Assembly: GCA_963730185.1 (NCBI GenBank) | Contig: CAVSQW010000012.1 | Coordinates: 288,001-352,000 of the forward strand | DNA: 64,000 nt | Direction: 5' to 3' | Source of the DNA: an uncultured Gemmatimonadales bacterium | GTDB taxonomy: Bacteria; Gemmatimonadota; Gemmatimonadetes; Gemmatimonadales; GWC2-71-9 | Shown: in pieces, positions 1 through 64,000 of the stretch | Layout of the letters: each line of letters starts with the position of its first letter | Position numbering within the stretch: the first letter of the stretch is position 1 | Position numbers and translations under genes: made by a program | Notes under the pieces: model-generated | The model's input: the letters and a program-made list of their open reading frames with translations, nothing else | Told to the model about the DNA's origin: nothing | Databases searched by the model: none

Positions 1-1145
1 TCTGGGCCCGTCTCAAGGGGGGGAGCCAGCCGGGGTTGGTCCTGCTCCACCACATGGACGTGGTGCCGGCCGACCCGAAGTACTGGACCGTCGACCCCTT
101 CGCGGCCACCATCAAGGACGGGTACCTCTACGGCCGAGGGGCCCTGGACACCAAGTCGCTCGGGATCTCGGAGCTGATGGCGTTCCTGGCGCTCCATCGC
201 GCCAAGGCTCCTCTGGACCGGGACGTGATCTTCGTTGCGACGGCGGACGAAGAGGCGGGCGGCACCTACGGCGCCGGGTGGCTGGCTCAGCACCATCCCG
301 AGGTCTTCCAGGGCGTCGGGTTCCTGATCAACGAAGGAGGCGGCGGGAGCCTGAACGAGGGACGGAAGACCTACAGCATCGAGGTCACCCAGAAGACGCC
401 CCTCTGGCTCAAACTGACCGCCACCGGCAGGCCGGGCCACGGCTCGACCCCGCCGGTCGCGTCGGCGGTCAACCGCCTGATCCGGGCCCTCGACCGGCTC
501 CAGACCTACGAGTTCGCCCCCAAGATCGGGCCGGCGGTGGACGCCTACTTCAAGGCCAGCGCGCCCGGTGCGCCGCCCCAGTGGCAGGACGCGTACCGCG
601 ACATGGCGAGCGCGGTGACGAACCACGAGACCCTGCTCCGCCTCCAGCTCGAGGAGCCGGGCGCCGCGGCCCTGACCCGGAACACCTGCTCGATCACCAT
701 GCTCTCGGGCAGTAACAAGATCAACGTGATCCCGCCCGAGGCCAGCGCCCAGCTGGACTGCCGGCTCCTGCCCGAGCAGGACCACGCCGCGTTTCTCCAC
801 GAGCTCGAAACGGTGCTGGACGACCCCGGGATCACGATCGAGAAGATCCTCGACTTCACGCCGGCCGTGTCGGCCACCGGCACGCCGCTCTGGGACGCGA
901 TCGCGAAGGTGACCCGGCAGCACTTTCCCGACGCCACCATCGTGCCGGCGGTGTCGACCGGGTTCACCGACAGCCACTTCTTCCGGGACAAGGGCATCGT
1001 CTCGTACGGGTACGCACCGTACCTGACCCCCCTGGCCGATGACGCGGGCGTCCACGGCAACGACGAGCGGCTCTCGGTCGAGAACGTGAAGCTGGGGGCG
1101 CGGATGATGTACGAGATCGTGAGCGCGATGGTCGGCAGCCGCTAA
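1..1145 (+). CDS. M20/M25/M40 family metallopeptidase (5' partial)
   Basis: HHMDVVP, GRGALDTKS, DEEAGG, GHGS, TGFTDS and HGNDER motifs. The frame is open to the window edge. Confidence 0.9.
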   Translation, partial: WARLKGGSQPGLVLLHHMDVVPADPKYWTVDPFAATIKDGYLYGRGALDTKSLGISELMAFLALHRAKAPLDRDVIFVATADEEAGGTYGAGWLAQHHPEVFQGVGFLINEGGGGSLNEGRKTYSIEVTQKTPLWLKLTATGRPGHGSTPPVASAVNRLIRALDRLQTYEFAPKIGPAVDAYFKASAPGAPPQWQDAYRDMASAVTNHETLLRLQLEEPGAAALTRNTCSITMLSGSNKINVIPPEASAQLDCRLLPEQDHAAFLHELETVLDDPGITIEKILDFTPAVSATGTPLWDAIAKVTRQHFPDATIVPAVSTGFTDSHFFRDKGIVSYGYAPYLTPLADDAGVHGNDERLSVENVKLGARMMYEIVSAMVGSR

Positions 1146-1151
1146 TCCGCG

Positions 1152-1412
1152 ATGTCGTTCTCCGGCACCCCGGGCGGCATCGCGCTGCTGATCTTCCTGA
1201 TGAACCTGCCGTTCGGGGCTTGGCGGGCCAGGGTCCGGAAGCTCTCGCCCGCCTGGTTCGTCGCGATCCACTTGCCGGTGGCGCTGGCGATTCTGATGCG
1301 GCTCGCGATGGGGGTCCCGTTCCGCTGGGTCACTCTGCCCCTCTACGTGGCGGCGTTCTTCCTCGGTCAGCTGGCGGGGGCGCGCTGGCTGGGGCGGCGG
1401 CATCCGGCCTGA
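1152..1412 (+). CDS. small hypothetical membrane protein
   Basis: 86 aa with three hydrophobic segments (NLPFGAWR...WFVAIHLPV). It follows the peptidase by 6 nt. Confidence 0.7.
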   Translation: MSFSGTPGGIALLIFLMNLPFGAWRARVRKLSPAWFVAIHLPVALAILMRLAMGVPFRWVTLPLYVAAFFLGQLAGARWLGRRHPA

Positions 1413-2097
1413 CGTCCGCCGGGTCCTCGCTCGACCGGACAGCCTCCACCACCGCCTCGAGGGTGGCGGCGAGTCGCCGCCGCTCCTGCCGGTAGCGCCA
1501 GGCCCAGAGGAGCCGCCCACCGAGAAAGCCCGCGAGGGCCGCGGCCAGGAACCCCAGTCCCTTCGCCGGGCCTGGTACCAGCACTCCCAAACTCTTGAGC
1601 AGCACCAGGGTGGCCACGCCGGTCATCGTTCCGCCGCCCACCAGCCAGGCGAGGGCGCCGTCGCGAAAGTTGCCGAGAACCCGGACCAGGGTGCCATCAC
1701 CGCGGGGGAGGACCGACACGTAGCGGCCGCCGCCGGCATCGCGGGCCCGCCATTCGAGACCGTTCTCCCGGGTCTCGAGCACCCCGTGCCGCTCCATCGC
1801 ACGTCGGATGGCGAGCGCCACGTCGGCCTGGTCGATCCGATCGAACGGCACATCGACCGTCTGCTCGTACTGCGGCGCCGCGGGGGTTCCGAGCAGGGGG
1901 CTCGGGGTGGACGCGACCCGCCGGTCGAGCGCGCCCGCCGCCGTCTCGACGGCGGCGGGGTCGATCCCCACCTCCGCGGCGACCTCCTTGAGCTGAGCCA
2001 GAGTCATCCCCTCGGCCCCACCGACCCGCGTCTCCGCGGCTCGCTGGAGGATGATCGCGACTTCTTCTTCGTCGTAGCGGCGTTCCGTCATTGGCAT
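1330..2097 (-). CDS. hypothetical membrane protein
   Basis: Real start is likely MPMTERRYDEEEVAIILQRAAE, followed by GMTLAQLKEVAAEVGIDP and two C-terminal TM segments. The upstream part of the 447-aa ORF is shadow of the next gene. Confidence 0.75.
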   Translation of the reverse strand: MPMTERRYDEEEVAIILQRAAETRVGGAEGMTLAQLKEVAAEVGIDPAAVETAAGALDRRVASTPSPLLGTPAAPQYEQTVDVPFDRIDQADVALAIRRAMERHGVLETRENGLEWRARDAGGGRYVSVLPRGDGTLVRVLGNFRDGALAWLVGGGTMTGVATLVLLKSLGVLVPGPAKGLGFLAAALAGFLGGRLLWAWRYRQERRRLAATLEAVVEAVRSSEDPADVRPDAAAPASAPPPADRGRTPPRRGAE

Positions 2098-2114
2098 CCC
2101 CTCGGGTTCCCCGC

Positions 2115-4448
2115 CTACGGCGAGGGCGGGGTGATCAGGTAGTCCACCGGCGGGACATCGCCGAGCAGATTGGCGACGAAGTAGTCCCAGGTCCGGCGGA
2201 TCACGTACGGGTTCTGGGTGAGATCGTGGTTGGCGTCCGGAACGATCAGGAAGTCGAACGACTTGTTGGCTTTGACCAGAGCGTCGACCAGCGAGATCGT
2301 GTTGGCCGGATGCACGTTGTCGTCCAGATCGCCGTGGATCAGGAAGAGCTTGCCCCGGAGCTGGGCCGCGTAGGTCTTGTTCGCCGCCGCGGTGTAATTG
2401 TCGGTCTTGGCCGTGGTGTCGCGGGTCAGCAGGCCCTGGAACCGCTCGCCCCAGCCGTGGTAGTAGGTCCGGTTGTCGTGGTTGCCGGAGCTCGAGACCG
2501 CCACCTTGAAGAACTCGGGATGACTGAGCAGCGCATCGGTCGACGCGAAGCCTCCACCCGAGTGACCGTAGATCCCCACCCGGTTCAGGTCGAGCGAGGG
2601 CATCCGGGCGGCGAGCTGCTCGATCGCCGCGATGTGGTCGGGAATGCCGTTGTCGTGCATGTTGCCGTACCACGAGGTGTAGAGCGCCTTGGCCCGGGAG
2701 GTGTTACCGAGGGCGTCGATCTCCAGCACCGCGAAGCCCAGCTCGGCCAGTGCCTGGACCTGGCCCGCCAGGGAGTACGTGAAGGGCTCCCGGTTGGGGA
2801 AGAAGTCCTTGCTCACCGGCGAGATCAGCGGCCCGGGGTAGATGTGGTCGATCACCGGATACTTCCGGGTCGAATCGAAGCCGCTCGGGGTGTAGACCAC
2901 TCCCCAGATGTCGGTCACGCCGTCGCGCGCCTTGGCGGTGAAGACCCGGCCCGGCTTCCAGCCGGTGGCCAGGAGGTCGGCGATGTCCGCCCGCTCGAGC
3001 TCGGTCACCACCTTCCCGTCGGGCCCCCGGAGCACGATCACCGGAGGCTCGCTCACGGTGGAGTAGGCGTCGACGAAGTACTTGCCGGACGGCACCGCCC
3101 GGATCTCGTGATTGGCGTTCTCGGGCGAGAGTAGCGCCAGCCCCGAGCCGTCGAGCCCCACGGAATAAAGCCCGAGATAGTCGGGATGACGCCCAGCCTC
3201 ACGGCCTCGGGCCGTGAAGTAGAGCCGGCCGGCCGCCTCGTCGACCCAGAGCAGCTGCGAAACCGTCCATGGCCCCCGGGTGATCTGGTGCTTCATCGCG
3301 CCGTCGGGACCGCGGAGGTAGAAGTGGGCGAAGCCGTCGCGCTCGGCGAACCAGACGATGTCGCCGTCCCCGAGTACCCGCCAATTGGGCCCCCCGCCCA
3401 ACGCGGCGGAAAGCAGATCGGTCATCCCGATCACGTAGCTCCGACTGCTGTCGGCCAGGAGCACCCGCGCGTCGCCGGTGGCCGGGTCGGCGGCCAGGAG
3501 CTGGACCCGCTTCGGCCCCCGATCGACGCTGGTGAAATAGACCCGGTCGCCGGCGGCGCTCCACTGAAGCTGCTCTGGGGGACCGCCGCCGAAGCTGTAC
3601 ATCGACATGGTCGGCTGCGGATCGGCCTTGATTTTGATGACCGAGCGGCTCCCCACATCGGCGAGATACCACTCCGACATCCCGACGACCGAGTCGCCCG
3701 GGAGGGCGTAGGGATAACTGTACTCCGTCGGCGGGATGGTGGTCGAGCTGATCAGGTGGAACATGGTCATCCCGCGCTCGTCGTAGCGCATCACGGCCAG
3801 GCGCTTGGAGTCGGGTGACCAGATGATGGTGGGCCGGCCGGCCCGCTTGATCCGGATCTGGGTGGGACGCGCGGCGCCTTCGCCGTAGGCGTAGCCCTTC
3901 TCGCCGTCGGTGGTCAGTCGGATCGAATCGCCCCCGGCCGCCGGCCGGAGCCAGAGATCGTAGCTCGAGACAAACGCGTCCCAGCGGTCGTCGGGCGAGC
4001 GGACGAACCGAGTGCGATCGGGCACGGTGTCGGCGGCGGCGCAGCGATAGCTGGCCAGCTCGCAGCGGAACCCCCGCTTCCCGATCCGGAGCCGGAGCGC
4101 GCTCTCGTCCTTCCCGTCCCGGTCGAACCCGACCGTCGGGAACGGCAGCTTGCCCGGGTCGATCGCGGTATCGGCGGCGACCGAGAGCGCGGCGGCGAGG
4201 CGGGCGTTGTCGAACAGCTGGGCTTTGCTCCCGGTGGCCGGGCTCACGGTCATGAACTCGAAACCGCGACGGGTGTGCACCCGGTAGAAGAACCGGGTGC
4301 TGTCGCGGTACCAGGTCGGGAGGACTTGATCGTGGTAGACCAGGCGCATCGCGTTCCAGGTCAGGAACTGCTCGGCGCGGTGGTAATCCTGCGCGGCGAG
4401 GGGACTCGCGGCGAGCAGGACGAGGGCGAGCGAGGTGAAGCGACGCAT
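2115..4448 (-). CDS. S9 family dipeptidyl-peptidase IV-like serine peptidase, secreted
   Basis: Signal peptide MRRFTSLALVLLAASPLAAQ, beta-propeller region, GHSGGG nucleophile and HGDLDDNVH...H catalytic motifs. Confidence 0.93.
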   Translation of the reverse strand: MRRFTSLALVLLAASPLAAQDYHRAEQFLTWNAMRLVYHDQVLPTWYRDSTRFFYRVHTRRGFEFMTVSPATGSKAQLFDNARLAAALSVAADTAIDPGKLPFPTVGFDRDGKDESALRLRIGKRGFRCELASYRCAAADTVPDRTRFVRSPDDRWDAFVSSYDLWLRPAAGGDSIRLTTDGEKGYAYGEGAARPTQIRIKRAGRPTIIWSPDSKRLAVMRYDERGMTMFHLISSTTIPPTEYSYPYALPGDSVVGMSEWYLADVGSRSVIKIKADPQPTMSMYSFGGGPPEQLQWSAAGDRVYFTSVDRGPKRVQLLAADPATGDARVLLADSSRSYVIGMTDLLSAALGGGPNWRVLGDGDIVWFAERDGFAHFYLRGPDGAMKHQITRGPWTVSQLLWVDEAAGRLYFTARGREAGRHPDYLGLYSVGLDGSGLALLSPENANHEIRAVPSGKYFVDAYSTVSEPPVIVLRGPDGKVVTELERADIADLLATGWKPGRVFTAKARDGVTDIWGVVYTPSGFDSTRKYPVIDHIYPGPLISPVSKDFFPNREPFTYSLAGQVQALAELGFAVLEIDALGNTSRAKALYTSWYGNMHDNGIPDHIAAIEQLAARMPSLDLNRVGIYGHSGGGFASTDALLSHPEFFKVAVSSSGNHDNRTYYHGWGERFQGLLTRDTTAKTDNYTAAANKTYAAQLRGKLFLIHGDLDDNVHPANTISLVDALVKANKSFDFLIVPDANHDLTQNPYVIRRTWDYFVANLLGDVPPVDYLITPPSP

Positions 4449-4584
4449 GGAAAAGAATTCCGGTCGGATGGGAGGACGATTCGCGAGCTTGACGAGCGGG
4501 TGCGAGCAGCGCACCCTAAGATACCGTCGGGCATCGAGACCGTCGACCCGACGAGCCGTCCGCTCCTACCCCGGAAGACATCAC

Positions 4585-5328
4585 ATGCCGCGCCCCTTCG
4601 CCAGTCTCCTGGTCCTGGCCCTCGTGGCCCCGCCGGCCAACGCTCAAACCACCGCGATCGTGGGTACGACCCTGATCGACGATCGCGGCGGTCCCCCCGT
4701 CAGCCCCGCCACGATCCTGATCACCGACGGGCGAATCCAAGCCGTCGGACCGAGCGCCTCGGTGCGGGTGCCGGCCGGCGCCCGCCGAATCGACGGGGCG
4801 GGAAAGTTCGTCATCCCCGGCCTGATGGACGCCAACGTCCACCTCGTGTTCGGGATTGCCAAGACGGCCGACCGGTTCCCTCCTCGGGTGCCCTGGGTCG
4901 GGCTCCTCCGCACCGCCGACCAGAACGAGCGACGCCTCATCGCCGCCCACGCGCCCCTGCTGCTCGCCGCCGACGCGGGGATCACCGACCCCGATGCCTG
5001 GGCCGCCCTGCCGAACGATCAGAAGATCGACAACTCCACCGCGCTCGGCTCGGCGCACTTCACCTGGTTCGACGCGATGGCCGAGAAGGGGATGGCGCCG
5101 ATGGACATGATCCTGGCCGCGACCCGGAACATCGCGATGGCCTACCACGTCATCGACGACTTCGGGACGGTCGAACCCGGCAAGCGCGCCGATCTCCTGC
5201 TCCTCGACGCCGACCCGCTGGCCGACATCGCCAACGTTCGGAAGATCTCGATGGTGATGAAGGACGGCGCGGTGGTCGATCGCGAGGCCCTGCCGCTCCA
5301 CCCGATGCTGACGGTGCCGCGATCGTGA
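4585..5328 (+). CDS. amidohydrolase-family protein, internally deleted (possible pseudogene)
   Basis: N-terminal IDGAGKFVIPGLMDANVH and C-terminal AATRNIA...GTVEPGKRADLLLLDADPL are present, but the protein is only 247 aa. Confidence 0.7.
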   Translation: MPRPFASLLVLALVAPPANAQTTAIVGTTLIDDRGGPPVSPATILITDGRIQAVGPSASVRVPAGARRIDGAGKFVIPGLMDANVHLVFGIAKTADRFPPRVPWVGLLRTADQNERRLIAAHAPLLLAADAGITDPDAWAALPNDQKIDNSTALGSAHFTWFDAMAEKGMAPMDMILAATRNIAMAYHVIDDFGTVEPGKRADLLLLDADPLADIANVRKISMVMKDGAVVDREALPLHPMLTVPRS

Positions 5329-5338
5329 CCGGCGTCGC

Positions 5339-6316
5339 TTAAGGGGTGACCACGCCGGTCATCCGAACCACCTCGAAGTCGCTCCCTTTGAGCTGCTTCA
5401 GGGTGTTCATCTCGCCGTCGTTCCAGCGGGCGTCGGCAACCCCGGAGAGATACCAGTCGCTCCCGTTGTCGGCGACGATCATGCCGTACTGCTTGAGGGC
5501 CGCGAGAATCACCCGGGCGCTGGCCGGGTAACCGGAGTCGTCGAACGACCCCTTGAGGCGGACCCGCATGCCCATCGGCGGACGGAGCGGATCGGTGTCG
5601 CTGCTGGCCCAGTGACGGGCCGGAGAGACGTAGGCCTTCCGGGTGTGGCTCACGGTGAAGCGAAGGGCATGGGTGATCTCGCCCGCGGCCACCTCGTCGT
5701 AGCGCACCAAACCCGGCAGGATCGGGAGTCCGGCCGCGTCCGCCGAGGTCCACCCGGCGGGGCGGAGGGCGTTGGACGAGAGATCGAAGATCGCACCCGA
5801 TCCGGCGTGCCACGACCCGTTCGGCTGCGGGTAGGCCGCATAGAGCTCATATAGGATCCAGCGGTCCCGGTCCACCACCAGCACGTGACGGTCGCCGTTC
5901 GAGCCGGCGCCGCCCTCGATCGGAGCGTTGGCCGGGATCGGATAGGGCCCGGGATCGCTCTCGCTCGCGTAGTCGAACGTCACCGCCACCCCCGGCTGAC
6001 CGCCCGCCACCACCAGGTACGGAATCCCGAACGGCCCGCCGTTCCAGTCGGCGCCGAAGTCAGGATGGAACGACTTCCCCGCCCCGATCAGCGAGATGAT
6101 CGCGCCCGAGTTGGGATCGACCGATGCCGTATCCACCGGCCGGTTCCACGGGTTGTCGCCCGGGAAGAGCTGGTGCGGGACCAGATCGGCGTTCAGACCG
6201 AGCGGGCCGGACGAGGGTGGTGGTGCCGGCGGGGTCGGGGCCGGGTCGAGGCCGCCCTGCTCCAGGCTACAGGCGGCCAGGGTCAGCAGCAGCGCGATCG
6301 GGAGTCGGTGAGCCAT
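5339..6316 (-). CDS. conserved hypothetical lipoprotein
   Basis: Lipobox LAAC. Globular body with GDRHVLVVD, RPAGWTSADAAGLPILPGL and HALRFT. Confidence 0.75.
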   Translation of the reverse strand: MAHRLPIALLLTLAACSLEQGGLDPAPTPPAPPPSSGPLGLNADLVPHQLFPGDNPWNRPVDTASVDPNSGAIISLIGAGKSFHPDFGADWNGGPFGIPYLVVAGGQPGVAVTFDYASESDPGPYPIPANAPIEGGAGSNGDRHVLVVDRDRWILYELYAAYPQPNGSWHAGSGAIFDLSSNALRPAGWTSADAAGLPILPGLVRYDEVAAGEITHALRFTVSHTRKAYVSPARHWASSDTDPLRPPMGMRVRLKGSFDDSGYPASARVILAALKQYGMIVADNGSDWYLSGVADARWNDGEMNTLKQLKGSDFEVVRMTGVVTP

Positions 6317-6441
6317 GGCGACGCGGGGTTGCAAGAATCAGGGCAGCCTGGCCGCCACCCGACCGACGTCCTAACCCCTTGTCGCGCCAGTCTCCCCGCC
6401 GGGCTGAGGCAAAGAACTGCACCGCGATCTGCAACCACCTC

Positions 6442-7506
6442 TCATCCCGCCATCGCCCGCCGGCGAGCCACCCCCCGACCCCGCTGGTACCATCCCCGGC
6501 TCCTGGTCACCAGCCGGACGACCGAGAGCATGACCGGCACCTCGATCAGGACGCCCACCACGGTCGCCAAGGCCGCCCCGGAGCGCAGGCCGAAGATCCC
6601 GATCGCAGTCGCCACCGCCAGCTCGAAGAAGTTGCTGGCCCCGATCAGCGCCGACGGGCAAGCGACCGCATGCGATTCGCCCAGGGCACGGTTGAGCAGG
6701 TAGGCAAGCCCGCTGTTGAAGTAGACCTGGATCAGGATCGGCACCGCGAGGATCGCGATCACCAGTGGCTGGGCCAGGATCTGACCGCCTTGGAAGCCGA
6801 ACAGGAGCACGAGGGTGGTCAGCAACGCCACCAGCGAGACCGGGTGCAGCGTCCGAAGCACCCGCTCGAGCGCGCCCGGCCGCGGGGTCAGGACCCGCCG
6901 CCAGAGCTGGGCCAGGATCACCGGGAGCACGATGTAGAGCGCCACCGAGAGGAGGAGGGTGTCCCAGGGGACCCGGATCGCCGACAGGCCGAGCAGGAGA
7001 CTCACCAGCGGCGCGAAGGCCACCACCATCAGGGCGTCGTTCAGGGCCACCTGGGTCAACGTGAAGTTGGCGTCCCCGTCGCTCAGGTTGCTCCAGACGA
7101 AGACCATCGCCGTGCAGGGCGCGGCCGCGAGCAGAATCAGCCCGGCCACGTACGAGTCGATCTGATCGGGAGGCAAGTACCCCCCAAACACCCGGCGCAC
7201 GAAGAGCCAGCCGAGAAAGGCCATCGAGAAAGGCTTGACGGCCCAGTTCACGAAGAGCGTGACCCCGATGCCGCGCCAGTGCTCCCGGACCCGCCCCAGC
7301 GAGCCAAAGTCGATCTTGAGCAGCATCGGCACGATCATCAGCCAGATCAGCGCCGCCACGGGGAGGTTGACCCGGGCCACCTCGAGGCCGCCCAGCTCGG
7401 CGAACGCCGCCGGGAAGGCTCGGCCGAAGAGAATCCCGGCACCGATGCTGAGGAAGACCCAGAGCGTCAGATAGCGCTCGAACCGTCCGAGCCCGGGAGC
7501 GGTCAT
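6442..7506 (-). CDS. acr3: ACR3 family arsenite efflux transporter
   Basis: FERYLTLWV, NWAVKPFSM, AAPCTAMVFVW, GASNFFELAVA and VGVLIEVPVML motifs. Confidence 0.95.
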   Translation of the reverse strand: MTAPGLGRFERYLTLWVFLSIGAGILFGRAFPAAFAELGGLEVARVNLPVAALIWLMIVPMLLKIDFGSLGRVREHWRGIGVTLFVNWAVKPFSMAFLGWLFVRRVFGGYLPPDQIDSYVAGLILLAAAPCTAMVFVWSNLSDGDANFTLTQVALNDALMVVAFAPLVSLLLGLSAIRVPWDTLLLSVALYIVLPVILAQLWRRVLTPRPGALERVLRTLHPVSLVALLTTLVLLFGFQGGQILAQPLVIAILAVPILIQVYFNSGLAYLLNRALGESHAVACPSALIGASNFFELAVATAIGIFGLRSGAALATVVGVLIEVPVMLSVVRLVTRSRGWYQRGRGVARRRAMAG

Positions 7507-8282
7507 GGCGCCTTGGCCGCCGCGCCGCCCGACCGGAGCTGCGAGGCGAATTCGTGGGGAAGCTCGCTGGCCAGGATGCCCGCCACGGTCCGCTCCAGAT
7601 CGTACTCCACCCGCCGGTGCTCGACCCGCCACGAGACCGAGCCACCGTCTTCCGCCGTCTGGAGGTCGAGGACCGCGTAGCCGGCCCGCCAGTCGCCGTC
7701 CTTCGGCCGCCCGACCGACCCGGTGTTCACGAAGGTGATCCCGCCGACGACCCGATCCCAGGGCAGATGAGTGTGGCCGAACGCGATCACGTCGCCGGGC
7801 CGGGCGCCGGCCAGCGCCGCCATCTTGAGACAGAAGTCGTCCGATCGATCGCCGGTCCAATAGAGCGTGTTGAGCGTGGGCGCGCCGTGCACCAGGATCA
7901 GGGCAGGACCGGCGCGGTGACCGCCCCTCGGGCGGAGGTCGAGCCGGAACGGCAGCTCGCCCAGCCAACGTTTGGTCGCGGCCGAGCAATGATTCCCGGT
8001 CCAGGCGAAGCTCTGGTGCGAGAGGGCTTCCTGCCGGGGATCCTCGTAGCGGCAACCGCAGTGCTCCGCGGCGAGCGCGACGGTTGAGTCGTAGTTGCCC
8101 GCCACCCCGGCGAGACCGCGTCCCCCAACCAGCGCGACCGTCTCATCGGGCCAGGGCCCGTAGCCGACCAGGTCGCCGAGGTGGTACCTGGCGGCCACGG
8201 CCGGATCGGCGTCGATCGAAGCCAGCGCAGCCTCGAGCGCCGGAAGATTGGCATGCACGTCGGAAAGGAGCGCGATTCTCAC
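7503..8282 (-). CDS. metallophosphoesterase family protein (ars-operon associated)
   Basis: SDVHAN, GDLVGYG, GNYD, HG and GHTH motifs, plus HCGC. 4-nt overlap with acr3. Confidence 0.9.
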   Translation of the reverse strand: MRIALLSDVHANLPALEAALASIDADPAVAARYHLGDLVGYGPWPDETVALVGGRGLAGVAGNYDSTVALAAEHCGCRYEDPRQEALSHQSFAWTGNHCSAATKRWLGELPFRLDLRPRGGHRAGPALILVHGAPTLNTLYWTGDRSDDFCLKMAALAGARPGDVIAFGHTHLPWDRVVGGITFVNTGSVGRPKDGDWRAGYAVLDLQTAEDGGSVSWRVEHRRVEYDLERTVAGILASELPHEFASQLRSGGAAAKAP

Positions 8283-8291
8283 GGGCGAGCC

Positions 8292-9233
8292 TCAGGGGCA
8301 GCAGTCGGGGCCGCAGCAGGCCCCGGCCCGGTCGCGAACCGGCAGCGGCTTCGCCTCGGCCGGCTTGGTCGCGCGCACGAAGGCGGCCATGAACCGGCCG
8401 TCGATCTGGTCGAGGTTGGCGTCGACGTCGATCCCGGCGCCGGCCAGGAAGGTCCGGGCGTCCTCGCTCCGATAGACCCGGGTCGGCTCGATGCTCGCCG
8501 CCGCGAACCCCGTCTCACCGAGCAGGGTCAGGAACTCCGTCTCCTCCAGCGCTCCGGCCACGCAGCCGACCCAGAGCTCCATGCTGCGCCGGAGGTCGGC
8601 GGGCACGTCGCCCCGAACCACCACGTCGCTCACGGCGAACCGCCCCCCGGGCTTGAGCACCCGGAACGCCTCGGCCAACACCCTCCGCTTGTCGCCCGAG
8701 AGGTTGATGACGCAGTTGGAGATGATCACGTCCACCGAGCGGTCGGGAAGGGGGATGGCCTCGATCTGCCCCTTCAGGAACTCGACGTTCGCGACCTTGG
8801 CGTCGGCCGCGTTCTTCCGGGCCAGGGCCAGCATGTCGTCCGTCATGTCGAGACCGTACGCCTTGCCGGTCGGGCCGACTCGGCGAGCGGAGAGCAGCAC
8901 GTCGATCCCGCCGCCGGAGCCCAGATCGAGCACGACCTCGCCCGGCCGGAGCTCCGCGAGCGCGGTGGGGTTGCCGCACCCCAACGAGGCGAGCACCGCG
9001 GCCGAGGGCAGCTCGGCCGTCTCGGCCCCGAGATAGAGGTCCCGGGTGATCGGATCGACCGTGCCGTCGAAGGCAGCGCCGCCGCAGCACGAGCTGACCG
9101 GACCGCAGCATCCGGCCTCGCCGGAGGCGTCCATGACCCGGCGCGCGGCCGCGCCGTACTTGTCTTTGACGATGCCAACCACGGATTCGAGGTCGGGGTT
9201 CGGCGTGGTTTCCGGGCGTGGCGTGGCGGACAT
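8292..9233 (-). CDS. arsM: arsenite S-adenosylmethionine methyltransferase
   Basis: [25 protein letters not shown] and WVGCVAGA motifs. Confidence 0.95.
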
Positions 9234-9247
9234 GGGTTCCCTCTCCG

Positions 9248-9266
9248 ATCAAACAACGTTGATATG
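9248..9266. promoter_or_regulatory. second putative ArsR operator upstream of arsM
   Basis: ATCAA-N6-TTGATATG, the same layout as the operator at 9650-9671. Confidence 0.65.
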
Positions 9267-9304
9267 TTTTACCGACTTTACCCGACATCCGGGCGAGATC
9301 GGTG

Positions 9305-9640
9305 TCAGCCGCAGCAGCTGCCGAGCACGCGGAGCTTGCCTCGTCCCGCCGCCTTGTCGGTGGCCAGCACGCGGACGACGTCGTGCGCCTCCGCGAGGCC
9401 ATCGGGCGTGAGCGAGTAGTAGGACCACTTCCCCTCCCGGCGGTCGGTCACCAGGCCGGCCTCACGAAGCACCCTGAGGTGAAACGACAGCCGGGACTGG
9501 GCCGCCCCCAGCGAATCCTGGAGCTCGCAGACGCAGTGCTCGCCACCTCGAAGGCGGTCGAGGAGCGCCAGGCGGGTCTCGTCCGACAGCGCCTGGAAGA
9601 GCCGGGCGGCGCGGGCGAGGTCGAGGGCGGCGGTGGTCAT
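9305..9640 (-). CDS. arsR: ArsR/SmtB family transcriptional repressor
   Basis: FQALSDETRL, EHCVCEL, QSRLSFHLRVLREAGLV and a C-terminal CC pair. Confidence 0.93.
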   Translation of the reverse strand: MTTAALDLARAARLFQALSDETRLALLDRLRGGEHCVCELQDSLGAAQSRLSFHLRVLREAGLVTDRREGKWSYYSLTPDGLAEAHDVVRVLATDKAAGRGKLRVLGSCCG

Positions 9641-9647
9641 GACAACC

Positions 9648-9675
9648 ATCATATCAAAGAATCTTGATATGTCAA
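9648..9675 (-). promoter_or_regulatory. arsR sigma70-type promoter overlapped by ArsR operator
   Basis: Minus-strand TTGACA (9675-9670), 16 nt, TATGAT (9653-9648). Palindrome CATATCAA-N6-TTGATATG at 9650-9671. Confidence 0.8.
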
Positions 9676-9853
9676 GAGCAAGCCGGAACGGTCGCTTCAG
9701 CCAAGCCCTTCGAGGGGCGATCGCGGGACCTGCGTCGCCCGCCCGAGAGCGGGCCCCTCGTCGGCGTAGGATCCTGGGGCTCCGGCTTCGGCCGGTTTCG
9801 CGCGGGCGCCCGCCGAGTTGCGACGTCGCCCGGGCGCGCCCCATCTTCCCCTC

Positions 9854-11029
9854 ATGGCCCACCCACCCAAGCTGGTCCCGGTCCCCCCGACCACGGGGGG
9901 CGAGGTCACGGTCGACCGCTCGCCCTTCTGGATCGGCTCGGCCTCGAGTGCGGCGCTCCGAGTGTTCCTGCCCTCCGTGGCGGAGCGACACGCCTCGATT
10001 CAAGAGCGGGAGGACGGTTACTACCTCTCGGCCCATCCCGGCGCCACCCCACCCAGGGTGAACGGGAGGCCGATCGCGGGTCCGGTGCGCCTGGAGGACG
10101 CGGCGGTCGTCGAGCTGGGCCCCACCGCCAAGTGGGAGTTCGTGACCGGCGCGCCGAGAATCCAGCCGGAGCCCGAGCCGGAGCCCGAGCCCGTCTACGA
10201 CGGATCGCCCGCACCCCGCGGCTGGGCCCGGAAGCGGCGGACCCGGTCGAGGCAGGTCGGCTTTCCCCTGTGGGCCATCGCGGTCGTGATCCTGATCGTC
10301 GGCGCCGTGGGCTACGGCGGCTACATGCTCTACCAGATGTTCAACTCGGTCCAAGGCGAGACCCGCGGGCCGCCGCCGCTCACCGAAGTCGAGGGCCGGC
10401 TCTACGACAGCCTGATGGTCGAAGCCACCAAGGACATCGAGCGAGGGTCCACGCTCCTCGACCTGGGCCTCCAGGACGCGGCGCTGACCCAGTTCACCAG
10501 CGCGATCGCCCTGTTCGAAACCAGCATTCTGGCCCGGAACGAGTGGGTCCGTCCCAGCATCGAGGCGCTGGTCGAGACGGTCCGGCGGATCTATCAGACC
10601 GACCGGGTCAACGTCCCGAACGCCCTGCCCGAGGCCCGCGGCAAGATCGCCGATCTGAGCCGAACCATGAGTGCGGCGCTGAGCCCCGATCAATTCAAGA
10701 CCGCGGTGGAGGTGGTCCAGCAGGCGTTCGACTCCAAGTTCGGGACGAAGTTCGTGGTGACCGGCGCCGACCATCCGGAGCACCTGTCGCTCTACGGGAA
10801 GGGCGGCGCGCTCGACATCCGGGTCAAAGACCTGACCCCGCCGGAAATCGACTTTCTGATCGAGAACTTCAAGGGAATCGGGATCCGGGTGAAGGACTTC
10901 TCCCGCGACGCCGTCCTCCAGGCGCAGATCCAGGCCGCTAAGGCACGCGGCTGGAGCGACCGGGCAGGAACCGGGCTCCATCTCCACATCGATCGGTTCC
11001 GGGATCGCCGGGACCGATGGACGGTGTGA
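9854..11029 (+). CDS. FHA domain - TM - helical - putative M15-like Zn-peptidase domain protein
   Basis: N-terminal FHA-like region (IGS...VAERHASI...VNG...LEDAAVVELG), one TM, and C-terminal HLSLYGKGGALDI...HLHID. Confidence 0.7.
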   Translation: MAHPPKLVPVPPTTGGEVTVDRSPFWIGSASSAALRVFLPSVAERHASIQEREDGYYLSAHPGATPPRVNGRPIAGPVRLEDAAVVELGPTAKWEFVTGAPRIQPEPEPEPEPVYDGSPAPRGWARKRRTRSRQVGFPLWAIAVVILIVGAVGYGGYMLYQMFNSVQGETRGPPPLTEVEGRLYDSLMVEATKDIERGSTLLDLGLQDAALTQFTSAIALFETSILARNEWVRPSIEALVETVRRIYQTDRVNVPNALPEARGKIADLSRTMSAALSPDQFKTAVEVVQQAFDSKFGTKFVVTGADHPEHLSLYGKGGALDIRVKDLTPPEIDFLIENFKGIGIRVKDFSRDAVLQAQIQAAKARGWSDRAGTGLHLHIDRFRDRRDRWTV

Positions 11030-11130
11030 GGGGAGGGATGGAGGAGGGATGGGGAGGGATGGGGAGGATGGGGAGAGATGGGGAGAGATGGGGAGGGTGG
11101 GGGGGATGGGGGGAGGGGTTGCGCGAGGGG
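11027..11130 (+). repeat. G/A-rich degenerate tandem repeat (~GATGGGGAGR)
   Basis: About 9 imperfect ~10-nt units with many G3-G7 runs. Confidence 0.85.
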
Positions 11131-11134
11131 ATGT

Positions 11135-11170
11135 TTGTCTCCATTGTAGTCAGTGACTACAATGGAGACA
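11135..11170 (+). promoter_or_regulatory. padR promoter with perfect 17-bp inverted-repeat operator
   Basis: TGTCTCCATTGTAGTCA-G-TGACTACAATGGAGACA (11136-11170). Contains TTGTCT-17-TACAAT and the GGAGA RBS. Confidence 0.8.
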
Positions 11171-11172
11171 CC

Positions 11173-11499
11173 ATGCCGACCCCGGTCTTTCTCGGCGAAT
11201 TCGAACAGTTCGTCCTCCTCGCCCTGCTCCGACTCGGCGACCGCCCCACCGCCATCGAGATCCGGGCCGAGCTCTCCGCGATCGCCGGCCGCCCGGTCGC
11301 GCGGGGAGCGCTCTACCGTACCCTCGACCGACTCGAAGCGAAGGGCTATGTCCGCTGGCGGATCGAGCCGGGCGACGCCAACCGGGCGGGGCAGCCGAAG
11401 CGGCGGTTCGAGGCGACGCCCCTGGCGGTCGGGACGCTGAAGGCGGCCCGCCGCACGCTCGAGGGACTCTGGGCCAGCGTGGAAGGGGTGCTCGGATGA
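11173..11499 (+). CDS. PadR family transcriptional regulator
   Basis: LGEFEQFVLLALLRL and GALYRTLDRLEAKGYV motifs. Confidence 0.92.
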   Translation: MPTPVFLGEFEQFVLLALLRLGDRPTAIEIRAELSAIAGRPVARGALYRTLDRLEAKGYVRWRIEPGDANRAGQPKRRFEATPLAVGTLKAARRTLEGLWASVEGVLG

Positions 11500-14096
11500 G
11501 CGCCCGGCCGCCGGTCCTGGCCCGGGCCTTCCTCTGGCTGACCCTGCCGAGCACGGTGGTCGGCGCGAGCATCGCGGGCGACCTGGAAGAGGAGTGGTCC
11601 GCGCGCCCGCGCGGCTGGGCCCGGGACGTCTGGTTCGCGGGTCAGGCGCTCGCGATCGGTCTTCGCTACCTACCCGCCGGCCGGCTCCGGGCCAACTGGG
11701 GCTCGGCCGGGTTGTTCAGGGACCTTCGAGCGGCCGTGAACGGCTGGCGCCGGTCGCCGCTCACCGTGAGCCTGGCGATCGGGGCGCTGGCGCTCGGGGT
11801 CGGCGCCAACACGGCGGTGTTCTCGGTGCTCCGCGGCGTGGTGCTCGCCCCCCTCCCCTACGACCACCCGGGCGACCTCTTCCGACTCTGGGACGGCACG
11901 GTGGTGAGCAAGGCGGTGTTCGACCGGAGCACCCGCGACGCCTCGGCCTTCACCGGACTATCAGCCGTCTACGAGACCCGCCAGACCATGGTGGACAACC
12001 GCGGCGAGCCGGAGTCGCTGCTCGGGCTCGCGGTCACGCCGTCGCACTTCACCGTGCTCGGTGTGCGACCGGCCCTGGGTCGCGACTTCCGCCCCGGCGA
12101 GTCCACTCCCGGCAACGATCGTCTGGTGATTCTCAGCGACGGGCTCTGGCGACGGCGGTTCGGCGCCGATCCCTCGGTGATCGGCCGGACCATCGAGCTC
12201 GGCGGCCAGCGGACCGTGATCGGGGTGATGGGGCGGCGGCACGAGCCTGTGATGGGCGGCATCACCTACTGGATTCCGATGGTGATGGACCGGTCGGACC
12301 TGGGCGATTGGGCCAACACCGCGCAACTCGGCGTCTACGGTCGGCGCCGGAGGGGCGTCTCGGCGGGCGCGGCGCAGGCCGACCTGACCCGGCTGGCCAC
12401 GCTGGTGCACGACGAGGCCCCGGTCGAGTACCCCGACGCCTGGGTCCGGGAGGCCCGCGCGACCCCGCTCCTGGCGTCGGTGGTCGGTCAGACCGGCCCC
12501 ACGCTCTGGGCGCTCCAGGGCGCCGTGCTGCTGGTCCTGCTCACCGGCATCGCGAACGTCACCAGCCTCCTCTTGGCCCGAGGCGCGGGACGCCGGACCG
12601 AGATCGCCGTGCGCTCGGCGCTGGGCGCGAGCCGGGGCCGGATCACGGCTCAGCTGGCAAGCGAGAGCGTGCTGGTCGGACTGGTGGCCGGCGCCGGCGG
12701 CCTCGCGATCGCGGTCGCGGCGCTCGGCGGCCTTCGCTCCGTCCTGCCCGGCGACACGCCTCGCCTCGAGGCGATCGGCCTCGATCCCGTGGTGGTGGCG
12801 TTCGCGATCGCGCTGTCGATCGGCGCCGGGCTCCTCTCGGGCATCGTCCCGGCCTTCCGTCTGTCGCACGACGGCACCAGCGGCATCGTGCGGGGCCGCC
12901 GGTCCACCGGGCACCGATCGGCCGCCCGGCTTCAGCTCGCCCTGGTGGCCGCGGAGATCGCGTTCGCCACCTTGCTCGCGACCGTGACCGCGCTGGTGCT
13001 CCAGAGCGGATGGAATGCGAACCGGGCGCCGCTCGGCTTCGAACCTCGCGCCGTGCTCACCCTCCGGCTCCGTCCGTCGGCCGCGAGGTATCCCACCGAC
13101 CGGGCCCGGGTCGCGTTCTTCGAGCAGGCGCTGGCGCGGGTTCGGGCTCTTCCCGGGGTTCGGTCCGCCGGGGCGGTGAGCCTGCTTCCGATGCAGACTA
13201 CCCAGCCACCGTCGACGGTCTATCGCCCGGTGGATCGCGACCCGGGCGCCGGGGGTCGGACCTTCGCGCAGATGAATCTCGCGTTTCCCGGAACGCTCGA
13301 GACGCTCGGCATCGGCCTGGTGCGGGGTCGGACGCTGGCGCCGACCGACCGGGACGACGCCCCGCCGGTGGTGGTGGTGAACGAAGCGCTGGCCCGGGCG
13401 GCCTGGGGCACCACCGACGTGGTTGGCAAGGAGCTCGAGCTCTTCGGCGGCGATACCCGCTACCAGGTGATCGGGGTCGCGGGGGATGTTCGAGTCGTGT
13501 CGCCCGAGACCCCCGCGGCGCCGGCGTTCTACGTGGCCTACCCGCAGGCGGCCTGGTGGCCGTCGCTCGCGATCGTCGCCCGAACCGAGACCGATCCGGG
13601 CGGATACGGCGCCGCGGCCAGGGCCGCGGTGTGGGAGGTCGACCCGACCACTCCGGTCGAGGTCGCTCCCCTTCGGTCGCTGGTCGCCGAGTCGCGGGCG
13701 AACGCCATCCTGGTCGGCCGGCTCCTGCTCCTGTTCGGGGGTCTGGCGCTGCTTCTCGGCCTGGTCGGCGTCTATGGCGTCGTGGCACACCTGGTCTCGG
13801 CCCGGCACCGGGAGCTCGGCATCCGGCTGGCGCTCGGGGCCCGGGGAAGCCGGATGATCGGCCAGGAGCTGGCTCGGGCCGCGGCCACCGCCGGCCTCGG
13901 GGTTCTGATCGGCCTGGGTGGGGCGGTGCTGGCCGGTCGGCTCTACGCGAAGGTCTTGTACCGGATCTCGCCGACCGACCCGCTCACGCTGGTCGGCGTG
14001 GCGGTGGCGCTGCTGGTGGTGGCGCTCGGCGCCGCCACCGGACCGGCGCGGCGGGCCGCCCGGATCGACCCGATGCAGGTCCTGCGGTCGGAGTAG
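11496..14096 (+). CDS. duplicated (ADOP-type) MacB/FtsX ABC permease
   Basis: IAGDLEEE prefix, GANTAVFS, two EIAVRSALGA/ELGIRLALGA repeats and ARIDPMQVLRSE end. Overlaps padR by 4 nt. Confidence 0.92.
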   Translation: MSARPPVLARAFLWLTLPSTVVGASIAGDLEEEWSARPRGWARDVWFAGQALAIGLRYLPAGRLRANWGSAGLFRDLRAAVNGWRRSPLTVSLAIGALALGVGANTAVFSVLRGVVLAPLPYDHPGDLFRLWDGTVVSKAVFDRSTRDASAFTGLSAVYETRQTMVDNRGEPESLLGLAVTPSHFTVLGVRPALGRDFRPGESTPGNDRLVILSDGLWRRRFGADPSVIGRTIELGGQRTVIGVMGRRHEPVMGGITYWIPMVMDRSDLGDWANTAQLGVYGRRRRGVSAGAAQADLTRLATLVHDEAPVEYPDAWVREARATPLLASVVGQTGPTLWALQGAVLLVLLTGIANVTSLLLARGAGRRTEIAVRSALGASRGRITAQLASESVLVGLVAGAGGLAIAVAALGGLRSVLPGDTPRLEAIGLDPVVVAFAIALSIGAGLLSGIVPAFRLSHDGTSGIVRGRRSTGHRSAARLQLALVAAEIAFATLLATVTALVLQSGWNANRAPLGFEPRAVLTLRLRPSAARYPTDRARVAFFEQALARVRALPGVRSAGAVSLLPMQTTQPPSTVYRPVDRDPGAGGRTFAQMNLAFPGTLETLGIGLVRGRTLAPTDRDDAPPVVVVNEALARAAWGTTDVVGKELELFGGDTRYQVIGVAGDVRVVSPETPAAPAFYVAYPQAAWWPSLAIVARTETDPGGYGAAARAAVWEVDPTTPVEVAPLRSLVAESRANAILVGRLLLLFGGLALLLGLVGVYGVVAHLVSARHRELGIRLALGARGSRMIGQELARAAATAGLGVLIGLGGAVLAGRLYAKVLYRISPTDPLTLVGVAVALLVVALGAATGPARRAARIDPMQVLRSE

Positions 14097-14102
14097 GTCG
14101 AG

Positions 14103-14933
14103 TCAGAAGGTCGCGATCAGGGTGGCGGCGGTCTCGGGCCGTCGGGCCGGGTCGGCGTCCAGAGCCCGGGTTACGAAATCCTCCAACGCCCGGGAGCCGG
14201 TCCAACGACGGGCCGCGAGCGGCACGGCCGGCTCCCCGGCGACGATCCGGGCCCGGTAGGCCGCGTCGGACTCGCCGGGGCCGAGGTCGTGAGGCAGGTG
14301 CCCCGTAAGGAGCTCGTACAGCGTGGCGCCGAGACCGTACAGGTCCACCGCCGGGGAAGCATCGATCGGGGCCGCCAGCAGCTCCGGCGCGGCGTAGCCC
14401 AACGTTCCCACCGCTTCCTCGACCCAGCCCAACGGCAGGCCCCGCGGGGGGTGCCCGGTCGCGGCCACCCCCAGGTCCGCCAGCCGGACCGATCCGTCGT
14501 CCATCACCAGGACGTTACTCGGCTTGACGTCCCGGTGAAGCACGCCATGCTCGTGGAGCCAGGACAGAGCCTCACTCAGCTGTTTCGCGATGGCGGTCAC
14601 CGCGGGCTCGGGGAGCGGCACCGCCGCCGCGTCGCGCCCCCGGGGGTGGAGCCGATCGCGGAGACTGCCGCCGCCGGCCCATTCCAGGACCGTGAGCGGC
14701 GGTTCGTCGACGGCGTCGAAGCAGCGAATCAGGGAATGCGACCCGCCCAGCCGGGTCAGGAGCTCGCGCTCCAGCCTGAAGCGGAAGACGGCTTCGGGGG
14801 CGTCGTCGCGGGGGTGGAACCGCTTGAGCGCTACGCGCCCGCCGTTCGGCGCGAGGGCGTCCCAGACTTCGGTCGTGCCGCGTCCGGAATCGAGCCGGCG
14901 GCGGAGCGTGTAGCCGGCGGTCGAGCCGGACAC
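14103..14933 (-). CDS. Ser/Thr protein kinase (catalytic domain only), last gene of the T6SS operon
   Basis: VALKR, HRDVKPSN, DLG, GTLGYAAPE and DLYGLG motifs. Confidence 0.9.
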   Translation of the reverse strand: MSGSTAGYTLRRRLDSGRGTTEVWDALAPNGGRVALKRFHPRDDAPEAVFRFRLERELLTRLGGSHSLIRCFDAVDEPPLTVLEWAGGGSLRDRLHPRGRDAAAVPLPEPAVTAIAKQLSEALSWLHEHGVLHRDVKPSNVLVMDDGSVRLADLGVAATGHPPRGLPLGWVEEAVGTLGYAAPELLAAPIDASPAVDLYGLGATLYELLTGHLPHDLGPGESDAAYRARIVAGEPAVPLAARRWTGSRALEDFVTRALDADPARRPETAATLIATF

Positions 14934-14943
14934 CAGGATCCGT

Positions 14944-16098
14944 TCAGGTGTGGAGGAACTTGAGCCGGGACACCTCGGCGACGGTGATCTCGTCGCCGTC
15001 GTCGAGCCGGTAGTGCTCGCCCCGCTTGACCGGCTTGCCGTTCAGCGCGGTGCCGTTCATGCTTGCGTCGACCAGGTAGTAGTCCCCTTCCTTGCGGAGC
15101 AGGGTGCAGTGGAAGCGCGACACGAGCGCGCCCGAGTCGCTCACCACCAGGTCGTTCTTCTCGTCCTCACCCGGCCCCTGCGCCGCGCCGATCTTGAAGA
15201 CGCCCTTCTCGCGGTCGATCGTCACCAGCTTGCCCCGGCCGATGCCGTCGACGATCTGGAGCACGGCGGCCCGCTTGGCGGCCAGCTCGTCGGCCTTGCG
15301 CTGGCGCTCCTCGCGGTACTTGGCGCCCCAGCGCACCACGAGCACCAGCCCCGCCGCCAGGATGATCAGCACCGGCACGATGTAGAGCGCCTGGCGCTTG
15401 AGGTCGTCCATCCGCTTCGAGCGCTGGAGCTCGGACATGAGGCTCTTGGCCTCGGGATGGTTGGGATCCTGCTGAAGGACGGCGCCGAGGTGCTGCTCGG
15501 CGCTGGCCCAGTTCTTCGCGTTGATGTCGGCCCGGGCGGCACCGAGATGCGAGCGCACCACCTCGGTGGACTGCTGATCCGCCTTGCCGGCCTCGAGCGC
15601 CCTCGATCGGGCGGTCTGGAGGTCGTTCTGGGCCTGCTGGAGCCGCTGCTGGGCGACCTGGTTCTGGGGGTCGCGGAACACCACCTGGAGCCAGCGTTGG
15701 ATCCGCTCGTTGATGTGGGCGGTGGTGGTGTCGTCGGCGACGTCGGCGGCGATGGCCTGCTGGATGGCCTGGTCGAGCGCGGCTTTCTCCTCCGGCGAGA
15801 GCGTCCCGGCCGCGGCAGCGCTGGGCATAATCTGGGCCGGTGGCGCCTGCAGCTTGAGCGCCGGGGCGGCCGAGTCGGCCTGCTTGGCGCCCGAGTCGGC
15901 CTTGGGGCCGGCGGTCGGGGCCTGGACCGCGGGCGAGGCGCCGGGCGCCGGCGCCTCGGCCGGCGGCTTCTGAGCGGCCGCCGGCTCCTTCTTCTTCTTC
16001 TTGAAGAACGGCAGCGGGATCTGGGCGCTGGCCTCGGGGGCCAGGGCCAGCGCGAGCACCAGGCCCAGGAGCGTTGCCCGTTTGGTCGTGGTGGTCAT
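14944..16098 (-). CDS. signal peptide - helical/TPR - TM - FHA domain protein
   Basis: Signal peptide ending ASAQ, TPR-like LQQDPNHPEAKSLM, one TM, and C-terminal FHA (VSRFHC...DASMNGT..NG...LDDGDEI). Confidence 0.88.
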   Translation of the reverse strand: MTTTTKRATLLGLVLALALAPEASAQIPLPFFKKKKKEPAAAQKPPAEAPAPGASPAVQAPTAGPKADSGAKQADSAAPALKLQAPPAQIMPSAAAAGTLSPEEKAALDQAIQQAIAADVADDTTTAHINERIQRWLQVVFRDPQNQVAQQRLQQAQNDLQTARSRALEAGKADQQSTEVVRSHLGAARADINAKNWASAEQHLGAVLQQDPNHPEAKSLMSELQRSKRMDDLKRQALYIVPVLIILAAGLVLVVRWGAKYREERQRKADELAAKRAAVLQIVDGIGRGKLVTIDREKGVFKIGAAQGPGEDEKNDLVVSDSGALVSRFHCTLLRKEGDYYLVDASMNGTALNGKPVKRGEHYRLDDGDEITVAEVSRLKFLHT

Positions 16099-18848
16099 GA
16101 GACCCCCTCCGGCTGACCTCCCTCGGCGGCGCCGGCAGCCGCGCCGGTGGCGGCGTCGGCAGCCGCGCCGGTGGCGGCGTCGGCAGCCGCGCCGGTGGCA
16201 GCGTCGGCGGCTGCCGCCGCTTCCGCCGCCGCCGCTTCACGCTCGGCTTTGAGGCGCGCGGCCTCGTCCTCGACTTCCTTCGGCTCGCCGGCCAGGAGCG
16301 CGATCTCCTCGCCGTCCGGCACCACGCGGACCGCCATGCCGGGCCCCACGTCGCCCGCGATGATGAGTCGCGAGAGCGGGCTCAGGATGTGGCGATCGAT
16401 GGTCCGCTCCACCGGCCGGGCACCATAGACCGGATCGTAGGCCAGCCGGGCCAGGAGCGCCACGGCCTCGTCGTCGGCGTCGAGGGTCGCCTTGTGCTGA
16501 TCGAACAGCTGCCCGGCCAGGCTCTTGAGGTGCATCCGGACGATGACCTCCAGGGTGTCCTGCCCGAGCTCGTTGAACGGGATGACGCCGGACAGCCGGT
16601 TGAAGAGCTCGGGGCGGAGCGAGTCCTGCACCACCTTGAGGATGATCTCCTTCCGCTGCTCCGCGTCCTGGGCGACCGCGTTGGCTTCCTTCACGCCGAG
16701 GTTCGAGGTCAGCAGCACGATGGTGTTGGTGAAGTCGCAGAACCGGCCCTTGGCGTCGGTCAGTCGGCCTTCGTCCAGCACGCCGAGCAGGATGTCGATC
16801 ACCTCGGGATGGCCCTTTTCGATCTCGTCGAAGAGCACCACCGAGTAGGGCGAGCGGCGGACCTGTTCGGTCAGGAAACCGCCCTGCTCCGAGCCCACCA
16901 ACCCTGGCCGGGAGCCGATCAGGCCCGACACCGACCCGGAGTCCTTGTACTCCGCCATGTCGATCCGGATCAGGGCGCTCTCGTCGTCGAACAGCGCTTC
17001 GGCCAGGCCTTTGGCCAGCTCCGTCTTACCGACGCCGGTCGGGCCCACGAACAGAAACGAGGCGGGCTTCCGCTTCTTCCGGAGGTCGGTCCGCATCCGG
17101 CGGGCCGCTTCGGCCAGCGCGTCGACGGCGTCCTGCTGGCCGATCACCCGATCGGCGAGGCGTTCCTCGAGCTTGAGAAGCCGCTCGCGTTCGCTCTCCA
17201 TCATCCGCGAGATGGGGATCCCCGCCCGTCGCGCCACCACGTCGGCGATGTCGGTGGGACGCACCTCCTGGGGCACGAGGGGTCCGGCCTCGTTGACCTT
17301 GGCCTGGCGCTTCTCGAGGTCGGCCTCCTGCTCCTTGAGGAACTTGAGCGCGCCGTAGCGGATCTCGGCCGCGGCCGCCACGTCGCCGGAGGCCTCGGCC
17401 TGGGCCAGCTCGGCGTCTTTCTCCTGGATGGCTTTCCGGGTCTCCGCGAGGCCGGTGGTGACCGCCCGCTCTTCGTTCCACCGTTCCAGGATGCCGGCCA
17501 GCTCCGACTCGGCCGCCTTGACCTCTGTGGCCACGGCCTTGGGGTCGCCCTCGCCGCCGCCCTTGATCGCCTCGAGCCTGGCTTTGAGCCGGACCAGGGC
17601 CCGTTCCTTCTCGTCGATCAGGTTGGGCTTGGACTCGAGCTGCATCCGGAGCCGGGCGGCGGCCTCGTCGAGGATGTCGAACGCCTTGTCCGGGAAGAAG
17701 CGGTCGCGGAGGTGGCGGCGGGCCAACTTGACGGTGGCCTGGAGCGCGTCCTCGGTGATCCGAACCCCGTGGTGGGTCTCGTACTTGCTCTTGACGCCCC
17801 GGAGCATGGCCAGGGTCATCTCATCGTCGGGCTCCTCGACCACGATCCGCTCGAAGCGGCGGGCCAGGGCGCCGTCCTTCTCGATCGACTCGCGATACTC
17901 GTCGAAGGTCGAGGCCCCGACGCACTTGATCTCGCCCCGGGAGAGGGCCGGCTTGAGGATGTTGGCGGCGTCCATCCCGCCGGCGTTGCCGCCGGCGCCG
18001 ACCAGCGTGTGGATCTCGTCGAGGAAGAGGATCACGTCGGGCTGATCCTTCACCTCGTCGGCCACCGCCTTGATCCGCTCCTCGAATTCGCCCCGGTACT
18101 TGGCGCCGGCCACGAGGCCGGTCAGGTCCAGGGCGAGGAGGCGCGCGGCCCGGAGCGACTCCGGCACGTCGCCGGCCACGATCCGGAGCGCCAGGGCCTC
18201 GACCACCGCGGTCTTGCCGGTGCCGGGGTCGCCCACCAGCACCGGGTTACTCTTGGTCCGCCGAAGCAGGGTCTGTACGACTGAGCGGATCTCGATGTCA
18301 CGCCCGATCACCGGCATCAGCTTGCCGTCACGCGCCGCCTGGGTCAGGTCGCGGGTGAATCGCTCGAGGGTGCTGCCGCCTTCGCCGGGCTGCTCCTCGG
18401 TGGGCTGCATCACCTCGGGCGAGTCGAGCGCGGCGCCGAGGCGGTCGGCGGCCCAACCGCTGTCGCGGAGCGCGGGACCGAGGTCTCCCTGATCCGACCC
18501 GAGCGCGGCGAGGGCGACTTCGATGGGGCCGATGGTGTGGCCGCCGCGCTGGTCGGCCTGGGCGGTGGCCCGGTCGAGCAGGTCGCGGAGAGTCCGGCCG
18601 GCCACCGGCTGGCGGCCCGGCTCGAGCTTGACCGAGTCGGGCCCATCGGGCAGCGACTCGACCCGCCGAGCGGTGGCCGCCGCGTCGACCCCGAGCTTCC
18701 CGGCCAGCCGGCCGAGACCGCCCTTGGGATCGAGGAGGGCCAGCAGCAGGTGCTTGGCCTGGATGAAGGCGGCGCCCTGGCGGGCGGCGAGCCGCCGCGA
18801 TTCCTCCAGGGCCGCCGTCAGATCCATCGAAAGTCGGTTCAAATCCAT
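16095..18848 (-). CDS. tssH: ClpB-like AAA+ ATPase, putative sheath-recycling TssH
   Basis: Clp N-domain, GDPGTGKT, LFLDEIH, GAKYRGEFEER, coiled-coil middle domain, GPTGVGKT and LFDEIEK. Embedded in the operon. Confidence 0.85.
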   Translation of the reverse strand: MDLNRLSMDLTAALEESRRLAARQGAAFIQAKHLLLALLDPKGGLGRLAGKLGVDAAATARRVESLPDGPDSVKLEPGRQPVAGRTLRDLLDRATAQADQRGGHTIGPIEVALAALGSDQGDLGPALRDSGWAADRLGAALDSPEVMQPTEEQPGEGGSTLERFTRDLTQAARDGKLMPVIGRDIEIRSVVQTLLRRTKSNPVLVGDPGTGKTAVVEALALRIVAGDVPESLRAARLLALDLTGLVAGAKYRGEFEERIKAVADEVKDQPDVILFLDEIHTLVGAGGNAGGMDAANILKPALSRGEIKCVGASTFDEYRESIEKDGALARRFERIVVEEPDDEMTLAMLRGVKSKYETHHGVRITEDALQATVKLARRHLRDRFFPDKAFDILDEAAARLRMQLESKPNLIDEKERALVRLKARLEAIKGGGEGDPKAVATEVKAAESELAGILERWNEERAVTTGLAETRKAIQEKDAELAQAEASGDVAAAAEIRYGALKFLKEQEADLEKRQAKVNEAGPLVPQEVRPTDIADVVARRAGIPISRMMESERERLLKLEERLADRVIGQQDAVDALAEAARRMRTDLRKKRKPASFLFVGPTGVGKTELAKGLAEALFDDESALIRIDMAEYKDSGSVSGLIGSRPGLVGSEQGGFLTEQVRRSPYSVVLFDEIEKGHPEVIDILLGVLDEGRLTDAKGRFCDFTNTIVLLTSNLGVKEANAVAQDAEQRKEIILKVVQDSLRPELFNRLSGVIPFNELGQDTLEVIVRMHLKSLAGQLFDQHKATLDADDEAVALLARLAYDPVYGARPVERTIDRHILSPLSRLIIAGDVGPGMAVRVVPDGEEIALLAGEPKEVEDEAARLKAEREAAAAEAAAAADAATGAAADAATGAAADAATGAAAGAAEGGQPEGVS
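16134..16205. repeat. 3 x 24-nt tandem repeat encoding (AAADAATG)n tail of the ATPase
   Basis: GGCAGCCGCGCCGGTGGCRGCGTC at 16134, 16158 and 16182. Confidence 0.9.
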
Positions 18849-18862
18849 GGAGTGGTCCCTGC

Positions 18863-20497
18863 TCAGGGTTGCCCGCCGCGGCCGGGACGACGGAGCGTGA
18901 TCTTGGGCGTCGTGGGCTGCGGGGTCTGGGGCGGCGGTGGCGGCGGCGCGGGTGCGGGCCGAGGCGGGGCGGCACCGGCGGCCGACGGCGCCATGCCCGC
19001 CATGCCGAGCCGGCGGCGGAACAGCACCGCGCCGCGGAGGCTGTGGCCCGGCTGCACCGTCACCGTCAGTCCGTTGATCGTCGCGACGTCTTCGGGAGTA
19101 TCGAAGTTCATCGCGAAGTTCCGTTGACTCTCGAGCTCGCAGATGACGGTCCGGGTAATCGGCGAGCGGTGACCGCCGGCCGCGTTGACCCGGACGGTCA
19201 CGCTCAGCTCCTGCCCCGGCGCCCACTGGTAGCTCGACCGCGGGTCGCCGGTCAGCACGATCCGATACTCGTGCTTCCCGGCGAGGTCGAGCTGGCTGAA
19301 GACGAAGGTCAGGAGGTCGCCCTCGCGCTGCGGATGCGACGGCGAGGTGACCGCTTCGTAGAAGTGCTCGCCGTCGCGATCGAGCAGGAACTTGATCGAT
19401 TCGATGGCCCGGTTGATCCGGTAGTCGACGTACTTGCCGGCCAGCGCGTCGACCAGGTGGCGGAGCCGGGAGAGCGTCTCCGTCGCGCGGACCACCAGCG
19501 GGCGGAGCTCTTCCCGCCGATCGAGCTCCCGCTGGGTGGCCAGCACCCCGCGCTCGGCCTCGAGCAGCTCGGAATAGCTGGTGTCGACCTGGCTCAGGTC
19601 CTTGAAGAACTGGCGGCTCGACGACGAGAGCTCGAGGGCCAACGCCACCGTCCGCCCGGCCCGTTCGAGCTGTTGGAAGAACCGGTGCGGCGGCATCGCC
19701 AGGTCGGCCGTCTCGTAAGCGCACTGCTCGAGCGCCATGACCGCCCGCTCCACGAAGGCGCCGATGTCGACGTCGCTCCGAACGTCGACGCCCCGGGCCG
19801 CCACCTTCTCGGCGTAGCGGGCGGCGCTCCGGTGGATCTCCTGGTACTCGCCGACCAGGAGCCGGGCCTCCGATTGGAGCCGGGTGGCGGCGGTGTAGAG
19901 GGCGGTATGGGCCAGGAGCGAGGCGCAGGGCGGGATGTACTGCCCGTCGAGCTCGAAGCCGAGCGTCTCCGAGGCCCGGCGAAGCTTCCCCACCACCATC
20001 GACGACGACGCCAGCTCGGCCGGGAGGCCGAGGCGGACTTCGTACTTGGCCCGGCTGAGGGCGGCCTGGTTGGGATTCGAGGGATCGAGTCCCACCGAGG
20101 CCGGATCGTTCTCGCGCTCGCCGCTCCGGACCACGTACACCAGGGCATCGGTCACCCCGGCCAGGTCGCTCTTTCGCCAGTCGCCCTGCACCACCCGCGA
20201 CTCGTCGATCTCCACCAGCTCGCCGCCGGGGGTCACCCCGCGGGCCCGGAGGACCGAGACCCGGATCCGATCGGCCTCGTTCAGGACCTCGACCTTGGGG
20301 TCGTACTTGGCCAGGCCCTGCTCCACCGTCTCGAGCCGGACCCCACCGCCGACCAAGCCGGTGCCCGGGAGACAGTACTTGAGCAGCCAGGCAACCTGCT
20401 CTTCGACGTATCGGTCCTGACGCATGAAATGCTGCGGCGCGAGCAGCATTCCGGTGGTCCAGTTCACCGACTTGAAATAGTCGTCCCGTTGGGTCAC
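18863..20497 (-). CDS. tssK: T6SS baseplate protein TssK-like, C-terminally extended
   Basis: VNWTTGMLLAPQHFMRQDRY N-terminus and YIPPC motif typical of TssK. Confidence 0.8.
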   Translation of the reverse strand: MTQRDDYFKSVNWTTGMLLAPQHFMRQDRYVEEQVAWLLKYCLPGTGLVGGGVRLETVEQGLAKYDPKVEVLNEADRIRVSVLRARGVTPGGELVEIDESRVVQGDWRKSDLAGVTDALVYVVRSGERENDPASVGLDPSNPNQAALSRAKYEVRLGLPAELASSSMVVGKLRRASETLGFELDGQYIPPCASLLAHTALYTAATRLQSEARLLVGEYQEIHRSAARYAEKVAARGVDVRSDVDIGAFVERAVMALEQCAYETADLAMPPHRFFQQLERAGRTVALALELSSSSRQFFKDLSQVDTSYSELLEAERGVLATQRELDRREELRPLVVRATETLSRLRHLVDALAGKYVDYRINRAIESIKFLLDRDGEHFYEAVTSPSHPQREGDLLTFVFSQLDLAGKHEYRIVLTGDPRSSYQWAPGQELSVTVRVNAAGGHRSPITRTVICELESQRNFAMNFDTPEDVATINGLTVTVQPGHSLRGAVLFRRRLGMAGMAPSAAGAAPPRPAPAPPPPPPQTPQPTTPKITLRRPGRGGQP

Positions 20498-21402
20498 GCA
20501 GCACTCCTTGGCTCGGGACTGCCGAGATAGCTGTTCAGGCCCAGGGCGGCCTCATGCTCCGGATCGCCGAGCACGGCCGCCTCCGAGCGATTGCCGACGA
20601 TCCACCGCTCCGTCACGGTGGCGCGGAGATGCACCGGCAGCACCAGGCGGTAGATCGCGTCGCGCTGGCTCCGCTCGTCGGGCCGCTGCATCCGCCGGTA
20701 GGTCTCGAGGTCGACCGGGCCGATGTCGATCTCCACCGAGGTGCTGGCGGTGACGCCGTCGCCCACGATCGCGTCGATGCCCAGCCGGCCGTTCCGCCGG
20801 CCCAGCCGGGTCCGCCGCCCGGCCGAGACCGGGGCGATCCCGGAGACCAGCCGGACCGGGGATGCCGGCAGCCGGAATACCGAACGTAAGGCAATCGCCG
20901 GGCCGTCGGGACGGCCCGCGATCCGGGCCAGGGACGGCAGGAGCCGGGCCACGTCGTACCACCGCTCCCGGGGCCAGGGCGCGGCCGACAGTCGGAATAT
21001 CTCGGTGATCCAGCGGTTGGCGCCATCGGGGTCGTCGGGGTGGAGGTCGAGCAGCCCCCCCGCGGCCCGCAAATGGAGCTGGAGCTTGAGAAAATGGGTG
21101 TCGAAGAGGCCGAACAGCCGGTCGCTCCGGAATTCGCCCTCGGCGCTGTCGCGCATCGGGTAGGGCAGACTGTCGATCGCGCCCGAGCCGGCCACGGTCA
21201 GCACCACTCGGGTCTCCAGGGCGAGCTCGGTGCCGGCCGCCGGCGACTGCGACACCACCGTGCCCGGAGCCCAGCCCGGCCCCGCACTGTGCAAGGTGAT
21301 CCGATCGAGATCGACGCCCATCCGGAGCAGCGCCGGCACGGCGGAATCCACGGTGTGGCGGGCGCCGCGCCGGGGGGTGACCAGGTCGGGCATCGCGCTC
21401 AC
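20494..21402 (-). CDS. tssG: T6SS baseplate protein TssG-like with N-terminal PASTA-like segment
   Basis: DSLPYPM, RLFGLFD, TRLGRRNGRLG and IDIGPV motifs, LGLNSYLG end. Lies between tssF and tssK with 4-nt overlaps. Confidence 0.7.
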   Translation of the reverse strand: MSAMPDLVTPRRGARHTVDSAVPALLRMGVDLDRITLHSAGPGWAPGTVVSQSPAAGTELALETRVVLTVAGSGAIDSLPYPMRDSAEGEFRSDRLFGLFDTHFLKLQLHLRAAGGLLDLHPDDPDGANRWITEIFRLSAAPWPRERWYDVARLLPSLARIAGRPDGPAIALRSVFRLPASPVRLVSGIAPVSAGRRTRLGRRNGRLGIDAIVGDGVTASTSVEIDIGPVDLETYRRMQRPDERSQRDAIYRLVLPVHLRATVTERWIVGNRSEAAVLGDPEHEAALGLNSYLGSPEPRSAA

Positions 21403-23138
21403 CGGCCGTCGCCCTCCACCGGTACGATGGTGACCTCGATCCGATGCCCGATCATGGCTCGTTCGCTCAGGTACTGCTCCAGCTCGGTGCCCAGCCGCTC
21501 CAACTCGGCCTCGGGGTCGGCGAACTTGTCCCGGGGCGCGTGGGCGGTCACCCGGGTCACCAGCCCGAGGCCGGCGTCGGTAATCTCCGAGAGCGACTCC
21601 ACGTCGATCCGGGCCCGGTCGAGATTCGGCTCGAAGGCCCGGACCGCGATGTCGATGTCGGCCGCCGTGACCAGGCGGTCGCGGGTCCGGAGCATCTCGG
21701 CGAACCGGTCGCGGGCATCGGAGTAGCTGGGCGGCGCCGCGCCGCCCTTGGACGGCGTCAGGCTCGTGACCCGGGCGGTGGGATTGTTGGGCAGGTCGGT
21801 CCGGATCTGCTTCACCTCGCCGGGCGCGATCCCGTTGCCCTCGTCGCCGTCGCAGTAGAGCACCCGGAGCATGGCGTACGTCTCGAACCGCCCGCTCTCC
21901 TGCTTGGCCGGCGCGAATTCGAACTGGCCCCGGCCCCGGTAGCGATATCGTCCGGTGGCGGCCCGGGCCTCGAGGTCGCCGGTGGCGACGTAGGGATCGC
22001 CGTTCTCGCCCACCACCGAGAGCACCCCCATGACGTGGCGACGGTCCGAGCCCATCGGTCGGTGGGTTACCACCGATCCCATCCGATCGAAGTCGATCTG
22101 CTCGCTCCAGACCTCGATGTTGGAGACGGTGACGCAGTTGACCGCGATCCGGGTGACGGTATTGGCCACCCCGCGGAGTCCGGCCGGCAGGGGGATCTGC
22201 ACCCAGGCGAGCGGCCGATCCAGGGCCCGTTCCTGCCCCTGCGGGAGCAGCTTGGGCACCGCGCCGGCGACGGCCGGCGGGATCCGCGACCTGGTCCGTC
22301 GGTCACGGGGGATTTCAGGAAACACCCAGAGCCGCGAGCCGTAGACGCCGCCGACCAGCTGAATGGCCCGGGCCAGGGCGGACTCCGGCTCGGCGGCGCC
22401 GGGCGGCTCGCGGAAGAACTTGAGCCGCCACATGCCGCCCCGGGTCCGGGTGGAGCGGAGGATCCCGGGCTCGGTGACCACGCCGGCCTCGGAGAGGATT
22501 TGCCACGGGCTTCGCGCCAGGGCCGTCGCGACCTCGGCGCCGCGACCCGACACCTCGATGAAGACGCCGAGCCGGCTCAGGTGCGACTCGTCGGTCTCGA
22601 AGGCCAGGAGCAGCATCGGCGCCGGGTTGGTGAGATCCAGCGCCACGGAGTTGCCCGGGAGGACCGGCTGGTTGACCCACGGGAGGCGGGCGCCCGGGAT
22701 CGTCTGAAGCCGGCCACTCTCGTACACCCCCGCGAACACCAGCTCGGTGGGCGCAATCTCGATGGTTTCGTCGGGCGCGAAGACGATCTGCTCGCCGTTG
22801 GGCCGGTAGCCGATCAGCTCGATGTCGGGGGTGACCGGCTCGCGCTTCTGGACCTGGCTGAACTGGACCACCGCCTGCGCCGGACGGGCCAGCCGAGCCG
22901 GCAGACCCAGCCCGCGGATCAAGTCATCGAGCGCGGCGGCGAAGAAGACGTGGTCGGCCTCCCGGTAGATCGTGTCGATCTGATGAGCCAGGGCGTGGAA
23001 CACCGAGCCCAGGACCGGGTCGGGCAGGGTCTGCCCGCCGGTCTGCTGGTACATCTCCCGGGTAAACGCCTCGCGCAGCTGCCGCGCGATGTCGGCGGCG
23101 CTCCGTCCGGCGGGTCTCAGGCTCTGGCCCTGCTCCAC
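21399..23138 (-). CDS. tssF: T6SS baseplate protein TssF-like (gp6/baseplate J-like)
   Basis: DPVLGSVFHALA, ARPAQAVVQ, IAVNCVTVSN and LRTRDRLVTAADI motifs. 579 aa, after vgrG. Confidence 0.78.
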   Translation of the reverse strand: MEQGQSLRPAGRSAADIARQLREAFTREMYQQTGGQTLPDPVLGSVFHALAHQIDTIYREADHVFFAAALDDLIRGLGLPARLARPAQAVVQFSQVQKREPVTPDIELIGYRPNGEQIVFAPDETIEIAPTELVFAGVYESGRLQTIPGARLPWVNQPVLPGNSVALDLTNPAPMLLLAFETDESHLSRLGVFIEVSGRGAEVATALARSPWQILSEAGVVTEPGILRSTRTRGGMWRLKFFREPPGAAEPESALARAIQLVGGVYGSRLWVFPEIPRDRRTRSRIPPAVAGAVPKLLPQGQERALDRPLAWVQIPLPAGLRGVANTVTRIAVNCVTVSNIEVWSEQIDFDRMGSVVTHRPMGSDRRHVMGVLSVVGENGDPYVATGDLEARAATGRYRYRGRGQFEFAPAKQESGRFETYAMLRVLYCDGDEGNGIAPGEVKQIRTDLPNNPTARVTSLTPSKGGAAPPSYSDARDRFAEMLRTRDRLVTAADIDIAVRAFEPNLDRARIDVESLSEITDAGLGLVTRVTAHAPRDKFADPEAELERLGTELEQYLSERAMIGHRIEVTIVPVEGDGR

Positions 23139-23141
23139 GGA

Positions 23142-24992
23142 TCAGCCCTGCCTCGGGGTATCGGGATCCGCGGTTCGGGTGGCCACGGCGTCTTCCGGCG
23201 TCGTCCGCGTACCCAGGTCGGTCGAGTCGACCTTGACCTGATTGGTCGGCACCGGCTTGCCGGCGAACCCGGGCGGCTGCACGTGCACCATCCCGCCCAC
23301 GATCGCGTTCAGGGCGCCGGCCACCGACTCGACGTTCATGTTCCCCTTCAGCGCCACGTTCATGCCGTTGAGCGTCGCGTCGCGACCGGCCTTGAGGGTC
23401 AGGGCGCCGGTGACCTCGAGGTAGTCGTCGCCGCTCACCTTCTTGAGCGACGGGCCCGACACGACCTGGGTGAAGCTCTTCGACTTCATCCTGAGCTCGC
23501 CCTCGGCCTCGAGGGCGATGTCGCCCCCGGACTTGATCGTGATCACCGGGGTGTCGCCGTTGGTCAGCTGCACCATGCACTTGCCTTCGGGCGTGAAGAC
23601 CTCGATGGTCTCCGCCCCGTCGTCGTCGAGCAGCTGGATGGTGTTGCCGCTCCGGGTAATGATCCGCTTGGCGGTATTCCCCGAGGTCGGCTCCGGCGCC
23701 TGGTCGAGACCGTTCCAGAGCCCCCCCACCACCACCGGGAACTCGGGATCGCCGGCCAGGAAGACCACCAGCACCTCATCGCCGATTTCGGGGATGAACA
23801 TCATGCCCCGTCCGTTCCCGGTGTGCGGAGTGGCCAGCCGAGCCCAGTAGGACTGCTCGTCGCCGCCGCTCCACCGATACTGCACCCGGACCCGACCCAT
23901 CTTCGACGGGTCCTCGTTGTCGATCACCTCGGCCGCGATCGGCCCCGCGATGGCGACCCGGGCCGGGGCCTGATAGCTGGTGAACGTCTTCCAGGGCGTG
24001 GCCTCGAACCGGTTGAGGTACTGCTGGTCCTTGAAGGTGTTCGTGATCCGGGTGATCCCCAGCTTGCCGGTGGTGGCCAGCTGGAAGTCCTTCCCCTCGA
24101 TCAGGTTCACCAGATCGCCCGCCTGGAGGCCGGGCTTGCCGGACACGCACTCGACCCGGAGCGCTCCGCCCATCGCCCGCTCGCTCTCCTGTCGGAGCTT
24201 GGCCTTGAACTCAGCGTGGTCGGTGGACACCGCGAACGGCTCCGCCAGGATCGGGTCGCCGCCCCCGGCATACCCTCGGGCCAGGTCATTGACCGTGGCG
24301 ACCAGCTTGGCCGCCCCACCCAGGGTTGCCGGGTTGGACCGGATGCCGGCGTGGGCGTGGGTCGACTTCTCCTTCAGGTCGTAGCTCGCGCCCGTCACGC
24401 CGTTGTTCACGGGCCGGGCCCGGGCTGTGACCTCGATGAGCGACTCACCCCAGATCAGATCCCAGCCCTTGTCGACGAACTCGTTCCGGATCTCGACCTG
24501 GGGACCCGATGTCACCAGAAAGCAGCCGGCCTCGTCGGCCAGGCGCTTCAAGAACTCGAACTCGGTCTCGCCCCACTGGACGAAGTCGAAGGGATCGGCG
24601 GCCGGGAGTTTGGCCACGACCTTGACGCCCAGCTTGGTGGCGACGTCGCCCAGCTTGGCGCGGGGGAAATGCCGGGTGTCCCGGAACTCGTGCCGGATCG
24701 AGGGCGAGACGCAGTCGAGCACGAACCGGGCGCCGAAATGGAGCAAGTGGCTCTGGGCCCCGTCGGCGACGACGCCCTGAAAGATCTCGAGCGGATCGGC
24801 CTCGTCCTCCTGCACGGTCACGCTGACCGGGGCCCGGAGCAGGTCCTCGAGGGCCACGGTTTGGGCCCGGTCGCGGGTGAACTCGATGGCGCAGCGGGTG
24901 TGCTCTCCGAGCTCCTGCACCACCTCGAGCGATTCCACTTCGCTGTTTCTGAGCACCAGGTCGCCGATGCTGACCCGGATGATGACTTTCAT
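23142..24992 (-). CDS. vgrG: VgrG spike protein
   Basis: VQWGETEFEFLKRLA hub, gp5 OB-fold DNEDPSKMGRVRVQY..WARLA..FIPEIGDEVLVVF..GDPEFPVVVG, then a beta-helix region. Confidence 0.93.
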   Translation of the reverse strand: MKVIIRVSIGDLVLRNSEVESLEVVQELGEHTRCAIEFTRDRAQTVALEDLLRAPVSVTVQEDEADPLEIFQGVVADGAQSHLLHFGARFVLDCVSPSIRHEFRDTRHFPRAKLGDVATKLGVKVVAKLPAADPFDFVQWGETEFEFLKRLADEAGCFLVTSGPQVEIRNEFVDKGWDLIWGESLIEVTARARPVNNGVTGASYDLKEKSTHAHAGIRSNPATLGGAAKLVATVNDLARGYAGGGDPILAEPFAVSTDHAEFKAKLRQESERAMGGALRVECVSGKPGLQAGDLVNLIEGKDFQLATTGKLGITRITNTFKDQQYLNRFEATPWKTFTSYQAPARVAIAGPIAAEVIDNEDPSKMGRVRVQYRWSGGDEQSYWARLATPHTGNGRGMMFIPEIGDEVLVVFLAGDPEFPVVVGGLWNGLDQAPEPTSGNTAKRIITRSGNTIQLLDDDGAETIEVFTPEGKCMVQLTNGDTPVITIKSGGDIALEAEGELRMKSKSFTQVVSGPSLKKVSGDDYLEVTGALTLKAGRDATLNGMNVALKGNMNVESVAGALNAIVGGMVHVQPPGFAGKPVPTNQVKVDSTDLGTRTTPEDAVATRTADPDTPRQG

Positions 24993-25017
24993 TGCGGTCC
25001 TCCCTGGGGCCTGGGGC

Positions 25018-25377
25018 CTAGCCCGCGGCCATTTCCCCGAACAGGGCCTTGCCTTCGGGTGACTCTATCGTCAACCGGAAGGCGCGCCGGCCGTCGACGC
25101 CGAAGGTCCCGGTGGTGATCGACTGGACCCGATACCCTGCCACGCCCAGGTTGCCGAGGGCCGCGTTGATGGCGTCCTGCAACCCTTCGTGATCGGTCCG
25201 ATCGCGACGGGCCGCTTCGGTGAAGGCCTCGAGCAGCCCGAACCAGGGCGCGTGGGGCCAGGCCCGACTCGACGTGCCGGCCATCACCTGAACGAGACCC
25301 AGTATCGCGTCGAAGCCCTCCTGCTCGACGAAACGTCCCTGAGGGGTGATCCGGAGCGGAAGGGCTATCGATCGCAT
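25018..25377 (-). CDS. tssE: TssE/gp25-like baseplate protein
   Basis: 119 aa with IALPLRI start and PWFG motif, between tube and spike genes. Confidence 0.6.
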   Translation of the reverse strand: MRSIALPLRITPQGRFVEQEGFDAILGLVQVMAGTSSRAWPHAPWFGLLEAFTEAARRDRTDHEGLQDAINAALGNLGVAGYRVQSITTGTFGVDGRRAFRLTIESPEGKALFGEMAAG

Positions 25378-25395
25378 GATCGGGCCGGGTGGGGC

Positions 25396-25416
25396 GGTCG
25401 GTCCAGCGGACCGACC
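25396..25416. terminator. hairpin between tssD and tssE
   Basis: GGTCGGTCC-AGC-GGACCGACC, 9-bp stem. No U-tract. Confidence 0.5.
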
Positions 25417-25431
25417 ACCCGTCGACGGCGC

Positions 25432-25872
25432 TTACTTCGTGAACTTGTGCTTCGAGACGTTCGACTCGTCGACCGCCACCACCAGCTCGAGCTTGAGCAG
25501 GTTCTTGAAGCCGATCTGTGAGGTCGAAACGGTCTCGGTCGCGATCACCGGGTTCCCCACCTCGAAGTGGGAGATCCAGCCCATGAACTCGACCGCGTGC
25601 AGCACCTTGTCGGCTTCGTCCATATAGTAGGTGATCTCGCACTTGTGGAGCGGATCCTTGCTCTCGGTCGCGATCTTCCACAGCTCGATCTGCTGCGACG
25701 GCGAGAGGTTGTCGATCACGCTCGCGTCCATCCAGATGTCCACCCGACCGACCATCGAGTCGCCGATCCGGCGACCGACCTGGTTGGCGTTCCGGGCGAT
25801 CCGGTAGGTGGCCTGAACGGGTCGGAACTCGATGCTATCGATCTTGACCTTGACGCGGTTGTACGTGGCCAT
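25432..25872 (-). CDS. tssD: T6SS-iii-type tube protein TssD (Hcp)
   Basis: YRIARNANQVGRRIGDSMVGRVDI and CEITYY..EADKVLHAVEF.GWISHF resemble Bacteroidota TssD. Strong GGAGAG RBS. Confidence 0.75.
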   Translation of the reverse strand: MATYNRVKVKIDSIEFRPVQATYRIARNANQVGRRIGDSMVGRVDIWMDASVIDNLSPSQQIELWKIATESKDPLHKCEITYYMDEADKVLHAVEFMGWISHFEVGNPVIATETVSTSQIGFKNLLKLELVVAVDESNVSKHKFTK

Positions 25873-25912
25873 GGTTCTCTCCAGTAAGGGTTGCGGCTCA
25901 AGCGCCGGGGGT

Positions 25913-26299
25913 TCAGAGGCCGAACAACTTCTTCATCCTCCCTAAGAGCGACGCGGGGGCGTCACTTTCCCTCATGCCGGGGTCGGGGACGGATGGGGCG
26001 GCTGCCTCGGCCGCCGGCGAGGCCGGAGCCTCGACGGACGGACTCGCGGCCTCAGCCCTGGGCGCGGGCCGGAATTCGAATTCGGGATCGCGCTCGGTGC
26101 GCGCCTGGTGGCGCGACGAGAAGTTGAGCACCGACATCCGGGTCTTGTCGCCCCGGGCCAAGTGGCCCGAGCCGTCCATCCGACGCTCGACCCGGATGTT
26201 GCCGCGCTCTTGCTTGGTGTACCGGAGGTCGGGCTTCCGGGTTCCGTCGGGGTTCGCCAACGGGTCGGGCGCCTCGGCCTCCTGGTCGTCAGCCGACAT
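25913..26299 (-). CDS. hypothetical protein with C-terminal amphipathic helix
   Basis: 128 aa, GAGG RBS, ends SLLGRMKKLFGL. Lies between tssC and tssD. Confidence 0.7.
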   Translation of the reverse strand: MSADDQEAEAPDPLANPDGTRKPDLRYTKQERGNIRVERRMDGSGHLARGDKTRMSVLNFSSRHQARTERDPEFEFRPAPRAEAASPSVEAPASPAAEAAAPSVPDPGMRESDAPASLLGRMKKLFGL

Positions 26300-26317
26300 G
26301 GATTACCTCGCTTATCG

Positions 26318-27664
26318 TCAGCCTTCGGCGCCCTTCTTGAAGTCCGGGGTATCGATCTTGAGCTCGAAGGTTTCCGCCGGTCCGACGGGCAGCACCTCGA
26401 GATTGATGTCGAGTACCCCCTGGGCGAACTTGTCCTCGTCCATGTCGATGTCGAGCGAATACTTGTAGATCGTCCCGCCCTTGAGCTCGTCTTCCAGGAA
26501 CTCCTCGATCGGGTTCCGGACCTGCTCCTTCACCAGATCGCGGGTCAGCCGCTGCTCCGCCACCCGGCGGAGGTAGACGGAGATTCGCCGCTCCAGGTAG
26601 CGAAGGACCCGGTACGACGTAAAGAACTTGAGCACCCCCTTGGGGTCCTCGGCCTGGGTCCGGCTCCCGACGAAACAGAGCTGGTTCGAGTCGTCGCGGA
26701 TCATGCAGAGCACCTGCCGCTCCATGGTCAGGTGCTCCATCTGGGAGATCCGGGGCTCGATCCGGGACTTCTCCACCCCGCGGATCTGCCCGAAGATCAT
26801 CCCGACCGGGCCTTGAGCGATCCCGCCGCCGGTGGTCCGGTCGGTCCGGGCCAGACAGCCGGCGAAGAGCAGCGAGGCCGGCGAATAGAGATCGGGGTCG
26901 TCGACGTCGCCGTCGGCCTTCTCGAACCAGTGGCGGTCGCGGAGCTTCACGGTCCCGGCGATCACCACGTCGGCGGCCGCCTTGTCCTCGGGGCGCTTCA
27001 GGAACTCGTAGGCGCCGCCGTCGGTCCGGAACTGGTCGGAGAGCTGCTTGAAGTTCTTCTCGTCCTTGAGGTCGCCGATCAGCAGCATGCCCCACTGGCT
27101 GGCAATGTCCTCGAGCCGCTTCCGGACGTTGTCGGGTACATAACCCGGCAAAACCAGGTTGCAGATGAACTGCCGGAAGTTGAAGGTGTCGTTCCGGCTC
27201 TGAATGAACTCGTCCAGCGCCTCGATGGTGGAGCTGTTGACGTCGCTGGTGATGACCTTGGTATCGGCGTTGAAGATGTAGAACTCCACCGGCGGCCGTT
27301 GCTGCGAGTCGCGGACCTCGGCGTTCTCGAAGAAGAGCTGGAGCTGCCGGTAGCTCCGCTCGATCGGCCGGATCTTCTCGTAGATCTGGGCCAGCACGTC
27401 ATCGCGGAGCGCCTCCATCGAGGCGATCTGCTCGTCGAGCTTCTTCAAGGCCTGTTCGTAGCTGTCCTTGGTGGAGAGCAGGCTGGAGAAGTCGGCGACC
27501 CGCTTGAGGAACTGGCCGGCGCTCTCGGCGGTGAAGATGTCCTTGAGCGCGGTCTTGGCCGGCGCGGGGTGAATGACGTTGAAGATCTCCTCGATCGCCT
27601 TCCCGGCCGCGCGCTTGCCGATGATGTCCTGCGCGCTCTTGACCATCACTTTCTCGTCGCTCAC
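26318..27664 (-). CDS. tssC: T6SS-iii-type large sheath protein TssC (DUF5458-like)
   Basis: IERSYRQLQLFFENAE, LVLPGYV, LYSPASLLFAG and SYRVLRYL motifs, with a sheath-type C-terminus. Confidence 0.85.
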   Translation of the reverse strand: MSDEKVMVKSAQDIIGKRAAGKAIEEIFNVIHPAPAKTALKDIFTAESAGQFLKRVADFSSLLSTKDSYEQALKKLDEQIASMEALRDDVLAQIYEKIRPIERSYRQLQLFFENAEVRDSQQRPPVEFYIFNADTKVITSDVNSSTIEALDEFIQSRNDTFNFRQFICNLVLPGYVPDNVRKRLEDIASQWGMLLIGDLKDEKNFKQLSDQFRTDGGAYEFLKRPEDKAAADVVIAGTVKLRDRHWFEKADGDVDDPDLYSPASLLFAGCLARTDRTTGGGIAQGPVGMIFGQIRGVEKSRIEPRISQMEHLTMERQVLCMIRDDSNQLCFVGSRTQAEDPKGVLKFFTSYRVLRYLERRISVYLRRVAEQRLTRDLVKEQVRNPIEEFLEDELKGGTIYKYSLDIDMDEDKFAQGVLDINLEVLPVGPAETFELKIDTPDFKKGAEG

Positions 27665-28131
27665 GCCTCACCTCCCGACAGCCGCTTGAGCGCGTCCTGG
27701 AACTCGCCCAGAGCCTCGATGATCTCTTTCCGCTGATCGTCGTTCTCCCAAGCCCGCCGCACCGCGAGCACCGAGAACCGCTCCCGCATCCGGTGCAGGA
27801 GATCGATCTGGCTCTGGAGATCGGCCAGGTCGTTCCGCTTGCCCGGGGTCCGGGAGCCGATCTTCTTGGGATCGAAGTCCTTGAGGCTGTTGAACTCGAG
27901 ATCGGCGACGAACTCGGTGCCCTCTTCCCCGACGGTCGTCTTGAAGTCGAGGGCGGGCTTGAACTTGTCGAAGGCCTCCTGGAGGTCGGAGACCTTGGTC
28001 GGGCCCTCATCCTCGGGGCATTCCTCTCCCACCCGCTCGACGGTCATCGGCATGACGGTCGCCGTGGTTTCGGTGGGAACCTGACGGGGCGCCTGTTTGA
28101 CGCCGGCACGGGTGACTTTGACGACTGGCAT
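27661..28131 (-). CDS. tssB: T6SS-iii-type small sheath protein TssB
   Basis: LQEAFDKFKP, LEFNSLKDFDPKKI and a C-terminal helical hairpin. 4-nt overlap with tssC. Confidence 0.82.
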   Translation of the reverse strand: MPVVKVTRAGVKQAPRQVPTETTATVMPMTVERVGEECPEDEGPTKVSDLQEAFDKFKPALDFKTTVGEEGTEFVADLEFNSLKDFDPKKIGSRTPGKRNDLADLQSQIDLLHRMRERFSVLAVRRAWENDDQRKEIIEALGEFQDALKRLSGGEA

Positions 28132-28377
28132 GGGATTCCGGTCTCCGGGAGCGAGCGACGACGGTTCGGGATGCCGACCGCGAAAATATCAGCGACAGGG
28201 GGTCGCTCGAACGGCGGCATCGAGTCTGACAACGGTGAGCGGGACCTGCCAGTTAGATACCTTCGATCTGCCTGTCCCGCAAGGCGTTGGAGGGTCGGGA
28301 GGGCCCCGCCGCCCACCCGTTCGACCCCAACGCCAATCTCCAATCCCTAGGGAAGCGACGATGCCGCCGCGGGTCCC

Positions 28378-29694
28378 TCACCCCGCCCGCGCCTTGGCCG
28401 CCGTCACGTCCGCCGGCTTCCTGGGCGCCGCCTCCTTGAGGTCGGTCCGGAGCCCGCCGGCCAGCTTGGCCTTCTTCTTGGGCGCCGCGGCCGTCGCCGC
28501 GCCGGCCGGCAGGATCCGGGGCCAGAGCAGCCGGGGCAGCACCAGCCAGAGCAGGGCCAGCAGGATCAGCACGAATAGCGCCAACGGAATCCGGCGGTCG
28601 ATCACCTCCGACCCACCGAGCTGATTGGAAATCCCCGCCGGGATGACCCCCGGCGACACCACCCCCGAGAAAGCCGGCAACGCCATCACCGGTGGCCGCC
28701 AGACGGCCACCCCAGTGGCGGCTGCCGCGCCCCCGCCCAAGGCAAGGCTGGTCCCGATCGCCGTCCACCCTCGCCCAAGCTCCTCCCGCCCCCCGCTCGG
28801 CACGGGGAACGCCAGCTCCCAGGTCGACGAAAGCAGGTTCCGGATGTCGTCCAGCGGCCGGGCCAGCTCGAAGGCGTCGATCGGGACCACGTAGCTCCGA
28901 CCGCGGGGGCCCGCAAGCGCCTGGAGCGCTCGCGGGTCGACCCCACCGCCCAGCCCGATCACCGCCGTCACCAGACCCGAGTTGGCCACGGCCCGGGCCG
29001 CCGTCTGGAGCCCGGCCGCGCCGGTCAGGAGCCCGGAGTCGTCGCCCGGATGGTCCACATCGTTGTTGCCGTCGGTCAGCACCACCAGGACACCCAGGGC
29101 GTCCGCCCCGGCCTGCGCCAGCTCGGTCTTGAGCCGCTCGGTCCCCAGGTCGATCGCGCTGTAGAGGCCGGTGTTCTCCCGGTCGGGCGTGGGAAGGGCC
29201 TCCACCTGATCGATCGCCTGCGCCGGCGGGACGAACCGGGCGCTCCGGATCCGGCCGGCCACGTCCACGCTCCCGAACGGGGCGACCGCCACCTGGATGG
29301 CGCCGTCGGCCATCGATTCCAGGGAGCGAAGGAGGTTGTCCTTGAGGACGATCTTGGCGGTCCCGATCCCCAGGTTCCGCATGCTGCCGCTCACGTCCAC
29401 CAGCATCAGGATCCGCGCCGGCCGGCTCCGGACTCCCGGAAGCCGCCGGGCGAAGGCGACGATCCCGTCGTCACCCCGGAACCGGATCCGCCAGGCCGAG
29501 TCGACCGCGGCCGCTGGCGCGGTGGCAATCCGCCGGGCGGCGTCGACGGTGACGTCGATGGTGGTGGTGAGACAGGCCTGGTTGGTGTTGTCGGCACAGC
29601 GCACCAGCAGCGCGTCGGGCAGCTGAGCCTGGCCCGGCGCCGCCATCCCCGCCAGCAGGGCAACGAGCCCGAAGGCACTCCGGCGCTCGCTCAC
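28378..29694 (-). CDS. exported vWA domain protein with C-terminal TM anchor
   Basis: Signal peptide, MIDAS DVSGS, VLTDG, C-terminal TM and a basic tail. Confidence 0.88.
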   Translation of the reverse strand: MSERRSAFGLVALLAGMAAPGQAQLPDALLVRCADNTNQACLTTTIDVTVDAARRIATAPAAAVDSAWRIRFRGDDGIVAFARRLPGVRSRPARILMLVDVSGSMRNLGIGTAKIVLKDNLLRSLESMADGAIQVAVAPFGSVDVAGRIRSARFVPPAQAIDQVEALPTPDRENTGLYSAIDLGTERLKTELAQAGADALGVLVVLTDGNNDVDHPGDDSGLLTGAAGLQTAARAVANSGLVTAVIGLGGGVDPRALQALAGPRGRSYVVPIDAFELARPLDDIRNLLSSTWELAFPVPSGGREELGRGWTAIGTSLALGGGAAAATGVAVWRPPVMALPAFSGVVSPGVIPAGISNQLGGSEVIDRRIPLALFVLILLALLWLVLPRLLWPRILPAGAATAAAPKKKAKLAGGLRTDLKEAAPRKPADVTAAKARAG

Positions 29695-30830
29695 AGGGAC
29701 GCCTCCGGGAACCGGCGGAACCGGAACTGGTGCTCGCCCAGGACCACCACGTCATCGTTCAGGAGATCGGTCGGTCCGGTGATCGGCTGGGCGGCGAGCA
29801 CGGCGCGCTCTCCCCCCTGACCCGTCGGAGCGATGGCCAGCCGGCCCCGCTGCGCTCGCACCTGGAACCGCCGTCCGAAGGCGTTGGCCACGTCGTCGAG
29901 CACCTCCCACTCCCGGTGGCGGATGAGCCCGACCGAGCCGCCGCTCACGGTCTCGAGCTCGACCACCCCCAACGCCCGGGCCGGCCGGCTCAGCCCGTAG
30001 CCCAACCCCGAGCCCACCAGCACGAAGGCGATCAGTTGCCAGAGGTCGGTCGGGCCCGGGAGCGACATGATCAGGCCGCCGAGCGCCCCGGCGCCCAGGC
30101 CGAACAGGAGCCCGTCGAGCAGCCGGCCTCGGTCACGACCGAACCAACGGGCCCCCAACACGAGGCCGCCCAGACCGCCCGACAGGCCCCACACCAGCAG
30201 CCGGGCCACGATGAACCCTTGACGGGAGCTGCCGAGACCCCCCAACCCGGCGACCAGCAGCCCGAGCAGGGCGCCCACCGTGGTCCCGACCACCCCGAGC
30301 ACCAGCCCGATCGCCACCGCCGCCACCGCCGCTTCGTTCCGCCGGAGCGCCGCGAAGCCGAGGATCGCCGCTCCAACGAAGGCGCCGAGAATCGCGGCCA
30401 CCGTCAGGTCGAGGGTGCCGTAGCTCACCAGCACGGTCCCCAAATCGGTGAAGAGCGACCCGACCAGCCAGGCGACGGCGCCGCCCGACAGCCCGGCCAC
30501 CAGACCGATGTACGCCCCCTTGGGTAGGAACGGTTTGGCCGGCGGCTCCGGCCGGGCCGTCTTCGGACCGGTCCGCCGCTGCATCCGGAGCTCGATCGAG
30601 TAGAGCGGGGCGATCCGGAGGGTCTCGGGCGGCTGCTGGAGATCGAGGGAGCGGCCGTTCCAGGCCACGAACAGCTCGTCCTCGGGCCCTCCCTTGAGCA
30701 TGATCCCCCGCTGGCGGAGCTCTTCCAGGACGTGGCGGAGCTGGGGGCCGAGCGGCCGGTCGTCGTCCAGCGTGAAGGGCACCCGCTCCAACCCGCGCTC
30801 GGTGACGAGATCGATGTTGTAGGTCGGCAT
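29691..30830 (-). CDS. ubiquitin-like N-domain - ~6 Gly-rich TM - degenerate FHA-like protein
   Basis: N-terminal beta-grasp-like region (WNGRSLD...ETLRI....SIEL), Gly-rich hydrophobic helices and C-terminal LLNDDVVVLGEHQFRF. Confidence 0.65.
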   Translation of the reverse strand: MPTYNIDLVTERGLERVPFTLDDDRPLGPQLRHVLEELRQRGIMLKGGPEDELFVAWNGRSLDLQQPPETLRIAPLYSIELRMQRRTGPKTARPEPPAKPFLPKGAYIGLVAGLSGGAVAWLVGSLFTDLGTVLVSYGTLDLTVAAILGAFVGAAILGFAALRRNEAAVAAVAIGLVLGVVGTTVGALLGLLVAGLGGLGSSRQGFIVARLLVWGLSGGLGGLVLGARWFGRDRGRLLDGLLFGLGAGALGGLIMSLPGPTDLWQLIAFVLVGSGLGYGLSRPARALGVVELETVSGGSVGLIRHREWEVLDDVANAFGRRFQVRAQRGRLAIAPTGQGGERAVLAAQPITGPTDLLNDDVVVLGEHQFRFRRFPEASL

Positions 30831-30844
30831 GGGCTAGGAGCGGC

Positions 30845-30891
30845 TGGTGAGTGGGGAGTGGTGACTGGGGAGTGAGTGGTGACTGGTGAGT
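30845..30891. repeat. heptamer tandem repeat TGGKGAS (STRR-like)
   Basis: TGGTGAG TGGGGAG TGGTGAC TGGGGAG TGAG TGGTGAC TGGTGAG, intergenic. Confidence 0.75.
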
Positions 30892-30905
30892 AGCGGCATC
30901 GTCGA

Positions 30906-32405
30906 TCAGACGGTGGTCAGGGTTCGCAGCAGGGTCAAGGCCTGATCGATGGAGCGGCGATGGGTGCGGAAGGCCAGCGCCACCAGGCGGAGGGTGAACC
31001 GGTCGTTCAGCAGCGTCGACGACAGGAACACCCGGCCATCCTTCCGCACCGCGTCGACGATGCCCTGGTTGATTCGGGTCAGCTCGGCCTCGCGGGCCAA
31101 CGGATCGCTCGGGAGCCCCTGGTCCGGCACCCAGCGGTAGGTGACGATCGAGAGCTCGGGCGGAGGACCGACCTCGAAGCCGAGGCGGGCGACCTCGTTC
31201 CGGAAGTAGCGGGCCAGGAGGAGCTTCTCCTCGAGCGCCGCGCGGAACGGACCGAGGCCCAGGAGCTTGAGCGGCAGCCAGAGCCGGAGCGCGCGGAAGT
31301 GCTTGGTCAGCTCGGGCGACACGTCCGCCGGCGAGATCTCGCTCGCGTGGCGGGCGGCGTCCTGCATGTAGTTGGCCTGGTAGTGATGGGTCGCCATCAG
31401 GGCCTGGCGGTCGCGGACCAGCACCACGCCCAGCCCGTAGGGCAGAAAGAGGCTCTTGTGGGGATCCATCACGACGGAATCGGACTGCTCGATCCCCCGG
31501 AGCAGGGTCCGGCCATGCTCGGTGAGCAGGAAGAACCCGCCGTAGGCCGCGTCGACGTGGAACCAGCAGCCGGCCCGCTTGGCGATCGGCGCGATGGCCG
31601 CCAAGGGATCGACCGCCCCGGTGTCGGTGGTGCCGGCCGACCCGATCACCAGCCAGGGAAGGAGCCCCCGGGCCCGGTCTTCGGCGATGGTCGCGTCCAG
31701 GGCCTCGGGGATCATCCGATGGCGCTCGTCGACCGGGAGGTAGCGGCGGACGGCCTCGCCCAGCCCCGCGATCCGGAGCGCCTTGTCGACGCAGTGATGG
31801 GCGTGGGGCGTGAGGTAGACCACGGCGCGGTGGAAGTCGGCCCCTTTCAACCCATGGGCGTCGCGCGCGGTGGCGATCGCGATCAGGTTGGCGATGCTGC
31901 CACCCGAGGCGAGGTTGCCGCCGGCGTCGGCGGGATAGCCCACCAGGCCGGCCATCCATTCGAGCAGCATGTTCTCCATCCGGACCGGGCCTGGACCGGT
32001 GAAGAACACTCCGGCATAGCGGTTGGTCACCGCGGCGAGATAGTCTCCCAAAGCGCCGTGGTAGATCCCGCCACCCGGCACGTAGGCGAGGTGCCCGCCC
32101 GACGCCGGATTGAGTCCCGGCCGGTCCACCTCGGTCCCGAGGAGGGCCAGCGCGTCCTGGACCGGGATGGGGTCCTCGCCGATCGGCGACTCGAGGAGCC
32201 CGGCGGCCGGGTTCTCCACCTCCACGAAGGCCGGCAGGTCGCGGACCCGACGAAGGAACCGCTCCCCGTAGGCGAGCACCGGGTCGCGCAGGGCCCGGCG
32301 GCGCGAGGCCCCGGGCTCGAGCGGCCGGGCTGCCCGCTGCAGGGTCGCGATCCGATCGAGCAGCGCCTGCCGCTCCGGATCGCCGGGCTCAGGCGGGGCG
32401 GTCAC
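30906..32405 (-). CDS. group II PLP-dependent amino-acid decarboxylase
   Basis: SGGSIANL, GTTDTGAVD, HVDAAYGG and DPHKSLFLPYG motifs. GTG start overlaps the kinase stop. Confidence 0.9.
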   Translation of the reverse strand: MTAPPEPGDPERQALLDRIATLQRAARPLEPGASRRRALRDPVLAYGERFLRRVRDLPAFVEVENPAAGLLESPIGEDPIPVQDALALLGTEVDRPGLNPASGGHLAYVPGGGIYHGALGDYLAAVTNRYAGVFFTGPGPVRMENMLLEWMAGLVGYPADAGGNLASGGSIANLIAIATARDAHGLKGADFHRAVVYLTPHAHHCVDKALRIAGLGEAVRRYLPVDERHRMIPEALDATIAEDRARGLLPWLVIGSAGTTDTGAVDPLAAIAPIAKRAGCWFHVDAAYGGFFLLTEHGRTLLRGIEQSDSVVMDPHKSLFLPYGLGVVLVRDRQALMATHHYQANYMQDAARHASEISPADVSPELTKHFRALRLWLPLKLLGLGPFRAALEEKLLLARYFRNEVARLGFEVGPPPELSIVTYRWVPDQGLPSDPLAREAELTRINQGIVDAVRKDGRVFLSSTLLNDRFTLRLVALAFRTHRRSIDQALTLLRTLTTV

Positions 32406-34519
32406 GGCGTCAAGGTGAGAAACTTCCACGCGCCGCCTTCGAATTTGAGGGTCGCCTCGCTCTTGATCACCGAATGAAAGGGATCGCCGCGGTCGGGCTT
32501 GAACGAGAGATCGATCGTGAACGACGCGTCGGCCAGGTCGCCACGCTCGGTGACGTCGGTGATGTTGAGGACGGCCTTCAGGTCCTTGACGTCGTCGCGG
32601 AAGAGATCGTGCCACACCTTTTCCCGGGAGGCCGAGAGGGCCGGAAACAGAGCCTTGACCCGGTCCAGGCTCTTGTTGTTGATGGCGTCGACGTACTGAG
32701 CGATGACCCGGCGGATGGCCGGGGCCCGGCTCGGGGGTGGCGACGGCGGTGTCACCCGCACCGTATCGACCCGGACCGGCGCCGGCGGGGGAGGTGGGGC
32801 CGGCGCAGGTGCCGGGGCCGTCGAGTCGACCGCCTTGGCCACCACCGTGGGCGTCTGCCGGGGAGCCGGCTTGGTGCTGGTCGGCGGCGGCGGTGGGGGC
32901 GGGCTCGGCGCGGGCCGGCTTCGCTGGACCCGGGCCATGAGGCTCTGCCCTTCGCCGTTGTCGGGATCGCGCCGGAGCACCACCGCCAGCTCGCGCTCGG
33001 CGCCGGCCCAGTCGCGGGCGTCGATCAGGCGCCGGGCCTCGGTCAGGCGGCCGGTCACCTCCGCGGCGACGGTCGATCCGGCCGGCGCGATCGTGGAATC
33101 GGACGCCGCAACCGGCGGGGTGGCCGCGACCGTGCTGTCGGCGGGAGCGGCCGGTGTGGACCGGCTCCGCATCGCGGCCAGCACCGCCAGGACGGTGAAG
33201 ACGGCCGCGGTCACGAACACCCCGAGCCCTGCCAGGATCTTCCGCTTGGTGGCCCTTCGGGTAATGTCGGACGGCTGGACGAACGACGGGGGGCTGGTGC
33301 GCGAGCGGCGGGGGGTGAGGCTGGCGGGCCCCAGGACCGGAGTGTCGTGCCGGGCCAGGGCGGCCAGAAAGCCGCGGACCGGGTCGTCGTCGGGCAGCGC
33401 CTCTCCGCCGAGCGCCGCGACCGCCTCGCTCAGCGCGGGGAAGCGGTCGGCGGGCTTCTTGGCCAGCATCCGGTTCACCGCCGCCTCGATCTCGGGCGGG
33501 CAGTCGGGACGGAGCTCGCGGATCGAGGGCGGCGGGTCCCGGCTGATGGCCAGGGCCAACGCCACCGAGGTTTCCCGCTCGAACGGCGGCTTCCCGGTCA
33601 GGAGCTCGAACGCCACCGTGCCGAGGGCGTACTGGTCGGAGGCCGGGGTGAGGACCTCCACCCCGGAGCACTGCTCGGGGCTCATGTAGAGCGGCGTGCC
33701 CATCGGGCCCACGGTCGCGCTGGTGTTGAGATCCATCACCTTGGCGATCCCGAAGTCGGTCACCAGCGCGTTGCCGTAGGCGTCCATCATGATGTTCGCC
33801 GGCTTCACGTCGCGGTGGATCACCCCGGCCCGATGGGCGTGGCTCAACCCGGCGGCCGCCTGGTACATGACCGACTGGACCGCCGCCACCGGCAGGGGGC
33901 CGAACTCGCGGACCATCTGGGCCAGCGACTGGCCCGAGATGAACTGCATCACGAAGAAGTGGAGGTCGTCCATCGCCTCCACCGCGTGGACCGTCACGAT
34001 GTTGGGGTGATGGAACGAGGCCATGGTCCGGGCCTCGCGGAGGAACCGATCCACCAGGGCGTCGTCGAGCAGGAAGCTCGGCCGCATGACCTTGATGGCC
34101 ACCTTCCGGTGGAGGGCCACCTCATGGGCGAGGAAGACCGCCGCCATCCCGCCCCGCCCGAGCTCGCGCTCGACCTCGTACCGCCCGGTCGTCACCTCCT
34201 TGAGGCGCTCGGCCAGCTCCTTCCAGGCCGCCTCGCCGCCGTAGCGCTTCTGCCGCCGCGGCTCGAGGTTGCTCCCCGGTCGCGGCGAGCCGCAGCGGGG
34301 GCAGAAGAGCTCGATCTGGGCCAGCTCCCGGCCGCAGCTGTCGCAGGGGACCGGGACCTCGCCCATCTGGGTCCGCGGCGAGATCGGCGCGCCGCTGGAC
34401 TCACCCGGCGGCGGAGTCGCGACGGCCACCGCCGACTCCGCCGCCTTCCCGCACGACGGACAGAAGAGCTCCCCCTCGAAGAGGGGCTCGCCGCAGCGGG
34501 TGCAGGGATAGGAGTCCAT
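32402..34519 (-). CDS. membrane Ser/Thr kinase with double zinc ribbons, TM, TPR-like and NTF2-like domains
   Basis: Two CxxC...CPxCG ribbons, GRGGMAAV, HRDVKPAN, DFG, GTPLYMSPEQ and a TM. Confidence 0.93.
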   Translation of the reverse strand: MDSYPCTRCGEPLFEGELFCPSCGKAAESAVAVATPPPGESSGAPISPRTQMGEVPVPCDSCGRELAQIELFCPRCGSPRPGSNLEPRRQKRYGGEAAWKELAERLKEVTTGRYEVERELGRGGMAAVFLAHEVALHRKVAIKVMRPSFLLDDALVDRFLREARTMASFHHPNIVTVHAVEAMDDLHFFVMQFISGQSLAQMVREFGPLPVAAVQSVMYQAAAGLSHAHRAGVIHRDVKPANIMMDAYGNALVTDFGIAKVMDLNTSATVGPMGTPLYMSPEQCSGVEVLTPASDQYALGTVAFELLTGKPPFERETSVALALAISRDPPPSIRELRPDCPPEIEAAVNRMLAKKPADRFPALSEAVAALGGEALPDDDPVRGFLAALARHDTPVLGPASLTPRRSRTSPPSFVQPSDITRRATKRKILAGLGVFVTAAVFTVLAVLAAMRSRSTPAAPADSTVAATPPVAASDSTIAPAGSTVAAEVTGRLTEARRLIDARDWAGAERELAVVLRRDPDNGEGQSLMARVQRSRPAPSPPPPPPPTSTKPAPRQTPTVVAKAVDSTAPAPAPAPPPPPAPVRVDTVRVTPPSPPPSRAPAIRRVIAQYVDAINNKSLDRVKALFPALSASREKVWHDLFRDDVKDLKAVLNITDVTERGDLADASFTIDLSFKPDRGDPFHSVIKSEATLKFEGGAWKFLTLTP

Positions 34520-34540
34520 CGGCTCGCCGCCGGAGGGTGC

Positions 34541-34774
34541 CTAACGTCCGGGCTCGACCGACTCGCCGGTTCGGCAGAGCTGGTAGAGCTTCCGGTCGGT
34601 GAGCCGGGCCCAGGCCTCGGGGTACTCGATCACGCGCAACACCTCGCTCGGGGATTCACAGCGGAGCGACCGGAACATGGTGCCCTGATTCTCTTCGGTC
34701 ACCCGGAAGAGGAGATCGCCATTCTCGTCGAGGATCTGTCGCACCGGGGGGCCGGCAGGACGGGACTCGGTCAT
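34541..34774 (-). CDS. small hypothetical protein
   Basis: 77 aa with GAGGTG RBS, in operon context. Confidence 0.6.
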   Translation of the reverse strand: MTESRPAGPPVRQILDENGDLLFRVTEENQGTMFRSLRCESPSEVLRVIEYPEAWARLTDRKLYQLCRTGESVEPGR

Positions 34775-34809
34775 CGCACACCTCGGTTGACGGCGCCGCC
34801 ACCCGCCGG

Positions 34810-36731
34810 TCAGTTCTTCTCGAGCTTCCTGGCCTCGTCGGCGGCGTCCCGATTCCCGAGGGCGGCGGACCGCTTGAACCAGTCGAGCGCCTGGGCCGGC
34901 GACTTCTCCACCCCCCGGCCGTCCTTGTACATCTTGCCCAGGTAGTACATCGCGTCGGCGTCGTTCCGCTCGGCGGCCTGGAGATAGTATCGGGCGGCCT
35001 CGGCCTCGTTCTTCTGGACCCCCTTACCCCGCTCGTAGGCGCGGCCGAGGTGGCTGAGGGCCGCGCCTCCGCTGCCGGCGGCCGCCGCCTGACGGTAGAG
35101 GGCCACGGCGCCCTCCTCGTCCTTCTTGACACCGTCGCCGTTCTCGAGCGCCTCGCCGTACTCGACCATCGCGACCGGGTCGCCCTGGTCGGCCGCCGCT
35201 TTGAACCAGCGGGCCGACTCGCGCTCGTCCTTCTTGATCCCGTTGCCGCTCCGGTAGAGGTATCCGATCCGGGTCTGCGACTCGCGGTTGCCGGCCTCGG
35301 CGGCCTTGAGATACCAATTCGCGGCCTGCTGCATGTCCCGCGGCACGCCGTTGCCCAGCTCCCGCATCCGCCCGATCCGCACCATGGCGTCGACGTCGCC
35401 CTTGGTGGCGGCGGTCAGACAGAGATCGGCCGCCTGCTGCCACTCGCTCCGCCCGAACGCCCGGGCGCAGCTGGGTGGGGGGGCGGGGGCGGCGGCGCGG
35501 GCGCGGGCTTCGGGGCCGGCTGGTCGGCCACCACTTGGCGGAGCGTGGGGCGCCAGCTGAACGTCTGCCCCGCCCGGACCGTGACGGTGGAGGTCATCGA
35601 CTCGAAGCCCCGTACCGAGAGCGACAGTCGATGGGTCCCCGCCTCAACCTCGGTCGAGCGCCCCCGGACCGGCGACCCGTCGATCCGGAAATCCGCGCCG
35701 GCCGGGAGGGCCAACCCCAGCGCCACGGTGCCGCGGGTCGAGGAGGTGGCCGGCGGCGGAGGCTCCGGAGCAGGCGGCTCCGTCAGGGTGGAGTCGGTCA
35801 GTCCGCCGAGCGGGTCGGGCGGCGGGGTCACTACGACCGGCATGGTGCTGTCGACGGCGGGGGGCGCCGGGGCTGGAATCGGCTCGTCGCCGCCCCGGAA
35901 GACCAGCGCCAGGATCAGCACCAGGAGCACCCCGCCCCCGATCCCGAACATCGCCTTCCGCGACAGCTGGAATCGAGGCAGCGACCGGCCGCCGGCGGGA
36001 CGCGCCGCACGCGGGGCCGCGGGCTTGGCCGGTGCGGGAGGCGGCGGCGAAGCCGGGCCGGAGGCGACCGGGGGCGGCATCGGCGGCGGCGCGGCCCCGA
36101 GCACCTGGGTCTTCCCCAGCTCGGCCGCCAGCGGGCGCATCACCTGCGTCTCACCGATCGAATAGGCGGCTTGCGAGGCGTCGGTGGTCTCCTCGCGGCG
36201 AAGCCTCAGGGCCACCAGCTTGCCGTCCCGAGCCAGGTCCTTCGCGAAGAAGACCGTGCCACCGCCTTCCGCACGGTCCATCTGGCCTAGAATCTCATAG
36301 GAACCGGAGGTGGCCTCCTTGACGGCCTCGAGGAGGCCGGCCTTGTCCTCCGCCGAAGGCGCCTGGACCCCGCCTGACAGGTCGGCTCCGCACCGGTAAC
36401 AGAAACGCTCCCAGTCCGAGAGCTCGGCCTTGCACTCCGGACACCGGCTTTCGACCCCCGGCAGGGAGCCGTCGAGGGTTCGGACCACTTCGAGCGTGTA
36501 GTCGTCACCGGCGGCGCCCGAGGGGTTTCGCTGCAGCTTGAGCACGACGAGGTGGGTCGTCTCGTTCTCGCGAGCGAGGTAGACGACGTTGCCGCTCTTG
36601 CTCCGGCCCATCTCACCCAGGATGTCGTACACGCCGGCGGCGGCCTCGCGAACCTGAGCCAGCAAGCGGTCCAGCGGGTCGCCCCCGCCGGCCGCGACAT
36701 TGAACTGGGTGGGCCCGCCGTCTCCGATCAT
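34810..36731 (-). pseudogene. kinase-N-lobe-like x2 / zinc ribbon / TM / PEGA-like / SEL1-repeat protein, frameshifted at a G7 run (35477-35483)
   Basis: Adding one C on the minus strand joins the 438-aa ORF via SCARAFGRSEWQQAADLCLTAATKGDVDA to the SEL1 ORF (34810-35385). Confidence 0.8.
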
Positions 36732-36875
36732 TGCCGCGCTCGATTCGAAACCCAGGGTAACTGGGGAAGGTAGGATATCCTCTTACCCGCGCAAGTCGCG
36801 GGCCGACAAGCGACTTGGCAGCCGTCGCGGGGCCGCCCATGTTCCTTCCGAGCCCCCTTTTCCGGAGGTGTCCCC

Positions 36876-37577
36876 ATGCTCTGGTCGCTCTTGGTTGGAG
36901 CCTTCATCGCCATCCCCGGGCCCGCGCCCGCAGGCATCCCGCCGGCCGCCACCGACTCGATCCGGATCGGCGTCATCAGCGGGCCGCTCGGCTCGTTCGC
37001 CTCGACCATGCTCGAGGCCCGCCGGATCCCGTTCGACACCGTCACCGAAAAGACCCCGAGCGGCGATCTGAACGGGTACGACATCCTGATCGTCGACAAT
37101 CTGTTCCGGCTCACCGACCTGAACGGACCGGCCTTCCAACGGTACGTGGCCAAGGGCGGGGTCCTGGTGGTGATCAACCCGAAACCCGACGGGTTCACCC
37201 GGGCGTTTTCTCCCTACGACATCTTCATCGGGGACTACGTCCGCGAGGGCAAGATCGAAGACCGGAAGCATCCGCTCTTCGACGGCTTCAAGGACGACAA
37301 GCTGCAAGATTTTGCCGATTCGAATGGTCCCTACGTGGGCAATTGCTCGTTCACCGAGCCCGGCAAGCAGTGGACCGTGCTGGCCAAGCCGACCAAGGGC
37401 AAGAACGCGTTGATCGTGGAAGCGGGCTACGGCAAGGGCTGGATGATCCTGACCTGCACTCGCTTCGATTTCTACAACGCGAAGCCCGATCCGACCCGGC
37501 TGGGCGACAACCTGATCGACTACGCCATGGCCAAGGCCCGCGCGATCCATGACTCCGCGGCAGCCAAGCCGCGATGA
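36876..37577 (+). CDS. hypothetical secreted protein
   Basis: GGAGG RBS, signal-like N-terminus, and DLNGYDILIV..YVAKGGVLVV (GATase-like fold hint). Confidence 0.75.
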   Translation: MLWSLLVGAFIAIPGPAPAGIPPAATDSIRIGVISGPLGSFASTMLEARRIPFDTVTEKTPSGDLNGYDILIVDNLFRLTDLNGPAFQRYVAKGGVLVVINPKPDGFTRAFSPYDIFIGDYVREGKIEDRKHPLFDGFKDDKLQDFADSNGPYVGNCSFTEPGKQWTVLAKPTKGKNALIVEAGYGKGWMILTCTRFDFYNAKPDPTRLGDNLIDYAMAKARAIHDSAAAKPR

Positions 37578-37722
37578 GGGAATTGGCGCCTGCTCGTCGC
37601 CTTGCCTGGTGAGACCCCTATAGGCGCTTGACAACTGGAGCCTTACGAGGCCAATTGTGAACGGTACGTCACCGCGGCCATCCCAGCGGCCCCCCCGATC
37701 CACATCCGGCGAGCTTCATACC

Positions 37723-40320
37723 ATGATCGTGCGCCTCCCTGGGCGACTCCTTGCGGCCGCCTTTCCGATCGTCGTCGTGGCCGGCTGCGCCCTCGAGACC
37801 AGTCTCTCGCTGCCGCCGTCGTTCTCGGTTTCCAATACGGCCGTGACCATCGCCACCAACGTGGGCGGCGGGGCCTCGAGTGAGAACATCACGATCGTCA
37901 ACGCGACCGATGGGACGCTCCAGGGGCTCGCGGCCGTGGTGAGCTACGCCGAAGGGCAGCCCGGCAACTGGCTCACCGCGACCATCGATCGACCAACGGC
38001 GACTCGCGATCAACCCGCCACGCTGACCCTTCAGGCCACACCGGGCAGCCTGGCGGAAGGTGGCTATCAGGCCATCGTCAAGCTGAGCGCCCAGAACGCC
38101 CGCAACGACAACGGCATCGGCTTCGTCGAGATCACCGTCACCCTGCAAGTCCAGCCTCCCCCGGCCTCGTCGATCGCGATCGTCACCCAACCGTCGGGGC
38201 AGGTTGGAAACGGCTCCCTCCTGGCCCAGCAACCCGTGCTCCAGCTCCGGAACTCGGCGGGCGCGAACGCGCCGGTGGCCGGCGTGGTGATCACCGCGGC
38301 GGTGACCGAGGCCGGGAGCCAGCTGCAAGGCACGCTGGCCGTCGCGACCGACGCCCAGGGCGTCGCCCGGTTCACGGACCTCGGCCTCCTGGGGACGATC
38401 GGGACTTACACCCTGACGTTTTCGTCGCCCAATCTGACCACGGCGACCACCGGACCGGTCACGCTGACCGCCGGTCCGGCGACGGCGGTCGAGGCCGTGT
38501 CGTCGGTGCTGCAGGCGGCGGCGGTCGGGACGCTGGTGGCGGAGCCGCCGAGCGTTCGAGTGATCGACCAGTCGGGGAATCCAGTCAGTGGCTTCGCCGT
38601 ATCCTTCGGGGTGAGCGCCGGCGGGTCGATCACCCCGACCGGCACCCTCACCAGCGCTGGGCAGACCGGGTTAGCAACCCTGACCTCCTGGCGGCTGAGC
38701 CCGACCGCCGGGGCGAATACCGTGACGGCCTCGGCGACCGGCCTTCAGGGCAGCCCCGTCGTCTTTACCGCGTCCGGCACCTCCGGCGCCGCCACGGTCC
38801 TTACCAAACAGTCCGGTGACAACCTCACGGGCCTGGTGGGCACGACCCTCGCGACCCCGCACGTGGTTCGGGTTGCCGACGGCAATGGCAACGGGGTGGC
38901 CGGCGTGACCATCAACTGGACCGTGACGGGAGGCGGAACGGTGAGCCCGTCGACCTCGGTGACCGACATTGACGGTCTCGCCTCGGCGACGCGAACGTTG
39001 GGCCCGACGGCGGGACCGGCCACGACCATCGCCTCGGCCACCCTCAACGGGATTCCGGTCAGCACCACCTTCGCCGTCACGGGCGTGACCTCGGCACCGA
39101 CCGACATCGTGAAGATCGCCGGCGACGCCCAGACCGGCGGGATCGGCGCCACCTTGCCCACGCCCCTGACAGTCGAGGTGCGCGACGCCAACGGCGCTCC
39201 CGTCTCGAACATCACCGTCACCTTCACTACGACCACGCCCGGCGGCAGCTTCCCGTCCGGGGCGGTGGTCCAGACCGACGCGGCAGGTCAGGCGAGCGCC
39301 ACTTGGCGGCTGGGTAATCAAGTCGGCACTCAGACGGCCCAGGCTGCGGTCGGCGGCCCGGCGCCAGCCGTCTTCACCGCCACGGCGGAGGCCGGGTCGG
39401 TGAGCGCGACGCTCTCGACCGTGGCCGCGGCGCCGATCACGATCACCGCGGGAGGTGCGCCCGCGGTCATCACGGTGACGGCGAAGGACGCGGCCGGGAA
39501 CCCGGTGAGCGGGGCCGCCGTCACCTTGGCGGTCGCCGGACCGGGCACCCTGACCCAGCCAACCAGCCCAACCGATGCCACCGGCCAAACCACCGGCCAG
39601 CTCACGTCGACGGTGTCCGGCAGCGCAGTGGTGACCGCGACCGCCAGCGGGGTCGACATCGCCCAGTCGTCGACCATCATGATCCAGGCCGGGGCACCCA
39701 CCAAGGCGGTCGCGACCTCCGCGCTGACTCAGCCGGCCCGGTTCGGGCAGCCGGTGAGCGACCTGCCGGGCGTGTTGGTCACCGACCAGTACGACAACCC
39801 GGTCCCGAACGTCTCGGTGAGCTTCTTCGTCACGCAGGGTTCGAGCGCTGCTCTGCCGAGTCAGATCAAGACCAACGCCAACGGCGTCGCCCGGGTTGGA
39901 GCCTGGGTGCTCGATCCATACTCGAGCCAGGTACAGAGCGCCATCAACGTCTACAACCGACTGACCGCGACCGTCGCGGGAGCCGGCATCACCGGCGGCA
40001 CCATGACGTTCCTGGCGCTCGTCAACGTCTTCCATGACGCCGATCTCCAGGAGATCTGGAACGACAAGTGCATCTCCTGTCACGACAATACCCAGCAGCC
40101 CGACCTACGCGCCGGCCACAATGCCTACGCCACACTGGTCGGAGCCGCAAACCAGCTCTACGTCGTCCCCGGTGATTCGGTGACCCGCACCGCCAACAAG
40201 AACAAGCTTCTCTACTGGCCCAGCGGCCTGAACGGGGCCGGCCACTCGGGTGGATCCATGGCCAACAACCTGCTCACGATCGTTGCCGCGTGGATCGCCC
40301 AGGGCGCGCCGCGCAACTAA
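37723..40320 (+). CDS. Ig-like (Big_1/invasin-type) repeat lipoprotein with C-terminal c-type cytochrome domain
   Basis: Lipobox VAGC, repeated D.NGNPV.G..V.F and TDA.G.A motifs, and CISCH...VVPGD...AWIAQGA. Confidence 0.82.
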   Translation: MIVRLPGRLLAAAFPIVVVAGCALETSLSLPPSFSVSNTAVTIATNVGGGASSENITIVNATDGTLQGLAAVVSYAEGQPGNWLTATIDRPTATRDQPATLTLQATPGSLAEGGYQAIVKLSAQNARNDNGIGFVEITVTLQVQPPPASSIAIVTQPSGQVGNGSLLAQQPVLQLRNSAGANAPVAGVVITAAVTEAGSQLQGTLAVATDAQGVARFTDLGLLGTIGTYTLTFSSPNLTTATTGPVTLTAGPATAVEAVSSVLQAAAVGTLVAEPPSVRVIDQSGNPVSGFAVSFGVSAGGSITPTGTLTSAGQTGLATLTSWRLSPTAGANTVTASATGLQGSPVVFTASGTSGAATVLTKQSGDNLTGLVGTTLATPHVVRVADGNGNGVAGVTINWTVTGGGTVSPSTSVTDIDGLASATRTLGPTAGPATTIASATLNGIPVSTTFAVTGVTSAPTDIVKIAGDAQTGGIGATLPTPLTVEVRDANGAPVSNITVTFTTTTPGGSFPSGAVVQTDAAGQASATWRLGNQVGTQTAQAAVGGPAPAVFTATAEAGSVSATLSTVAAAPITITAGGAPAVITVTAKDAAGNPVSGAAVTLAVAGPGTLTQPTSPTDATGQTTGQLTSTVSGSAVVTATASGVDIAQSSTIMIQAGAPTKAVATSALTQPARFGQPVSDLPGVLVTDQYDNPVPNVSVSFFVTQGSSAALPSQIKTNANGVARVGAWVLDPYSSQVQSAINVYNRLTATVAGAGITGGTMTFLALVNVFHDADLQEIWNDKCISCHDNTQQPDLRAGHNAYATLVGAANQLYVVPGDSVTRTANKNKLLYWPSGLNGAGHSGGSMANNLLTIVAAWIAQGAPRN

Positions 40321-40336
40321 CCTGAAGAGGCTCTCG

Positions 40337-41629
40337 ATGATGTCCCGCTTCGCATTGACCCTCGTCCTCTCCGTCGCCGCGGTTTCGACCGCGGCCGCTC
40401 AGGGCCTTCGCGACAAGGTCACCGACCTCTTTCGCTTCGGCGGAGGGTGCACTGACCCGGTCTGCCTCTCGGTCGACGGCACCCACGGTGAGCACTTCAA
40501 TCCCGCGGCCCGAACCGGCGGCAACAACCTGATCGGCTTCCTGACCGAGGCCATCGGCGCCAGCATCGCGAACATCCCGCTCAGCGCGGCGTCGGGCGGC
40601 GCCATCTGGGGCCGGAGCCCCGACGGGCTCCCGATCCGGACCGCGACGTCGGCCGGGCCGATCTTCGCCGAGCGGGGACAAACCCTGGGGCGGGGCCGGA
40701 TGCTCTTCGCGATGAACTTCAACCGGCTCGACTACCGCTCTCTCCGGGGGATTCCGCTGGACGGGCTCGTGACCACCTTCCCGCACCAGGACACCAACGG
40801 GGACGGCCTGGACACACCCGCCTTCGAGAGCGACGTGATCGAGGTCAGGACCACACTCAACATCAACGTCTCGGCCGTGACGCCCGTGCTGACCTACGGC
40901 CTGACCGATCACATCGACCTGAGCGTGGCGGTCCCCCTAGTCCGGACCTCACTTTCGGGCGAGAGTGAAGCGCAGATCATTCCCTTCTCCAATCCGACGC
41001 CCCACTACTTCGGGACGGCGGCCAACCCGCTGCTCCGCTCGACCGCCGGGGCTTCGGGCTCGGCCTCGGGCATCGGGGACATCGCGGTGCGGCTCAAGGC
41101 CTCGCTGGTGGCGAACCAGAAGGGCGCCTTCGCCCTGCTCGGTGACGTCCGCTTGCCGACCGGCAAGGAGGAGGATTTCCTGGGCGTGGGTGCCACCTCG
41201 TACAGCGTACTCGGCATCGGCTCGCTCCGGGCCGGCAACTTCTCGCCCCACTTGAACGGCGGCTACCTGCATCGGGGCGGCGCCTCCCAGAACGACGCCA
41301 TCCTGGCCACCCTGGGCTTCGATCACCTGATGGGCCCGGGCGCGACCCTCGCGTTCGACCTGATCACCGCTTGGCAGATCGGCGACAACAAGATCGAGTT
41401 TCCGCCCCCGGTCGAGGTCACGGCCAGCGTCGGTCCGGCCGCGGCGGTTCGGGTGGTTCACCAGACCAACATCCCGAACCGCAAGGACAACGTGATGATG
41501 GGGTCGCTCGGCGGGAAGGTGAGCGTGGGGCCGGGCTTCAGCCTGGTGGGGAACGCCCTGGTGCCACTCAATCAGGGCGGGTTGCAGCCGGGCGTGGCCT
41601 GGACGCTGGGCTTCGAGTACAGCTTCTGA
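40337..41629 (+). CDS. outer-membrane beta-barrel protein (transporter-like)
   Basis: Signal peptide, SGIGDIAVRLK, LPTGKEEDFLG and a terminal LGFEYSF. Confidence 0.8.
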   Translation: MMSRFALTLVLSVAAVSTAAAQGLRDKVTDLFRFGGGCTDPVCLSVDGTHGEHFNPAARTGGNNLIGFLTEAIGASIANIPLSAASGGAIWGRSPDGLPIRTATSAGPIFAERGQTLGRGRMLFAMNFNRLDYRSLRGIPLDGLVTTFPHQDTNGDGLDTPAFESDVIEVRTTLNINVSAVTPVLTYGLTDHIDLSVAVPLVRTSLSGESEAQIIPFSNPTPHYFGTAANPLLRSTAGASGSASGIGDIAVRLKASLVANQKGAFALLGDVRLPTGKEEDFLGVGATSYSVLGIGSLRAGNFSPHLNGGYLHRGGASQNDAILATLGFDHLMGPGATLAFDLITAWQIGDNKIEFPPPVEVTASVGPAAAVRVVHQTNIPNRKDNVMMGSLGGKVSVGPGFSLVGNALVPLNQGGLQPGVAWTLGFEYSF

Positions 41630-41655
41630 GCCAACCGAGCGGCGAGGCCGAATGG

Positions 41656-41693
41656 ACAATGGGCCCGACGGATGATCCCGTCGGGCCCATTGT
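41656..41693. terminator. probable bidirectional terminator between convergent genes
   Basis: Perfect 16-bp stem ACAATGGGCCCGACGG / CCGTCGGGCCCATTGT with a 6-nt loop. Confidence 0.8.
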
Positions 41694-41737
41694 TCGTTCG
41701 GGCCTCGAGGGCCGGGTTCGGTCCGGCCTGCCGCCGG

Positions 41738-42076
41738 TCAGACGAAGTCGCGCCGGTCGAGGTTCGGGAAGACGACAGTGCAGGTGCCAGGGTTGATGCC
41801 CTCGATTCGGACCCGACCGTTGACGTCGAGCGTGCCCTCGATCGGCGTCATCCCGGGAGGGGTGACGATGAATCGCTGGTAGGGCACCGGCTTCTGGTCG
41901 GGATCGAGCAGCTCGATCCCGACAAAGGTTTCGGCCTTGGTCGGGTCCACCATGATCACGGACCGGGGCGGCGGGCCATCCGCCGGCGGGGCGGGCGTCG
42001 AGTCCGGCGGTAGCGGCTCGAACCGACAGGGTGCGCAGCCCCCCATCGCGTCGACCTGACCTGGCTCGAGATTCAT
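41738..42076 (-). CDS. stand-alone transthyretin-like (PAAR-adaptor type) domain protein
   Basis: IELLDPDQKPVPYQRF...GTLDVNGRVRIEGINPGTCTVVFPNLD is paralogous to the PAAR protein's middle domain. Confidence 0.7.
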   Translation of the reverse strand: MNLEPGQVDAMGGCAPCRFEPLPPDSTPAPPADGPPPRSVIMVDPTKAETFVGIELLDPDQKPVPYQRFIVTPPGMTPIEGTLDVNGRVRIEGINPGTCTVVFPNLDRRDFV

Positions 42077-42622
42077 CGGCGAACCACCAGTGGGGCGGCG
42101 GTCGGCGTCCGGCCCGACGGAGCGGCCGGACCGGGGGCGAGGACCTGAAGGCCGTAGGTGTCCGGGTCAGTCACCGCGAACGCACGCACCGGGCCGAAGG
42201 TCTCCTCGATTTGAGACTTGGTGCCGACGGCCAGGAACTTGGGCAGGACCCGCGGATCGTAAAACCGGAAGTACCAGGACTCGCCGTTCGGCGCGTCGAC
42301 CACAGCAACCGTCTGAAGTGCTTCCGCAGCTCCTCGAGCGAGACGTCGGTGAGGGCGAACACCCCCAGGGCGCGGCCCAGAGATCCGCGGTGATCCAGTC
42401 CAAGGTCAAGGGATCGACCTTGCACAGGTACGGGGCGATCGCCCAGAGCTCCTCCTCGGCCCGACCCTGGTAGAGCGAGACCGCCCGGGTCGCGCCCAGC
42501 TGTCGCATCTTCAGAGGGACCGCGACGACGCCGGTGGCATCGATGACCGCGAAGAGGCGACCCCGGTCAGCCCACTCGCGGGCCTGCAGGACCGACGCCG
42601 ACCTCTGGTGCACTTCAGGCAT
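42073..42622 (-). pseudogene. DUF4123 T6SS effector chaperone, two frameshifts
   Basis: LFAVIDA, SLYQG..APYL, PWG|VF, LRKHFRRLL|V and YFRFYDPRVL are spread over three frames. Shifts near 42364 and 42303. Confidence 0.85.
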
Positions 42623-42766
42623 GGCTGGAGAATAAGGGCCGGAAACGGGTTCGGCCAGGCGACCAGGAACGGTCCCGGGCGCCCTGGACAGCCCGCCGCG
42701 TCGCATGGAGATTGGAGGCGGAAGTGCGACTCCGCACCGCCCCTCGAGGAACCGAGCCCGAACCTC

Positions 42767-43687
42767 ATGTCGCAACCCGCGGCCCGCCTGACGGACATGC
42801 ACGTCTGCCCGATGCAGACGCCGGCGGTCGTGCCCATTCCTCACGTCGGCGGCCCGATCACTGGGCCGGGCCAGCCCCAAGTGCTGATTGGCGGCTTGCC
42901 GGCGGCTCGGGTGGGTGATTTCTGCGTCTGCGTTGGCCCGCCGGCCCCGATCGCCATGGGGTCGTTCACGGTACTGATCGGCGGCAAGCCCGCCGCACGG
43001 GTCGGTGACATGACCGGGCACGGCGGAACCATCATGCCGCCCGGCTGCCCGACCGTGCTCATCGGCGATGCGGGCGGCGGGGCCGGGGGCCCGGCCGGCT
43101 TCACGATGGCGGGCGCCAGAGCGAGCGGAGCCGCCTTCACCCGCACGACCTGTCCGGCCGAAGGGGCGATGGCGGCCGCGGCCGGCTCGCCCCTGCTGGC
43201 GACTGGCGATCCCGAAAAGAAGAGCTGGATCGAGATCGAGTTGGTGGACCAGAAGGGGAAGCCCGTGCCCCACGAGCGGTACCGGGTGGTGCCGCCGGGC
43301 GCGAAACCGAGGGAGGGATTCCTCGACGATCAGGGCTTCGCTCGAATCGGCGGGATCGACCCCGGAACCTGCCAGATCACGTTCCCGAACCTCGATGCGG
43401 CCAGCTGGAAGCCGGAGAAGGGCGACCCGGGGCACGCCGTGACGTCGGTCCCGGTCTCGACCTACCACCCGTCGGTCGGACCGGTGGCGGCGCGCCCGTC
43501 GCACGTCGGGCGTCCCTCGGTGGGCCCGGTCAAAGTTCAGGTGGTGGTTCTCCAGCGTCCCTCGGTGGGCGCAGTCACGGTTCAGGTGGCATCCCTCCGG
43601 CGACCGTCGGTCGGGTTCGTCACGGTCCGGGTGGCGAGTTTCCAACGGCCCTCGGTTGGACCGGTAAGCGTGCGCAACGTCGGCTGA
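42767..43687 (+). CDS. PAAR protein with TTR-like domain and C-terminal 15-aa repeats
   Basis: Three PAAR motifs with His/Cys ligands (PAARLTDMHVCP, PAARVGD twice). Confidence 0.92.
   Translation: MSQPAARLTDMHVCPMQTPAVVPIPHVGGPITGPGQPQVLIGGLPAARVGDFCVCVGPPAPIAMGSFTVLIGGKPAARVGDMTGHGGTIMPPGCPTVLIGDAGGGAGGPAGFTMAGARASGAAFTRTTCPAEGAMAAAAGSPLLATGDPEKKSWIEIELVDQKGKPVPHERYRVVPPGAKPREGFLDDQGFARIGGIDPGTCQITFPNLDAASWKPEKGDPGHAVTSVPVSTYHPSVGPVAARPSHVGRPSVGPVKVQVVVLQRPSVGAVTVQVASLRRPSVGFVTVRVASFQRPSVGPVSVRNVG
43469..43684 (+). repeat. five ~45-nt repeats encoding PSVGxVxVxVxxxxR
   Basis: PSVGPVAARPSHVGR, PSVGPVKVQVVVLQR, PSVGAVTVQVASLRR, PSVGFVTVRVASFQR and PSVGPVSVRNVG. Confidence 0.85.
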
Positions 43688-43705
43688 TCAGCCGGGAGCG
43701 AACAC

Positions 43706-44134
43706 ATGGCGGAGCGGATCAAGGCGAAAGTGGGCGACACGGTGGAGACCTCGTTCAACCTGGCCTACAAGAAGGCCGAGGTGGCGCGGCTGCCGGACCG
43801 CAGCCAGTACGAGGCCATCGACTTCGTGATGTTCTGCGAAGCGGGCGGCAGGGAGTTCCTCGGGTCGGGGCTCCAGGCCAGCGTGGGCAACCACATCGTA
43901 TGTACCGTGCGGGAAGTGACCCAGGACGACCAGCCGGTGACGGCGCAGTGGGACTTCACCGCCTCGCCGTCCGAGAGTCCGGACTTCTTCAAGACCGGTG
44001 ATCTCTGGCAGCTCTACCTGGCCTACGTCGAGAAAGGTGGCTCGCCTCCGGGTGACCTCCATTCGCCCCGGGTCCACCTGCTGGCCGAGGTCGAGCTGGT
44101 AGCCGCCGATCCCGCATCGGGCACCAAGGCGTAA
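43706..44134 (+). CDS. hypothetical protein
   Basis: 142 aa with GGGAG RBS, co-oriented in the PAAR operon. Confidence 0.7.
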   Translation: MAERIKAKVGDTVETSFNLAYKKAEVARLPDRSQYEAIDFVMFCEAGGREFLGSGLQASVGNHIVCTVREVTQDDQPVTAQWDFTASPSESPDFFKTGDLWQLYLAYVEKGGSPPGDLHSPRVHLLAEVELVAADPASGTKA

Positions 44135-44137
44135 CCC

Positions 44138-44785
44138 GTGTCGGACGACAAGGTAACCCCGACCGATCACGCCCTTCGTCCCGGGGACCACCTGAGCCGA
44201 GTGGCGGGAACCTATCGGTTCCGCTCGTACGGCCCGCTCTGGAACGACGCCGCCAACGCCGCGTTCCGCCAGCGCCGACCCAACCCTCACATCCTCGCCG
44301 CCGGCGAGTCGGTCCACGTCCCCGAACTCAACCTCCGCGAAGTGGACCGCGCCACCGAGGCCCGCCATCGCTTCCGGGTCGAGCTCCACCCGCTGGTCGT
44401 TCGGCTGGCTCGAAAGCACTGGGACGGGACGCTCGACGACCGGGCGCCGGCCGAGGTGCGCCTCGACGACAAGCCGGTCGCAGCGGACCCCGGCGGTCCC
44501 GGCGAGCTGGCGGTGCCGGTCGGGACCCTGGACGACCGGCTCACGATCCGGGTCGACGACGCCGAGCTGACCGCCCGGATCGGCTTCCTCCAGCCAATCG
44601 ACACCCTGGCCGGAGTCCGGGACCGGCTCACCAACCTCGGCTATCGCGCCGGCGACGCCGACCGCCCCGACGTCCCCGGCTTCCGCTCGGCGGTCGAGGA
44701 GTTCCAGTGCGACCATGGTCTCGTCGTCGACGGCAAGGTCGGCCCCGTGACCCGGGCGGCGCTGGTGAAGGCGCACGGCTGCTGA
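44138..44785 (+). CDS. LysM-like N-term / peptidoglycan-binding domain protein (cassette 1)
   Basis: HALRPGDHLSRVA...PNPHILAAGE and RLTNLGY...AVEEFQCDHGLVVDGKVGPVT. Confidence 0.8.
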   Translation: MSDDKVTPTDHALRPGDHLSRVAGTYRFRSYGPLWNDAANAAFRQRRPNPHILAAGESVHVPELNLREVDRATEARHRFRVELHPLVVRLARKHWDGTLDDRAPAEVRLDDKPVAADPGGPGELAVPVGTLDDRLTIRVDDAELTARIGFLQPIDTLAGVRDRLTNLGYRAGDADRPDVPGFRSAVEEFQCDHGLVVDGKVGPVTRAALVKAHGC

Positions 44786-46012
44786 ATGCCAGAGGATTTC
44801 CTCGCCGTCGCGCCGACCGACGTCGCCACCGAGCACAACACGATCAAGGCCCCGCTGGCGCCGGTGGCGGTCTGGGAGCTGACCGACGCGCACTTCGCGT
44901 TCGACTCGTCGGTGCTGCTGCCGTCGATGACCCTCGAGCTGGCGGAGTTGATCGCGATCGTCAAGACTCTCCCCGGCACCTTGCTGTCGGTGTTCGGTCA
45001 TACGGACACCACCGGCAACGACGACTACAACAAAGTGCTCGCCGGGCGTCGCGCAATGGCACTGTATGCGCTGCTGACGAGAGAGGTCGACCTCTGGGAC
45101 CGCCTCTTCACCCATCCGCACGGCGGTGACGACTGGCGCCGAGAGCACGAGTTCTCCCTGGCGCTGATGCGCGACGCCATCGGTCCGGAGGCGAGCGGAT
45201 TGACCCGGCGCCCCCTCTTCCAGCGCTTCATGACGCTCCTCGCCCGGGATCCCGCCGGGAAGTCCTTCGGACTCCCGAAGCGGGCCTTTCTGGGCAAGGG
45301 CGCCGACGCCAAGGGCAGGGGCGACTTTCAGGGATGCGGCGAGTTCAACCCGCTCCGGATCTTCTCCCAGGCGGAGCTGGCCGCCTTTCGGGACCCCGCC
45401 GCGAAGGAGACCCGCGACGCAGAGGGCGCGATCAATCGGCGCGTCTCGGTGTTCTTCTTTCCGGCCGACACCAAGATCTCGGTCCCGAAATGGCCCTGCC
45501 CGCGGGCCCTGGAGGGGACCGCGGCGTGTCGGAAGCGGTTCTGGTCCGACCACGCCGCGCGCCGCCGGCCCGGCGAGCGCCGACGGGAGGAGCCGGGCGA
45601 CGCCGACACTTTCGGCTGCCGGTTCTACGACCGAATCGCCATCGACGCCGCGCGACACGGCAAGACTTCGTCGTTCGGGCGTCTGGTGGTTCGAGCGGAG
45701 TCGGTCTTGCCTTCGGTCAGCAAGCGCGAGCTGGTGGTGCTCGATCCGGCCGGCAAGCTTCTGGGCTCGGCGGTGTTGAATCCCGAGACCAAGCCGGGGG
45801 CGCCACCACCCCCACCCCAACCCGCCCAGATCGTGCTCAAGCCGCCCTTCGGACCGGGCGAGCATCGGATCGAGCGGCGGACGGCTGGTGAGGCGGAGGC
45901 GGCCCCGGTTCGGATGGATTTCCAGGCGTTGATCGGCGCCGTCCTGCGGGAGCGGGACAAGTTCTCGCCTCCAGAGGTCGTTGCCCCGTCGACCGCGAAG
46001 CCGGCCTCGTAA
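44786..46012 (+). CDS. OmpA-like domain protein without signal peptide (cassette 1)
   Basis: FAFDSS, GHTDTTGNDDYNKVLAGRRA and NRRVSVFF motifs. Confidence 0.8.
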   Translation: MPEDFLAVAPTDVATEHNTIKAPLAPVAVWELTDAHFAFDSSVLLPSMTLELAELIAIVKTLPGTLLSVFGHTDTTGNDDYNKVLAGRRAMALYALLTREVDLWDRLFTHPHGGDDWRREHEFSLALMRDAIGPEASGLTRRPLFQRFMTLLARDPAGKSFGLPKRAFLGKGADAKGRGDFQGCGEFNPLRIFSQAELAAFRDPAAKETRDAEGAINRRVSVFFFPADTKISVPKWPCPRALEGTAACRKRFWSDHAARRRPGERRREEPGDADTFGCRFYDRIAIDAARHGKTSSFGRLVVRAESVLPSVSKRELVVLDPAGKLLGSAVLNPETKPGAPPPPPQPAQIVLKPPFGPGEHRIERRTAGEAEAAPVRMDFQALIGAVLRERDKFSPPEVVAPSTAKPAS

Positions 46013-46016
46013 CGCC

Positions 46017-47534
46017 GTGGCCAAGAAGCCGCTCGACGTTCTCCTCTTCGAGGCGCTGATCAACCAGCGACGTGACGATGGGACCTGGCTGGTGGTCCCG
46101 ACCAGCGACGTCGCCTTCGAGGTGTCCCTCGACGACGGCGTCAGCTTCCAGCCAGTCGAACGGAGCGGCATCCCTTTCGTTCCGGATTTCTTCCGGCTGC
46201 CCTCCGGCCCACGGCCGATTCAGTATCTGGTCCGGGCGACGCCGACATCGTCCCAGCTCTGGCCGGTGGCGTGCCGGTTCACCCTCGGCCCGGACGGCGG
46301 CACCTTCGCTCGGGACGGATCGGAGAAGGGGAACCCGGTGATCGAGCCGGGGGCCTGGCCGATGCCGGTGCGGACGTCGCTGGAGGACAGCTCGATTCTC
46401 GCCGCGTTCGGCTTCGGTAACGCCACCCTCATCCACCACGTCGCCCACCTCTCCCGAGTTCGGGACGCCAGCGATCAGGCCCTGGCGCTGATCAACGAAG
46501 GCAAGCCGATCGACCACCCCGACGACTGGCTCGCCAGCTGGAACCAGGGTACCCCCGCCCGATCACATCTGGGGCGGAACCCGTTGGTGGCCGACCGCAA
46601 GCTGTTGCTCGAGGAGGGGCCGGTCCGGTTCTTCGCTCAGGAGGTCGCCATTCTGGAGATCGCGGACGCTCCGGTGCCGTTGGTGGCGGTGTCCTGGTCA
46701 GCCGGAGTGCTGCGGGGCGGGACGCCGACTCCGTTCCTGGTCTACATCCACCCGGATCACGGTCAGAACGTCGACTACTACGGAGGGCAGCCATATCCCG
46801 GCCCGCGCTATCTGTACTCGGTCGGGTTCCGCAATCTGTTTCACGAGAGCGACCCCCTGGTGGCGCCCAACGGATCCAAGGGCCTCACCACCCAAGTCGC
46901 GGCCGCGGCCAAGGCCGCGGTCGTCGTGGTGCCCATCGCCCGGTTGGGGAATCATCTCGGGCCCCTCGCGGACGCCACCGTGATGGAGCAGGTGCTGCGG
47001 GAGATCCAGACCTTCTTCTATCACCGGGCCGACGACAGCCCACCGCCGCAGCTGGGCCGGGTGGCGCTGTCCGCCTACAGCAACGGCGCCGGGATCCACT
47101 TGAATGCGTTCCTCCAGAAGAACCAGCGGCACCCGTTCCTGGCCAACCTGGTTCGCGAGCTGTACCTGATGGATCCGAGAATGAACGACGAAGCGTTGGT
47201 GAACGCGGTGATCGCCTGGTCACGGACCGGCCAGGCCGCTGACAAGCGGATCCGGGTGTACCTGGGGGCCCGGCACGCCGAGTTCCTGAGAGTGATCGGG
47301 GCCGGCGGTTTCACGCTGTCGCCTGGGCTCCAGAGCACTCCCGACGGTCGGCGAAGCGTCGCCCTGATGGAGGGGAGCTCGTGGATCGCCGCGGCACGCC
47401 GAGAGGGTGCGTCCAAGGAGGTGGCCCAGGGGTTCGCCTTCTGGGGCACCGTCCATGAGGCGATCCCCGGGACGATGTTCACCCATGCACTGCTAAACAG
47501 CGGGTTCGAGGAGGCGTTCGATCTCGGTTTCTAG
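46017..47534 (+). CDS. hypothetical protein, alpha/beta-hydrolase-like C-terminal half (putative effector)
   Basis: VALSAYSNGAG nucleophile-elbow-like motif, LYLMD and a late His (HEAIP). Confidence 0.55.
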   Translation: MAKKPLDVLLFEALINQRRDDGTWLVVPTSDVAFEVSLDDGVSFQPVERSGIPFVPDFFRLPSGPRPIQYLVRATPTSSQLWPVACRFTLGPDGGTFARDGSEKGNPVIEPGAWPMPVRTSLEDSSILAAFGFGNATLIHHVAHLSRVRDASDQALALINEGKPIDHPDDWLASWNQGTPARSHLGRNPLVADRKLLLEEGPVRFFAQEVAILEIADAPVPLVAVSWSAGVLRGGTPTPFLVYIHPDHGQNVDYYGGQPYPGPRYLYSVGFRNLFHESDPLVAPNGSKGLTTQVAAAAKAAVVVVPIARLGNHLGPLADATVMEQVLREIQTFFYHRADDSPPPQLGRVALSAYSNGAGIHLNAFLQKNQRHPFLANLVRELYLMDPRMNDEALVNAVIAWSRTGQAADKRIRVYLGARHAEFLRVIGAGGFTLSPGLQSTPDGRRSVALMEGSSWIAAARREGASKEVAQGFAFWGTVHEAIPGTMFTHALLNSGFEEAFDLGF

Positions 47535-48130
47535 TCGTCCGCGGCCCAACGGATCGACGGCCACGGAGGGAAGGGCGTGGGCGCAGTGGAATGGAAGGAT
47601 CGCTGGCCGGTAAACCGGTTCAGGGGCGGGACGTCCCGCCAGACGCGGAGGTCCCAGACCGGTCCGGTTGGCGAGGATTCCAACCGGGATCGCAGCCGGA
47701 CCGGCCCCTGGGAGTCAAGCGGAAATAGCCTACTCACCCGGGCGCTGCTCACCAGGTCGTCGGTGGCGAGCAGGAGCTGGAACACGAGCTCGAGGTCGTT
47801 GGCGTCGGCGTAGGGAGCCGAATACTCGACGGTGAAGTTGGCCATCTGATCGGGATGGCGGATGGTGAGCAGGCGGAGGGATCCGGCTCGGACCAGGAGC
47901 TGGTCGCGGACCGCGGCCTTGGCCGCCCCGATGTCTTGGAAGAACTTGGTGGCCGCCGCCGTGGTGGCGAACGCGATCTCCACCTCAGTCTCGGGCCCGT
48001 CCCCGTCGACCGTGACGCTCGCGGCGGCGTCGCCGAAGGCTCCGACGACCCGAGCGAAACCGGCGGCATCGTCCGCGGTCCAGGCCCCGGCAGGCCGGAG
48101 CTCGACGCAATGGGGGGTATTGTCTGGCAT
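47531..48130 (-). CDS. hypothetical protein
   Basis: 199-aa ORF of normal composition, convergent, stops overlapping by 4 nt. Confidence 0.6.
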   Translation of the reverse strand: MPDNTPHCVELRPAGAWTADDAAGFARVVGAFGDAAASVTVDGDGPETEVEIAFATTAAATKFFQDIGAAKAAVRDQLLVRAGSLRLLTIRHPDQMANFTVEYSAPYADANDLELVFQLLLATDDLVSSARVSRLFPLDSQGPVRLRSRLESSPTGPVWDLRVWRDVPPLNRFTGQRSFHSTAPTPFPPWPSIRWAADD

Positions 48131-48396
48131 GAGATCGGAGGCAAATGGTACGGATCGGTCGATCGGGGGGCAAGCCCTTGGCCCGGCCCGGGTGCAAGGC
48201 GCTGGACAGGGTGCAGGCTCCGCCCGAGATTTCAGCCGTTCCCGGACGACGACCGGGGATCCCGTCCTGGCCCCTGGGACGGACTACGGGATGATTTCGA
48301 ATCGCCCCGGCGCACCCGACGACCGCTCGATCCGGATCGGTCCGCGCGACGCCGAGATCCGGACCCAGCCAACCCATCCTCACCACTGAGGGGCCG

Positions 48397-49107
48397 ATGG
48401 CCGACGAGCACACCATCGCCCCGGGCGACCACCTGTTCCGCCTGGCCCGCGAACGGGGATTCCGAACCGTTCGGGCGCTCACCGACGAACCGGCGAACCG
48501 ATTTCTCCTGGCCAAGCGGGTCAACCCGGCCACCCTGGCCGAAGGCGATGTCGTCACGATCCCCGCCCTCGAGCCGAAGCAGACCAGCGGCGCCACCAAC
48601 CAGTTCACCACCTTCACGGTGGCCGAGAGCGGGCTCCTCCTCAACCTCCGCCTCCAGGACACCGACCAGCAACCGCTCGCCACGCGGGCCTACCGCCTGG
48701 TCGTCGCGGAGCACGATCCGGCGGGCGGAACCAGCCCGGCCGACCCGATCGACGACGTGACCTCGGCCCAGGGAGAGATCGCCAAGGAGATTCCCGACTT
48801 CGCCTTCGAGGGCGAGCTCACCGTCCATGAGAACGAGGACCCGGCCTCCGCCGTGATCGGAACAATCAAGGTTCTGATCGGGGTTCTGGAGGCCGCCAAC
48901 ACGATCCGGGGTCAGCAGGCCCGGCTCAACAACATGGGCTACTTCGCGGGCTTCTCCGAGAAGGACCTCGATCAGCTCCACTGGGCGATCGAGGAGTTCC
49001 AGGCCGACCACGGCCTGAAGGCCACCGGGCGGATCGACGATCCCGCGACCTTCAACCGGATCGCCCACGAGCACGGCGACCTGCTCAAGAGCGAGAAGGT
49101 GCCCTGA
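48397..49107 (+). CDS. LysM-like N-term / peptidoglycan-binding domain protein (cassette 2)
   Basis: HTIAPGDHLFRLA...NPATLAEGD and RLNNMGY...AIEEFQADHGLKATG. Paralog of 44138-44785. Confidence 0.8.
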   Translation: MADEHTIAPGDHLFRLARERGFRTVRALTDEPANRFLLAKRVNPATLAEGDVVTIPALEPKQTSGATNQFTTFTVAESGLLLNLRLQDTDQQPLATRAYRLVVAEHDPAGGTSPADPIDDVTSAQGEIAKEIPDFAFEGELTVHENEDPASAVIGTIKVLIGVLEAANTIRGQQARLNNMGYFAGFSEKDLDQLHWAIEEFQADHGLKATGRIDDPATFNRIAHEHGDLLKSEKVP

Positions 49108-50867
49108 TGGCCAGCACGATCAACATTCCCGACATGGTGGAGGAAAACGCCAACGGGATCTTCGCCACCCAGCCCATCCGGGCGAGCTTGCCGGTCCTGG
49201 TGGCGCCGACCGACTCCAGCCGGGCCGCGGCCACCAACCTGATTCGCCGCCCGCTGGTGGTCGTCGCCTGCGCCAATCTCAAGGAGTACAACTTCGACTT
49301 CGACTCGTCGGTGGTGCTCCCCCAGGCGCGCGACGGCTTCACCTCCCTGGCCGGCCTGATCGGCCGTCATCCGGGGTCGCCCATGTCAATGTTCGGGCAC
49401 ACCGACCCCGAAGGACCGGTCGAGTACAACCAGTTTCTGAGCGAGCGGCGCGCCCGGGCGATCTTCGCCGTGCTGGTACGCGACCCGGCGATCTGGGATG
49501 ATCTCTTCCGGCATCAGCAGGGCGCCAGCGGCGACGATTGGGCCAAGCACGGCGCGATCGAGATCATGCTCACCGGCCTCGGCCTCCAGCCGGGCGAGCC
49601 AACCCCCGGCCTCGCGCCCGAAACGCGCGACGCCCTTCGGCAGCTGCTCGGCCTTCCACCCGGCGCGTCGGTCAACAACGCGGCCGTCCGGCTCGCGCTG
49701 TTCGAGCGGTACATGGATTTTCTCCGGAGCGGCTCCGACGGCAAGGCGACCTTCCCGGCGGTCACGACCGACGACTTTCTGGGGAAGGGCAAGCAGCGCG
49801 GGACCCTGCAGGGCTGCAGCAAGTTCAATCCCCAGCTCTTGCTCAAGAAGCAGGACCAGGACCGCTTCGACAAAGACAAGTCGCCGGAGACCAAGCAAGC
49901 GCGCGACCTCAAGAACGAGAACAACCGGCGGGTGGTGATCTACTTCTTCGCTCCGGGCTCCGCGATCGATCCCGAGCGCTGGCCTTGCCCCACGGCGCAG
50001 ATGGGACCGGGACGGTGTGAGGCCCGCCAGTGGTCGGACGGCACCGACCGACGGAAGAAGCTCTTCGTGGTCCATCCCCGGCGATTCGGACGCGAGGTTC
50101 GGCCGGAGGCCCGCGAGCTCGACCCGCGGAGCCCCGTGCTCGAGCAGAAGCTGGGCAACGAGGAGACGACGTTCGGATGCCGGTTCTATCACGGCATCGC
50201 GGCCCATTCCCCCTGCGAGCGTGACCTCAAGATGTGGGGGCTCCGGATCCTGATCGACGCCCCGACCCCGATTCAGTCCGGTGGGACCAACAAGTCGAAC
50301 AAGAAGATCCCGCTGGCCAACCGCCGCTACGTGGCCCTGATCGGGTCGTCGTCCGACGCCCCGTCGGTCCGCGGTCGGACCACCGCTGAGGGCATGATCG
50401 GCCTCCCGTTCTTCGACCCGAACGTCCCGATCACCCTCAAGATCGACGCGTTCGCCGCCCTGGCTCCCCCCCCGGCCCCGGCCAAACCCGGCGATCCGGC
50501 CCCGGCGGCGAAGCCGACCTCCGACTCGGAGCGGTTCGAGGACGAGGATCAGTTCCTGGTGCTCCGTCTCGACGGCAGCAAGCTCCGCCCGATCCGGGTC
50601 CGAGACGAGAGCTCGCTGGGGTTCGATCCGGACTTCGACGACGATCCCGCTCCGGTGACTGACGCGGATCGCCGGCTCGGTGCCCTCCAGCGTCTCTTCA
50701 ATCTCGGCTACGGCAGCGACGACACCGGGGGCGACGCCTTCGGGAACTGGACCAACGACCAGCGTCGGGCCTTTCTGAAGCAGTTCCAGCGCGACCACGA
50801 CCTCGACGAGTCCGGCACGCTCGACCAGGCGACCACCGACGCCCTGATCAAGGCGCACGGGTCGTGA
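49107..50867 (+). CDS. OmpA-like domain protein with C-terminal PG-binding domain (cassette 2)
   Basis: FDFDSS, GHTDPEG..YNQFLSERRA, NRRVVIYFF and RLFNLGY...FQRDHDL motifs. Confidence 0.8.
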   Translation: MASTINIPDMVEENANGIFATQPIRASLPVLVAPTDSSRAAATNLIRRPLVVVACANLKEYNFDFDSSVVLPQARDGFTSLAGLIGRHPGSPMSMFGHTDPEGPVEYNQFLSERRARAIFAVLVRDPAIWDDLFRHQQGASGDDWAKHGAIEIMLTGLGLQPGEPTPGLAPETRDALRQLLGLPPGASVNNAAVRLALFERYMDFLRSGSDGKATFPAVTTDDFLGKGKQRGTLQGCSKFNPQLLLKKQDQDRFDKDKSPETKQARDLKNENNRRVVIYFFAPGSAIDPERWPCPTAQMGPGRCEARQWSDGTDRRKKLFVVHPRRFGREVRPEARELDPRSPVLEQKLGNEETTFGCRFYHGIAAHSPCERDLKMWGLRILIDAPTPIQSGGTNKSNKKIPLANRRYVALIGSSSDAPSVRGRTTAEGMIGLPFFDPNVPITLKIDAFAALAPPPAPAKPGDPAPAAKPTSDSERFEDEDQFLVLRLDGSKLRPIRVRDESSLGFDPDFDDDPAPVTDADRRLGALQRLFNLGYGSDDTGGDAFGNWTNDQRRAFLKQFQRDHDLDESGTLDQATTDALIKAHGS

Positions 50868-53485
50868 CCGTCCCCCATTTCCCCAACGACGCCAAGCCCG
50901 TCGCCGACGACGTGGGGGCGCGTCGTACCGAGACCGCCCGGCGCTCGTTCCACCGGATCAACGCCCCACGGTACGATGTCGCCGTCGACGGCAACCAGCG
51001 TCGGATCGGCAACAAGCGACGACCGTCGGGACTCGCCAAGGAATCCGGCGCTCGCGGTCCGGAGGCCTTCGCCGCGAGCGGCTTCCTGGAGCACTTCGCC
51101 CGGCTAACCACCAAGCTGCTCAAGTCGGCACTGCTCGCGATCCCGCTGGTCGGCCAGGCCGCGTTCCTGGTCGACGCGTTCTTCAAGACCCTGACCGGCA
51201 AGAGCCCGCTGGAAGAGCTCTTCGCCGCGCTCGCCAAGCTGGCCAGCTCCAGCGTCGAGGGCGCCCTCTTCGCCCGGCTGATGCGCGCCATTCCCGCCTG
51301 GGTCCCGGTGGCCCGACGGGGCTACCGGGCCGAGTTCCGCTACGAGGAAGACGGGACGCCGCGGACGGTCGACAAGGAGGAAGAGCGAGAGGTCGAGGGG
51401 TTCCTCACGGCGAGCTACGCCCTCCACAACGACGTCGTGTTCACCCAGTGGAGCCACTTCCGGCATTGGGCCTTTCATGTCCTGCCGACTCCCGGTTTCG
51501 ACTACCTGATCGGCCGGGGCAACATTCCCGATCCGGCGGAGAACGGCTTCATCGACCGGATCGACACCAACATCAACGCACCCCTCTTCGAGCGGGCGCT
51601 CCGGATCTACGGCCAGCAGCGACCCAGCACCGACGATCCGGACCGCGGGGCCCTCGAGTGCCTGTTCGACGTGGGCGCGATCACCAAGCCACCGGGCGAC
51701 GGCGGCTTTCACGGGGCCCACTTCTCCGGCTTGTGGCCGTATTGGCCGATGGCGGGCGACTACTTCTGGGCCGCCGGGCGGTGGAGCTACGACTGCATGC
51801 GCGCCACCGCGGCCGACAAGACCGAGATCTACCCCAGCCAGATCAGCCCGATCAAGGCGTTCGCGGCCGCCCGGTACGAGGGAGTCAAGTTTCCGGAGAA
51901 CGAGAGCACCGTCGAAGCGGTCCGCTTCTTTTTCTTCGCCAGCTCCGAGGGAGGCTTTCGCGACTTTCACGTCGTGCCGGGTCGGAAGGGCCCGCCGGGA
52001 CAGCCCCACATCACCCTGCGCGATCGCGACTATGAGTTCGTGGTCGACCTCCCACCGCACGCCGAAGGGCGGAGCGCCTACCCGGTGGGATCCACCATCG
52101 ACTTCGCCTTCAACACGCTGGTGATCCGGCCGCGCCTGCTGGTCCAGGTGCGGGCCGCACCGTTCGCGGTGGGCGACAAGGTGCCCCAATTCGCCGAGGG
52201 ACTCAAAGCGGTCGCGATCGAGCCCAAGATCGAGCTGCTCCGCCCCTCGAAGCCGACCGAGCGGCCCCAGCAGGTGAAGATCACCATCCCGCTGAGTCAG
52301 CTGCCGGCCGCCGACCCGCAAGCTCGGGAGATGGTCGGGCTGGACATCGCGCTCGGCTGGCACGACCCGACCGGCGAGGAGCTGAAGGATCTGGTCCTGA
52401 TCGACGCCGACATCCGGTTCCCGAGATTCTACAGCCAGTCCGGGCCGGTCCGGCTCATGACCGCGATCAACGGGCGGTGGAACATCCTGACCGAGGACGT
52501 GGAGGAAGAGCCGGACGAGCCCCCGGCCGACTTCCCGCCTCCGGGCTCCCGATCGATCCACCGGGTTCGCCTCTTCCTGCCCAAGGAGGCTCCCGTCTCG
52601 ATCGTCGCCGGGGGAATTTGGTTCCACGGCTTCGGCGAGTTCATGGAGGGCGACACGCTCGCGGGTCGGCGGCTCTTCGTGGGAGGACTGCTCCTCAACG
52701 TCGACGACGACACCAAGCGGCGGCTGCAGGGGGTCATCGACGACGTTCGCAAGACCGTCAACGACCTCCGGAAGGCGGGGCAGACCGTCAAGGATCCCAA
52801 GGCGAGGATCAAGGCGGAGATCCAGAAGCAAATCGACGAGGAGCGGAAGAAGGGCACCGACCCCCGGGCCCTGGCCGAGCTGCAGAAGCAGATGGACGCC
52901 CTGGTGGACGGGCTCCCCGACACGCCGGACGGGATCCAGGCGGCCCTGGCCGCCCTGGACCGCCGGCTGACCGGCATCCTCGACGTGCTCGACGGGATCG
53001 AGGAGTTCCTGAAGGTCACCGACGACCTCATCGGCGAGCGATACTTCCCGGTCTGGCACGAGGACATCGACAACGAGCAGAAGACCGGCGTCGAAGAGAG
53101 CAAGCGGGTGTCGGCCATCGCCCGAACGATGTTCATCCACCCCACCCCGGTGGTCAATCGCCACGACGAGCCCATGGGCTGGGTCGAATTCATCGACCGG
53201 GGGCGGGGCACGCTCGGGCGGGAGCCGAGTGGGGCGTTGATCGTGCCGAATCCGCTGGGGCGGGGGACCGCCGGGGAGCTGCTCAAGCTGGCCGACGCCA
53301 ACGGCGGCAAGCCCATCCGGATGCGGCTGGTGGCGCAACCCTTTACCGGGGTAGGCAGCGGCAACAACCTGGCTCGACGGATCAACCCGCCCCAGGAGCG
53401 GTCCGACTACGAGTTCCAGGTGAACCTCGAGGTCCACCGGTTCCCGTTCCCAGCGCCCAAGAGCGGCGATCCCGAGGTCGGCTGA
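50864..53485 (+). CDS. large hypothetical protein (putative effector)
   Basis: 873 aa, 4-nt overlap with the upstream gene, no signal peptide, internal coiled-coil. Confidence 0.75.
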   Translation: MTVPHFPNDAKPVADDVGARRTETARRSFHRINAPRYDVAVDGNQRRIGNKRRPSGLAKESGARGPEAFAASGFLEHFARLTTKLLKSALLAIPLVGQAAFLVDAFFKTLTGKSPLEELFAALAKLASSSVEGALFARLMRAIPAWVPVARRGYRAEFRYEEDGTPRTVDKEEEREVEGFLTASYALHNDVVFTQWSHFRHWAFHVLPTPGFDYLIGRGNIPDPAENGFIDRIDTNINAPLFERALRIYGQQRPSTDDPDRGALECLFDVGAITKPPGDGGFHGAHFSGLWPYWPMAGDYFWAAGRWSYDCMRATAADKTEIYPSQISPIKAFAAARYEGVKFPENESTVEAVRFFFFASSEGGFRDFHVVPGRKGPPGQPHITLRDRDYEFVVDLPPHAEGRSAYPVGSTIDFAFNTLVIRPRLLVQVRAAPFAVGDKVPQFAEGLKAVAIEPKIELLRPSKPTERPQQVKITIPLSQLPAADPQAREMVGLDIALGWHDPTGEELKDLVLIDADIRFPRFYSQSGPVRLMTAINGRWNILTEDVEEEPDEPPADFPPPGSRSIHRVRLFLPKEAPVSIVAGGIWFHGFGEFMEGDTLAGRRLFVGGLLLNVDDDTKRRLQGVIDDVRKTVNDLRKAGQTVKDPKARIKAEIQKQIDEERKKGTDPRALAELQKQMDALVDGLPDTPDGIQAALAALDRRLTGILDVLDGIEEFLKVTDDLIGERYFPVWHEDIDNEQKTGVEESKRVSAIARTMFIHPTPVVNRHDEPMGWVEFIDRGRGTLGREPSGALIVPNPLGRGTAGELLKLADANGGKPIRMRLVAQPFTGVGSGNNLARRINPPQERSDYEFQVNLEVHRFPFPAPKSGDPEVG

Positions 53486-53575
53486 GCCCGTCGCCAGGAC
53501 GCCGGCGGCCGTTTGGTCTTCCTCGACCCCGCTCCACCCGGCATATTCAGCGGCATCCCGGCCCACGGCCGCCCC

Positions 53576-55126
53576 ATGACCGAACCCCAGTCGCCCGCGC
53601 CCCTCGGCCCGGCCGACCGCACCACCTTCTTCGAGGAACAGGCTCGCCGTCGACGCCGGACCCACCATTTCGCGGTGGCGTCCGCGCTCGCCGTGGCCCT
53701 CGCCGGCATTCCGGTGAGTCTGGTGGTTTCCCCCCTGCTCTACCTGGTCACCCTCACGGTGGCCCACCTGATCCAGCTCGCGACCCCGCTCCCGGCGGCC
53801 TTCTGGCACCTGGTGGATCAGGCCGGCCGCTTCCTGCCGACCGTGGCCCACCAGATCGACCGGGCCATTCAGGCCGGCAACTGGCGGTTGCTGGACCTCC
53901 GCGCACTCGGCCTGCTGGGAATGGCCCTCGTCCTTCCCGGCATCGCCCTCTCGGTCGTGGCCTGGCTCTGGGTCCGGGCGCTGCTCCATCGGGTCGGCGT
54001 GGGCGGGGTCCTGACCCGGATCGGCGCTCGACCCCCGCAGGAGGACCGCCTGGAGGAACGCCAGCTGGTCAACCTGGTGGAGGAGATGGGCATCGCCGGT
54101 GGGCTCCGCCGGCCCCGGGTGATGCTCCTCGACGTGGCGACCCCCAACGCCGCCGCCATCGGCCGGAATCGCGACGACGCCACGATCGTCGTAACCCGGG
54201 GCCTCCTGGAGGAGCTGAGCCGGGACCAGACCCAAGCCGTGATCGGGCATCTGGTCGGGTCGATCGGAAACGGCGATCTGGAGATCGCCTGGCTGCTGCT
54301 GGCCGTGTTCCAGACGTACGCCCTCCTGACCGTCCTGCTCCAGGCACCCTCCTCGCGGACCGCGCGGCGGAATGCGTGGCGGGCGGTCAAAGGACTGGTG
54401 CTCCGCGACCAGGCCGAGCTGGAGCAGGTGGCCGACCTCCTGGCCAGCGACGACGATGGGAAGACCGTGGGCGAGGCCGACGAGGTCCGGACCGTGTTGG
54501 GGCTCTGGCGGTTCCCGTTCATCATCGTGGGCCTGACCGTCCAGGTGCTGGTCACGGTCGGGACCATGCTGATCGTGGGCCCGGCCCTGGGCGCGCTCTG
54601 GCGGACCCGGAGGTACCTGGCCGATGCCTGCGCGGTGCAGCTGACCCGGAACCCCGACGGGATGGCCGGCGCGCTCCAGAAGCTGGCCAATGAAGGCGGC
54701 TTCCCGGCCGGCCGGTCGAGCCGCCTCCTGTTCGTGGTCTGGGGCGGGTCGTCCGGGGGGGGCAGCGGGCCGACCATCCCGGGCGGGCTCCATCCTCGGA
54801 TCGACCGCCGGATCCGCCGGCTCGAGGCCACGGGAGCCAAGGCGGCGCCGGTCCGGGCACCGCACTGGAGCCTCCACTGGTGGACCCCACTGGTCGCGGT
54901 CCTGATGGCGGTGGTCTATCTGGTGATGGCGGCGGCGCTGGTGATGATGGTCGCGGCGGCGATCTTCTTGACGGGCATGAGTCTGGCGTTCACCGCCGCG
55001 GCCATCGCTTTCGTCCACTGGTTCTTCGGAATCGCGCCCCACCTGCCCGCCATCGCGCGACGGGCCGCCGTGATCGGACAGGAGCTGGTCCGCGCCCTCC
55101 AGCAGCTCTGGGCCCACCGCCGCTAG
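53576..55126 (+). CDS. M48/HtpX-like membrane protein with degenerate active site
   Basis: FFEEQARRRRRT, NLVEEM..A.G, PNAAAIG..ATIVVTRGLL, YLADA.AVQLTRNP and HPRIDRRI motifs. HEXXH is replaced by HLVGS. Confidence 0.85.
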   Translation: MTEPQSPAPLGPADRTTFFEEQARRRRRTHHFAVASALAVALAGIPVSLVVSPLLYLVTLTVAHLIQLATPLPAAFWHLVDQAGRFLPTVAHQIDRAIQAGNWRLLDLRALGLLGMALVLPGIALSVVAWLWVRALLHRVGVGGVLTRIGARPPQEDRLEERQLVNLVEEMGIAGGLRRPRVMLLDVATPNAAAIGRNRDDATIVVTRGLLEELSRDQTQAVIGHLVGSIGNGDLEIAWLLLAVFQTYALLTVLLQAPSSRTARRNAWRAVKGLVLRDQAELEQVADLLASDDDGKTVGEADEVRTVLGLWRFPFIIVGLTVQVLVTVGTMLIVGPALGALWRTRRYLADACAVQLTRNPDGMAGALQKLANEGGFPAGRSSRLLFVVWGGSSGGGSGPTIPGGLHPRIDRRIRRLEATGAKAAPVRAPHWSLHWWTPLVAVLMAVVYLVMAAALVMMVAAAIFLTGMSLAFTAAAIAFVHWFFGIAPHLPAIARRAAVIGQELVRALQQLWAHRR

Positions 55127-55139
55127 GCGCGCCCGGGCC

Positions 55140-55613
55140 TTACTCCTTCGACCGCCAGCGGTGGATGGCCTGCTCCAGCCGGGCCCCGAGGGAAAGCAGC
55201 AGCAGCGCCAGCACGAGGACCAGGATGCCGACCCGCCAGAGGCCGAGCGCGGCGGCCACCCCGAGCGCGGCCGCCAGCCAGATCGACGCGGCGGTGGTGA
55301 GGCCGTGGACCCGGCGGCCGTCTTCCTGATGGAGGATCACGCCGGCGCCGATGAACCCCACCCCGGCCACGACCCCCTGCACCACCCGGCTCACCGCGGC
55401 CAGATCGACCGCTCCGCCCGGAGCCATCAGTTGGAGCGGCACCAGGGAGAAGAGCGCCGCCCCGAGCGCCACCAGCGCATGGGTCCGGAGACCGGCCGGC
55501 TTGTCGCTCAGCTCCCGATCGAGGCCGAGACCGGCACCGAGCAGAGTCGCGGCGACCAATCGGCCGAGAAAAGCGGCCCAGGTGGTAGGGGCGGTGACGA
55601 GCTCCAGCTCCAC
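55140..55613 (-). CDS. MgtC/SapB family protein
   Basis: GLDRE..KPAGLRTH, GVGFIGAG and GLTTAASIW motifs. Confidence 0.93.
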   Translation of the reverse strand: MELELVTAPTTWAAFLGRLVAATLLGAGLGLDRELSDKPAGLRTHALVALGAALFSLVPLQLMAPGGAVDLAAVSRVVQGVVAGVGFIGAGVILHQEDGRRVHGLTTAASIWLAAALGVAAALGLWRVGILVLVLALLLLSLGARLEQAIHRWRSKE

Positions 55614-55622
55614 GCGGCCTCG

Positions 55623-55988
55623 CTAGCGTCGGACGAGGAGGTAGCCGGCCACGATCGCGACCGCGAACACGACCACACCGATCACGACCGGTCCGGGGCG
55701 GCGGGATCCGACTGGTCCGGCCGGCGGCGACGGCGGCGAGGCCCGGGACCCGGGGCCGGAGACACGAATTCGGGGCGCTCCGGCCCGAGCGACCGACGCC
55801 GCGGCCGGCTTCGCGCCGGACGCGGCACCGCTCCCGCCTCCCGGCTCCGAGACGTACGCCACCGACAGCGTGCCGGCCTGGGTGCGGAACCTGCCGCGAA
55901 CTCGCGCACCTGAGCGAGCAGAGCGGGCAATGGCTTCGATCGCAGGTGGTACAGGCACCATCGTCACTCTCCCCTTGGGCCGGGTCAT
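55623..55988 (-). CDS. possible small tail-anchored membrane protein
   Basis: Low-complexity ORF ending in a TM plus RR, 9 nt upstream of mgtC. Start uncertain. Confidence 0.4.
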   Translation of the reverse strand: MTRPKGRVTMVPVPPAIEAIARSARSGARVRGRFRTQAGTLSVAYVSEPGGGSGAASGAKPAAASVARAGAPRIRVSGPGSRASPPSPPAGPVGSRRPGPVVIGVVVFAVAIVAGYLLVRR

Positions 55989-56404
55989 TCGCTGCGGGCC
56001 TGCTCACAGGCTTCGCAGAGCTCGGCCGCCGTCACCGGAGAATCGCCGGATGCCCGCTCCCCCGACCGCGGTCGAGCAGGATATCGAAGGCGTTGCCGGG
56101 CTGATGTGGTCGAGTTCACTAGCGAGGGTCGGAGGCAGAGGACGGGCCAGACAGGGGAGACCCCGGCGTGGTTGTGCCAACAGCCAGCTTAGCTCGGCTT
56201 TCGGCGGCAAGCAACTCCGGGCCGCTCGCCCCGCAGGATCCTCTGCACGGTATCGGTCGCCCAAGGTCGCGGGGCCAGCGCTCCGGCGGCTCGACGACTC
56301 GGGCGGTTTCAGACTCCAGCCGCACCCGGCGGCTGCCGGAGGGATGACCCCGGGGCCGCTAGATTGCCAAATGCGACAAGCGACGCCCTCGATCGGAGCC
56401 CTGG

Positions 56405-56860
56405 ATGTCCGAGCTCAACCCCGCCTACCTCGACCGCCTCTACCCGGCCGTGAACGGGAGCCCGTTTCCTTGCCATCTGGGATTCCGCCTCGTCTCGGTG
56501 CGGGCGGACAGCGCCCGGGTGGAGCTCCCGATCCAACGTCATCACCTCCAGCCGTTCGGGATCGTCCACGGCGGGGTGATCTCCACCCTGATCGACACCG
56601 CCACCTTCTGGGCCGCGTTCGGAACGATCCCCGCCGACGCGGGACTGGTGAACGTCGACCTCAAGCTCAACTACCTGGAGCCGGCGGTCTCCGGGACACT
56701 GGTCGCGGAAGGAATACTGATCCGCCCGGGACGCACCGTCAGCTACGCCGAGGCCCGGGTCATGACCGAGGGCGGGACGCTGGTCGCGCACGGGACCTCG
56801 TCGCTGATGAGCTTGCCCGGGAAGGGCCTCGACCTCGGCGTGCCGAAGTACCTCACCTGA
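56405..56860 (+). CDS. PaaI family thioesterase
   Basis: HLQPFGIVHGGVISTLID and DLKLNYLEP motifs. Confidence 0.92.
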   Translation: MSELNPAYLDRLYPAVNGSPFPCHLGFRLVSVRADSARVELPIQRHHLQPFGIVHGGVISTLIDTATFWAAFGTIPADAGLVNVDLKLNYLEPAVSGTLVAEGILIRPGRTVSYAEARVMTEGGTLVAHGTSSLMSLPGKGLDLGVPKYLT

Positions 56861-57111
56861 ACCGTTTCCGCTTGTGGGACCGGCCGGCGAGACCGATTAT
56901 AGGAAGCACCGCCATCAACCAACCATCGACCAACGGCCTCGGACTCATGCCTCACGCCGTCCGCCTTCTTCTCGCGTTCACCCTCCGCCGCCACCTTGAG
57001 CGGTCTGGTGTTCCGCGGGATCGGCCCCGCCGGAACCGGGGTCGGCTCGGCGAGATCGCGGTCGACCCCGCCGGCCGGAGCAGGCGGCTCCCGACCTGGC
57101 CATAGGAGGTC

Positions 57112-57561
57112 ATGATGCACCGACACTTGGCACTCACCGCGCTCGTCGCGACGGTCGCCGGATGCTCCGGCGGACCCGGCGGCAGCGTGAACGACCCGAT
57201 GGGCCCCGGCTCGGGGCCGTTCCTGACCTACACCGGCTCCTTCCATCCGGTGGTGCACGCCGGCAGCGGCATGGCTCAGGTCTACGTCTCGGGCATCAGC
57301 ACGGAGCTCCAATTCACGAACGACTTCGCGACCCAGGGCGGTCCCAACCTCGAGGTCTGGCTGGTGGCCGCGGACGACGCCGCCGACAGCGGTACGGTGC
57401 TCGGCGCGGACCACGTGAGCCTGGGACCGCTCAAGAGCCCGACCGGGGGCCAGACGTACACCGTGCCGGCCGGCACCGACTTCAGCCACTTTCGGTCGGT
57501 CACCGTGTGGTGCGTGTCGGCCAAGGTCAACTTCACGACCGCACCCCTGATGATGAAATGA
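57112..57561 (+). CDS. DM13 domain lipoprotein
   Basis: Lipobox VAGC, GPNLEVWL, LGPLKS..GGQTY.VP and SVTVWC...VNF motifs. Confidence 0.88.
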   Translation: MMHRHLALTALVATVAGCSGGPGGSVNDPMGPGSGPFLTYTGSFHPVVHAGSGMAQVYVSGISTELQFTNDFATQGGPNLEVWLVAADDAADSGTVLGADHVSLGPLKSPTGGQTYTVPAGTDFSHFRSVTVWCVSAKVNFTTAPLMMK

Positions 57562-58487
57562 GATCCATGCGCACCCTCCGCTTCGGGACCCCGCTCGTCT
57601 TCGCCGCCGCGCTCGCCTGTGGTCGCTCCGGCCCCGGCTCGATGCCGGCTCCGGTCGCCTTCTCGCTCCCCGATTCGGTCATCGTCGTCGACGGCCAGAC
57701 CGGTCGGCCCGTGTCGACCGCCGACTTGACCGGCCGCCTCGCGGCCGCCGACCTCGTCCTCCTCGGCGAGTTCCACGACGATGCCCTCCACCACCGGCTT
57801 CGGGGTGAGTTGATCACCGCGTTCGGCCAGCGGCACCCGGCCGTGGTGTTCGAGCAGTTCGCCGAGGCCGACGGCCCGATCGCGCCGCCGGCCGCCGGCG
57901 AATCCGAGACGGACTGGCTCGACCGGAACGGGTTCGATCGGACCGGATGGCGATGGCCCCTGCACCGGCCGGTGGTCGACGCGGCGCTGGCCCACGCCAG
58001 GGCGATCTGGGGGAGCGGGCTCTCGCGGGAATCGCTCCGGGCGGTGGTCCGGGGCGGGGCCGATGCGGCCCCGGAACCGCTCCGGGCGCTGATCGGGCGG
58101 ACCCCGCTGGACAGCGTGGCCCGGGCGGAGATCGACCGCGAGCTGATCGAGGGGCACTGCGGCCAGCTGCCACCCTCGATGCTTCCGGGCATGCGGGCCG
58201 CGCAGGAGGCCCGCGACGCCTCGATGACCCGGGCCCTGCTCGCCGCCGTCGCGACCGGCCCCGCCTGGCTGATCGCCGGCAACGGGCACGTCCGGGCCGA
58301 CATGGGGGTGCCCCGGATGCTCCGGATCGTGGCGCCGGAGCGGAAGATGCTCGTGGTCGGATTCCTGGAGCGCGACGAGCGCGGCAACCTGCCGGCCGCC
58401 ACCGAGCGCCGCGCCTATGACCTCGTGGTGGTGACGCCGCGGGTGGAGCGCGAGGACCCCTGCGCCGCCTTCAAGCGCCAGAGCTGA
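57558..58487 (+). CDS. ChaN family lipoprotein
   Basis: LLGEFHD, VVFEQF, EGHCG, AQEARDASM and LIAGNGHVR.D.GVP motifs. Confidence 0.88.
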   Translation: MRSMRTLRFGTPLVFAAALACGRSGPGSMPAPVAFSLPDSVIVVDGQTGRPVSTADLTGRLAAADLVLLGEFHDDALHHRLRGELITAFGQRHPAVVFEQFAEADGPIAPPAAGESETDWLDRNGFDRTGWRWPLHRPVVDAALAHARAIWGSGLSRESLRAVVRGGADAAPEPLRALIGRTPLDSVARAEIDRELIEGHCGQLPPSMLPGMRAAQEARDASMTRALLAAVATGPAWLIAGNGHVRADMGVPRMLRIVAPERKMLVVGFLERDERGNLPAATERRAYDLVVVTPRVEREDPCAAFKRQS

Positions 58488-58499
58488 CGCCGGGAGCGC

Positions 58500-59939
58500 T
58501 CAGAGGTAGGGCTGGGCCAGCCGGGCAACCCCATCGCGAAGCTGCACGGCCAACGGTCGCCGGTCCAGATCGTCCCGCGTCACCGGACGGGACGCCCCGA
58601 TCTTCCGGTCGAGCAGCGCGTCGAGCCGGGAGGCCAGCTCGGTCGAGTAACACTCCACCCCGTACTCGAAGTTGAGGCGGAGGCTCCGCGGGTCCCAATT
58701 GGCCGACCCAATCAACGACCAGGCCCCATCCACCACGAACACCTTGGAGTGATCGAAGGGCGGCGGGGAGAGGTACACCCGGCAGCCGGTGTCGACGATC
58801 TGCCGGAGCTGGCCCATCATCGCCCACTGCACCAGCCGGAGGTTTCCCTGCTCCGGCAGGACGATCTCCACCCGGACGCCCCTGAGCGCCGCAGTCCGGA
58901 AAGCGGCCACCAGCGGGCCGTCCGGCAGGAAGTAGGGGGTGGCCAGGCGGATCGTGCGGGTGGCCTGCGACAGGGCGCCGAGCAGGGTCTGCAACAGGGT
59001 TTCGAAGTCTTCGTCCGGGCCATCCGGAATGCCTCGCGCGGCCACCGTTCCCCGTGGCTCGAGTGGCGGGAACCAGGCCTCGCCATCCAACGCCTCGCGG
59101 GCCGCGAAGCCCCAGTCGACCGCGAAGGCGCTCATCAGCTGTCGCACCACCGGCCCCCCGAGCCGGAAGTGGACGTCCTGGGTCGCCCCCTTGGGCGAGC
59201 GTTCCAGGAGACACCCGTCGCGAATGTTCAGCCCGCCGCAGAAGGCCGTGGTGCCGTCGACCACCATGATCTTCCGGTGGTTGCGGAGATTGAAGTACGG
59301 GTGGAGGACCGGGATCGCGGGCGGAAGGAAGCGGGCCACCGGCACCTGCCGTTGGCGGAGCGCCCGGGTGATCGGCGGGCGGCTGTAGCGGGCGCCGACG
59401 CCATCGATCAGGACCCGGACCCCAACCCCCCGAGCGACCGCGCTCGCGAGCGCTTCCACGAACCGGTCGCCGGCGACGCCCCGGTCGAAGATGTAGGTGG
59501 CCAGCGCCACGCTGTACTTCGCCTGCTCGATCGCCTCGAGCATCGCGGGGTAGCCTTCGTCGCCGTTCACCAGGAGGTCCACCGCGTTGCCCGGGGTGAG
59601 GCGCTGGCCGGTGGCCGTTCCCACCAGGGTAGCGAGCGACCGGATCGACTGGGGCGTGGCCTCCGGCAGCAGGGCTTCGTCCGTCCGATAGACGGCCAGC
59701 TCCGCGGTGTAGCGCTCCGCCAGCGCCGCCCGGCCCCGGATCCGCACCGCCTGCCGCCGGATCCGGTTGATGCCGAGCAGGCCATATAGGACGGCTCCCA
59801 CGATCGGCGCCAGCCAGACCAGGCCGGTCCAGCCGATGGCCGCCCGGACGTCCCGCTTGGTGAGCACGATATGGCCCGAGACCACGATCGCGAGCACGAC
59901 GTGGAGAACGCCGATCAGCTCCTGCACGAAGCTGGTCAC
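58500..59939 (-). CDS. cls: cardiolipin synthase (PLD family)
   Basis: Two N-terminal TMs and two HKD motifs (NHRKIMVVDG, DHSKVFVVDG). Confidence 0.9.
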   Translation of the reverse strand: MTSFVQELIGVLHVVLAIVVSGHIVLTKRDVRAAIGWTGLVWLAPIVGAVLYGLLGINRIRRQAVRIRGRAALAERYTAELAVYRTDEALLPEATPQSIRSLATLVGTATGQRLTPGNAVDLLVNGDEGYPAMLEAIEQAKYSVALATYIFDRGVAGDRFVEALASAVARGVGVRVLIDGVGARYSRPPITRALRQRQVPVARFLPPAIPVLHPYFNLRNHRKIMVVDGTTAFCGGLNIRDGCLLERSPKGATQDVHFRLGGPVVRQLMSAFAVDWGFAAREALDGEAWFPPLEPRGTVAARGIPDGPDEDFETLLQTLLGALSQATRTIRLATPYFLPDGPLVAAFRTAALRGVRVEIVLPEQGNLRLVQWAMMGQLRQIVDTGCRVYLSPPPFDHSKVFVVDGAWSLIGSANWDPRSLRLNFEYGVECYSTELASRLDALLDRKIGASRPVTRDDLDRRPLAVQLRDGVARLAQPYL

Positions 59940-60097
59940 CCGGACGCCTTCGCCGAGTCTTCACGATGCCTTAATGCGCCAGGCACTACCCTCGGCCCCA
60001 CGACACCGGGGCCGGCCCCGTGAGCCGCCATTCCTTGCGAACCCGCCCGGCCTTCGCGTCTTTTGGAGTGCATTCCTCTCTCCAAGGTGAGGTCCCC

Positions 60098-62074
60098 ATG
60101 ACTTCGAAGGCCCGATCGCTCGTGCTCTGCGCCATGGTTCTGGCGGCGCCCCTCGCGACGGCCCTGGCCCAGCGCGGCAACCAGCAGAACCTCACGGAGC
60201 TCCGCGCCCGCCGCTGGGATACCGAGAAGGAGCTCGAGCAGGTCGCCAACATCGACCGCAAGATCATGGTCCCGATGCGCGACGGCCTCCGGATGCAGGC
60301 CGACGTGTACTACCCCAAGACCGGCGCCGACAGATACCCCGCGATCTTCGTCCGGACGCCCTACAACTTCAACTACTGGGACGTTCGGAACGGGGCGCCC
60401 CGTGACATGACCTCCGTGGTCGAGGCCGTGAAACGCGGTTACGCCTACGTCGAGATGAACGAGCGGGGCCATTTCTTCTCCGAAGGTAACTACGACATCC
60501 TGGGTCCGCCGGTGAGCGACGGCGACGACGAGATCTCCTGGATCTCCAAGCAGCCCTGGTCGAACGGGAAGGTCGGCCTGATCGGCTGCTCGTCCACCGC
60601 CGAGTGGCAGATGGCCGTGGCCGCCCAGGGCAACCCGGCCCTCGGCGCCATCATCCCGATGGGCTTCGGCGCGGGTGTCGGCCGGGTCAAGCCGTACTTC
60701 GAGCAGGGCAACTGGTATCGCGGCGGCGCGGTCCAGATGCTCTTCATCGCCTGGCTCTACGGCGAGCAGAATCAAGTCCGGCCCATGTTTCCCAAGAACA
60801 CGTCGCAAGCAGACCTGGTCCGGGCCGCCAAGTCGTTCGATCTGGCCCAGCAGCTCCCGCCAGTCGACTGGTCGGATGGGCTGGCCCACCTGCCCGAGAT
60901 GGACATCATCAAGGCGGTCGACGGACCTCACGGGATCTTCTCCGATTCCATGCCGGTGGCCACGGGCGGGGCAATGATCAAACGCTCGCCGAACGACCCG
61001 GCCTGGTACAAGGGCGGCCTCTTCAACGACAGCATGACCATCAACGTCCCAGGGCTCTGGTTCATGTCCTGGTACGACGTTTCGGTCGGGCCCAACCTGG
61101 CGACCTACAATCACGTCAGGAACACCGCCCGGCCCGACGTGGCCAATCAGCAGTACGCCGTGATCGCGCCGACGCTCCACTGCGGGTACAAGCGCGCCAC
61201 CGAGAACACCGTCGTCGGTGAGCGGAGCGTCGGTGACGCCCGGCTCGACTACGACGAGCTGACCTATGGTTGGTTCGACCACTTCCTCAAGGGCGACAAC
61301 AACGGCCTGCTCGACACCCTGCCCAAGATCCGCTATTACACCATGGGTCTCAACAAGTGGCAGACGGCCGACACCTGGCCGCCGGCGGGCGCCGAGCCGC
61401 TCACCTTCTACCTCTCGAGCGACGGCCACGCCAACACCCGGAACGGTGACGGTCAGCTCACCACCAAGGCTCCATCGTCCGACCAGCCCGACGGCTTCAG
61501 CTACGACCCGATGCACCCCGTCCCCTCGCACGGCGGGAACGTCTGCTGCACCGGAAACGCCGTCCAGGGCGGCGCCTGGGACCAACGTCAGATGGAGGAG
61601 CGGCCCGACATCCTGGTCTACACCACCGACCCGCTCGAGGAAGGGACCGAGGTGAGCGGACCGATCGACTTCACGCTCTACGTCTCCTCGGACGCCAAGG
61701 ACACCGACTTCACCGTCAAAGTGCTCGACGTCTACCCCGACGGCACCGCTTACAACTTGGACGAAACGATCCAGCGAGCCCGCTACCGCGAGGGCTACGA
61801 CAAGCCGGTGACCTGGATGACGCCGGGAGAGGTCTCCAAGGTGGCCTTCCAGCCGATGACCACCAGCAACTACTTCGCGGCCGGGCACCGGATCCGGATC
61901 GAGGTGTCGAGCAGCAACTTCCCTCGATTCGACCGCAACATGAACACCGGCGGAAACAACTACGACGAGGTGACGGGCGTGGTGGCCCACAACCAGGTCC
62001 ACCACTCCAAGAAGTATCCGTCGACCCTCAAGCTCACCGTCGTCAAGCGACCGAAGGCCGCCGGCGGCCGTTGA
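60098..62074 (+). CDS. CocE/NonD family hydrolase, secreted
   Basis: [23 protein letters not shown] and [14 protein letters not shown] motifs. Confidence 0.92.
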
Positions 62075-62178
62075 CGGAACGGGCCTCGGGCCCGAACATA
62101 TTGAGCGGGGCCGTCACCGCGAGGCGGTGGCGGCCCCGCCCCGTTTCCTCCCTCGGCCTCGCGGTCCGGAGATCTTCG

Positions 62179-63903
62179 ATGCGCGCTCTGCTCGTTCCCT
62201 TCCTGCTCAGCTCGTTCGCCGCCTCCCTGCCCGCCCAACCGCCAACGGTCCGAGCCGAGTTCGGCATCATGGTGCCGATGCGGGACGGCGTCCGCCTTGC
62301 CGCCGACGTCTGGCGACCGGCGGCCCCCGGCCGGTATCCGGTGCTGCTGGTCCGAACGCCCTATCTCAAGACCGGCCTCCAGCTGGCCGAATGGGCGCGG
62401 TGGTTCGCCGAACGGGGCTACGCCTTCGTGGTCCAGGATACCCGCGGCCGGGGCGACTCCGAGGGCCAGTTCGAGTTCTTCGCCGGCGACGGGCAGGACG
62501 GCTACGACAGCATCGAGTGGCTCGCGGCTCAGCCCTGGGCCAACGGCAAGGTCGGTACCCTGGGCCTCTCCTACCTCGGCACCGTCCAGTGGCTCGCCGC
62601 CAAGGAGCATCCGCCCCACCTGGTGTGTATGGCGCCGACCGCGCCCGCCGAGCGCTGGTTCGACGAGATTCCCTACCTCGGCGGCGCCTTCGCCTACGAG
62701 TGGGCCCTGAACTGGGTCAACGGAACCTCCGGCCGCATCAGCCAGGGACCGAACCTGGCGGGCATCGACTGGGAGAAAGTCCTGGCTCACCGACCGATCC
62801 TCACCAGCGATTCGGTGCTCGGTCGGGTCATGCCGCTCTATCGGGCCTGGCTCGAACACCCCACCGAAGGTCCCTACTGGCACCGGATGGAGCTCACCGC
62901 GGCCGATTTCGCGTCGATCGACATCCCGACGCTCACCACCACCGGGTGGTTCGACGCCGACCAACCGGGCTCGATGTTCTACTGGCGCGGCCTCGTGGCC
63001 AACGCACCCCACCCCGACCGGCACTTTCTCATGATCGGGCCCTGGACCCACATTCAGACGTTCCAGGGCGGCGCCCTCAAGGTCGGTGACACCGAGCTGC
63101 CGGCCCGGTCGATCGTCGACAACAAGGCCATTCATCTCGCCTTTTTCGATTGGTGCTTGAAGGGAACCAGCCCGCGATTCGACTTCCCCCGAGCCCGGAT
63201 CTTCCTCACCGGCGCCGACCAGTGGCGGGACTTCAGTGCCGACCCGTCGACCGCCACCTCGCCTCGCAAGCTGTACCTCACGAGCGGCGGCCGGGCCAAC
63301 TCGTTGATCGGCGACGGTCGCCTGACCTGGACCCCACCCGACCAGACCCCGCCCGACCACTACGACTACGACCCCCATAACCCGGTACCCGGAACCATGG
63401 CCGACGAGGGCCTCGACCGTCGCGGCCTGCAGCGCCGGGACGACGTCCTGGTCTACACCAGCGACCCGATGACGGAGCCCCTCGACCTCCTGGGCGACGT
63501 CACCCTCGACCTCGTGGCGGCCACCGACGCGCTGGACACCGACTTCACCGCCGTCCTTTCGGACGTCGCGCCCGACGGACAGGCCCTCCAGCTCGGGGCC
63601 CGGATCTCGATCCGCCGCGCCCGGTATCGGAACGGCTACGAGCGCGAGGAGCTCCTCACACCGGGGCGGGCCGAGACCTTCCACCTCGAGCTCTACGACA
63701 TCGGACACCGGTTCCAGCCCGGGCACCGGATCCGACTCGAGGTCTCGAGCAGCGCCGCGCCCTACTACAACCCCAATCAGAACACCGGCTTGCCGATCGC
63801 CACAGACACCACCTGGAAGGTCGCCCACCAGACCGTCTTCCACGACGGGGCCCGGGCGTCGGCCCTGACGCTGCCGGTGCTGACCGCGCGGGCAACGCCG
63901 TGA
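62179..63903 (+). CDS. CocE/NonD family hydrolase, secreted
   Basis: VPMRDGVRL, RTPY, DGYDSIEW, GLSYLG and GPWTH motifs. Confidence 0.92.
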   Translation: MRALLVPFLLSSFAASLPAQPPTVRAEFGIMVPMRDGVRLAADVWRPAAPGRYPVLLVRTPYLKTGLQLAEWARWFAERGYAFVVQDTRGRGDSEGQFEFFAGDGQDGYDSIEWLAAQPWANGKVGTLGLSYLGTVQWLAAKEHPPHLVCMAPTAPAERWFDEIPYLGGAFAYEWALNWVNGTSGRISQGPNLAGIDWEKVLAHRPILTSDSVLGRVMPLYRAWLEHPTEGPYWHRMELTAADFASIDIPTLTTTGWFDADQPGSMFYWRGLVANAPHPDRHFLMIGPWTHIQTFQGGALKVGDTELPARSIVDNKAIHLAFFDWCLKGTSPRFDFPRARIFLTGADQWRDFSADPSTATSPRKLYLTSGGRANSLIGDGRLTWTPPDQTPPDHYDYDPHNPVPGTMADEGLDRRGLQRRDDVLVYTSDPMTEPLDLLGDVTLDLVAATDALDTDFTAVLSDVAPDGQALQLGARISIRRARYRNGYEREELLTPGRAETFHLELYDIGHRFQPGHRIRLEVSSSAAPYYNPNQNTGLPIATDTTWKVAHQTVFHDGARASALTLPVLTARATP

Positions 63904-64000
63904 GCGTCACCACGACGGCAACCTCCGACGACGGTCGTCCGACCGGCGCCGGCCGGCTCACCGCACTTTCTTGCCGGGGCTGTCCTGTCCACCCTGGTGA

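Follow-up and report, generated by a model that had tools for sequence, protein, structure and literature searches.

A putative type VI secretion lineage of Gemmatimonadota and Acidobacteriota with kinship to the T6SS-iii of Bacteroidota

Organization of the locus and its core genes

The minus strand of the window (the entire 64,000-nt stretch analysed) carries at 14103-28131 a set of 12 closely spaced genes in a single orientation. The initial annotation had described 12 co-oriented, largely coupled genes, and both ORF calls and overlaps agree: all are present, four junctions (TssB/C, TssF/G, TssG/K and ClpV/FHA) are 4-nt overlaps, and the remaining gaps measure 3-54 nt. The functional unit exceeds these genes; the block of like orientation continues past 28131 as far as 36731, and linked genes occupy the plus strand at 9818-11029 and 42608-53485. 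The source genome is a Gemmatimonadales MAG of soil origin (81.8% completeness).

The sheath is encoded by two genes. The small subunit TssB (27661-28131; 156 aa) matches the Pfam T6SS_VipA family at 25 bits and TIGR03358 at 24 bits, the latter below cut-off, and the profile of its clade recovers TssB of the reference loci at 1.3e-8 for T6SS-iii and 2.6e-5 for T6SS-i. The large subunit TssC (26318-27664; 448 aa) matches PF17541 (DUF5458) over its full length at 77.8 bits; this is the sole family matched, with no match to VipB PF05943. The TssC clade profile recovers TssC of the T6SS-iii reference loci at 3e-25 to 8e-19 and nothing at E<1 in those of T6SS-i. Next to tssC lies a 128-aa low-complexity protein (25913-26299) without a Pfam or NCBIfam family, for which tblastn finds nine homologues at a coverage of at least 60%, all in Gemmatimonadota-type loci.

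The 146-aa tube protein (25432-25872) matches no Pfam or NCBIfam family, including the Pfam TssD family PF17642, and was assigned a TssD/Hcp fold from an AF2 model (pLDDT 85.6) and Foldseek. The top structural matches are Flavobacterium johnsoniae Hcp1 (6bdc; E 2.7e-5) and Bacteroides fragilis Hcp (8gra), after which the list continues with T6SS-i Hcp and eCIS tubes. In the PDB its profile matches Bacteroidales TssD alone (E 0.008), hhalign aligns it with B. finegoldii TssD at 92%, and the clade profile recovers T6SS-iii loci at 1.6e-6 and no T6SS-i loci. The earlier assignment of TssB, TssC and TssD to subtype iii is accordingly firm for TssC alone, by PF17541 and profile; TssB is almost as close to T6SS-i as to T6SS-iii, and the tube, failing PF17642, is tied to subtype iii by weak profile matches and its fold.

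The baseplate genes follow. A gp25/TssE-like wedge protein (25018-25377; 119 aa) has no sequence-family match in Pfam or NCBIfam and is identified from its fold, with eCIS baseplates among the structural matches. The VgrG spike (23142-24992; 616 aa) contains Phage_base_V (92 bits) and Phage_GPD, scores 115 bits against TIGR01646, and belongs to a clade whose profile matches reference loci at 5e-62 for T6SS-iii and 9e-38 for T6SS-i. The TssF-like protein (21399-23138; 579 aa) lacks a Pfam match, with TIGR02243 recognized at its C-terminus (41 bits); its clade profile recovers TssF of the T6SS-iii loci (8e-16), with nothing among T6SS-i ORFs at E<0.27, and hhalign pairs it with B. finegoldii TssF at 95% over 486 columns. 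TssG (20494-21402; 302 aa; T6SS_TssG 40.6 bits) bears an N-terminal PASTA domain (26.6 bits), seen in 22 of 26 clade members and in none of five reference TssG proteins (three T6SS-iii, two T6SS-i). TssK (18863-20497; 544 aa) ends in a Pro-rich tail, matches T6SS_VasE at 27.8 bits and TIGR03353 at 70.7 bits (below the NCBIfam cut-off), and has a profile matching TssK of both T6SS-iii and T6SS-i. The ClpV-type AAA+ ATPase (16095-18848; 917 aa, its start taken from the sequence; the 1469-aa ORF is an in-frame upstream read-through) contains Clp_N, AAA, AAA_lid_9, AAA_2 and ClpB_D2-small, and scores 915 bits against TIGR03346 ClpB and 696 bits against TIGR03345 ClpV1, both below cut-off. The operon closes with a bitopic FHA membrane protein (14944-16098; FHA 54.7 bits, TPR_19, Yop-YscD_cpl), predicted from hydropathy to combine a signal-like N-terminus, a TPR-like periplasmic part, a TM segment at 237-255 and a cytoplasmic FHA domain, and with a soluble Ser/Thr protein kinase (14103-14933; 276 aa; Pkinase 127.9 bits) in which hydropathy reveals no TM segment.

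Linked membrane, signalling and cargo genes

Upstream of tssB on the minus strand lies the gene for a VWA protein (28378-29694; VWA 39.8 bits) with a signal peptide-like N-terminus, a periplasmic VWA domain and a C-terminal TM segment (369-387). Among loci with sufficient flank it occupies this position in 24 of 31 of the Gemmatimonadota type and 31 of 34 of the Acidobacteriota type, and the T6SS-iii and T6SS-i reference loci are without a counterpart. It shares a 4-nt overlap with the gene for a 379-aa membrane protein (29691-30830) comprising a ubiquitin-like N-terminal domain, about four TM helices and an FHA-like C-terminal domain (hereafter Ubl-4TM-FHA). The copy in the window has no Pfam match, and FHA is matched in four of 21 family members; the layout emerges from TM segments and a PDB profile search, which retrieves ubiquitin-like chains (E 1e-3), the 4-TM protein NDUFA11 (E 3e-4) and FHA domains (E 0.1). 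By tblastn, 20 of 27 loci of the Gemmatimonadota type have this gene upstream of tssB, and a profile finds it there in all 31 loci of the Acidobacteriota type. Both the VWA and the Ubl-4TM-FHA proteins are lineage-specific partners of the system.

A second FHA membrane protein on the plus strand (9818-11029; FHA 24.5 bits, weak YscD-like matches) has a cytoplasmic FHA domain, a TM segment at 147-165 and a periplasmic C-terminal domain, and is matched in part or in full beside the cluster in 6/6 Gemmatimonadota genomes inspected across 40 kb. The co-oriented minus-strand genes at 32402-36731, as delineated with Pfam, encode a Zn-ribbon Ser/Thr kinase with a TM segment (32402-34519), a 77-aa ORF, a Sel1-repeat protein (34810-35385) and a Zn-ribbon/TM/PEGA protein (35415-36731); homologues of the PEGA and Sel1 proteins adjoin the cluster in related Gemmatimonadota loci.

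A putative spike-loading module at 41738-43687 consists of a 112-aa ORF and a DUF4123 adaptor gene, both on the minus strand, and a plus-strand PAAR protein (ORF 42608-43687; PAAR_motif 85.7 bits at residues 78-143). The adaptor gene is split over three frames covering profile positions 1-72, 58-85 and 78-117. Beyond it on the plus strand, Pfam searches delineate two paralogous sets of a PG_binding_1 protein, an OmpA-like protein and a large protein (44138-53485; 215/408/517 aa and 236/586/873 aa), in which no clear signal peptides were seen; a single hydrophobic segment lies at 85-107 of the 873-aa protein. Homologous sets adjoin tssB or PAAR genes in Gemmatimonadota relatives, and none was found within 10 kb of the Acidobacteriota loci. 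They could be either cargo or envelope components. The extra FHA, kinase, PEGA, Sel1 and PAAR/peptidoglycan-binding modules belong to the Gemmatimonadota version of the system.

The membrane complex and the type of system

In line with the earlier reading, TssA, TssL and TssM, together with PF05943, were not detected in the 81.8% complete genome, and TssM was found in none of five carrier genomes, each 95-98% complete. TssJ was not detected either, and no outer-membrane component was identified. Sequence methods likewise failed to detect the T6SS-iii membrane-complex proteins TssN, TssO and TssR in the genome, or TssN in any of the five near-complete carriers.

The lack of a recognizable membrane complex raises the possibility that the locus encodes, rather than a membrane-anchored T6SS, a cytoplasmic or extracellular injection system (eCIS, T6SS-iv-like or tailocin-like) with T6SS-like parts, as might also be read from the eCIS tubes and baseplates among the structural matches and from the match of the TssF C-terminus to TIGR02243, a baseplate family of phage tail regions. 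We consider this highly improbable, given that two proteins, TssB and TssC, make up the sheath and match no phage-sheath family, that the operon includes TssK and a ClpV-type unfoldase, that its 12 genes show no Pfam or NCBIfam match naming a tape-measure, tail-fibre or cap protein, and that several linked inner-membrane proteins carry cytoplasmic FHA domains.

The locus might instead be an ordinary T6SS-iii in which TssN/O/P/Q/R have diverged past recognition, with the VWA, FHA and polytopic membrane proteins as their counterparts; T6SS-iii would then be wider than Bacteroidota and a new subtype unnecessary. Its TssC does share a Pfam family with Bacteroidota TssC, and its tube, TssF and VgrG are nearest to those of T6SS-iii. 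The Ubl-4TM-FHA protein is also loosely TssN-like, TssN being polytopic, with five TM segments and a cytoplasmic globular domain, in the available part of its description (PMC10781749). Moreover, the absence of TssN/O/P/Q/R is one by sequence methods that demonstrably miss certain true homologues, the Pfam TssD model having missed the tube and hhalign its TssE and TssG controls. Nevertheless, phmmer and hhalign gave no tie to these proteins, the hhalign probability exceeding 20% in none of 12 accessory families. TssN, whose place between tssG/tssK and neighbouring genes is called systematic for Bacteroidota in the portions of the literature consulted, is lacking at that position here, and those portions report no VWA, FHA or PASTA domains among T6SS-iii components. 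The TssC clade, furthermore, sits on a long stem (0.82) outside the Bacteroidota clade. An ordinary T6SS-iii is therefore an unlikely reading.

Phylogeny and phyletic distribution

A FastTree analysis of 99 TssC rows recovers a clade of 35 rows (support 88) apart from a Bacteroidota-type clade of 48 (support 100), and IQ-TREE under LG+C20 with 51 rows separates a clade of 24 (SH-aLRT 99) from a Bacteroidota clade of 14 (98). Forced union with the core Bacteroidota TssC is rejected by the AU test (p-AU 8.5e-5, the group having been defined after tree inspection). Neither tree shows nesting within the Bacteroidota clade. As the IQ-TREE topology is rooted on three very distant VipB alone, with the mutual order of its five PF17541-type clades not fixed, a sister relationship to T6SS-iii stays tentative.

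Besides Gemmatimonadota, the clade includes Terriglobia of the phylum Acidobacteriota (Granulicella and Terriglobus, both in culture, among them) and metagenomic proteins that bear no label; many of its members, as well as three further small clades, are without a taxonomic label. Species-representative genomes yielded 107 confirmed loci, and 80 were kept, 42 labelled Gemmatimonadota or Gemmatimonadales and 33 Acidobacteriota. The 42 loci and the close TssC homologues, which come from records so labelled, corroborate a Gemmatimonadota-like host, although the lineage is not confined to that phylum. The cluster occurs in 13 of 41 relatives, including 11 of 21 of the same genus. Among 401 sampled genomes of the phylum, ten carry a PF17541-type TssC and 41 carry PF05943 (T6SS-i), with no overlap between the two groups.

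This patchy presence (11/21 and 10/401) would fit a recent horizontal gain of a Bacteroidota T6SS-iii island by the Gemmatimonadales genome. However, GC3 of the 12 operon genes (0.82-0.95) is like that of flanking genes (0.80-0.95), confirming the earlier remark on codon style, and identity to full-length Bacteroidota-type strong PF17541 scorers is mostly 21-30%. The TssC subclades are phylum-specific, and identity follows host relatedness, from 85-89% within the genus (leaving out one contig-truncated partial copy) to 81-83% for family members outside the genus and 76-79% in other families. The accessory gene set is also unlike that of Bacteroidota. A recent gain is disfavoured, to the point of being scarcely credible. 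The separate TssC clade, GC3 and the tracking of hosts support the earlier proposal of a divergent, long-resident T6SS-iii-like lineage or new subtype.

The locus might also be a relic, in decay or turned to another use and unable to secrete, which would suit the DUF4123 gene in three frames, the single VgrG and single tube gene found in a search of the 81.8% complete genome, and a look-up of RNA runs in which none contained the locus. This appears very unlikely: the 12 core genes have unbroken reading frames and coupled junctions, misassembly of the MAG could explain the frame breaks, and the core gene set is kept across both phyla at 25-85% identity, which implies purifying selection.

Taken together, a TssC matching PF17541 only, and tube, TssF and VgrG profiles closer to T6SS-iii than to T6SS-i, suggest a type VI lineage akin to T6SS-iii. 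We consider it likely that this is an intact T6SS of an undescribed lineage, whose core lies outside that of Bacteroidota T6SS-iii, as its putative sister. The literature searched contains no description of this lineage or its architecture, and papers up to 2026, in the parts available, hold T6SS-iii to be Bacteroidota-specific.

Predicted mode of action

Judged from its sequence, the locus probably encodes a real, functional T6SS. By analogy with the roles of the respective families, the TssB/TssC sheath would polymerise round the TssD tube on a baseplate of TssE, TssF, PASTA-TssG, TssK and VgrG, with PAAR as the tip; contraction would expel tube, spike and cargo, and ClpV would recycle the sheath. 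The linked membrane proteins may stand in for the TssJLM or TssNOPQR complex that is missing here, or act through threonine phosphorylation as a switch that permits assembly, or do both. The PAAR/DUF4123 module and the peptidoglycan-binding proteins might supply cargo for contact-dependent antagonism.

Comparison with known systems

T6SS-iv and eCIS (Afp, PVC, Amoebophilus) share homologous tube, gp25-like and baseplate folds with the present system, which differs in its split sheath, its ClpV and TssK, and the want of Pfam/NCBIfam phage-sheath, tape-measure or fibre matches in the 12 operon genes. Two linked proteins resemble the type III ring proteins YscD/PrgH in combining a cytoplasmic FHA domain, one TM segment and a periplasmic domain. 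Their Yop-YscD_cpl matches (25 and 19 bits, below cut-off) mainly reflect the FHA fold, and the resemblance is a lead only.

The Pseudomonas aeruginosa H1-T6SS threonine-phosphorylation pathway also has an FHA protein and a Ser/Thr kinase within the locus, and the periplasmic VWA domain is reminiscent of PpkA. Here, however, the kinase is soluble, and VWA and FHA are on separate membrane proteins. T6SS-i, whose type i4b is known from Gemmatimonadetes plasmids, is the same overall machine, and the TssB, TssG, TssK and ClpV profiles match Gemmatimonadota T6SS-i proteins too; the present system differs in being without VipB-type TssC, TssM, TssL and TssA, and its TssC, tube and TssF profiles miss T6SS-i loci.

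The T6SS-iii of F. johnsoniae and B. fragilis (GA1-3) is alike in its PF17541 TssC, its nearest tube, TssF and VgrG profiles, its want of detectable TssA, TssJ, TssL and TssM, and its ClpV, TssE, TssG, TssK and PAAR. The present system is unlike it in its separate TssC clade, in a tube that fails the TssD Pfam model, in lacking detectable TssN, TssO and TssR, and in its own VWA, Ubl-4TM-FHA, PASTA-TssG, FHA proteins and Ser/Thr kinases. T6SS-iii is stated, in the available parts of three papers, to occur in Bacteroidota only (PMC4793230, PMC10781749, PMC13098142), whereas the hosts here are Gemmatimonadota and Acidobacteriota. A T6SS whose nearest kin are reported from Bacteroidota alone would form a deep branch of its own, common to these two phyla and equipped with its own membrane and signalling partners.

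Architecture of the core operon

The genome, of 5.27 Mb in 17 contigs, is 81.8% complete, and its contig C12 contains the window. The twelve contractile injection genes are all encoded on the minus strand, and begin with a two-part sheath comprised of the adjacent, overlapping genes for TssB (27661-28131; VipA, 25 bits in Pfam) and TssC (26318-27664). The latter scores 77.8 bits with PF17541 (previously DUF5458; cut-off 25) and aligns with positions 20-415 of the 430 in the profile. These are followed by a low-complexity protein of 128 aa taken from the ORF list (25913-26299), the tube protein (146 aa, 25432-25872; fold model and profile), a gp25/TssE-type wedge protein (119 aa, 25018-25377; fold), VgrG (23142-24992; VgrG domains in Pfam), a TssF-like protein of 579 aa recognized by the clade profile (21399-23138), TssG (20494-21402; 40.6 bits in Pfam), TssK (18863-20497; VasE/TssK, 27.8 bits), a ClpV-type ATPase (16095-18848; Clp_N and two AAA modules), an FHA protein (14944-16098; FHA in Pfam) and a Ser/Thr kinase (14103-14933; Pkinase in Pfam). 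The operon thus holds the baseplate set TssE, TssF, TssG and TssK together with the VgrG spike. The initial annotation had described twelve co-oriented, largely coupled genes, and the ORF lists and coordinates bear this out, with a 4-nt overlap at four junctions and gaps of 3-54 nt at the others. A scan for promoter and terminator signals returned 0 sigma-70-like sites, and 9 terminator-like sites against 5.8 +/- 2.1 expected, and gave no usable signal. Among sequencing runs screened for the locus, none listed as containing it is an RNA run; the best DNA run contains 0.34 of its words and the others 0.09 or less.

The ATPase is a ClpB-family double AAA+ protein with a Clp_N domain, which scores 696 bits with TIGR03345 (cut-off 885) and higher with the ClpB model; its position in the operon speaks for ClpV. 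A 1469-aa ORF at this place is the ClpV frame running on upstream, and the likely start is the ATG at 18848, 14 nt past the TssK stop. The NCBIfam T6SS models match TssB, VgrG, TssG, TssK and ClpV, in every case below the curated cut-off; the system is divergent.

The two small proteins were aligned with their homologues from related loci (alignments A4, 27 rows, and A5, 31 rows) and then folded. The AF2 model of the 146-aa protein (pLDDT 85.6) has Hcp1 of Flavobacterium johnsoniae as its top Foldseek match (6bdc; E 2.7e-5, TM 0.60/0.70) and Hcp of Bacteroides fragilis (8gra) as its other best match, followed by T6SS-i Hcp and eCIS tubes. Its profile, searched against PDB sequences, found only the 'Bacteroidales T6SS protein TssD' (E 0.008). 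This protein is the tube. The model of the 119-aa protein (pLDDT 86.1) gave nothing at E<=0.001 in Foldseek and its fold was recognized by VIA-align only; on this modelled fold the protein is assigned as the gp25/TssE wedge protein. In certain Acidobacteriota-type loci (11872-12864 in locus L104, and also L090 and L092) there are two tandem tube paralogues, of 158 and 149 aa in L104, whereas the window has the 128-aa gene followed by a single tube gene.

Relationship to the known T6SS subtypes

When 1.84 billion representatives were searched exhaustively with HMMER, only 154 TssC clusters came up at E<=0.001. PF17541 is found in 72 of 79 full-length TssC relatives and the T6SS-i sheath family PF05943 in none of them. 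Of the seven that lack PF17541, six match no family, and one cluster representative (P0148) matches VipA only. A search of the window's own genome with PF05943 likewise gave no match. To assess the kinship of the components, each was turned into a clade profile with the help of the related loci and compared with two reference sets: Bacteroidota T6SS-iii, with four annotated loci (Hymenobacter, Bacteroides, Capnocytophaga and Runella), and Gemmatimonadota T6SS-i, with two. The TssC profile reached 3e-25 on the T6SS-iii loci and nothing at E<1 on the T6SS-i loci; the tube profile 1.6e-6 and nothing; the TssF profile 8e-16 and nothing below 0.27; the VgrG profile 5e-62 and 9e-38; and the TssB profile 1.3e-8 and 2.6e-5, while the TssG, TssK and ClpV profiles match both subtypes. 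These values indicate that the contractile core is of the T6SS-iii kind. The tube has no match to the TssD family PF17642 at E<=1 in the genome, and its profile meets Bacteroidota TssD with an hhalign probability of 92%, its best structural matches being the T6SS-iii Hcp proteins.

The earlier view that TssB, TssC and TssD all resemble subtype iii therefore needs qualification on the evidence of the reference loci: the assignment is firm for TssC and reasonable for the tube, and TssB is ambiguous. A comparable kinship appears reasonable for TssF and VgrG. TssC is not of the VipB type (PF05943) that marks T6SS-i, and its profile is silent on the T6SS-i loci. An eCIS or T6SS-iv affinity would entail a single-chain phage-type sheath without ClpV or TssK, whereas the window encodes a split sheath with a ClpV-like ATPase and TssK, and its sheath genes show no match to the phage-sheath Pfam families.

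Two trees, one from FastTree with 99 TssC rows and one from IQ-TREE under LG+C20 PMSF with 51 rows, both recover a single clade holding the window. In the IQ-TREE analysis this clade comprises 24 rows (SH-aLRT 99, stem 0.82), and stands apart from a Bacteroidota clade of 14 rows (SH-aLRT 98) that unites the four annotated Bacteroidota TssC proteins with a Prevotella-type cluster. Three more small clades are present, and the branching order of all five is not settled; the T6SS-i outgroup lies very far off. Member listings for the unlabelled clades named an organism for one cluster only, a Bacteroidota one, and a homologue search with P0155 recovered nothing but P0155. Forcing the window clade together with the core Bacteroidota rows, a group named after the tree had been seen, costs 51.6 log-likelihood units (p-AU 8.5e-5). 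As judged by these sequence trees, the window TssC falls outside the Bacteroidota T6SS-iii clade. In some relatives TssB and TssC are encoded by a single ORF of 555-584 aa (5078-6882 of locus L025 in the relative genome G402, and the cluster representatives P0121, P0125, P0131 and P0133), which is a natural sheath fusion; comparable long forms occur among the Bacteroidota-type proteins.

Phyletic distribution and residence in the host

The named close TssC homologues are from 'Gemmatimonadales bacterium' MAGs (77-94% identity among the 120 matches listed), which agrees with the non-Bacteroidota host proposed at the outset. TssC is present in 13 of the 41 relatives searched, including 11 of 21 from the same genus and 0 of 16 from the order's two other families; across the phylum, PF17541 was found in 10 of 401 sampled genomes, representing 7 of 147 genera. 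Identity to the window TssC is 85-89% in the same genus, leaving aside a partial copy cut off by a contig end (87%); it is 81-83% for the remaining genera of that family and 76-79% for other families. The GC3 of the twelve genes (0.82-0.95) equals that of the flanking genes (0.80-0.95). As identity drops with host distance, GC3 equals that of the flanks and presence is patchy, an old residence accompanied by many losses fits better than a recent import, and the long residence that had been suggested from codon style is upheld. The T6SS-i sheath (PF05943) occurs in 41 of the 401 genomes, and none of these has the PF17541 type, an absence of overlap that is not significant because only about one such genome is expected by chance.

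A pattern scan, in which each species was represented by a single genome, yielded 107 confirmed loci; of the 80 retained, 42 are labelled Gemmatimonadota (Gemmatimonadales and Longimicrobiales), 33 Acidobacteriota (class Terriglobia), and five carry another label or none, with identity levels as in the two main groups. Among the latter, L076, L084, L099 and L115 are labelled Bacillota, Heliomicrobium, Janthinobacterium lividum and Verrucomicrobia, with identities of 84% (Gemmatimonadales-like) or 51-54% (Terriglobia-like). As their identity equals that of the Gemmatimonadales or Terriglobia loci, all five are probably binning or labelling errors. Cultured strains among the Acidobacteriota carriers include Granulicella mallensis X5P3, Granulicella sp. 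S156 and Terriglobus sp. 2YAB30_2. The Acidobacteriota TssC is about 52% identical to that of the window, and most core genes recur in these loci, namely TssB, TssC, the tube, TssF, TssG, TssK and ClpV, with the gp25-like gene found less often. VgrG was found within 10 kb in 0 of 34 Acidobacteriota loci by tblastn and in 2 of 37 by profile.

Lineage-specific membrane and signalling genes

Directly upstream of tssB, and linked to the system in both phyla, are two genes with a mutual 4-nt overlap. The first (28378-29694, minus strand) codes for a protein with a signal-peptide-like start, a von Willebrand-type (VWA) domain and a C-terminal TM helix. The second (29691-30830, minus strand) codes for a 379-aa protein, here termed Ubl-4TM-FHA, that combines a ubiquitin-like N-terminal domain, about four TM helices and an FHA-like C-terminal domain; its profile matches ubiquitin-like chains (E 1e-3), NDUFA11 (E 3e-4) and FHA domains (E 0.1) in the PDB, and Pfam detects FHA in 4 of 21 family members. 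Among loci with enough upstream sequence, the VWA gene is found upstream in 24 of 31 of the Gemmatimonadota type and 31 of 34 of the Acidobacteriota type. For the Ubl-4TM-FHA gene, tblastn gave an upstream copy in 20 of 27 loci of the Gemmatimonadota type, and a profile that itself contained four rows from Acidobacteriota gave one in all 31 of the Acidobacteriota type. The pair is located elsewhere near the cluster in some Gemmatimonadota genomes. The reference loci, whether T6SS-iii or T6SS-i, encode no counterpart of either protein. In the ESM Atlas, Ubl-4TM-FHA falls in a Gemmatimonadota cluster of its own, and the FHA-bearing clusters also returned score <0.9 and serve as leads only. A further trait of the clade is an N-terminal PASTA domain on TssG, present in 22 of 26 members and in 0 of 5 reference TssG proteins. 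PASTA domains are usually extracytoplasmic and peptidoglycan-related; here the domain sits at the N-terminus of a cytoplasmic baseplate protein (20494-21402, minus strand).

Where an Acidobacteriota-type locus has 7 kb or more of upstream sequence, it is flanked divergently, in 25 of 25 cases, by genes for ThiF/E1-like and UBC/E2-like proteins and two small genes (3254-6917 in L104, from Granulicella mallensis X5P3). A kinase is also present in this divergent flank in 18 of the 25, and the E1/E2 genes are found in 0 of 22 Gemmatimonadota-type loci. As the adjacent membrane protein has a ubiquitin-like N-terminal domain, Ubl-4TM-FHA might conceivably be tied to ubiquitin-like conjugation. No similarity was found between the window's 77-aa ORF and the 93-aa ORF of a Granulicella locus.

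A larger unit in Gemmatimonadota

Genes linked to the cluster were gathered from 40 kb around it in six genomes and from the 80 loci. In Gemmatimonadota these include a second FHA-TM protein (9818-11029), a Zn-ribbon kinase with a TM helix (32402-34519), a Sel1 protein (34810-35385) and a Zn-ribbon/TM/PEGA protein (35415-36731). Further along, a DUF4123 adaptor gene lies ahead of the gene for a PAAR protein (42608-43687), and there are two paralogous sets (44138-47534 and 48397-53485), each coding for a PG_binding_1 protein, an OmpA-like protein and a large protein. In one relative such a set is found directly upstream of tssB on the same strand. These proteins show no clear signal peptides, and an 873-aa representative has a single hydrophobic segment and retrieved nothing informative from the ESM Atlas. 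The sets, which are 33-51% identical across genera, might be either envelope components or a conserved cargo with affinity for the cell wall of the prey; the PAAR/DUF4123 neighbourhood favours cargo, while conservation across genera leaves room for the structural reading.

The DUF4123 gene (42073-42700, minus strand) is spread over three frames that cover profile positions 1-72, 58-85 and 78-117, and is either a doubly frame-shifted pseudogene or the product of indel errors in the MAG assembly. Between the Zn-ribbon kinase and Ubl-4TM-FHA genes is a PLP-dependent decarboxylase gene (30906-32400, minus strand; Pyridoxal_deC, E 1.4e-54), for which the relatives yielded one weak match (37% identity) near a cluster. 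A long ORF on the minus strand (9305-11029), with an ArsR-type HTH at its C-terminal end, overlaps the FHA-TM gene of the plus strand; the true ArsR-type gene is probably the last ~115 codons, about 9305-9650. On another contig of the genome, C7, at least 13 Ser/Thr kinase matches (tblastn) lie every 2-6 kb, mostly 2-3, over ~47 kb on both strands (~578000-626000), in what looks like a dense cluster of kinase paralogues.

Search for a membrane complex

Searches of the window's genome for the T6SS-i components TssM (TIGR03348), TssL (TIGR03349) and TssA (PF06812), and for the T6SS-iii components TssN (PF17555), TssO (PF17561) and TssR (PF17643), returned nothing over cut-off, the best TssN hit being 16 bits on another contig. 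In five carrier genomes of 95-98% completeness, TssM and TssN were each found in none. A phmmer search with single Bacteroidota TssN/O/P/Q/R sequences against all 37,485 ORFs of the genome gave only a PKD protein (E 0.3), with positive controls that recovered only TssC, TssB and VgrG. Shallow hhalign comparisons of 12 accessory families with the same five proteins gave nothing above 20% probability. TssP and TssQ were compared by these two methods, both of limited sensitivity in controls. Since genuine TssE and TssG pairs also escaped these methods, and the tube escaped Pfam, the negatives weigh little against very remote homology.

Gene order offers a further comparison. According to the available text of PMC10781749, tssN in Bacteroidota is systematically placed between tssK and tssG. 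A tssG-tssK-tssN synteny is what is described there for T6SS-iii, whereas in the window tssF-tssG-tssK-clpV are contiguous with no gene between them. Candidate inner-membrane proteins are linked to the cluster, for which an envelope-spanning role is putative. A complex prediction for TssK with Ubl-4TM-FHA scored 0.00, which counts neither for nor against an interaction.

Functional predictions and comparison with known systems

On these observations the cluster is a genuine, intact T6SS that belongs to an undescribed lineage with kinship to subtype iii. Gemmatimonadota and Acidobacteriota both carry this lineage, which is equipped with accessory genes of its own for membrane and signalling proteins. 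Going by what the families are known to do, TssB and TssC would assemble as a sheath that encloses the TssD tube and stands on a baseplate of TssE-F-G-K and VgrG-PAAR; contraction would fire the tube and spike, and ClpV would take apart the contracted sheath. Domain content and topology further suggest that a phospho-threonine switch could be made up of the soluble kinase together with as many as three FHA domains tethered to the membrane, and that the periplasmic VWA and TPR-like domains may have a sensory role or else belong to a docking complex replacing TssJLM or TssNOPQR. A phospho-threonine switch operates in a comparable manner in the H1-T6SS of Pseudomonas.

Current classification recognizes T6SS subtypes i to iv, and T6SS-iii was reportedly defined by Russell et al. 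in 2014. The available portions of four sources hold it to be restricted to Bacteroidota (PMC4793230, PMC10781749, 10.1101/2024.05.07.592589 and PMC13098142, of 2026), and the T6SS on record for Gemmatimonadetes, as far as the accessible text of PMC9113992 goes, is a plasmid-borne T6SS-i of subtype i4b. A literature search on T6SS-iii/DUF5458, Gemmatimonadota, Acidobacteriota, Granulicella and Terriglobia, mainly of open-access papers, with subscription journals thinly covered and supplementary tables outside its range, found no description of this lineage or its architecture; an earlier mention is possible. With T6SS-iii held to be specific to Bacteroidota and only subtypes i-iv recognized, models of the TXSScan type would miss or mis-file the system in two abundant soil phyla. 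Its occurrence suggests that contact-dependent antagonism may take place in Gemmatimonadota and Terriglobia without T6SS-i, and, as there are cultured carriers, the question is open to experiment.

The accessible text of PMC10781749 leaves open whether the ancestral T6SS had a T6SS-i-type membrane complex, a T6SS-iii-type complex or none, and a deep T6SS-iii-related lineage in which sequence methods detect neither known complex bears on this question. We would advance as a tentative and somewhat doubtful proposal that this is a fifth T6SS subtype of soil Gemmatimonadota and Acidobacteriota with a third, independent mode of envelope anchoring, in which a complex around a periplasmic VWA protein and the Ubl-4TM-FHA hub, aided by the FHA-TM proteins and PASTA-TssG, docks the baseplate and is gated by Ser/Thr phosphorylation. 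If this were true, then this complex, together with TssJLM of T6SS-i and TssNOPQR of T6SS-iii, would imply that the contractile core has repeatedly recruited unrelated membrane complexes.

Follow-up and report, generated by a model that had tools for sequence, protein, structure and literature searches.

Two non-homologous membrane complexes of T6SSs have been described, TssJLM and TssNQOPR, and replacement and independent capture are given as scenarios for their origin (PMC10781749). T6SSiii is described as restricted to Bacteroidota (PMC10781749; PMC13584744), with none outside this phylum reported among more than 20,000 complete genomes (PMC10781749), and the T6SS reported from Gemmatimonadetes is of subtype i4b (PMC9113992). 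According to the account of T6SSiii in PMC10781749, TssN carries an EccD-like cytoplasmic domain that recruits and co-purifies TssK, and its published structural match is 7B9F (EccD5).

We analyzed a window of 64 kb (64,000 nucleotides, the whole stretch of DNA considered here) from a Gemmatimonadota genome that is 82% complete and carries each of the tail genes described below as a single copy. Between 28131 and 16095, the window carries on its minus strand the genes tssB-tssC-orf128-hcp-tssE-vgrG-tssF-tssG-tssK-clpB, and the presence in one locus of the sheath proteins TssB and TssC, VgrG, the baseplate proteins TssF, TssG, and TssK, and a Clp ATPase identifies it as a T6SS. By sequence, this divergent T6SS comes nearest to the T6SSiii of Bacteroidota. 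TssB (27661–28131) matches Pfam T6SS_VipA (E = 2e-5) and Bacteroidota TssB (4e-6), and TssC (26318–27664) matches the T6SSiii-related family PF17541 (E = 1e-21, above the cut-off); the sole matches of TssC among plasmid proteins were six Bacteroidota DUF5458-type proteins, at only 20–24% identity. The T6SSi sheath family VipB (PF05943) gave no match in the genome; the search covered G000, G038, and G357. VgrG (23142–24992) was recognized by a Pfam/NCBIfam match, TssG (20494–21402), which has an N-terminal PASTA-like domain, by Pfam T6SS_TssG and PASTA, and the TssF-like baseplate protein (21399–23138) by TIGR02243 (9e-11) and synteny. The ClpB-like AAA+ ATPase (TssH; 16095–18848) scored 915 bits against NCBIfam ClpB and 696 bits against ClpV1, both below the cut-off. 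The Hcp/TssD-like tube protein (25432–25872) and the TssE/gp25-like protein (24989–25377) matched no Pfam or NCBIfam family; the former was named by position, size, and conservation with synteny, the latter by position, size, and synteny, being kept between hcp and vgrG, and both are conserved at the expected positions in the loci.

Between tssC and hcp, orf128 (25913–26299) encodes a conserved 128-aa protein in which an alignment of 15 sequences reveals a short conserved core, a Pro/Ala linker, and a basic-hydrophobic C-terminal peptide. An amphipathicity test for a membrane-targeting helix in this protein gave no clear signal: its own sequence did not rise above shuffles (406/1000), and 1 of 15 sequences fell under 5%. 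TssA (ImpA_N) was found in none of 4 tail-bearing genomes, the control in G225 being positive. A scan for promoters found none, and terminator-like sites occurred at chance level.

TssK (18863–20497), assigned by a family match, has a Pro-rich linker and a clade-specific C-terminal region (residues about 350–500). Its profile aligned with that of two Bacteroidota TssK over residues 10–289 with a probability of 94.6, and with one T6SSi TssK with a probability of 85.2. Segments 290–500 and 350–500 matched neither T6SSiii nor T6SSi TssK and, among PDB sequences, retrieved only TssK at an E-value of 0.18. The protein ends in the motif [KRV]-I-x-[LIVF]-[KR]-[KR], which is present in 24 of 26 sequences. 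The tail thus resembles T6SSiii, as described in PMC10781749, in its PF17541-type TssC, its related TssB, and the related N-terminal two thirds of TssK, and, as in T6SSiii, neither TssA nor TssJLM was found; the additional C-terminal region of TssK, the low identity of TssC, and the phylum, Gemmatimonadota, set it apart.

The original prediction had reported nothing resembling TssJ/L/M and no clear TssN/O/P/Q/R in the 64 kb, and indeed a family scan of 30 window proteins gave no match to TssJ/L/M/N/O/R. The genome-wide search that it proposed agreed. TssM (PF14331) and TssL (PF09850) were detected neither in the genome itself nor in any of 9 tail-bearing relatives (91–100% complete), with positive E. 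coli controls, and TssN (PF17555) was absent from all 10 tail-bearing genomes while being detected in 2 Bacteroidota plasmids. TssJ was found in none of 5 genomes searched (control positive), and TssO (PF17561) in none of 4 tail-bearing genomes (control positive, short divergent TssO being known false negatives). TssR (PF17643) gave no match in the genome itself (0/1) or in a set of 13, its controls likewise giving none, and a single PKD-protein query for TssP against the genome's own ORFs produced no match at 1e-3. Because divergent TssO/Q/R are known to escape profile detection (PMC10781749), the absence is firm for TssL, TssM, and TssN only. The locus represents a real and undescribed T6SS lineage that falls outside both T6SSi and T6SSiii on its membrane complexes. 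We found no description of it in the main texts of the mostly open-access literature; supplementary MacSyFinder tables might list partial Gemmatimonadota systems.

What accompanies the tail instead is a set of envelope proteins. The 3 ORFs at 14944–16098, 28378–29694, and 29691–30830, all on the minus strand with a GC3 of 0.92–0.95, had been singled out as bracketing the tail genes; their existence, positions, and architectures were borne out, and the module proved larger, including also an FHA-TM protein (9854–11029), kinases, and a PEGA protein.

The candidate hub of the module is the protein encoded at 29691–30830 (minus strand). It has no Pfam match, and its AlphaFold2 model (10 sequences, pLDDT 84.9) fits the ubiquitin-like (Ubl)-6TM-FHA-like architecture proposed for it, with a beta-grasp at residues 1–87, six helices at 104–281, and an FHA fold at 286–375. 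It lacks a signal peptide, which would place the domains at both ends in the cytoplasm. The top Foldseek match of the model was ESX-5 EccD (EccD5; E = 5e-4, whole-chain TM-score 0.18). VIA likewise ranked the EccD5 Ubl domain first (7b9f_X; Z 10.7, rmsd 1.9, 83 residues); within 1 Z of it came FHA domains, which matched the C-terminus (10.6), and ubiquitin-like folds of a generic kind (9.7). A search of the ESM Atlas returned only the query's own cluster, plus leads below 0.9 that pointed to Planctomycetota and Bacteroidota TM-FHA families.

T6SSiii, too, combines a polytopic protein bearing an EccD-like Ubl domain on its cytoplasmic side with a periplasmic vWA domain, and the docking mode is most likely T6SSiii-like. 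One explanation is accordingly that the module consists of very diverged, permuted TssN/TssR orthologues, that is, of a T6SSiii outside Bacteroidota with eroded TssNQOPR; the closeness of the tail to T6SSiii and the EccD-like Ubl, TM bundle, and vWA domain common to both speak in its favor. The domain order is, however, reversed, the Ubl domain being N-terminal here and C-terminal in TssN, with 6 helices rather than 5 and an added FHA fold, and the gene does not lie between tssG and tssK, which overlap directly. Profiles for TssN and TssO gave no match, and 2 TssN sequences compared with the whole Ubl-6TM protein, the Ubl domain only, or the TM part only yielded probabilities of 0.1 and scores within those of shuffles. 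We therefore retain the proposed TssN counterpart as an analogy of fold and not as a profile-level relationship, and consider eroded orthologues improbable.

The gene for the vWA protein (28378–29694, minus strand) ends 246 bp from tssB. Its 438-residue product was confirmed as a signal peptide-vWA-TM protein by a Pfam VWA match, one TM segment (363–395), and a signal-peptide-like start. The periplasmic VWA domain (95–273) has DxSxS (MIDAS) and lies inside a split domain. Among 65 homologues, MIDAS DxSGS is kept in 62 and a Thr motif of the cytoplasmic tail, with the invariant Thr431, in 53. The suggestion that this protein is a counterpart of TssR found little support, since TssR is described as a lipoprotein of about 790 residues (PMC10781749), whereas the protein here is a shorter single-pass protein with a cytoplasmic tail and, not being a lipoprotein, also counts against eroded TssNQOPR. 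The vWA and Ubl-6TM proteins form a single ORF in G106 and in 4 metagenome loci.

At the other end of the tail genes, the ORF at 14944–16098 (minus strand) encodes a protein with a signal peptide (by eye), a periplasmic helical/TPR region (Pfam TPR_19, 149–224), one TM segment (235–261), and a cytoplasmic FHA domain (310–373), as proposed. The usual FHA consensus carries a G-R arginine; here G304-A305 takes its place in 20 of 20 sequences, with S-R-x-H and N-G retained, and by this general consensus the FHA domains of the module are, at the sequence level, degenerate. On the plus strand, the ORF at 9854–11029 encodes an FHA domain (Pfam FHA), a TM segment, and a periplasmic helical plus alpha/beta domain (model pLDDT 78.3). 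Its periplasmic domain contains invariant H/D residues, which we take to resemble the motif of M15 peptidoglycan peptidases. TagX, described in PMC13584744, is a cell-wall peptidase of this type. A check of this identity did not bear it out, giving no Pfam, PDB, or PHROG match, hhalign scores at shuffle level, and fold lists dominated by the FHA domain. A YscD BON-like Pfam match occurs in 6 of 14 members of the FHA-TM family, in all cases below the cut-off.

Two Ser/Thr kinases with intact catalytic motifs lie beside these FHA proteins. The cytoplasmic kinase at 14103–14933 (minus strand; Pfam Pkinase 6e-37; VALK, HRD, and DLG motifs) is common in the loci without being universal; the kinase at 32402–34519 (minus strand), recognized by Pfam and motifs, combines a Zn ribbon, kinase domain, TM segment, and periplasmic domain in a PpkA-like topology and occurs near the locus in several relatives. 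The ORF at 35415–36731 (minus strand; Pfam) encodes two kinase-N-lobe-like repeats (by eye) around a Zn ribbon, followed by a TM segment and a periplasmic PEGA domain. This PEGA protein is a probable module member, with strong matches in 9 of 9 tail-bearing genomes and only weak ones in 6 of 51 others. Kinases and FHA proteins as parts of the locus are a further departure from T6SSiii, as is the lack of a lipoprotein in the module: a lipobox is absent from all module members, and none is a beta-barrel.

To follow the association between membrane and tail genes, we used one set of 401 genomes of the phylum, all of them drafts and not independent where related. Of the 401, 10 contained TssC, and the vWA protein (E up to 1e-10) turned up in those 10 and no others. 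Ubl-6TM was found in 14 genomes at E up to 1e-3. Leaving out 2 marginal matches (G395 and G135; E about 6e-4, over 57–70 residues), 12 strong ones comprise all 10 TssC-bearing genomes plus G225 and G301, and exactly these 12 also encode the FHA-TM protein's C-terminal domain. The predicted co-occurrence with homologous tail operons thus holds. For the TPR-TM-FHA protein the TPR-TM segment is an insensitive query, recovering 6 of 9 tail-bearing genomes, with 2 known copies missed and 3 marginal matches among 51 others. The tail is patchily distributed within genera, TssC being present in 3 of 6 other genomes of the same genus (g1) and in 1 of 15 in another (g11).

A TssK-profile scan of species genomes gave 40 loci, of which the titles place 38 in Gemmatimonadota taxa, 1 in Acidimicrobiales, and 1 in Bacillota; these overlap the 401-genome sample, and the two counts are kept separate. 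The TPR-TM-FHA gene is present in 28 of the 40, and the other 12 are uninformative, with 11 loci ending before its place and 1 carrying an Rhs insertion. Of 19 informative loci, 14 have the vWA gene immediately ahead of tssB. Inserted genes intervene in the other 5, and in 3 genomes that carry insertions of this kind, the genes for vWA and Ubl-6TM sit further upstream. In L065 and L066 the tail genes are reordered and the membrane module is kept. Downstream of Ubl-6TM, 26 metagenome loci have tail genes in 9 cases and PAAR-type genes in 2, the other 15 ending too early. When the ORFs of 44 locus groups were clustered, the module proteins, the kinases, and the PEGA protein were the only envelope families that recurred, and no membrane proteins outside the module did so in most groups.

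This composition recalls the threonine phosphorylation pathway of T6SSi (TagQRST-PpkA-Fha1-PppA), in which a Ser/Thr kinase of the membrane, FHA proteins, and a vWA domain in the periplasm likewise accompany a T6SS. The reading of the module as an anchor had left both PpkA/Fha-type regulation and tail-less copies of the module out of account. The proteins might instead be a threonine-phosphorylation sensor or switch of the PpkA/Fha/TagR kind, with the vWA domain split from the kinase and the true anchor elsewhere and unrecognized, a reading to which we assign perhaps one chance in several. Its parts list is that of PpkA-Fha, for which P. aeruginosa offers a precedent in an extracellular vWA domain of PpkA and the recruitment of T6SS parts through Fha1 (PMC3224232; PMC13584744), and it would account for the two intact kinases, the three FHA folds of the module, and the invariant Thr in the vWA tail. 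Yet T6SSi has TssJLM beside its switch, whereas here there is no TssJLM to regulate and no other membrane gene recurs in the flanks examined. A PppA-type phosphatase was found neither among the 30 scanned window proteins nor among the recurring families of the 44 locus groups. The FHA domains are membrane-anchored and, in addition, do not have the usual arginine, and the vWA domain is a separate single-pass protein. The pathway members listed in PMC13584744 include no 6-TM Ubl protein, and the small kinase is absent from several loci that retain the membrane genes.

The survival of the module without a tail also favors a switch. Five copies lie apart from tail genes; all 5 lack the Ubl domain, and in 3 the vWA domain has been lost in frame. 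In two midpoint-rooted gene trees (22 and 23 rows), the tail-free copies group together as a single clade inside the tail-linked ones (support 100/99 and 100/100) and are therefore derived, with loss of the Ubl domain as one event and not five. The 3 tail-free copies compared are 51–68% identical with intact frames and differ at 0.54–0.64 of third positions versus 0.17–0.27 of second positions. A stripped module persists in G301, where no TssC, TssK, or VipB and no detectable T6SS was found, and in G225, whose only T6SS is a separate canonical T6SSi elsewhere in its genome. It follows that the module is able to do something independently of this tail. This fits signaling, but the parts that were lost are those that an anchor would devote to the tail.

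On balance, we give a slight preference to the module being a novel platform in the inner membrane on which the baseplate docks, with a phospho-switch built into it; such a platform would have no relation to TssJLM and would not consist of TssNQOPR orthologues. Of the alternative trans-envelope complex originally envisaged, the inner-membrane part is supported; a trans-envelope channel is not, as the module has no lipobox or barrel and no outer-membrane component was found. The same observations would suit a contractile system that is tethered to the inner membrane without spanning the envelope, triggered by stress, and acting on the producer or its periplasm. In the Streptomyces CIS with CisA, too, as described in PMC12237407, a contractile system is tied to dedicated inner-membrane protein(s) with no outer-membrane part seen, and all module proteins here are predicted to be in the inner membrane. 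The split TssB/TssC sheath, the T6SS-type baseplate with TssG and TssK, the Clp recycler, the diderm host, and the several membrane proteins distinguish our locus from that system, and PAAR-Rhs and immunity-like genes, inserted in Longimicrobiaceae-type loci by our by-eye reading, suggest delivery to other cells, so that we give such a tethered system little credence.

Type VII secretion provides the other point of comparison for an inner-membrane platform. Both have a Ubl domain followed by a TM bundle, in the order of EccD, and use Ubl, FHA, and kinase-like domains as assembly parts, and YukD, the Ubl protein of YukD-YukB-YukC, is reported to organize T7SSb assembly (PMC12637312). EccD has 10 helices, unlike the 6 here, the module here sits on a contractile tail, and no FtsK-type ATPase or WXG100 gene was found among the 30 scanned window proteins. 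By analogy with TssN, EccD, and YukD, the Ubl-6TM-FHA protein may somewhat more probably than otherwise oligomerize as a hub. Its cytoplasmic Ubl domain would bind TssK, the candidate partner being the clade-specific C-terminal region or the terminal beta-strand motif. The vWA protein, its fusion partner in some relatives, would be its direct partner, and the vWA, TPR-TM-FHA, FHA-TM, and PEGA proteins could supply a periplasmic cage. The kinases would phosphorylate cytoplasmic tails, with vWA Thr431 as a candidate site, and the FHA domains would cross-link subunits, so that the same proteins might serve as scaffold and switch. For passage of the tube through peptidoglycan and the outer membrane, either an unlinked gene may serve or the spike may punch through.

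More tentatively, at somewhat less than even odds, the locus could represent a T6SS subtype whose membrane complex is a third, independently recruited one. It would derive from a T7SS-like kit (an EccD-order Ubl-TM hub, FHA, kinase-like, and vWA domains), be assembled on demand by phosphorylation without an outer-membrane lipoprotein, and have later yielded a tail-free complex with a function of its own. If so, a sister lineage of T6SSiii would have acquired a third anchor, again with a Ubl domain on a helix bundle, which would point to repeated anchor swapping during the domestication of phage tails and expose a minimal docking rule. The tail-less, Ubl-less copy would be a ready natural control, and standard profiles for T6SS membrane complexes would be missing a means of antagonism that an abundant phylum possesses.

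Beyond the module, the window contains a probable cargo region (41738–53485) encoding, by Pfam, a PAAR protein and peptidoglycan-binding and OmpA-like proteins among other ORFs, and families of this region recur beside the tail in 6–10 of the 44 locus groups. A beta-barrel protein encoded at 40250–41629 was considered as an outer-membrane partner and set aside as unlinked, since 4 of 9 genomes with the tail and 16 of the 51 others have it. An Ig-like lipoprotein is encoded at 37657–40320.

The module also exists without the tail: paralogous copies, each comprising a 6TM-FHA protein that lacks the Ubl domain together with TPR-TM-FHA, were found in the Gemmatimonadota genomes G301 (locus L027), G225 (L028), G357 (L030), and G038 (L029), and at locus L064. 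FHA-TM accompanies the tail-free module in L027 to L030, but does not occur within the DNA covered for L064. In L027, L028, and L030, the vWA domain has been lost in frame from the vWA gene, whose product nonetheless retains its signal, TM, and tail. The tail-free copies form a single nested clade and are apparently under purifying selection. G225 additionally carries a canonical T6SSi locus (L082 and L083), with VipB, TssA, 2 TssK-like genes, and 1 large TssM-like ORF, on contig C20, a different contig from that of its stripped module.

Within the tail, TssK terminates in a basic β-strand-like motif (18863–18900; conserved in 24 of 26 cases) that follows a Pro-rich linker and is a candidate ligand of the Ubl domain. 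The gene orf128 (25913–26299), located between tssC and hcp, encodes a conserved core followed by a C-terminal basic-hydrophobic peptide, possibly comparable to MinD-type membrane anchors. TssG (20494–21402) has a PASTA-like domain at its N-terminus, which is unusual for a cytoplasmic baseplate subunit. Remote relatives (P0117–P0146) of the C-terminal domain of FHA-TM (10637–11029) constitute the N-terminal part of very large proteins (1,200–6,100 aa), none of which, among those scanned, carried a family annotation.

The ORFs at 41738–53485 (PAAR, peptidoglycan-binding, OmpA-like, and unknown types, lacking signal peptides) are of kinds that recurrently neighbor the tail and likely represent cargo. 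Reading by eye further showed that, in locus L062 (positions 10665–15316) and in L024–L026, tssK is separated from clpB by an insertion of PAAR-Rhs, one TPR-like gene, and immunity-like genes, and that the module of L073 contains a lytic transglycosylase-like ORF (15483–16262). The tail locus was also recovered from records titled Acidimicrobiales (L060, with many frameshifts) and Bacillota (L069), the latter being nested among the Gemmatimonadota copies; these occurrences may reflect misbinning or transfer. Finally, a PLP-dependent decarboxylase gene (30906–32405) lies between the Ubl-6TM-FHA and membrane kinase (32402–34519) genes, and is close to the locus in only 3 genomes, all from the bacterium's own genus.

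Follow-up and report, generated by a model that had tools for sequence, protein, structure and literature searches.

MIX, RIX and WHIX are marker and delivery domains of T6SS effectors. Cargo effectors of this system have no universal signal, and every newly described delivery domain has led to a catalogue of toxins. FIX is another T6SS effector domain, with a reported upstream linkage of 70% (PMC6688995). The Vibrio protein VP1390 contains an OmpA-C-like domain and is described as lysing cells from the periplasm (PMC8728615), LysM is reported to help VgrG-effector binding and is named with PG_binding_1 as a recruiter domain in vgrG loci (PMC10673891), and a HExxH metallopeptidase is described as a proven periplasmic T6SS toxin (PMC6899460). 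Open-access literature searches returned nothing describing the architecture reported here.

The window, by which we mean the whole stretch of 64,000 nucleotides analysed from an uncultured Gemmatimonadales bacterium, holds two cassettes, each made of a small peptidoglycan-binding protein (the partner), an OmpA-like protein with conserved cysteines (the core) and a large third ORF (the cargo). We consider it probable that these cassettes are T6SS auxiliary effector modules, in which the core is a predicted N-terminal carrier that brings enzyme cargo to the spike by way of the partner. Like MIX, FIX, RIX and WHIX, the core is a conserved N-terminal domain with interchangeable C-terminal enzymes, is also found as a stand-alone protein beside a cargo gene, has more than 90% of its carriers in possession of a T6SS, and has vgrG, PAAR or DUF4123 neighbours. 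Unlike them, it is an OmpA-C fold of ~290 aa that contains a PG_binding_1 insertion and four invariant cysteines, and in most cases a partner gene is dedicated to it. Most of its cargos are proteases or hydrolases, not nucleases, and it is found in Gemmatimonadota, Acidobacteriota, Planctomycetota, Myxococcota and other hosts.

Compared by description, VP1388/VP1390 is similar in joining a co-encoded helper to an OmpA-C protein tied to the T6SS, but VP1388 is presented as a MIX co-effector, and a signal-peptide immunity gene is placed in the middle (PMC8728615), whereas the window partner is built of LysM, beta-sandwich and PG_binding_1, the window cassettes have no such immunity gene, and the core, whose tails vary, is joined by a third gene that encodes the cargo. 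The partner combines exactly the LysM and PG_binding_1 recruiter domains of PMC10673891, in the main text of which "OmpA" has 0 occurrences and PG_binding_1 is limited to gamma-proteobacteria. With TagL, TagN, Pal and OmpA the core shares its fold and binding-motif residues, but it lacks a TM, signal peptide and lipobox, is split by an insert, and has a Cys-rich extension and enzyme fusions. Tox-OmpA of the PVC/eCIS toxins is likewise an OmpA domain of a protein that is injected, but is described as always standing at the extreme C-terminus as a putative toxin (PMC3482391), whereas in the window cores, as in nearly all family members, the OmpA domain is N-terminal.

Locus layout and relatedness of the cassettes

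Table 1. Features of the window, with position, strand and supporting remarks
Feature	Position	Strand	Remarks
T6SS-like tail cluster	14103..28131	-	Pfam/NCBIfam profiles; single copy in genome
Stand-alone beta-sandwich (TTR/FIX-like) protein	41738..42076	-	51% identical to PAAR tail domain
DUF4123 adaptor gene	42073..42622	-	Pfam DUF4123; two one-base gaps interrupt it in this assembly
PAAR + beta-sandwich (TTR/FIX-like) + C-terminal P-S-V-G repeats	42767..43687	+	PF05488 E 2.5e-24
142-aa conserved protein, cluster c1	43706..44134	+	no Pfam/NCBIfam match
Partner 1: LysM-like + beta-sandwich + PG_binding_1, no signal peptide	44138..44785	+	
Core 1: split OmpA-C + four invariant Cys + short low-confidence beta-rich tail	44786..46012	+	
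Cargo 1 (505 aa), predicted alpha/beta hydrolase	46017..47534	+	start per gene caller
Orphan ORF, 199 aa, convergent with cargo 1	47531..48130	-	
Partner 2, architecture as partner 1	48397..49107	+	
Core 2: split OmpA-C + Cys motifs + beta-sandwich + acidic linker + C-terminal PG_binding_1	49107..50867	+	
Cargo 2 (873 aa, family c2), beta-rich multidomain	50864..53485	+	

The first-pass annotation had read these genes as two paralogous three-gene cassettes, and all six ORFs were found in place. The OmpA-like proteins are 35% identical over 337 columns (E 6e-50), with every motif quoted in that annotation present in both, the small peptidoglycan-binding proteins show 31% identity across 225 columns (E 2e-24), and the large third ORFs are indeed unrelated (best E 4.4), so that a common origin of cargo 1 and cargo 2 was rejected. 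The term "duplicated" is apt for an ancient paralogy; a recent duplication was ruled out by the 31-35% identity and by the separate clades of the two cores in a quick IQ-TREE result, midpoint-rooted for drawing. These two are the only core copies in this genome. As had been claimed, signal peptides are missing, a hydropathy heuristic having flagged no signal-like hydrophobic stretch at the N-terminus of any of the six ORFs.

The cassettes lie ~16 kb from the T6SS-like tail cluster and are preceded by the PAAR and DUF4123 genes. Pfam and NCBIfam profiles identified TssB, TssC (PF17541 type), VgrG, TssF-like, TssG, TssK, ClpV/ClpB, an FHA protein and a kinase in the cluster, and Hcp-like and TssE-like ORFs were assigned by position only. 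This cluster is likely the delivery machine for the cassettes. Neither TssL nor TssM was detected in this genome or in four relatives, which makes the local machine an atypical one; a TssN search was silent, its positive control being absent, and phage-type sheath PF04984 had no match in this genome. The DUF4123 homologs are intact and related soil contigs are unbroken at both gap sites; on this sequence comparison, the gaps are probably sequencing errors. Cluster c1 numbers 19 copies in 16 loci and accompanies the cassette in Gemmatimonadota, and the 199-aa orphan ORF had no homolog in any fetched locus.

The core family and its cargos

The AF2 model of core 1, with pLDDT mostly >90 over residues ~30-285, shows an OmpA-C fold that an insert interrupts (VIA Z 11.3, rmsd 2.0, 113 residues aligned), and the beta-alpha-beta-alpha-beta-beta OmpA fold was also recovered by Foldseek (E 5e-4). 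Its best structural match is the TagL peptidoglycan-binding domain (Z 11.3), with RmpM within 1. In the GHxD...N..LS..RA motif, aligned to OprF, residues H72, D74, N82, L85 and R89 are invariant in 115/115 cores, as are R218 and R219, and the four cysteines C184, C238, C248 and C278 are invariant as well. The Asp and Arg of the OmpA motif are peptidoglycan-binding residues. Going by these conserved residues, the core would bind the cell wall; the PG_binding_1 insert and the tail are often lost. An insert in the OmpA domain had been noted in the first-pass annotation and is present, but what it consists of needed correction to an eroded PG_binding_1 domain, recognised in 10 of 14 homolog inserts (E<0.01). 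On the inserts of both window cores the profile gave no score; in core 1 the domain is deleted and in core 2 it is degenerate.

The split-OmpA, four-cysteine core defines a large family of 869 clusters at E<=1e-30, and thus marks hundreds of protein clusters called plain "OmpA family protein" by automatic annotation, in abundant, little-studied soil and water phyla; cultured carriers are Paludibaculum fermentans, Aquabacterium humicola and Pseudaquabacterium terrae. Long fused tails (>270 aa) occur in 41 of 153 complete cores, with a HExxH (zincin) motif in 23, and among the remaining 112 a large variable gene comes next in 89. Domains carried on database homologs of the core are calpain C2, PAD, reprolysin, M91, Het-C and EEP, while separate genes 3' of cores encode PLD, trypsin-like, zincin and M15-like proteins, one such gene weakly matching the T6SS effector BTH_I2691. 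Variable cargo behind OmpA-like homologs, as first proposed, is borne out by the diverse downstream genes and by the enzyme-fused forms. In locus L081 one zincin is found both fused to the core and as the adjoining gene; since the latter overlaps the core gene and an N-run lies nearby, this split may be a frameshift.

One MAG has six core copies with six different cargos. For core pairs of 45-65% identity, mean tail identity was 0.26-0.49 where the cargo was the same versus 0.09 where it differed, and at >=65% core identity the cargo differed in 0 of 25 pairs. Core 1 and the core of L039 have the common cargo family c16 with unrelated tails (8% identity). The proposal of "swappable" effectors fits slot 1 but not slot 2, whose core clade keeps one cargo family.

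Cargo 1, in the variable slot, is predicted from its sequence to be an alpha/beta hydrolase: a Ser nucleophile elbow, A-Y-S355-N-G, together with D386 and H480, is invariant in an alignment of seven selected homologs, and the atlas leads (0.84-0.85) all belong to one clan, with no Pfam and no PDB match to this protein. The AF2 model of cargo 2 (pTM 0.81) is beta-rich and multidomain, with two helical inserts, one of them hydrophobic, and the hydropathy heuristic finds a single hydrophobic segment of 19 residues. Its likeness to C2 is weak, with nothing stronger found; Foldseek gave no match at E<=1e-3 and there was no PDB sequence match, which does not in itself make the fold new. Cargo 2, which has 35 homologs in family c2 and occupies the stable slot, is possibly membrane-acting. 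The core points to many Pfam-less cargo families, including relatives of both slots.

Gene order and association with the T6SS

The partner is directly 5' of the core in 97 of 141 cores, and a core follows 88 of 108 partners; the paired genes are adjacent with no intervening gene, vgrG-partner-core operons are recurrent, and at least eight phyla keep the operon order. Fusions of PAAR to a full partner stand immediately 5' of the core in L026 and L028; in L051 the partner fused to PAAR has no LysM. One beta-sandwich is common to PAAR tails, the middle of the partner and the post-core region (hhalign 94-97%) and was detected in VgrG tails by HMM; some copies match CarboxypepD_reg (PF13620), and we take this domain of ~70 aa to resemble FIX or TTR. 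The core gives helpers with LysM and PG_binding_1 a role that can be tested. Partner and core are not fused in P0265, the sole long N-terminal extension among the 150 representatives listed, and Pfam/NCBIfam profiles gave no MIX-type match on partners. Within 4 kb upstream, vgrG, PAAR or DUF4123 is present for 22 of 99 cores and absent for 77, a spike-gene linkage far below the 70% reported for FIX (PMC6688995).

The sheath gene (TssC or VipB) served as a proxy for the T6SS in three samples, in whose counts kin are not independent and core-bearing genomes are large. Among 61 relatives, window-type TssC was present in 10/10 core-positive genomes versus 13/61 overall, and three of these 13 (73%, 76% and 93% complete) were without core and partner. 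More distantly, 47 of 50 core-positive genomes had VipB (43) or PF17541-type TssC (4), against a background of 25/250 in an even Acidobacteriota sample. In a family-level sample of 151 genomes VipB was found in 14/14 core-positive genomes and 107/151 overall, and the core in 0 of the 44 VipB-negative ones. Of the three distant exceptions, G061 has a TssF fragment, G082 has vgrG (with beta-sandwich), HEAT, partner and fused core in one run, and in G063 the searches run detected no T6SS gene. The anticipated T6SS linkage of the OmpA-like homologs is thus seen in all three samples and is near-exclusive, with G063 alone (1/50) appearing to lack an injection system.

Export signals are rare in the family: by the hydropathy heuristic, 164 cores had 0 lipoboxes, 0 Tat motifs and one TM-like segment, and the seven hydrophobic flags among them were none of them signal-peptide-like; among other neighbour genes, 241 of 787 were flagged. 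Signal peptides or TMs in homologs, which the first-pass annotation had named as evidence against itself, are nearly absent from the family by this measure.

Proposed mechanism and competing explanations

Because the core family is found almost only in T6SS genomes and many different enzyme-like proteins are fused to it or come next, it probably represents an undescribed carrier by which variable cargo is loaded onto the spike. The chain would run from the PAAR/VgrG spike through the LysM/beta-sandwich/PG-binding partner to the core and then the cargo, with the beta-sandwich after the core perhaps picking the cargo. Roughly one family member in four has its cargo fused to the core, and in most others the next gene encodes it. 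After injection, the conserved OmpA pocket may keep the complex attached to the wall of the target cell, where the paired core cysteines would oxidise. Only tentatively do we extend this to a multi-phylum loading and homing system, in which a peptidoglycan-anchor fold turned injected carrier would be disulfide-folded in the prey periplasm, clamp the wall and hold interchangeable enzymes. Such a system would work with the classical T6SS, the TssL/TssM-less Gemmatimonadales tail cluster and a divergent Armatimonadota spike locus; an Armatimonadota ORF of 142 aa had no match to the window's Hcp-like protein.

No convincing immunity gene was found beside either window cargo, and exported-looking genes came after 5 of 41 fused cores and 2 of 37 separate cargos. 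With so few exported immunity-like genes, the cargos are a poor fit to periplasmic antibacterial toxins, and they might instead be T6SS-exported hydrolases for dead biomass or for eukaryotes (protists, fungi), tethered by their OmpA and PG domains to the wall of producer or carcass. Zincins, calpain, PAD, Het-C, EEP, PLD, the esterase-like proteins and the weakly C2-like cargo 2 would suit lipid or protein substrates or eukaryotic targets. We regard this as a rather unlikely explanation, as tail-specific genes (c5 and c12, seven times each) and tandem paralog pairs (L050, L086, L114 and L178) come after fused cores, a pattern typical of immunity arrays, and the HExxH metallopeptidase cited above is a periplasmic toxin.

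The invariance of the OmpA pocket residues and four cysteines, and the lysis ascribed to VP1390, would also suit a core that is itself a toxin, sequestering or disrupting the wall like VP1390 or Tox-OmpA, with the partner as co-effector and the downstream genes as independent effectors. This seems improbable: numerous unrelated enzyme domains lie C-terminal to the core, which places it where a delivery domain would be, its tail changes in step with the downstream gene, and in the loci compared a domain of such conservation came with no conserved immunity gene. Of similarly low probability is that the cassette proteins stay unsecreted and serve the producer's own apparatus as TagL/TagN-like accessory wall anchors, perhaps in place of TssL/TssM. 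The structural match to TagL and the local failure to detect TssL/TssM agree with such a role, but the cores are without signal peptide, lipobox or TM, multi-copy orphan loci and enzyme fusions occur, 43 core-positive genomes have the classical VipB, and core and partner are missing from the three TssC-positive relatives noted above. An ordinary local duplication of OmpA and PG-binding envelope genes with chance neighbours, though in keeping with the automatic annotation, is very improbable, being contradicted by the conserved operon order, the co-occurrence with the T6SS and the absent export signals.

The two cassettes and their surroundings

The six ORFs of the duplicated three-gene cassettes are present in window ORF and gene calls as the first-pass annotation stated, and the cassette observation is real. 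Within each cassette the genes adjoin or share a few bases, and a search of the window's genome (82% complete) returned exactly two split-OmpA cores and two partners, the small proteins encoded before them. Both cores contain all the quoted motifs, with 35% identity across 337 columns, and the partners are 31% identical in pairwise alignment; the large ORFs after the cores, cargo 1 and cargo 2, were rightly described as unrelated to each other, as judged by pairwise comparison. Named close homologs are from Gemmatimonadota.

Positions of the cassette genes, their neighbours (window coordinates) and other loci named in the text
Feature	Location	Strand	Remark
T6SS-like tail cluster	14103-30830	minus	PF17541-type TssC
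Secreted Big_1-repeat protein	37657-41629		C-terminal CxxCH motif
DUF4123 gene	42073-42622		two one-base gaps interrupt reading frame
PAAR protein, C-terminal end	43440-43687		P-S-V-G-x-V repeats
142-aa conserved protein	43706-44134		seen behind PAAR or cargo 2, or ahead of partners
Partner 1	44138-44785		
Core 1	44786-46012		408 aa
Cargo 1	46017-47534		505 aa
Partner 2	48397-49107		
Core 2	49107-50867		586 aa
Cargo 2	50864-53485		873 aa, family c2
HtpX-like M48 protein	53576-55126		HExxH motif absent in 5/5 readable homologs
Sister subfamily of core	L042:4105-8082; L028:17721-20000		different four-Cys spacing
Divergent spike locus of G082	L200:9931-19999; L201:1-7395		

The cassettes are directly preceded by a gene for PAAR whose product ends in a beta-sandwich, by a divergent DUF4123 adaptor gene and by that beta-sandwich in stand-alone form. 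The gaps in the DUF4123 gene are probably long-read assembly errors, because related soil contigs show unbroken sequence at the first site (two runs) or the second (one run). The tail cluster, some 16 kb further upstream, encodes TssB, TssC, VgrG, TssF-like, TssG, TssK, ClpV/ClpB and FHA proteins and is kept in 11 of 21 same-genus genomes. TssL and TssM gave no match in the window's genome or four relatives (the control was positive in E. coli); the VWA, FHA, multi-TM and Ser/Thr kinase genes flanking the cluster might form an alternative membrane anchor.

Between tail cluster and cassettes stand the Big_1-repeat protein and its neighbour, a MetA-pathway-like outer-membrane protein. Repeats similar to those of the PAAR protein are also found at the ends of further Gemmatimonadales PAAR proteins and of P0153, a homolog of cargo 2. 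The 142-aa protein, found in two copies in some loci, is a candidate chaperone, and the HtpX-like protein, which adjoins a cassette in six Gemmatimonadales loci, is possibly a catalytically dead accessory protein.

Architecture and gene order of core and partner

An AF2 model of the core (115 homologs), confident over residues ~11-290, depicts an OmpA-C fold broken by an insert. Every one of the 115 homologs retains the OmpA motif residues as well as C184, C238, C248 and C278. Two further cysteines, at positions 29 and ~290 of the alignment, occur together in 65 cores, are both missing from 50 and are never single, a sequence pattern that suggests a disulfide or a common metal site. Ten of the 14 homolog inserts picked by hand are PG_binding_1 domains, and both window cores have this insert deleted or eroded; since PG_binding_1 modules are frequently lost across the family, wall binding would depend on the OmpA pocket. 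Behind the core comes a ~70-aa beta-sandwich, putatively TTR- or FIX-like, homologous to those of PAAR tails and the partner middle (hhalign 93.6-97.0%) and often followed C-terminally by a second PG_binding_1. The partner combines LysM-like, beta-sandwich and PG_binding_1 domains, its N-terminus weakly matching a phage tail-initiator LysM (E 0.003). Our search profile does not cover the whole family. A divergent sister subfamily of the core in two loci has another four-Cys spacing; it bears a zincin tail and a downstream gene of cluster c5, the same as typical cores.

Neighbouring genes were called with our own codon-model script, loci whose core it missed were left out, and identical sequences were counted once each with near-identical strains unmerged. 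The partner lies immediately 5' of 97 of 141 cores, and a core comes next after 88 of 108 partners. A vgrG, PAAR or DUF4123 gene stands at most 4 kb upstream in 22/99 cores (36/99 with beta-sandwich proteins included), most copies being orphans, and operons in the order vgrG, partner, core, cargo recur. PAAR-partner fusions immediately 5' of the core (L026, L028), together with a fusion of PAAR to a LysM-less partner in L051, tie the partner to the spike tip. Among 150 listed representatives of the core family, the one long N-terminal extension (P0265) did not prove to be a fused partner.

Family range and co-occurrence with T6SS

A profile search placed 869 clusters (50% identity) in the core family at E<=1e-30. 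Genome scanning confirmed 483 stretches, the best 80 of which, analysed as loci, belong to Gemmatimonadota, Acidobacteriota, Planctomycetota, Myxococcota, Armatimonadota, Methylomirabilota, Nitrospirota, Eisenbacteria and Betaproteobacteria; a metagenome scan gave 79 loci from 98 stretches.

The expected T6SS linkage of the OmpA-like homologs is borne out in relatives, in distant genomes and at family level. Among 61 relatives the core occurs in 10 and the window-type TssC in 13, including 10/10 core-positive genomes. The best 80 loci represent 58 distinct genomes, of which 50 were tested (L041, L058, L060, L077, L087, L089, L107 and L112 were left out), with the sheath protein VipB in 43 and a PF17541-type TssC in 4 more. 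The VipB background was 25/250 in an even Acidobacteriota draw, in which no core was found. A Paludibaculum-family draw around G099 had VipB in 107 of 151 genomes, a T6SS-rich lineage relative to the phylum-wide draw, and in all 14 core-positive ones (4 already in the 50-genome set); the naive probability of ~0.008 is overstated because kin genomes are not independent.

The annotation had held that homologs occurring without any injection system would speak against it; 47 of the 50 distant genomes are sheath-positive, and G063 alone gave no match to any gene sought (VipB, TssC, VgrG, TssF or phage sheath). G061, without a VipB or TssC match, has a TssF fragment, and G082 (Armatimonadota), without a VipB, TssC or phage-sheath match, has consecutive genes for VgrG ending in a beta-sandwich, HEAT protein, partner and fused core. 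The G082 locus also encodes an 862-aa unknown and three related small ORFs, one with a beta-sandwich.

Cargos, proposed delivery and alternative readings

Among 153 complete cores the tail exceeds 270 aa in 41, with HExxH in 23 of those; among 112 short-tailed cores, 89 are followed on the same strand by a gene of 280 aa or more. Fused domains in database homologs comprise calpain C2, PAD, reprolysin-like, M91, Het-C and EEP, and most tails have no Pfam match. Separate cargos of the first locus set (n=58) form 16 clusters and 10 singletons and include PLD, trypsin-like, zincin and metallophosphoesterase-motif proteins, with one weak match to the T6SS effector BTH_I2691. One MAG has six cores, each with a different cargo.

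The idea of swappable effectors held for one clade of a quick 83-row tree: that of core 1 (9 rows, SH-aLRT 97) shows five kinds of downstream gene, whereas that of core 2 (14 rows, support 88) keeps family c2 in all 12 rows whose downstream gene was scored; outside this clade, c2 comes after two further cores. Differing cargos were found in 0/25 core pairs above 65% identity, so cargo exchange is slow. At 45-65% core identity, tail identity was 0.26-0.49 with the same cargo (n=37) vs 0.09 with different cargo (n=580), core 1 vs L039 being a counterexample. For cargo 1 there are weak alpha/beta hydrolase leads, and all 7 selected homologs preserve its Ser-Asp-His set. The cargo 2 fold model is confident (pTM 0.81) and has no significant structure match, C2-domain proteins heading the weak rows; its homolog P0139 is fused to an EEP domain.

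We consider it rather probable that spike, partner, core and cargo form one delivery module. DUF4123, together with the PAAR or VgrG beta-sandwich, would bring in the partner, which would bring in the core; the core would bear a fused enzyme or, by way of its own beta-sandwich tail, bind the protein encoded by the following gene and, less certainly, might oxidise after injection and then bind the target wall. TTR-like VgrG tails are discussed as effector hooks (PMC13324451), DsbA of the target cell activates some T6SS effectors (PMC5792426), and one periplasmic T6SS toxin already known is an HExxH metallopeptidase (PMC6899460). The module would work like MIX/FIX-type delivery domains (PMC6688995) and like the Vibrio binary module VP1388-90 (PMC8728615); the cassettes fail membership of the VP1388-90 triad on the features tested. 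The partner unites two recruiter domains named in PMC10673891. No published description of this partner/core architecture was found in main texts of the open-access literature.

Exported immunity-like genes are rare by a hydropathy heuristic (5/41 after fused cores, 2/37 after separate cargos); fused cores have tail-specific or tandem genes downstream, and no evident immunity gene accompanies cargo 1 or cargo 2. That the cargos are scavenging or anti-eukaryote enzymes is unlikely. The core being itself a toxin is improbable. It fails membership of Tox-OmpA (PMC3482391) on the features tested. The closest structure match is the TagL PG-binding domain, with RmpM within 1 Z, but the core fails membership of TagL/Pal anchors on the features tested, and a role as anchor of the secretion apparatus is likewise improbable. 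That the cassettes are ordinary envelope genes is scarcely credible: the reported lack of a signal peptide extends family-wide, the same heuristic finding no lipobox, Tat motif or signal-like start in 164 cores. Seven hydrophobic flags among these came from a conserved P-[VI]-x-V-x-P stretch (six) and a truncated start (one), and 2 of 64 partners were flagged vs 241/787 other neighbouring proteins.
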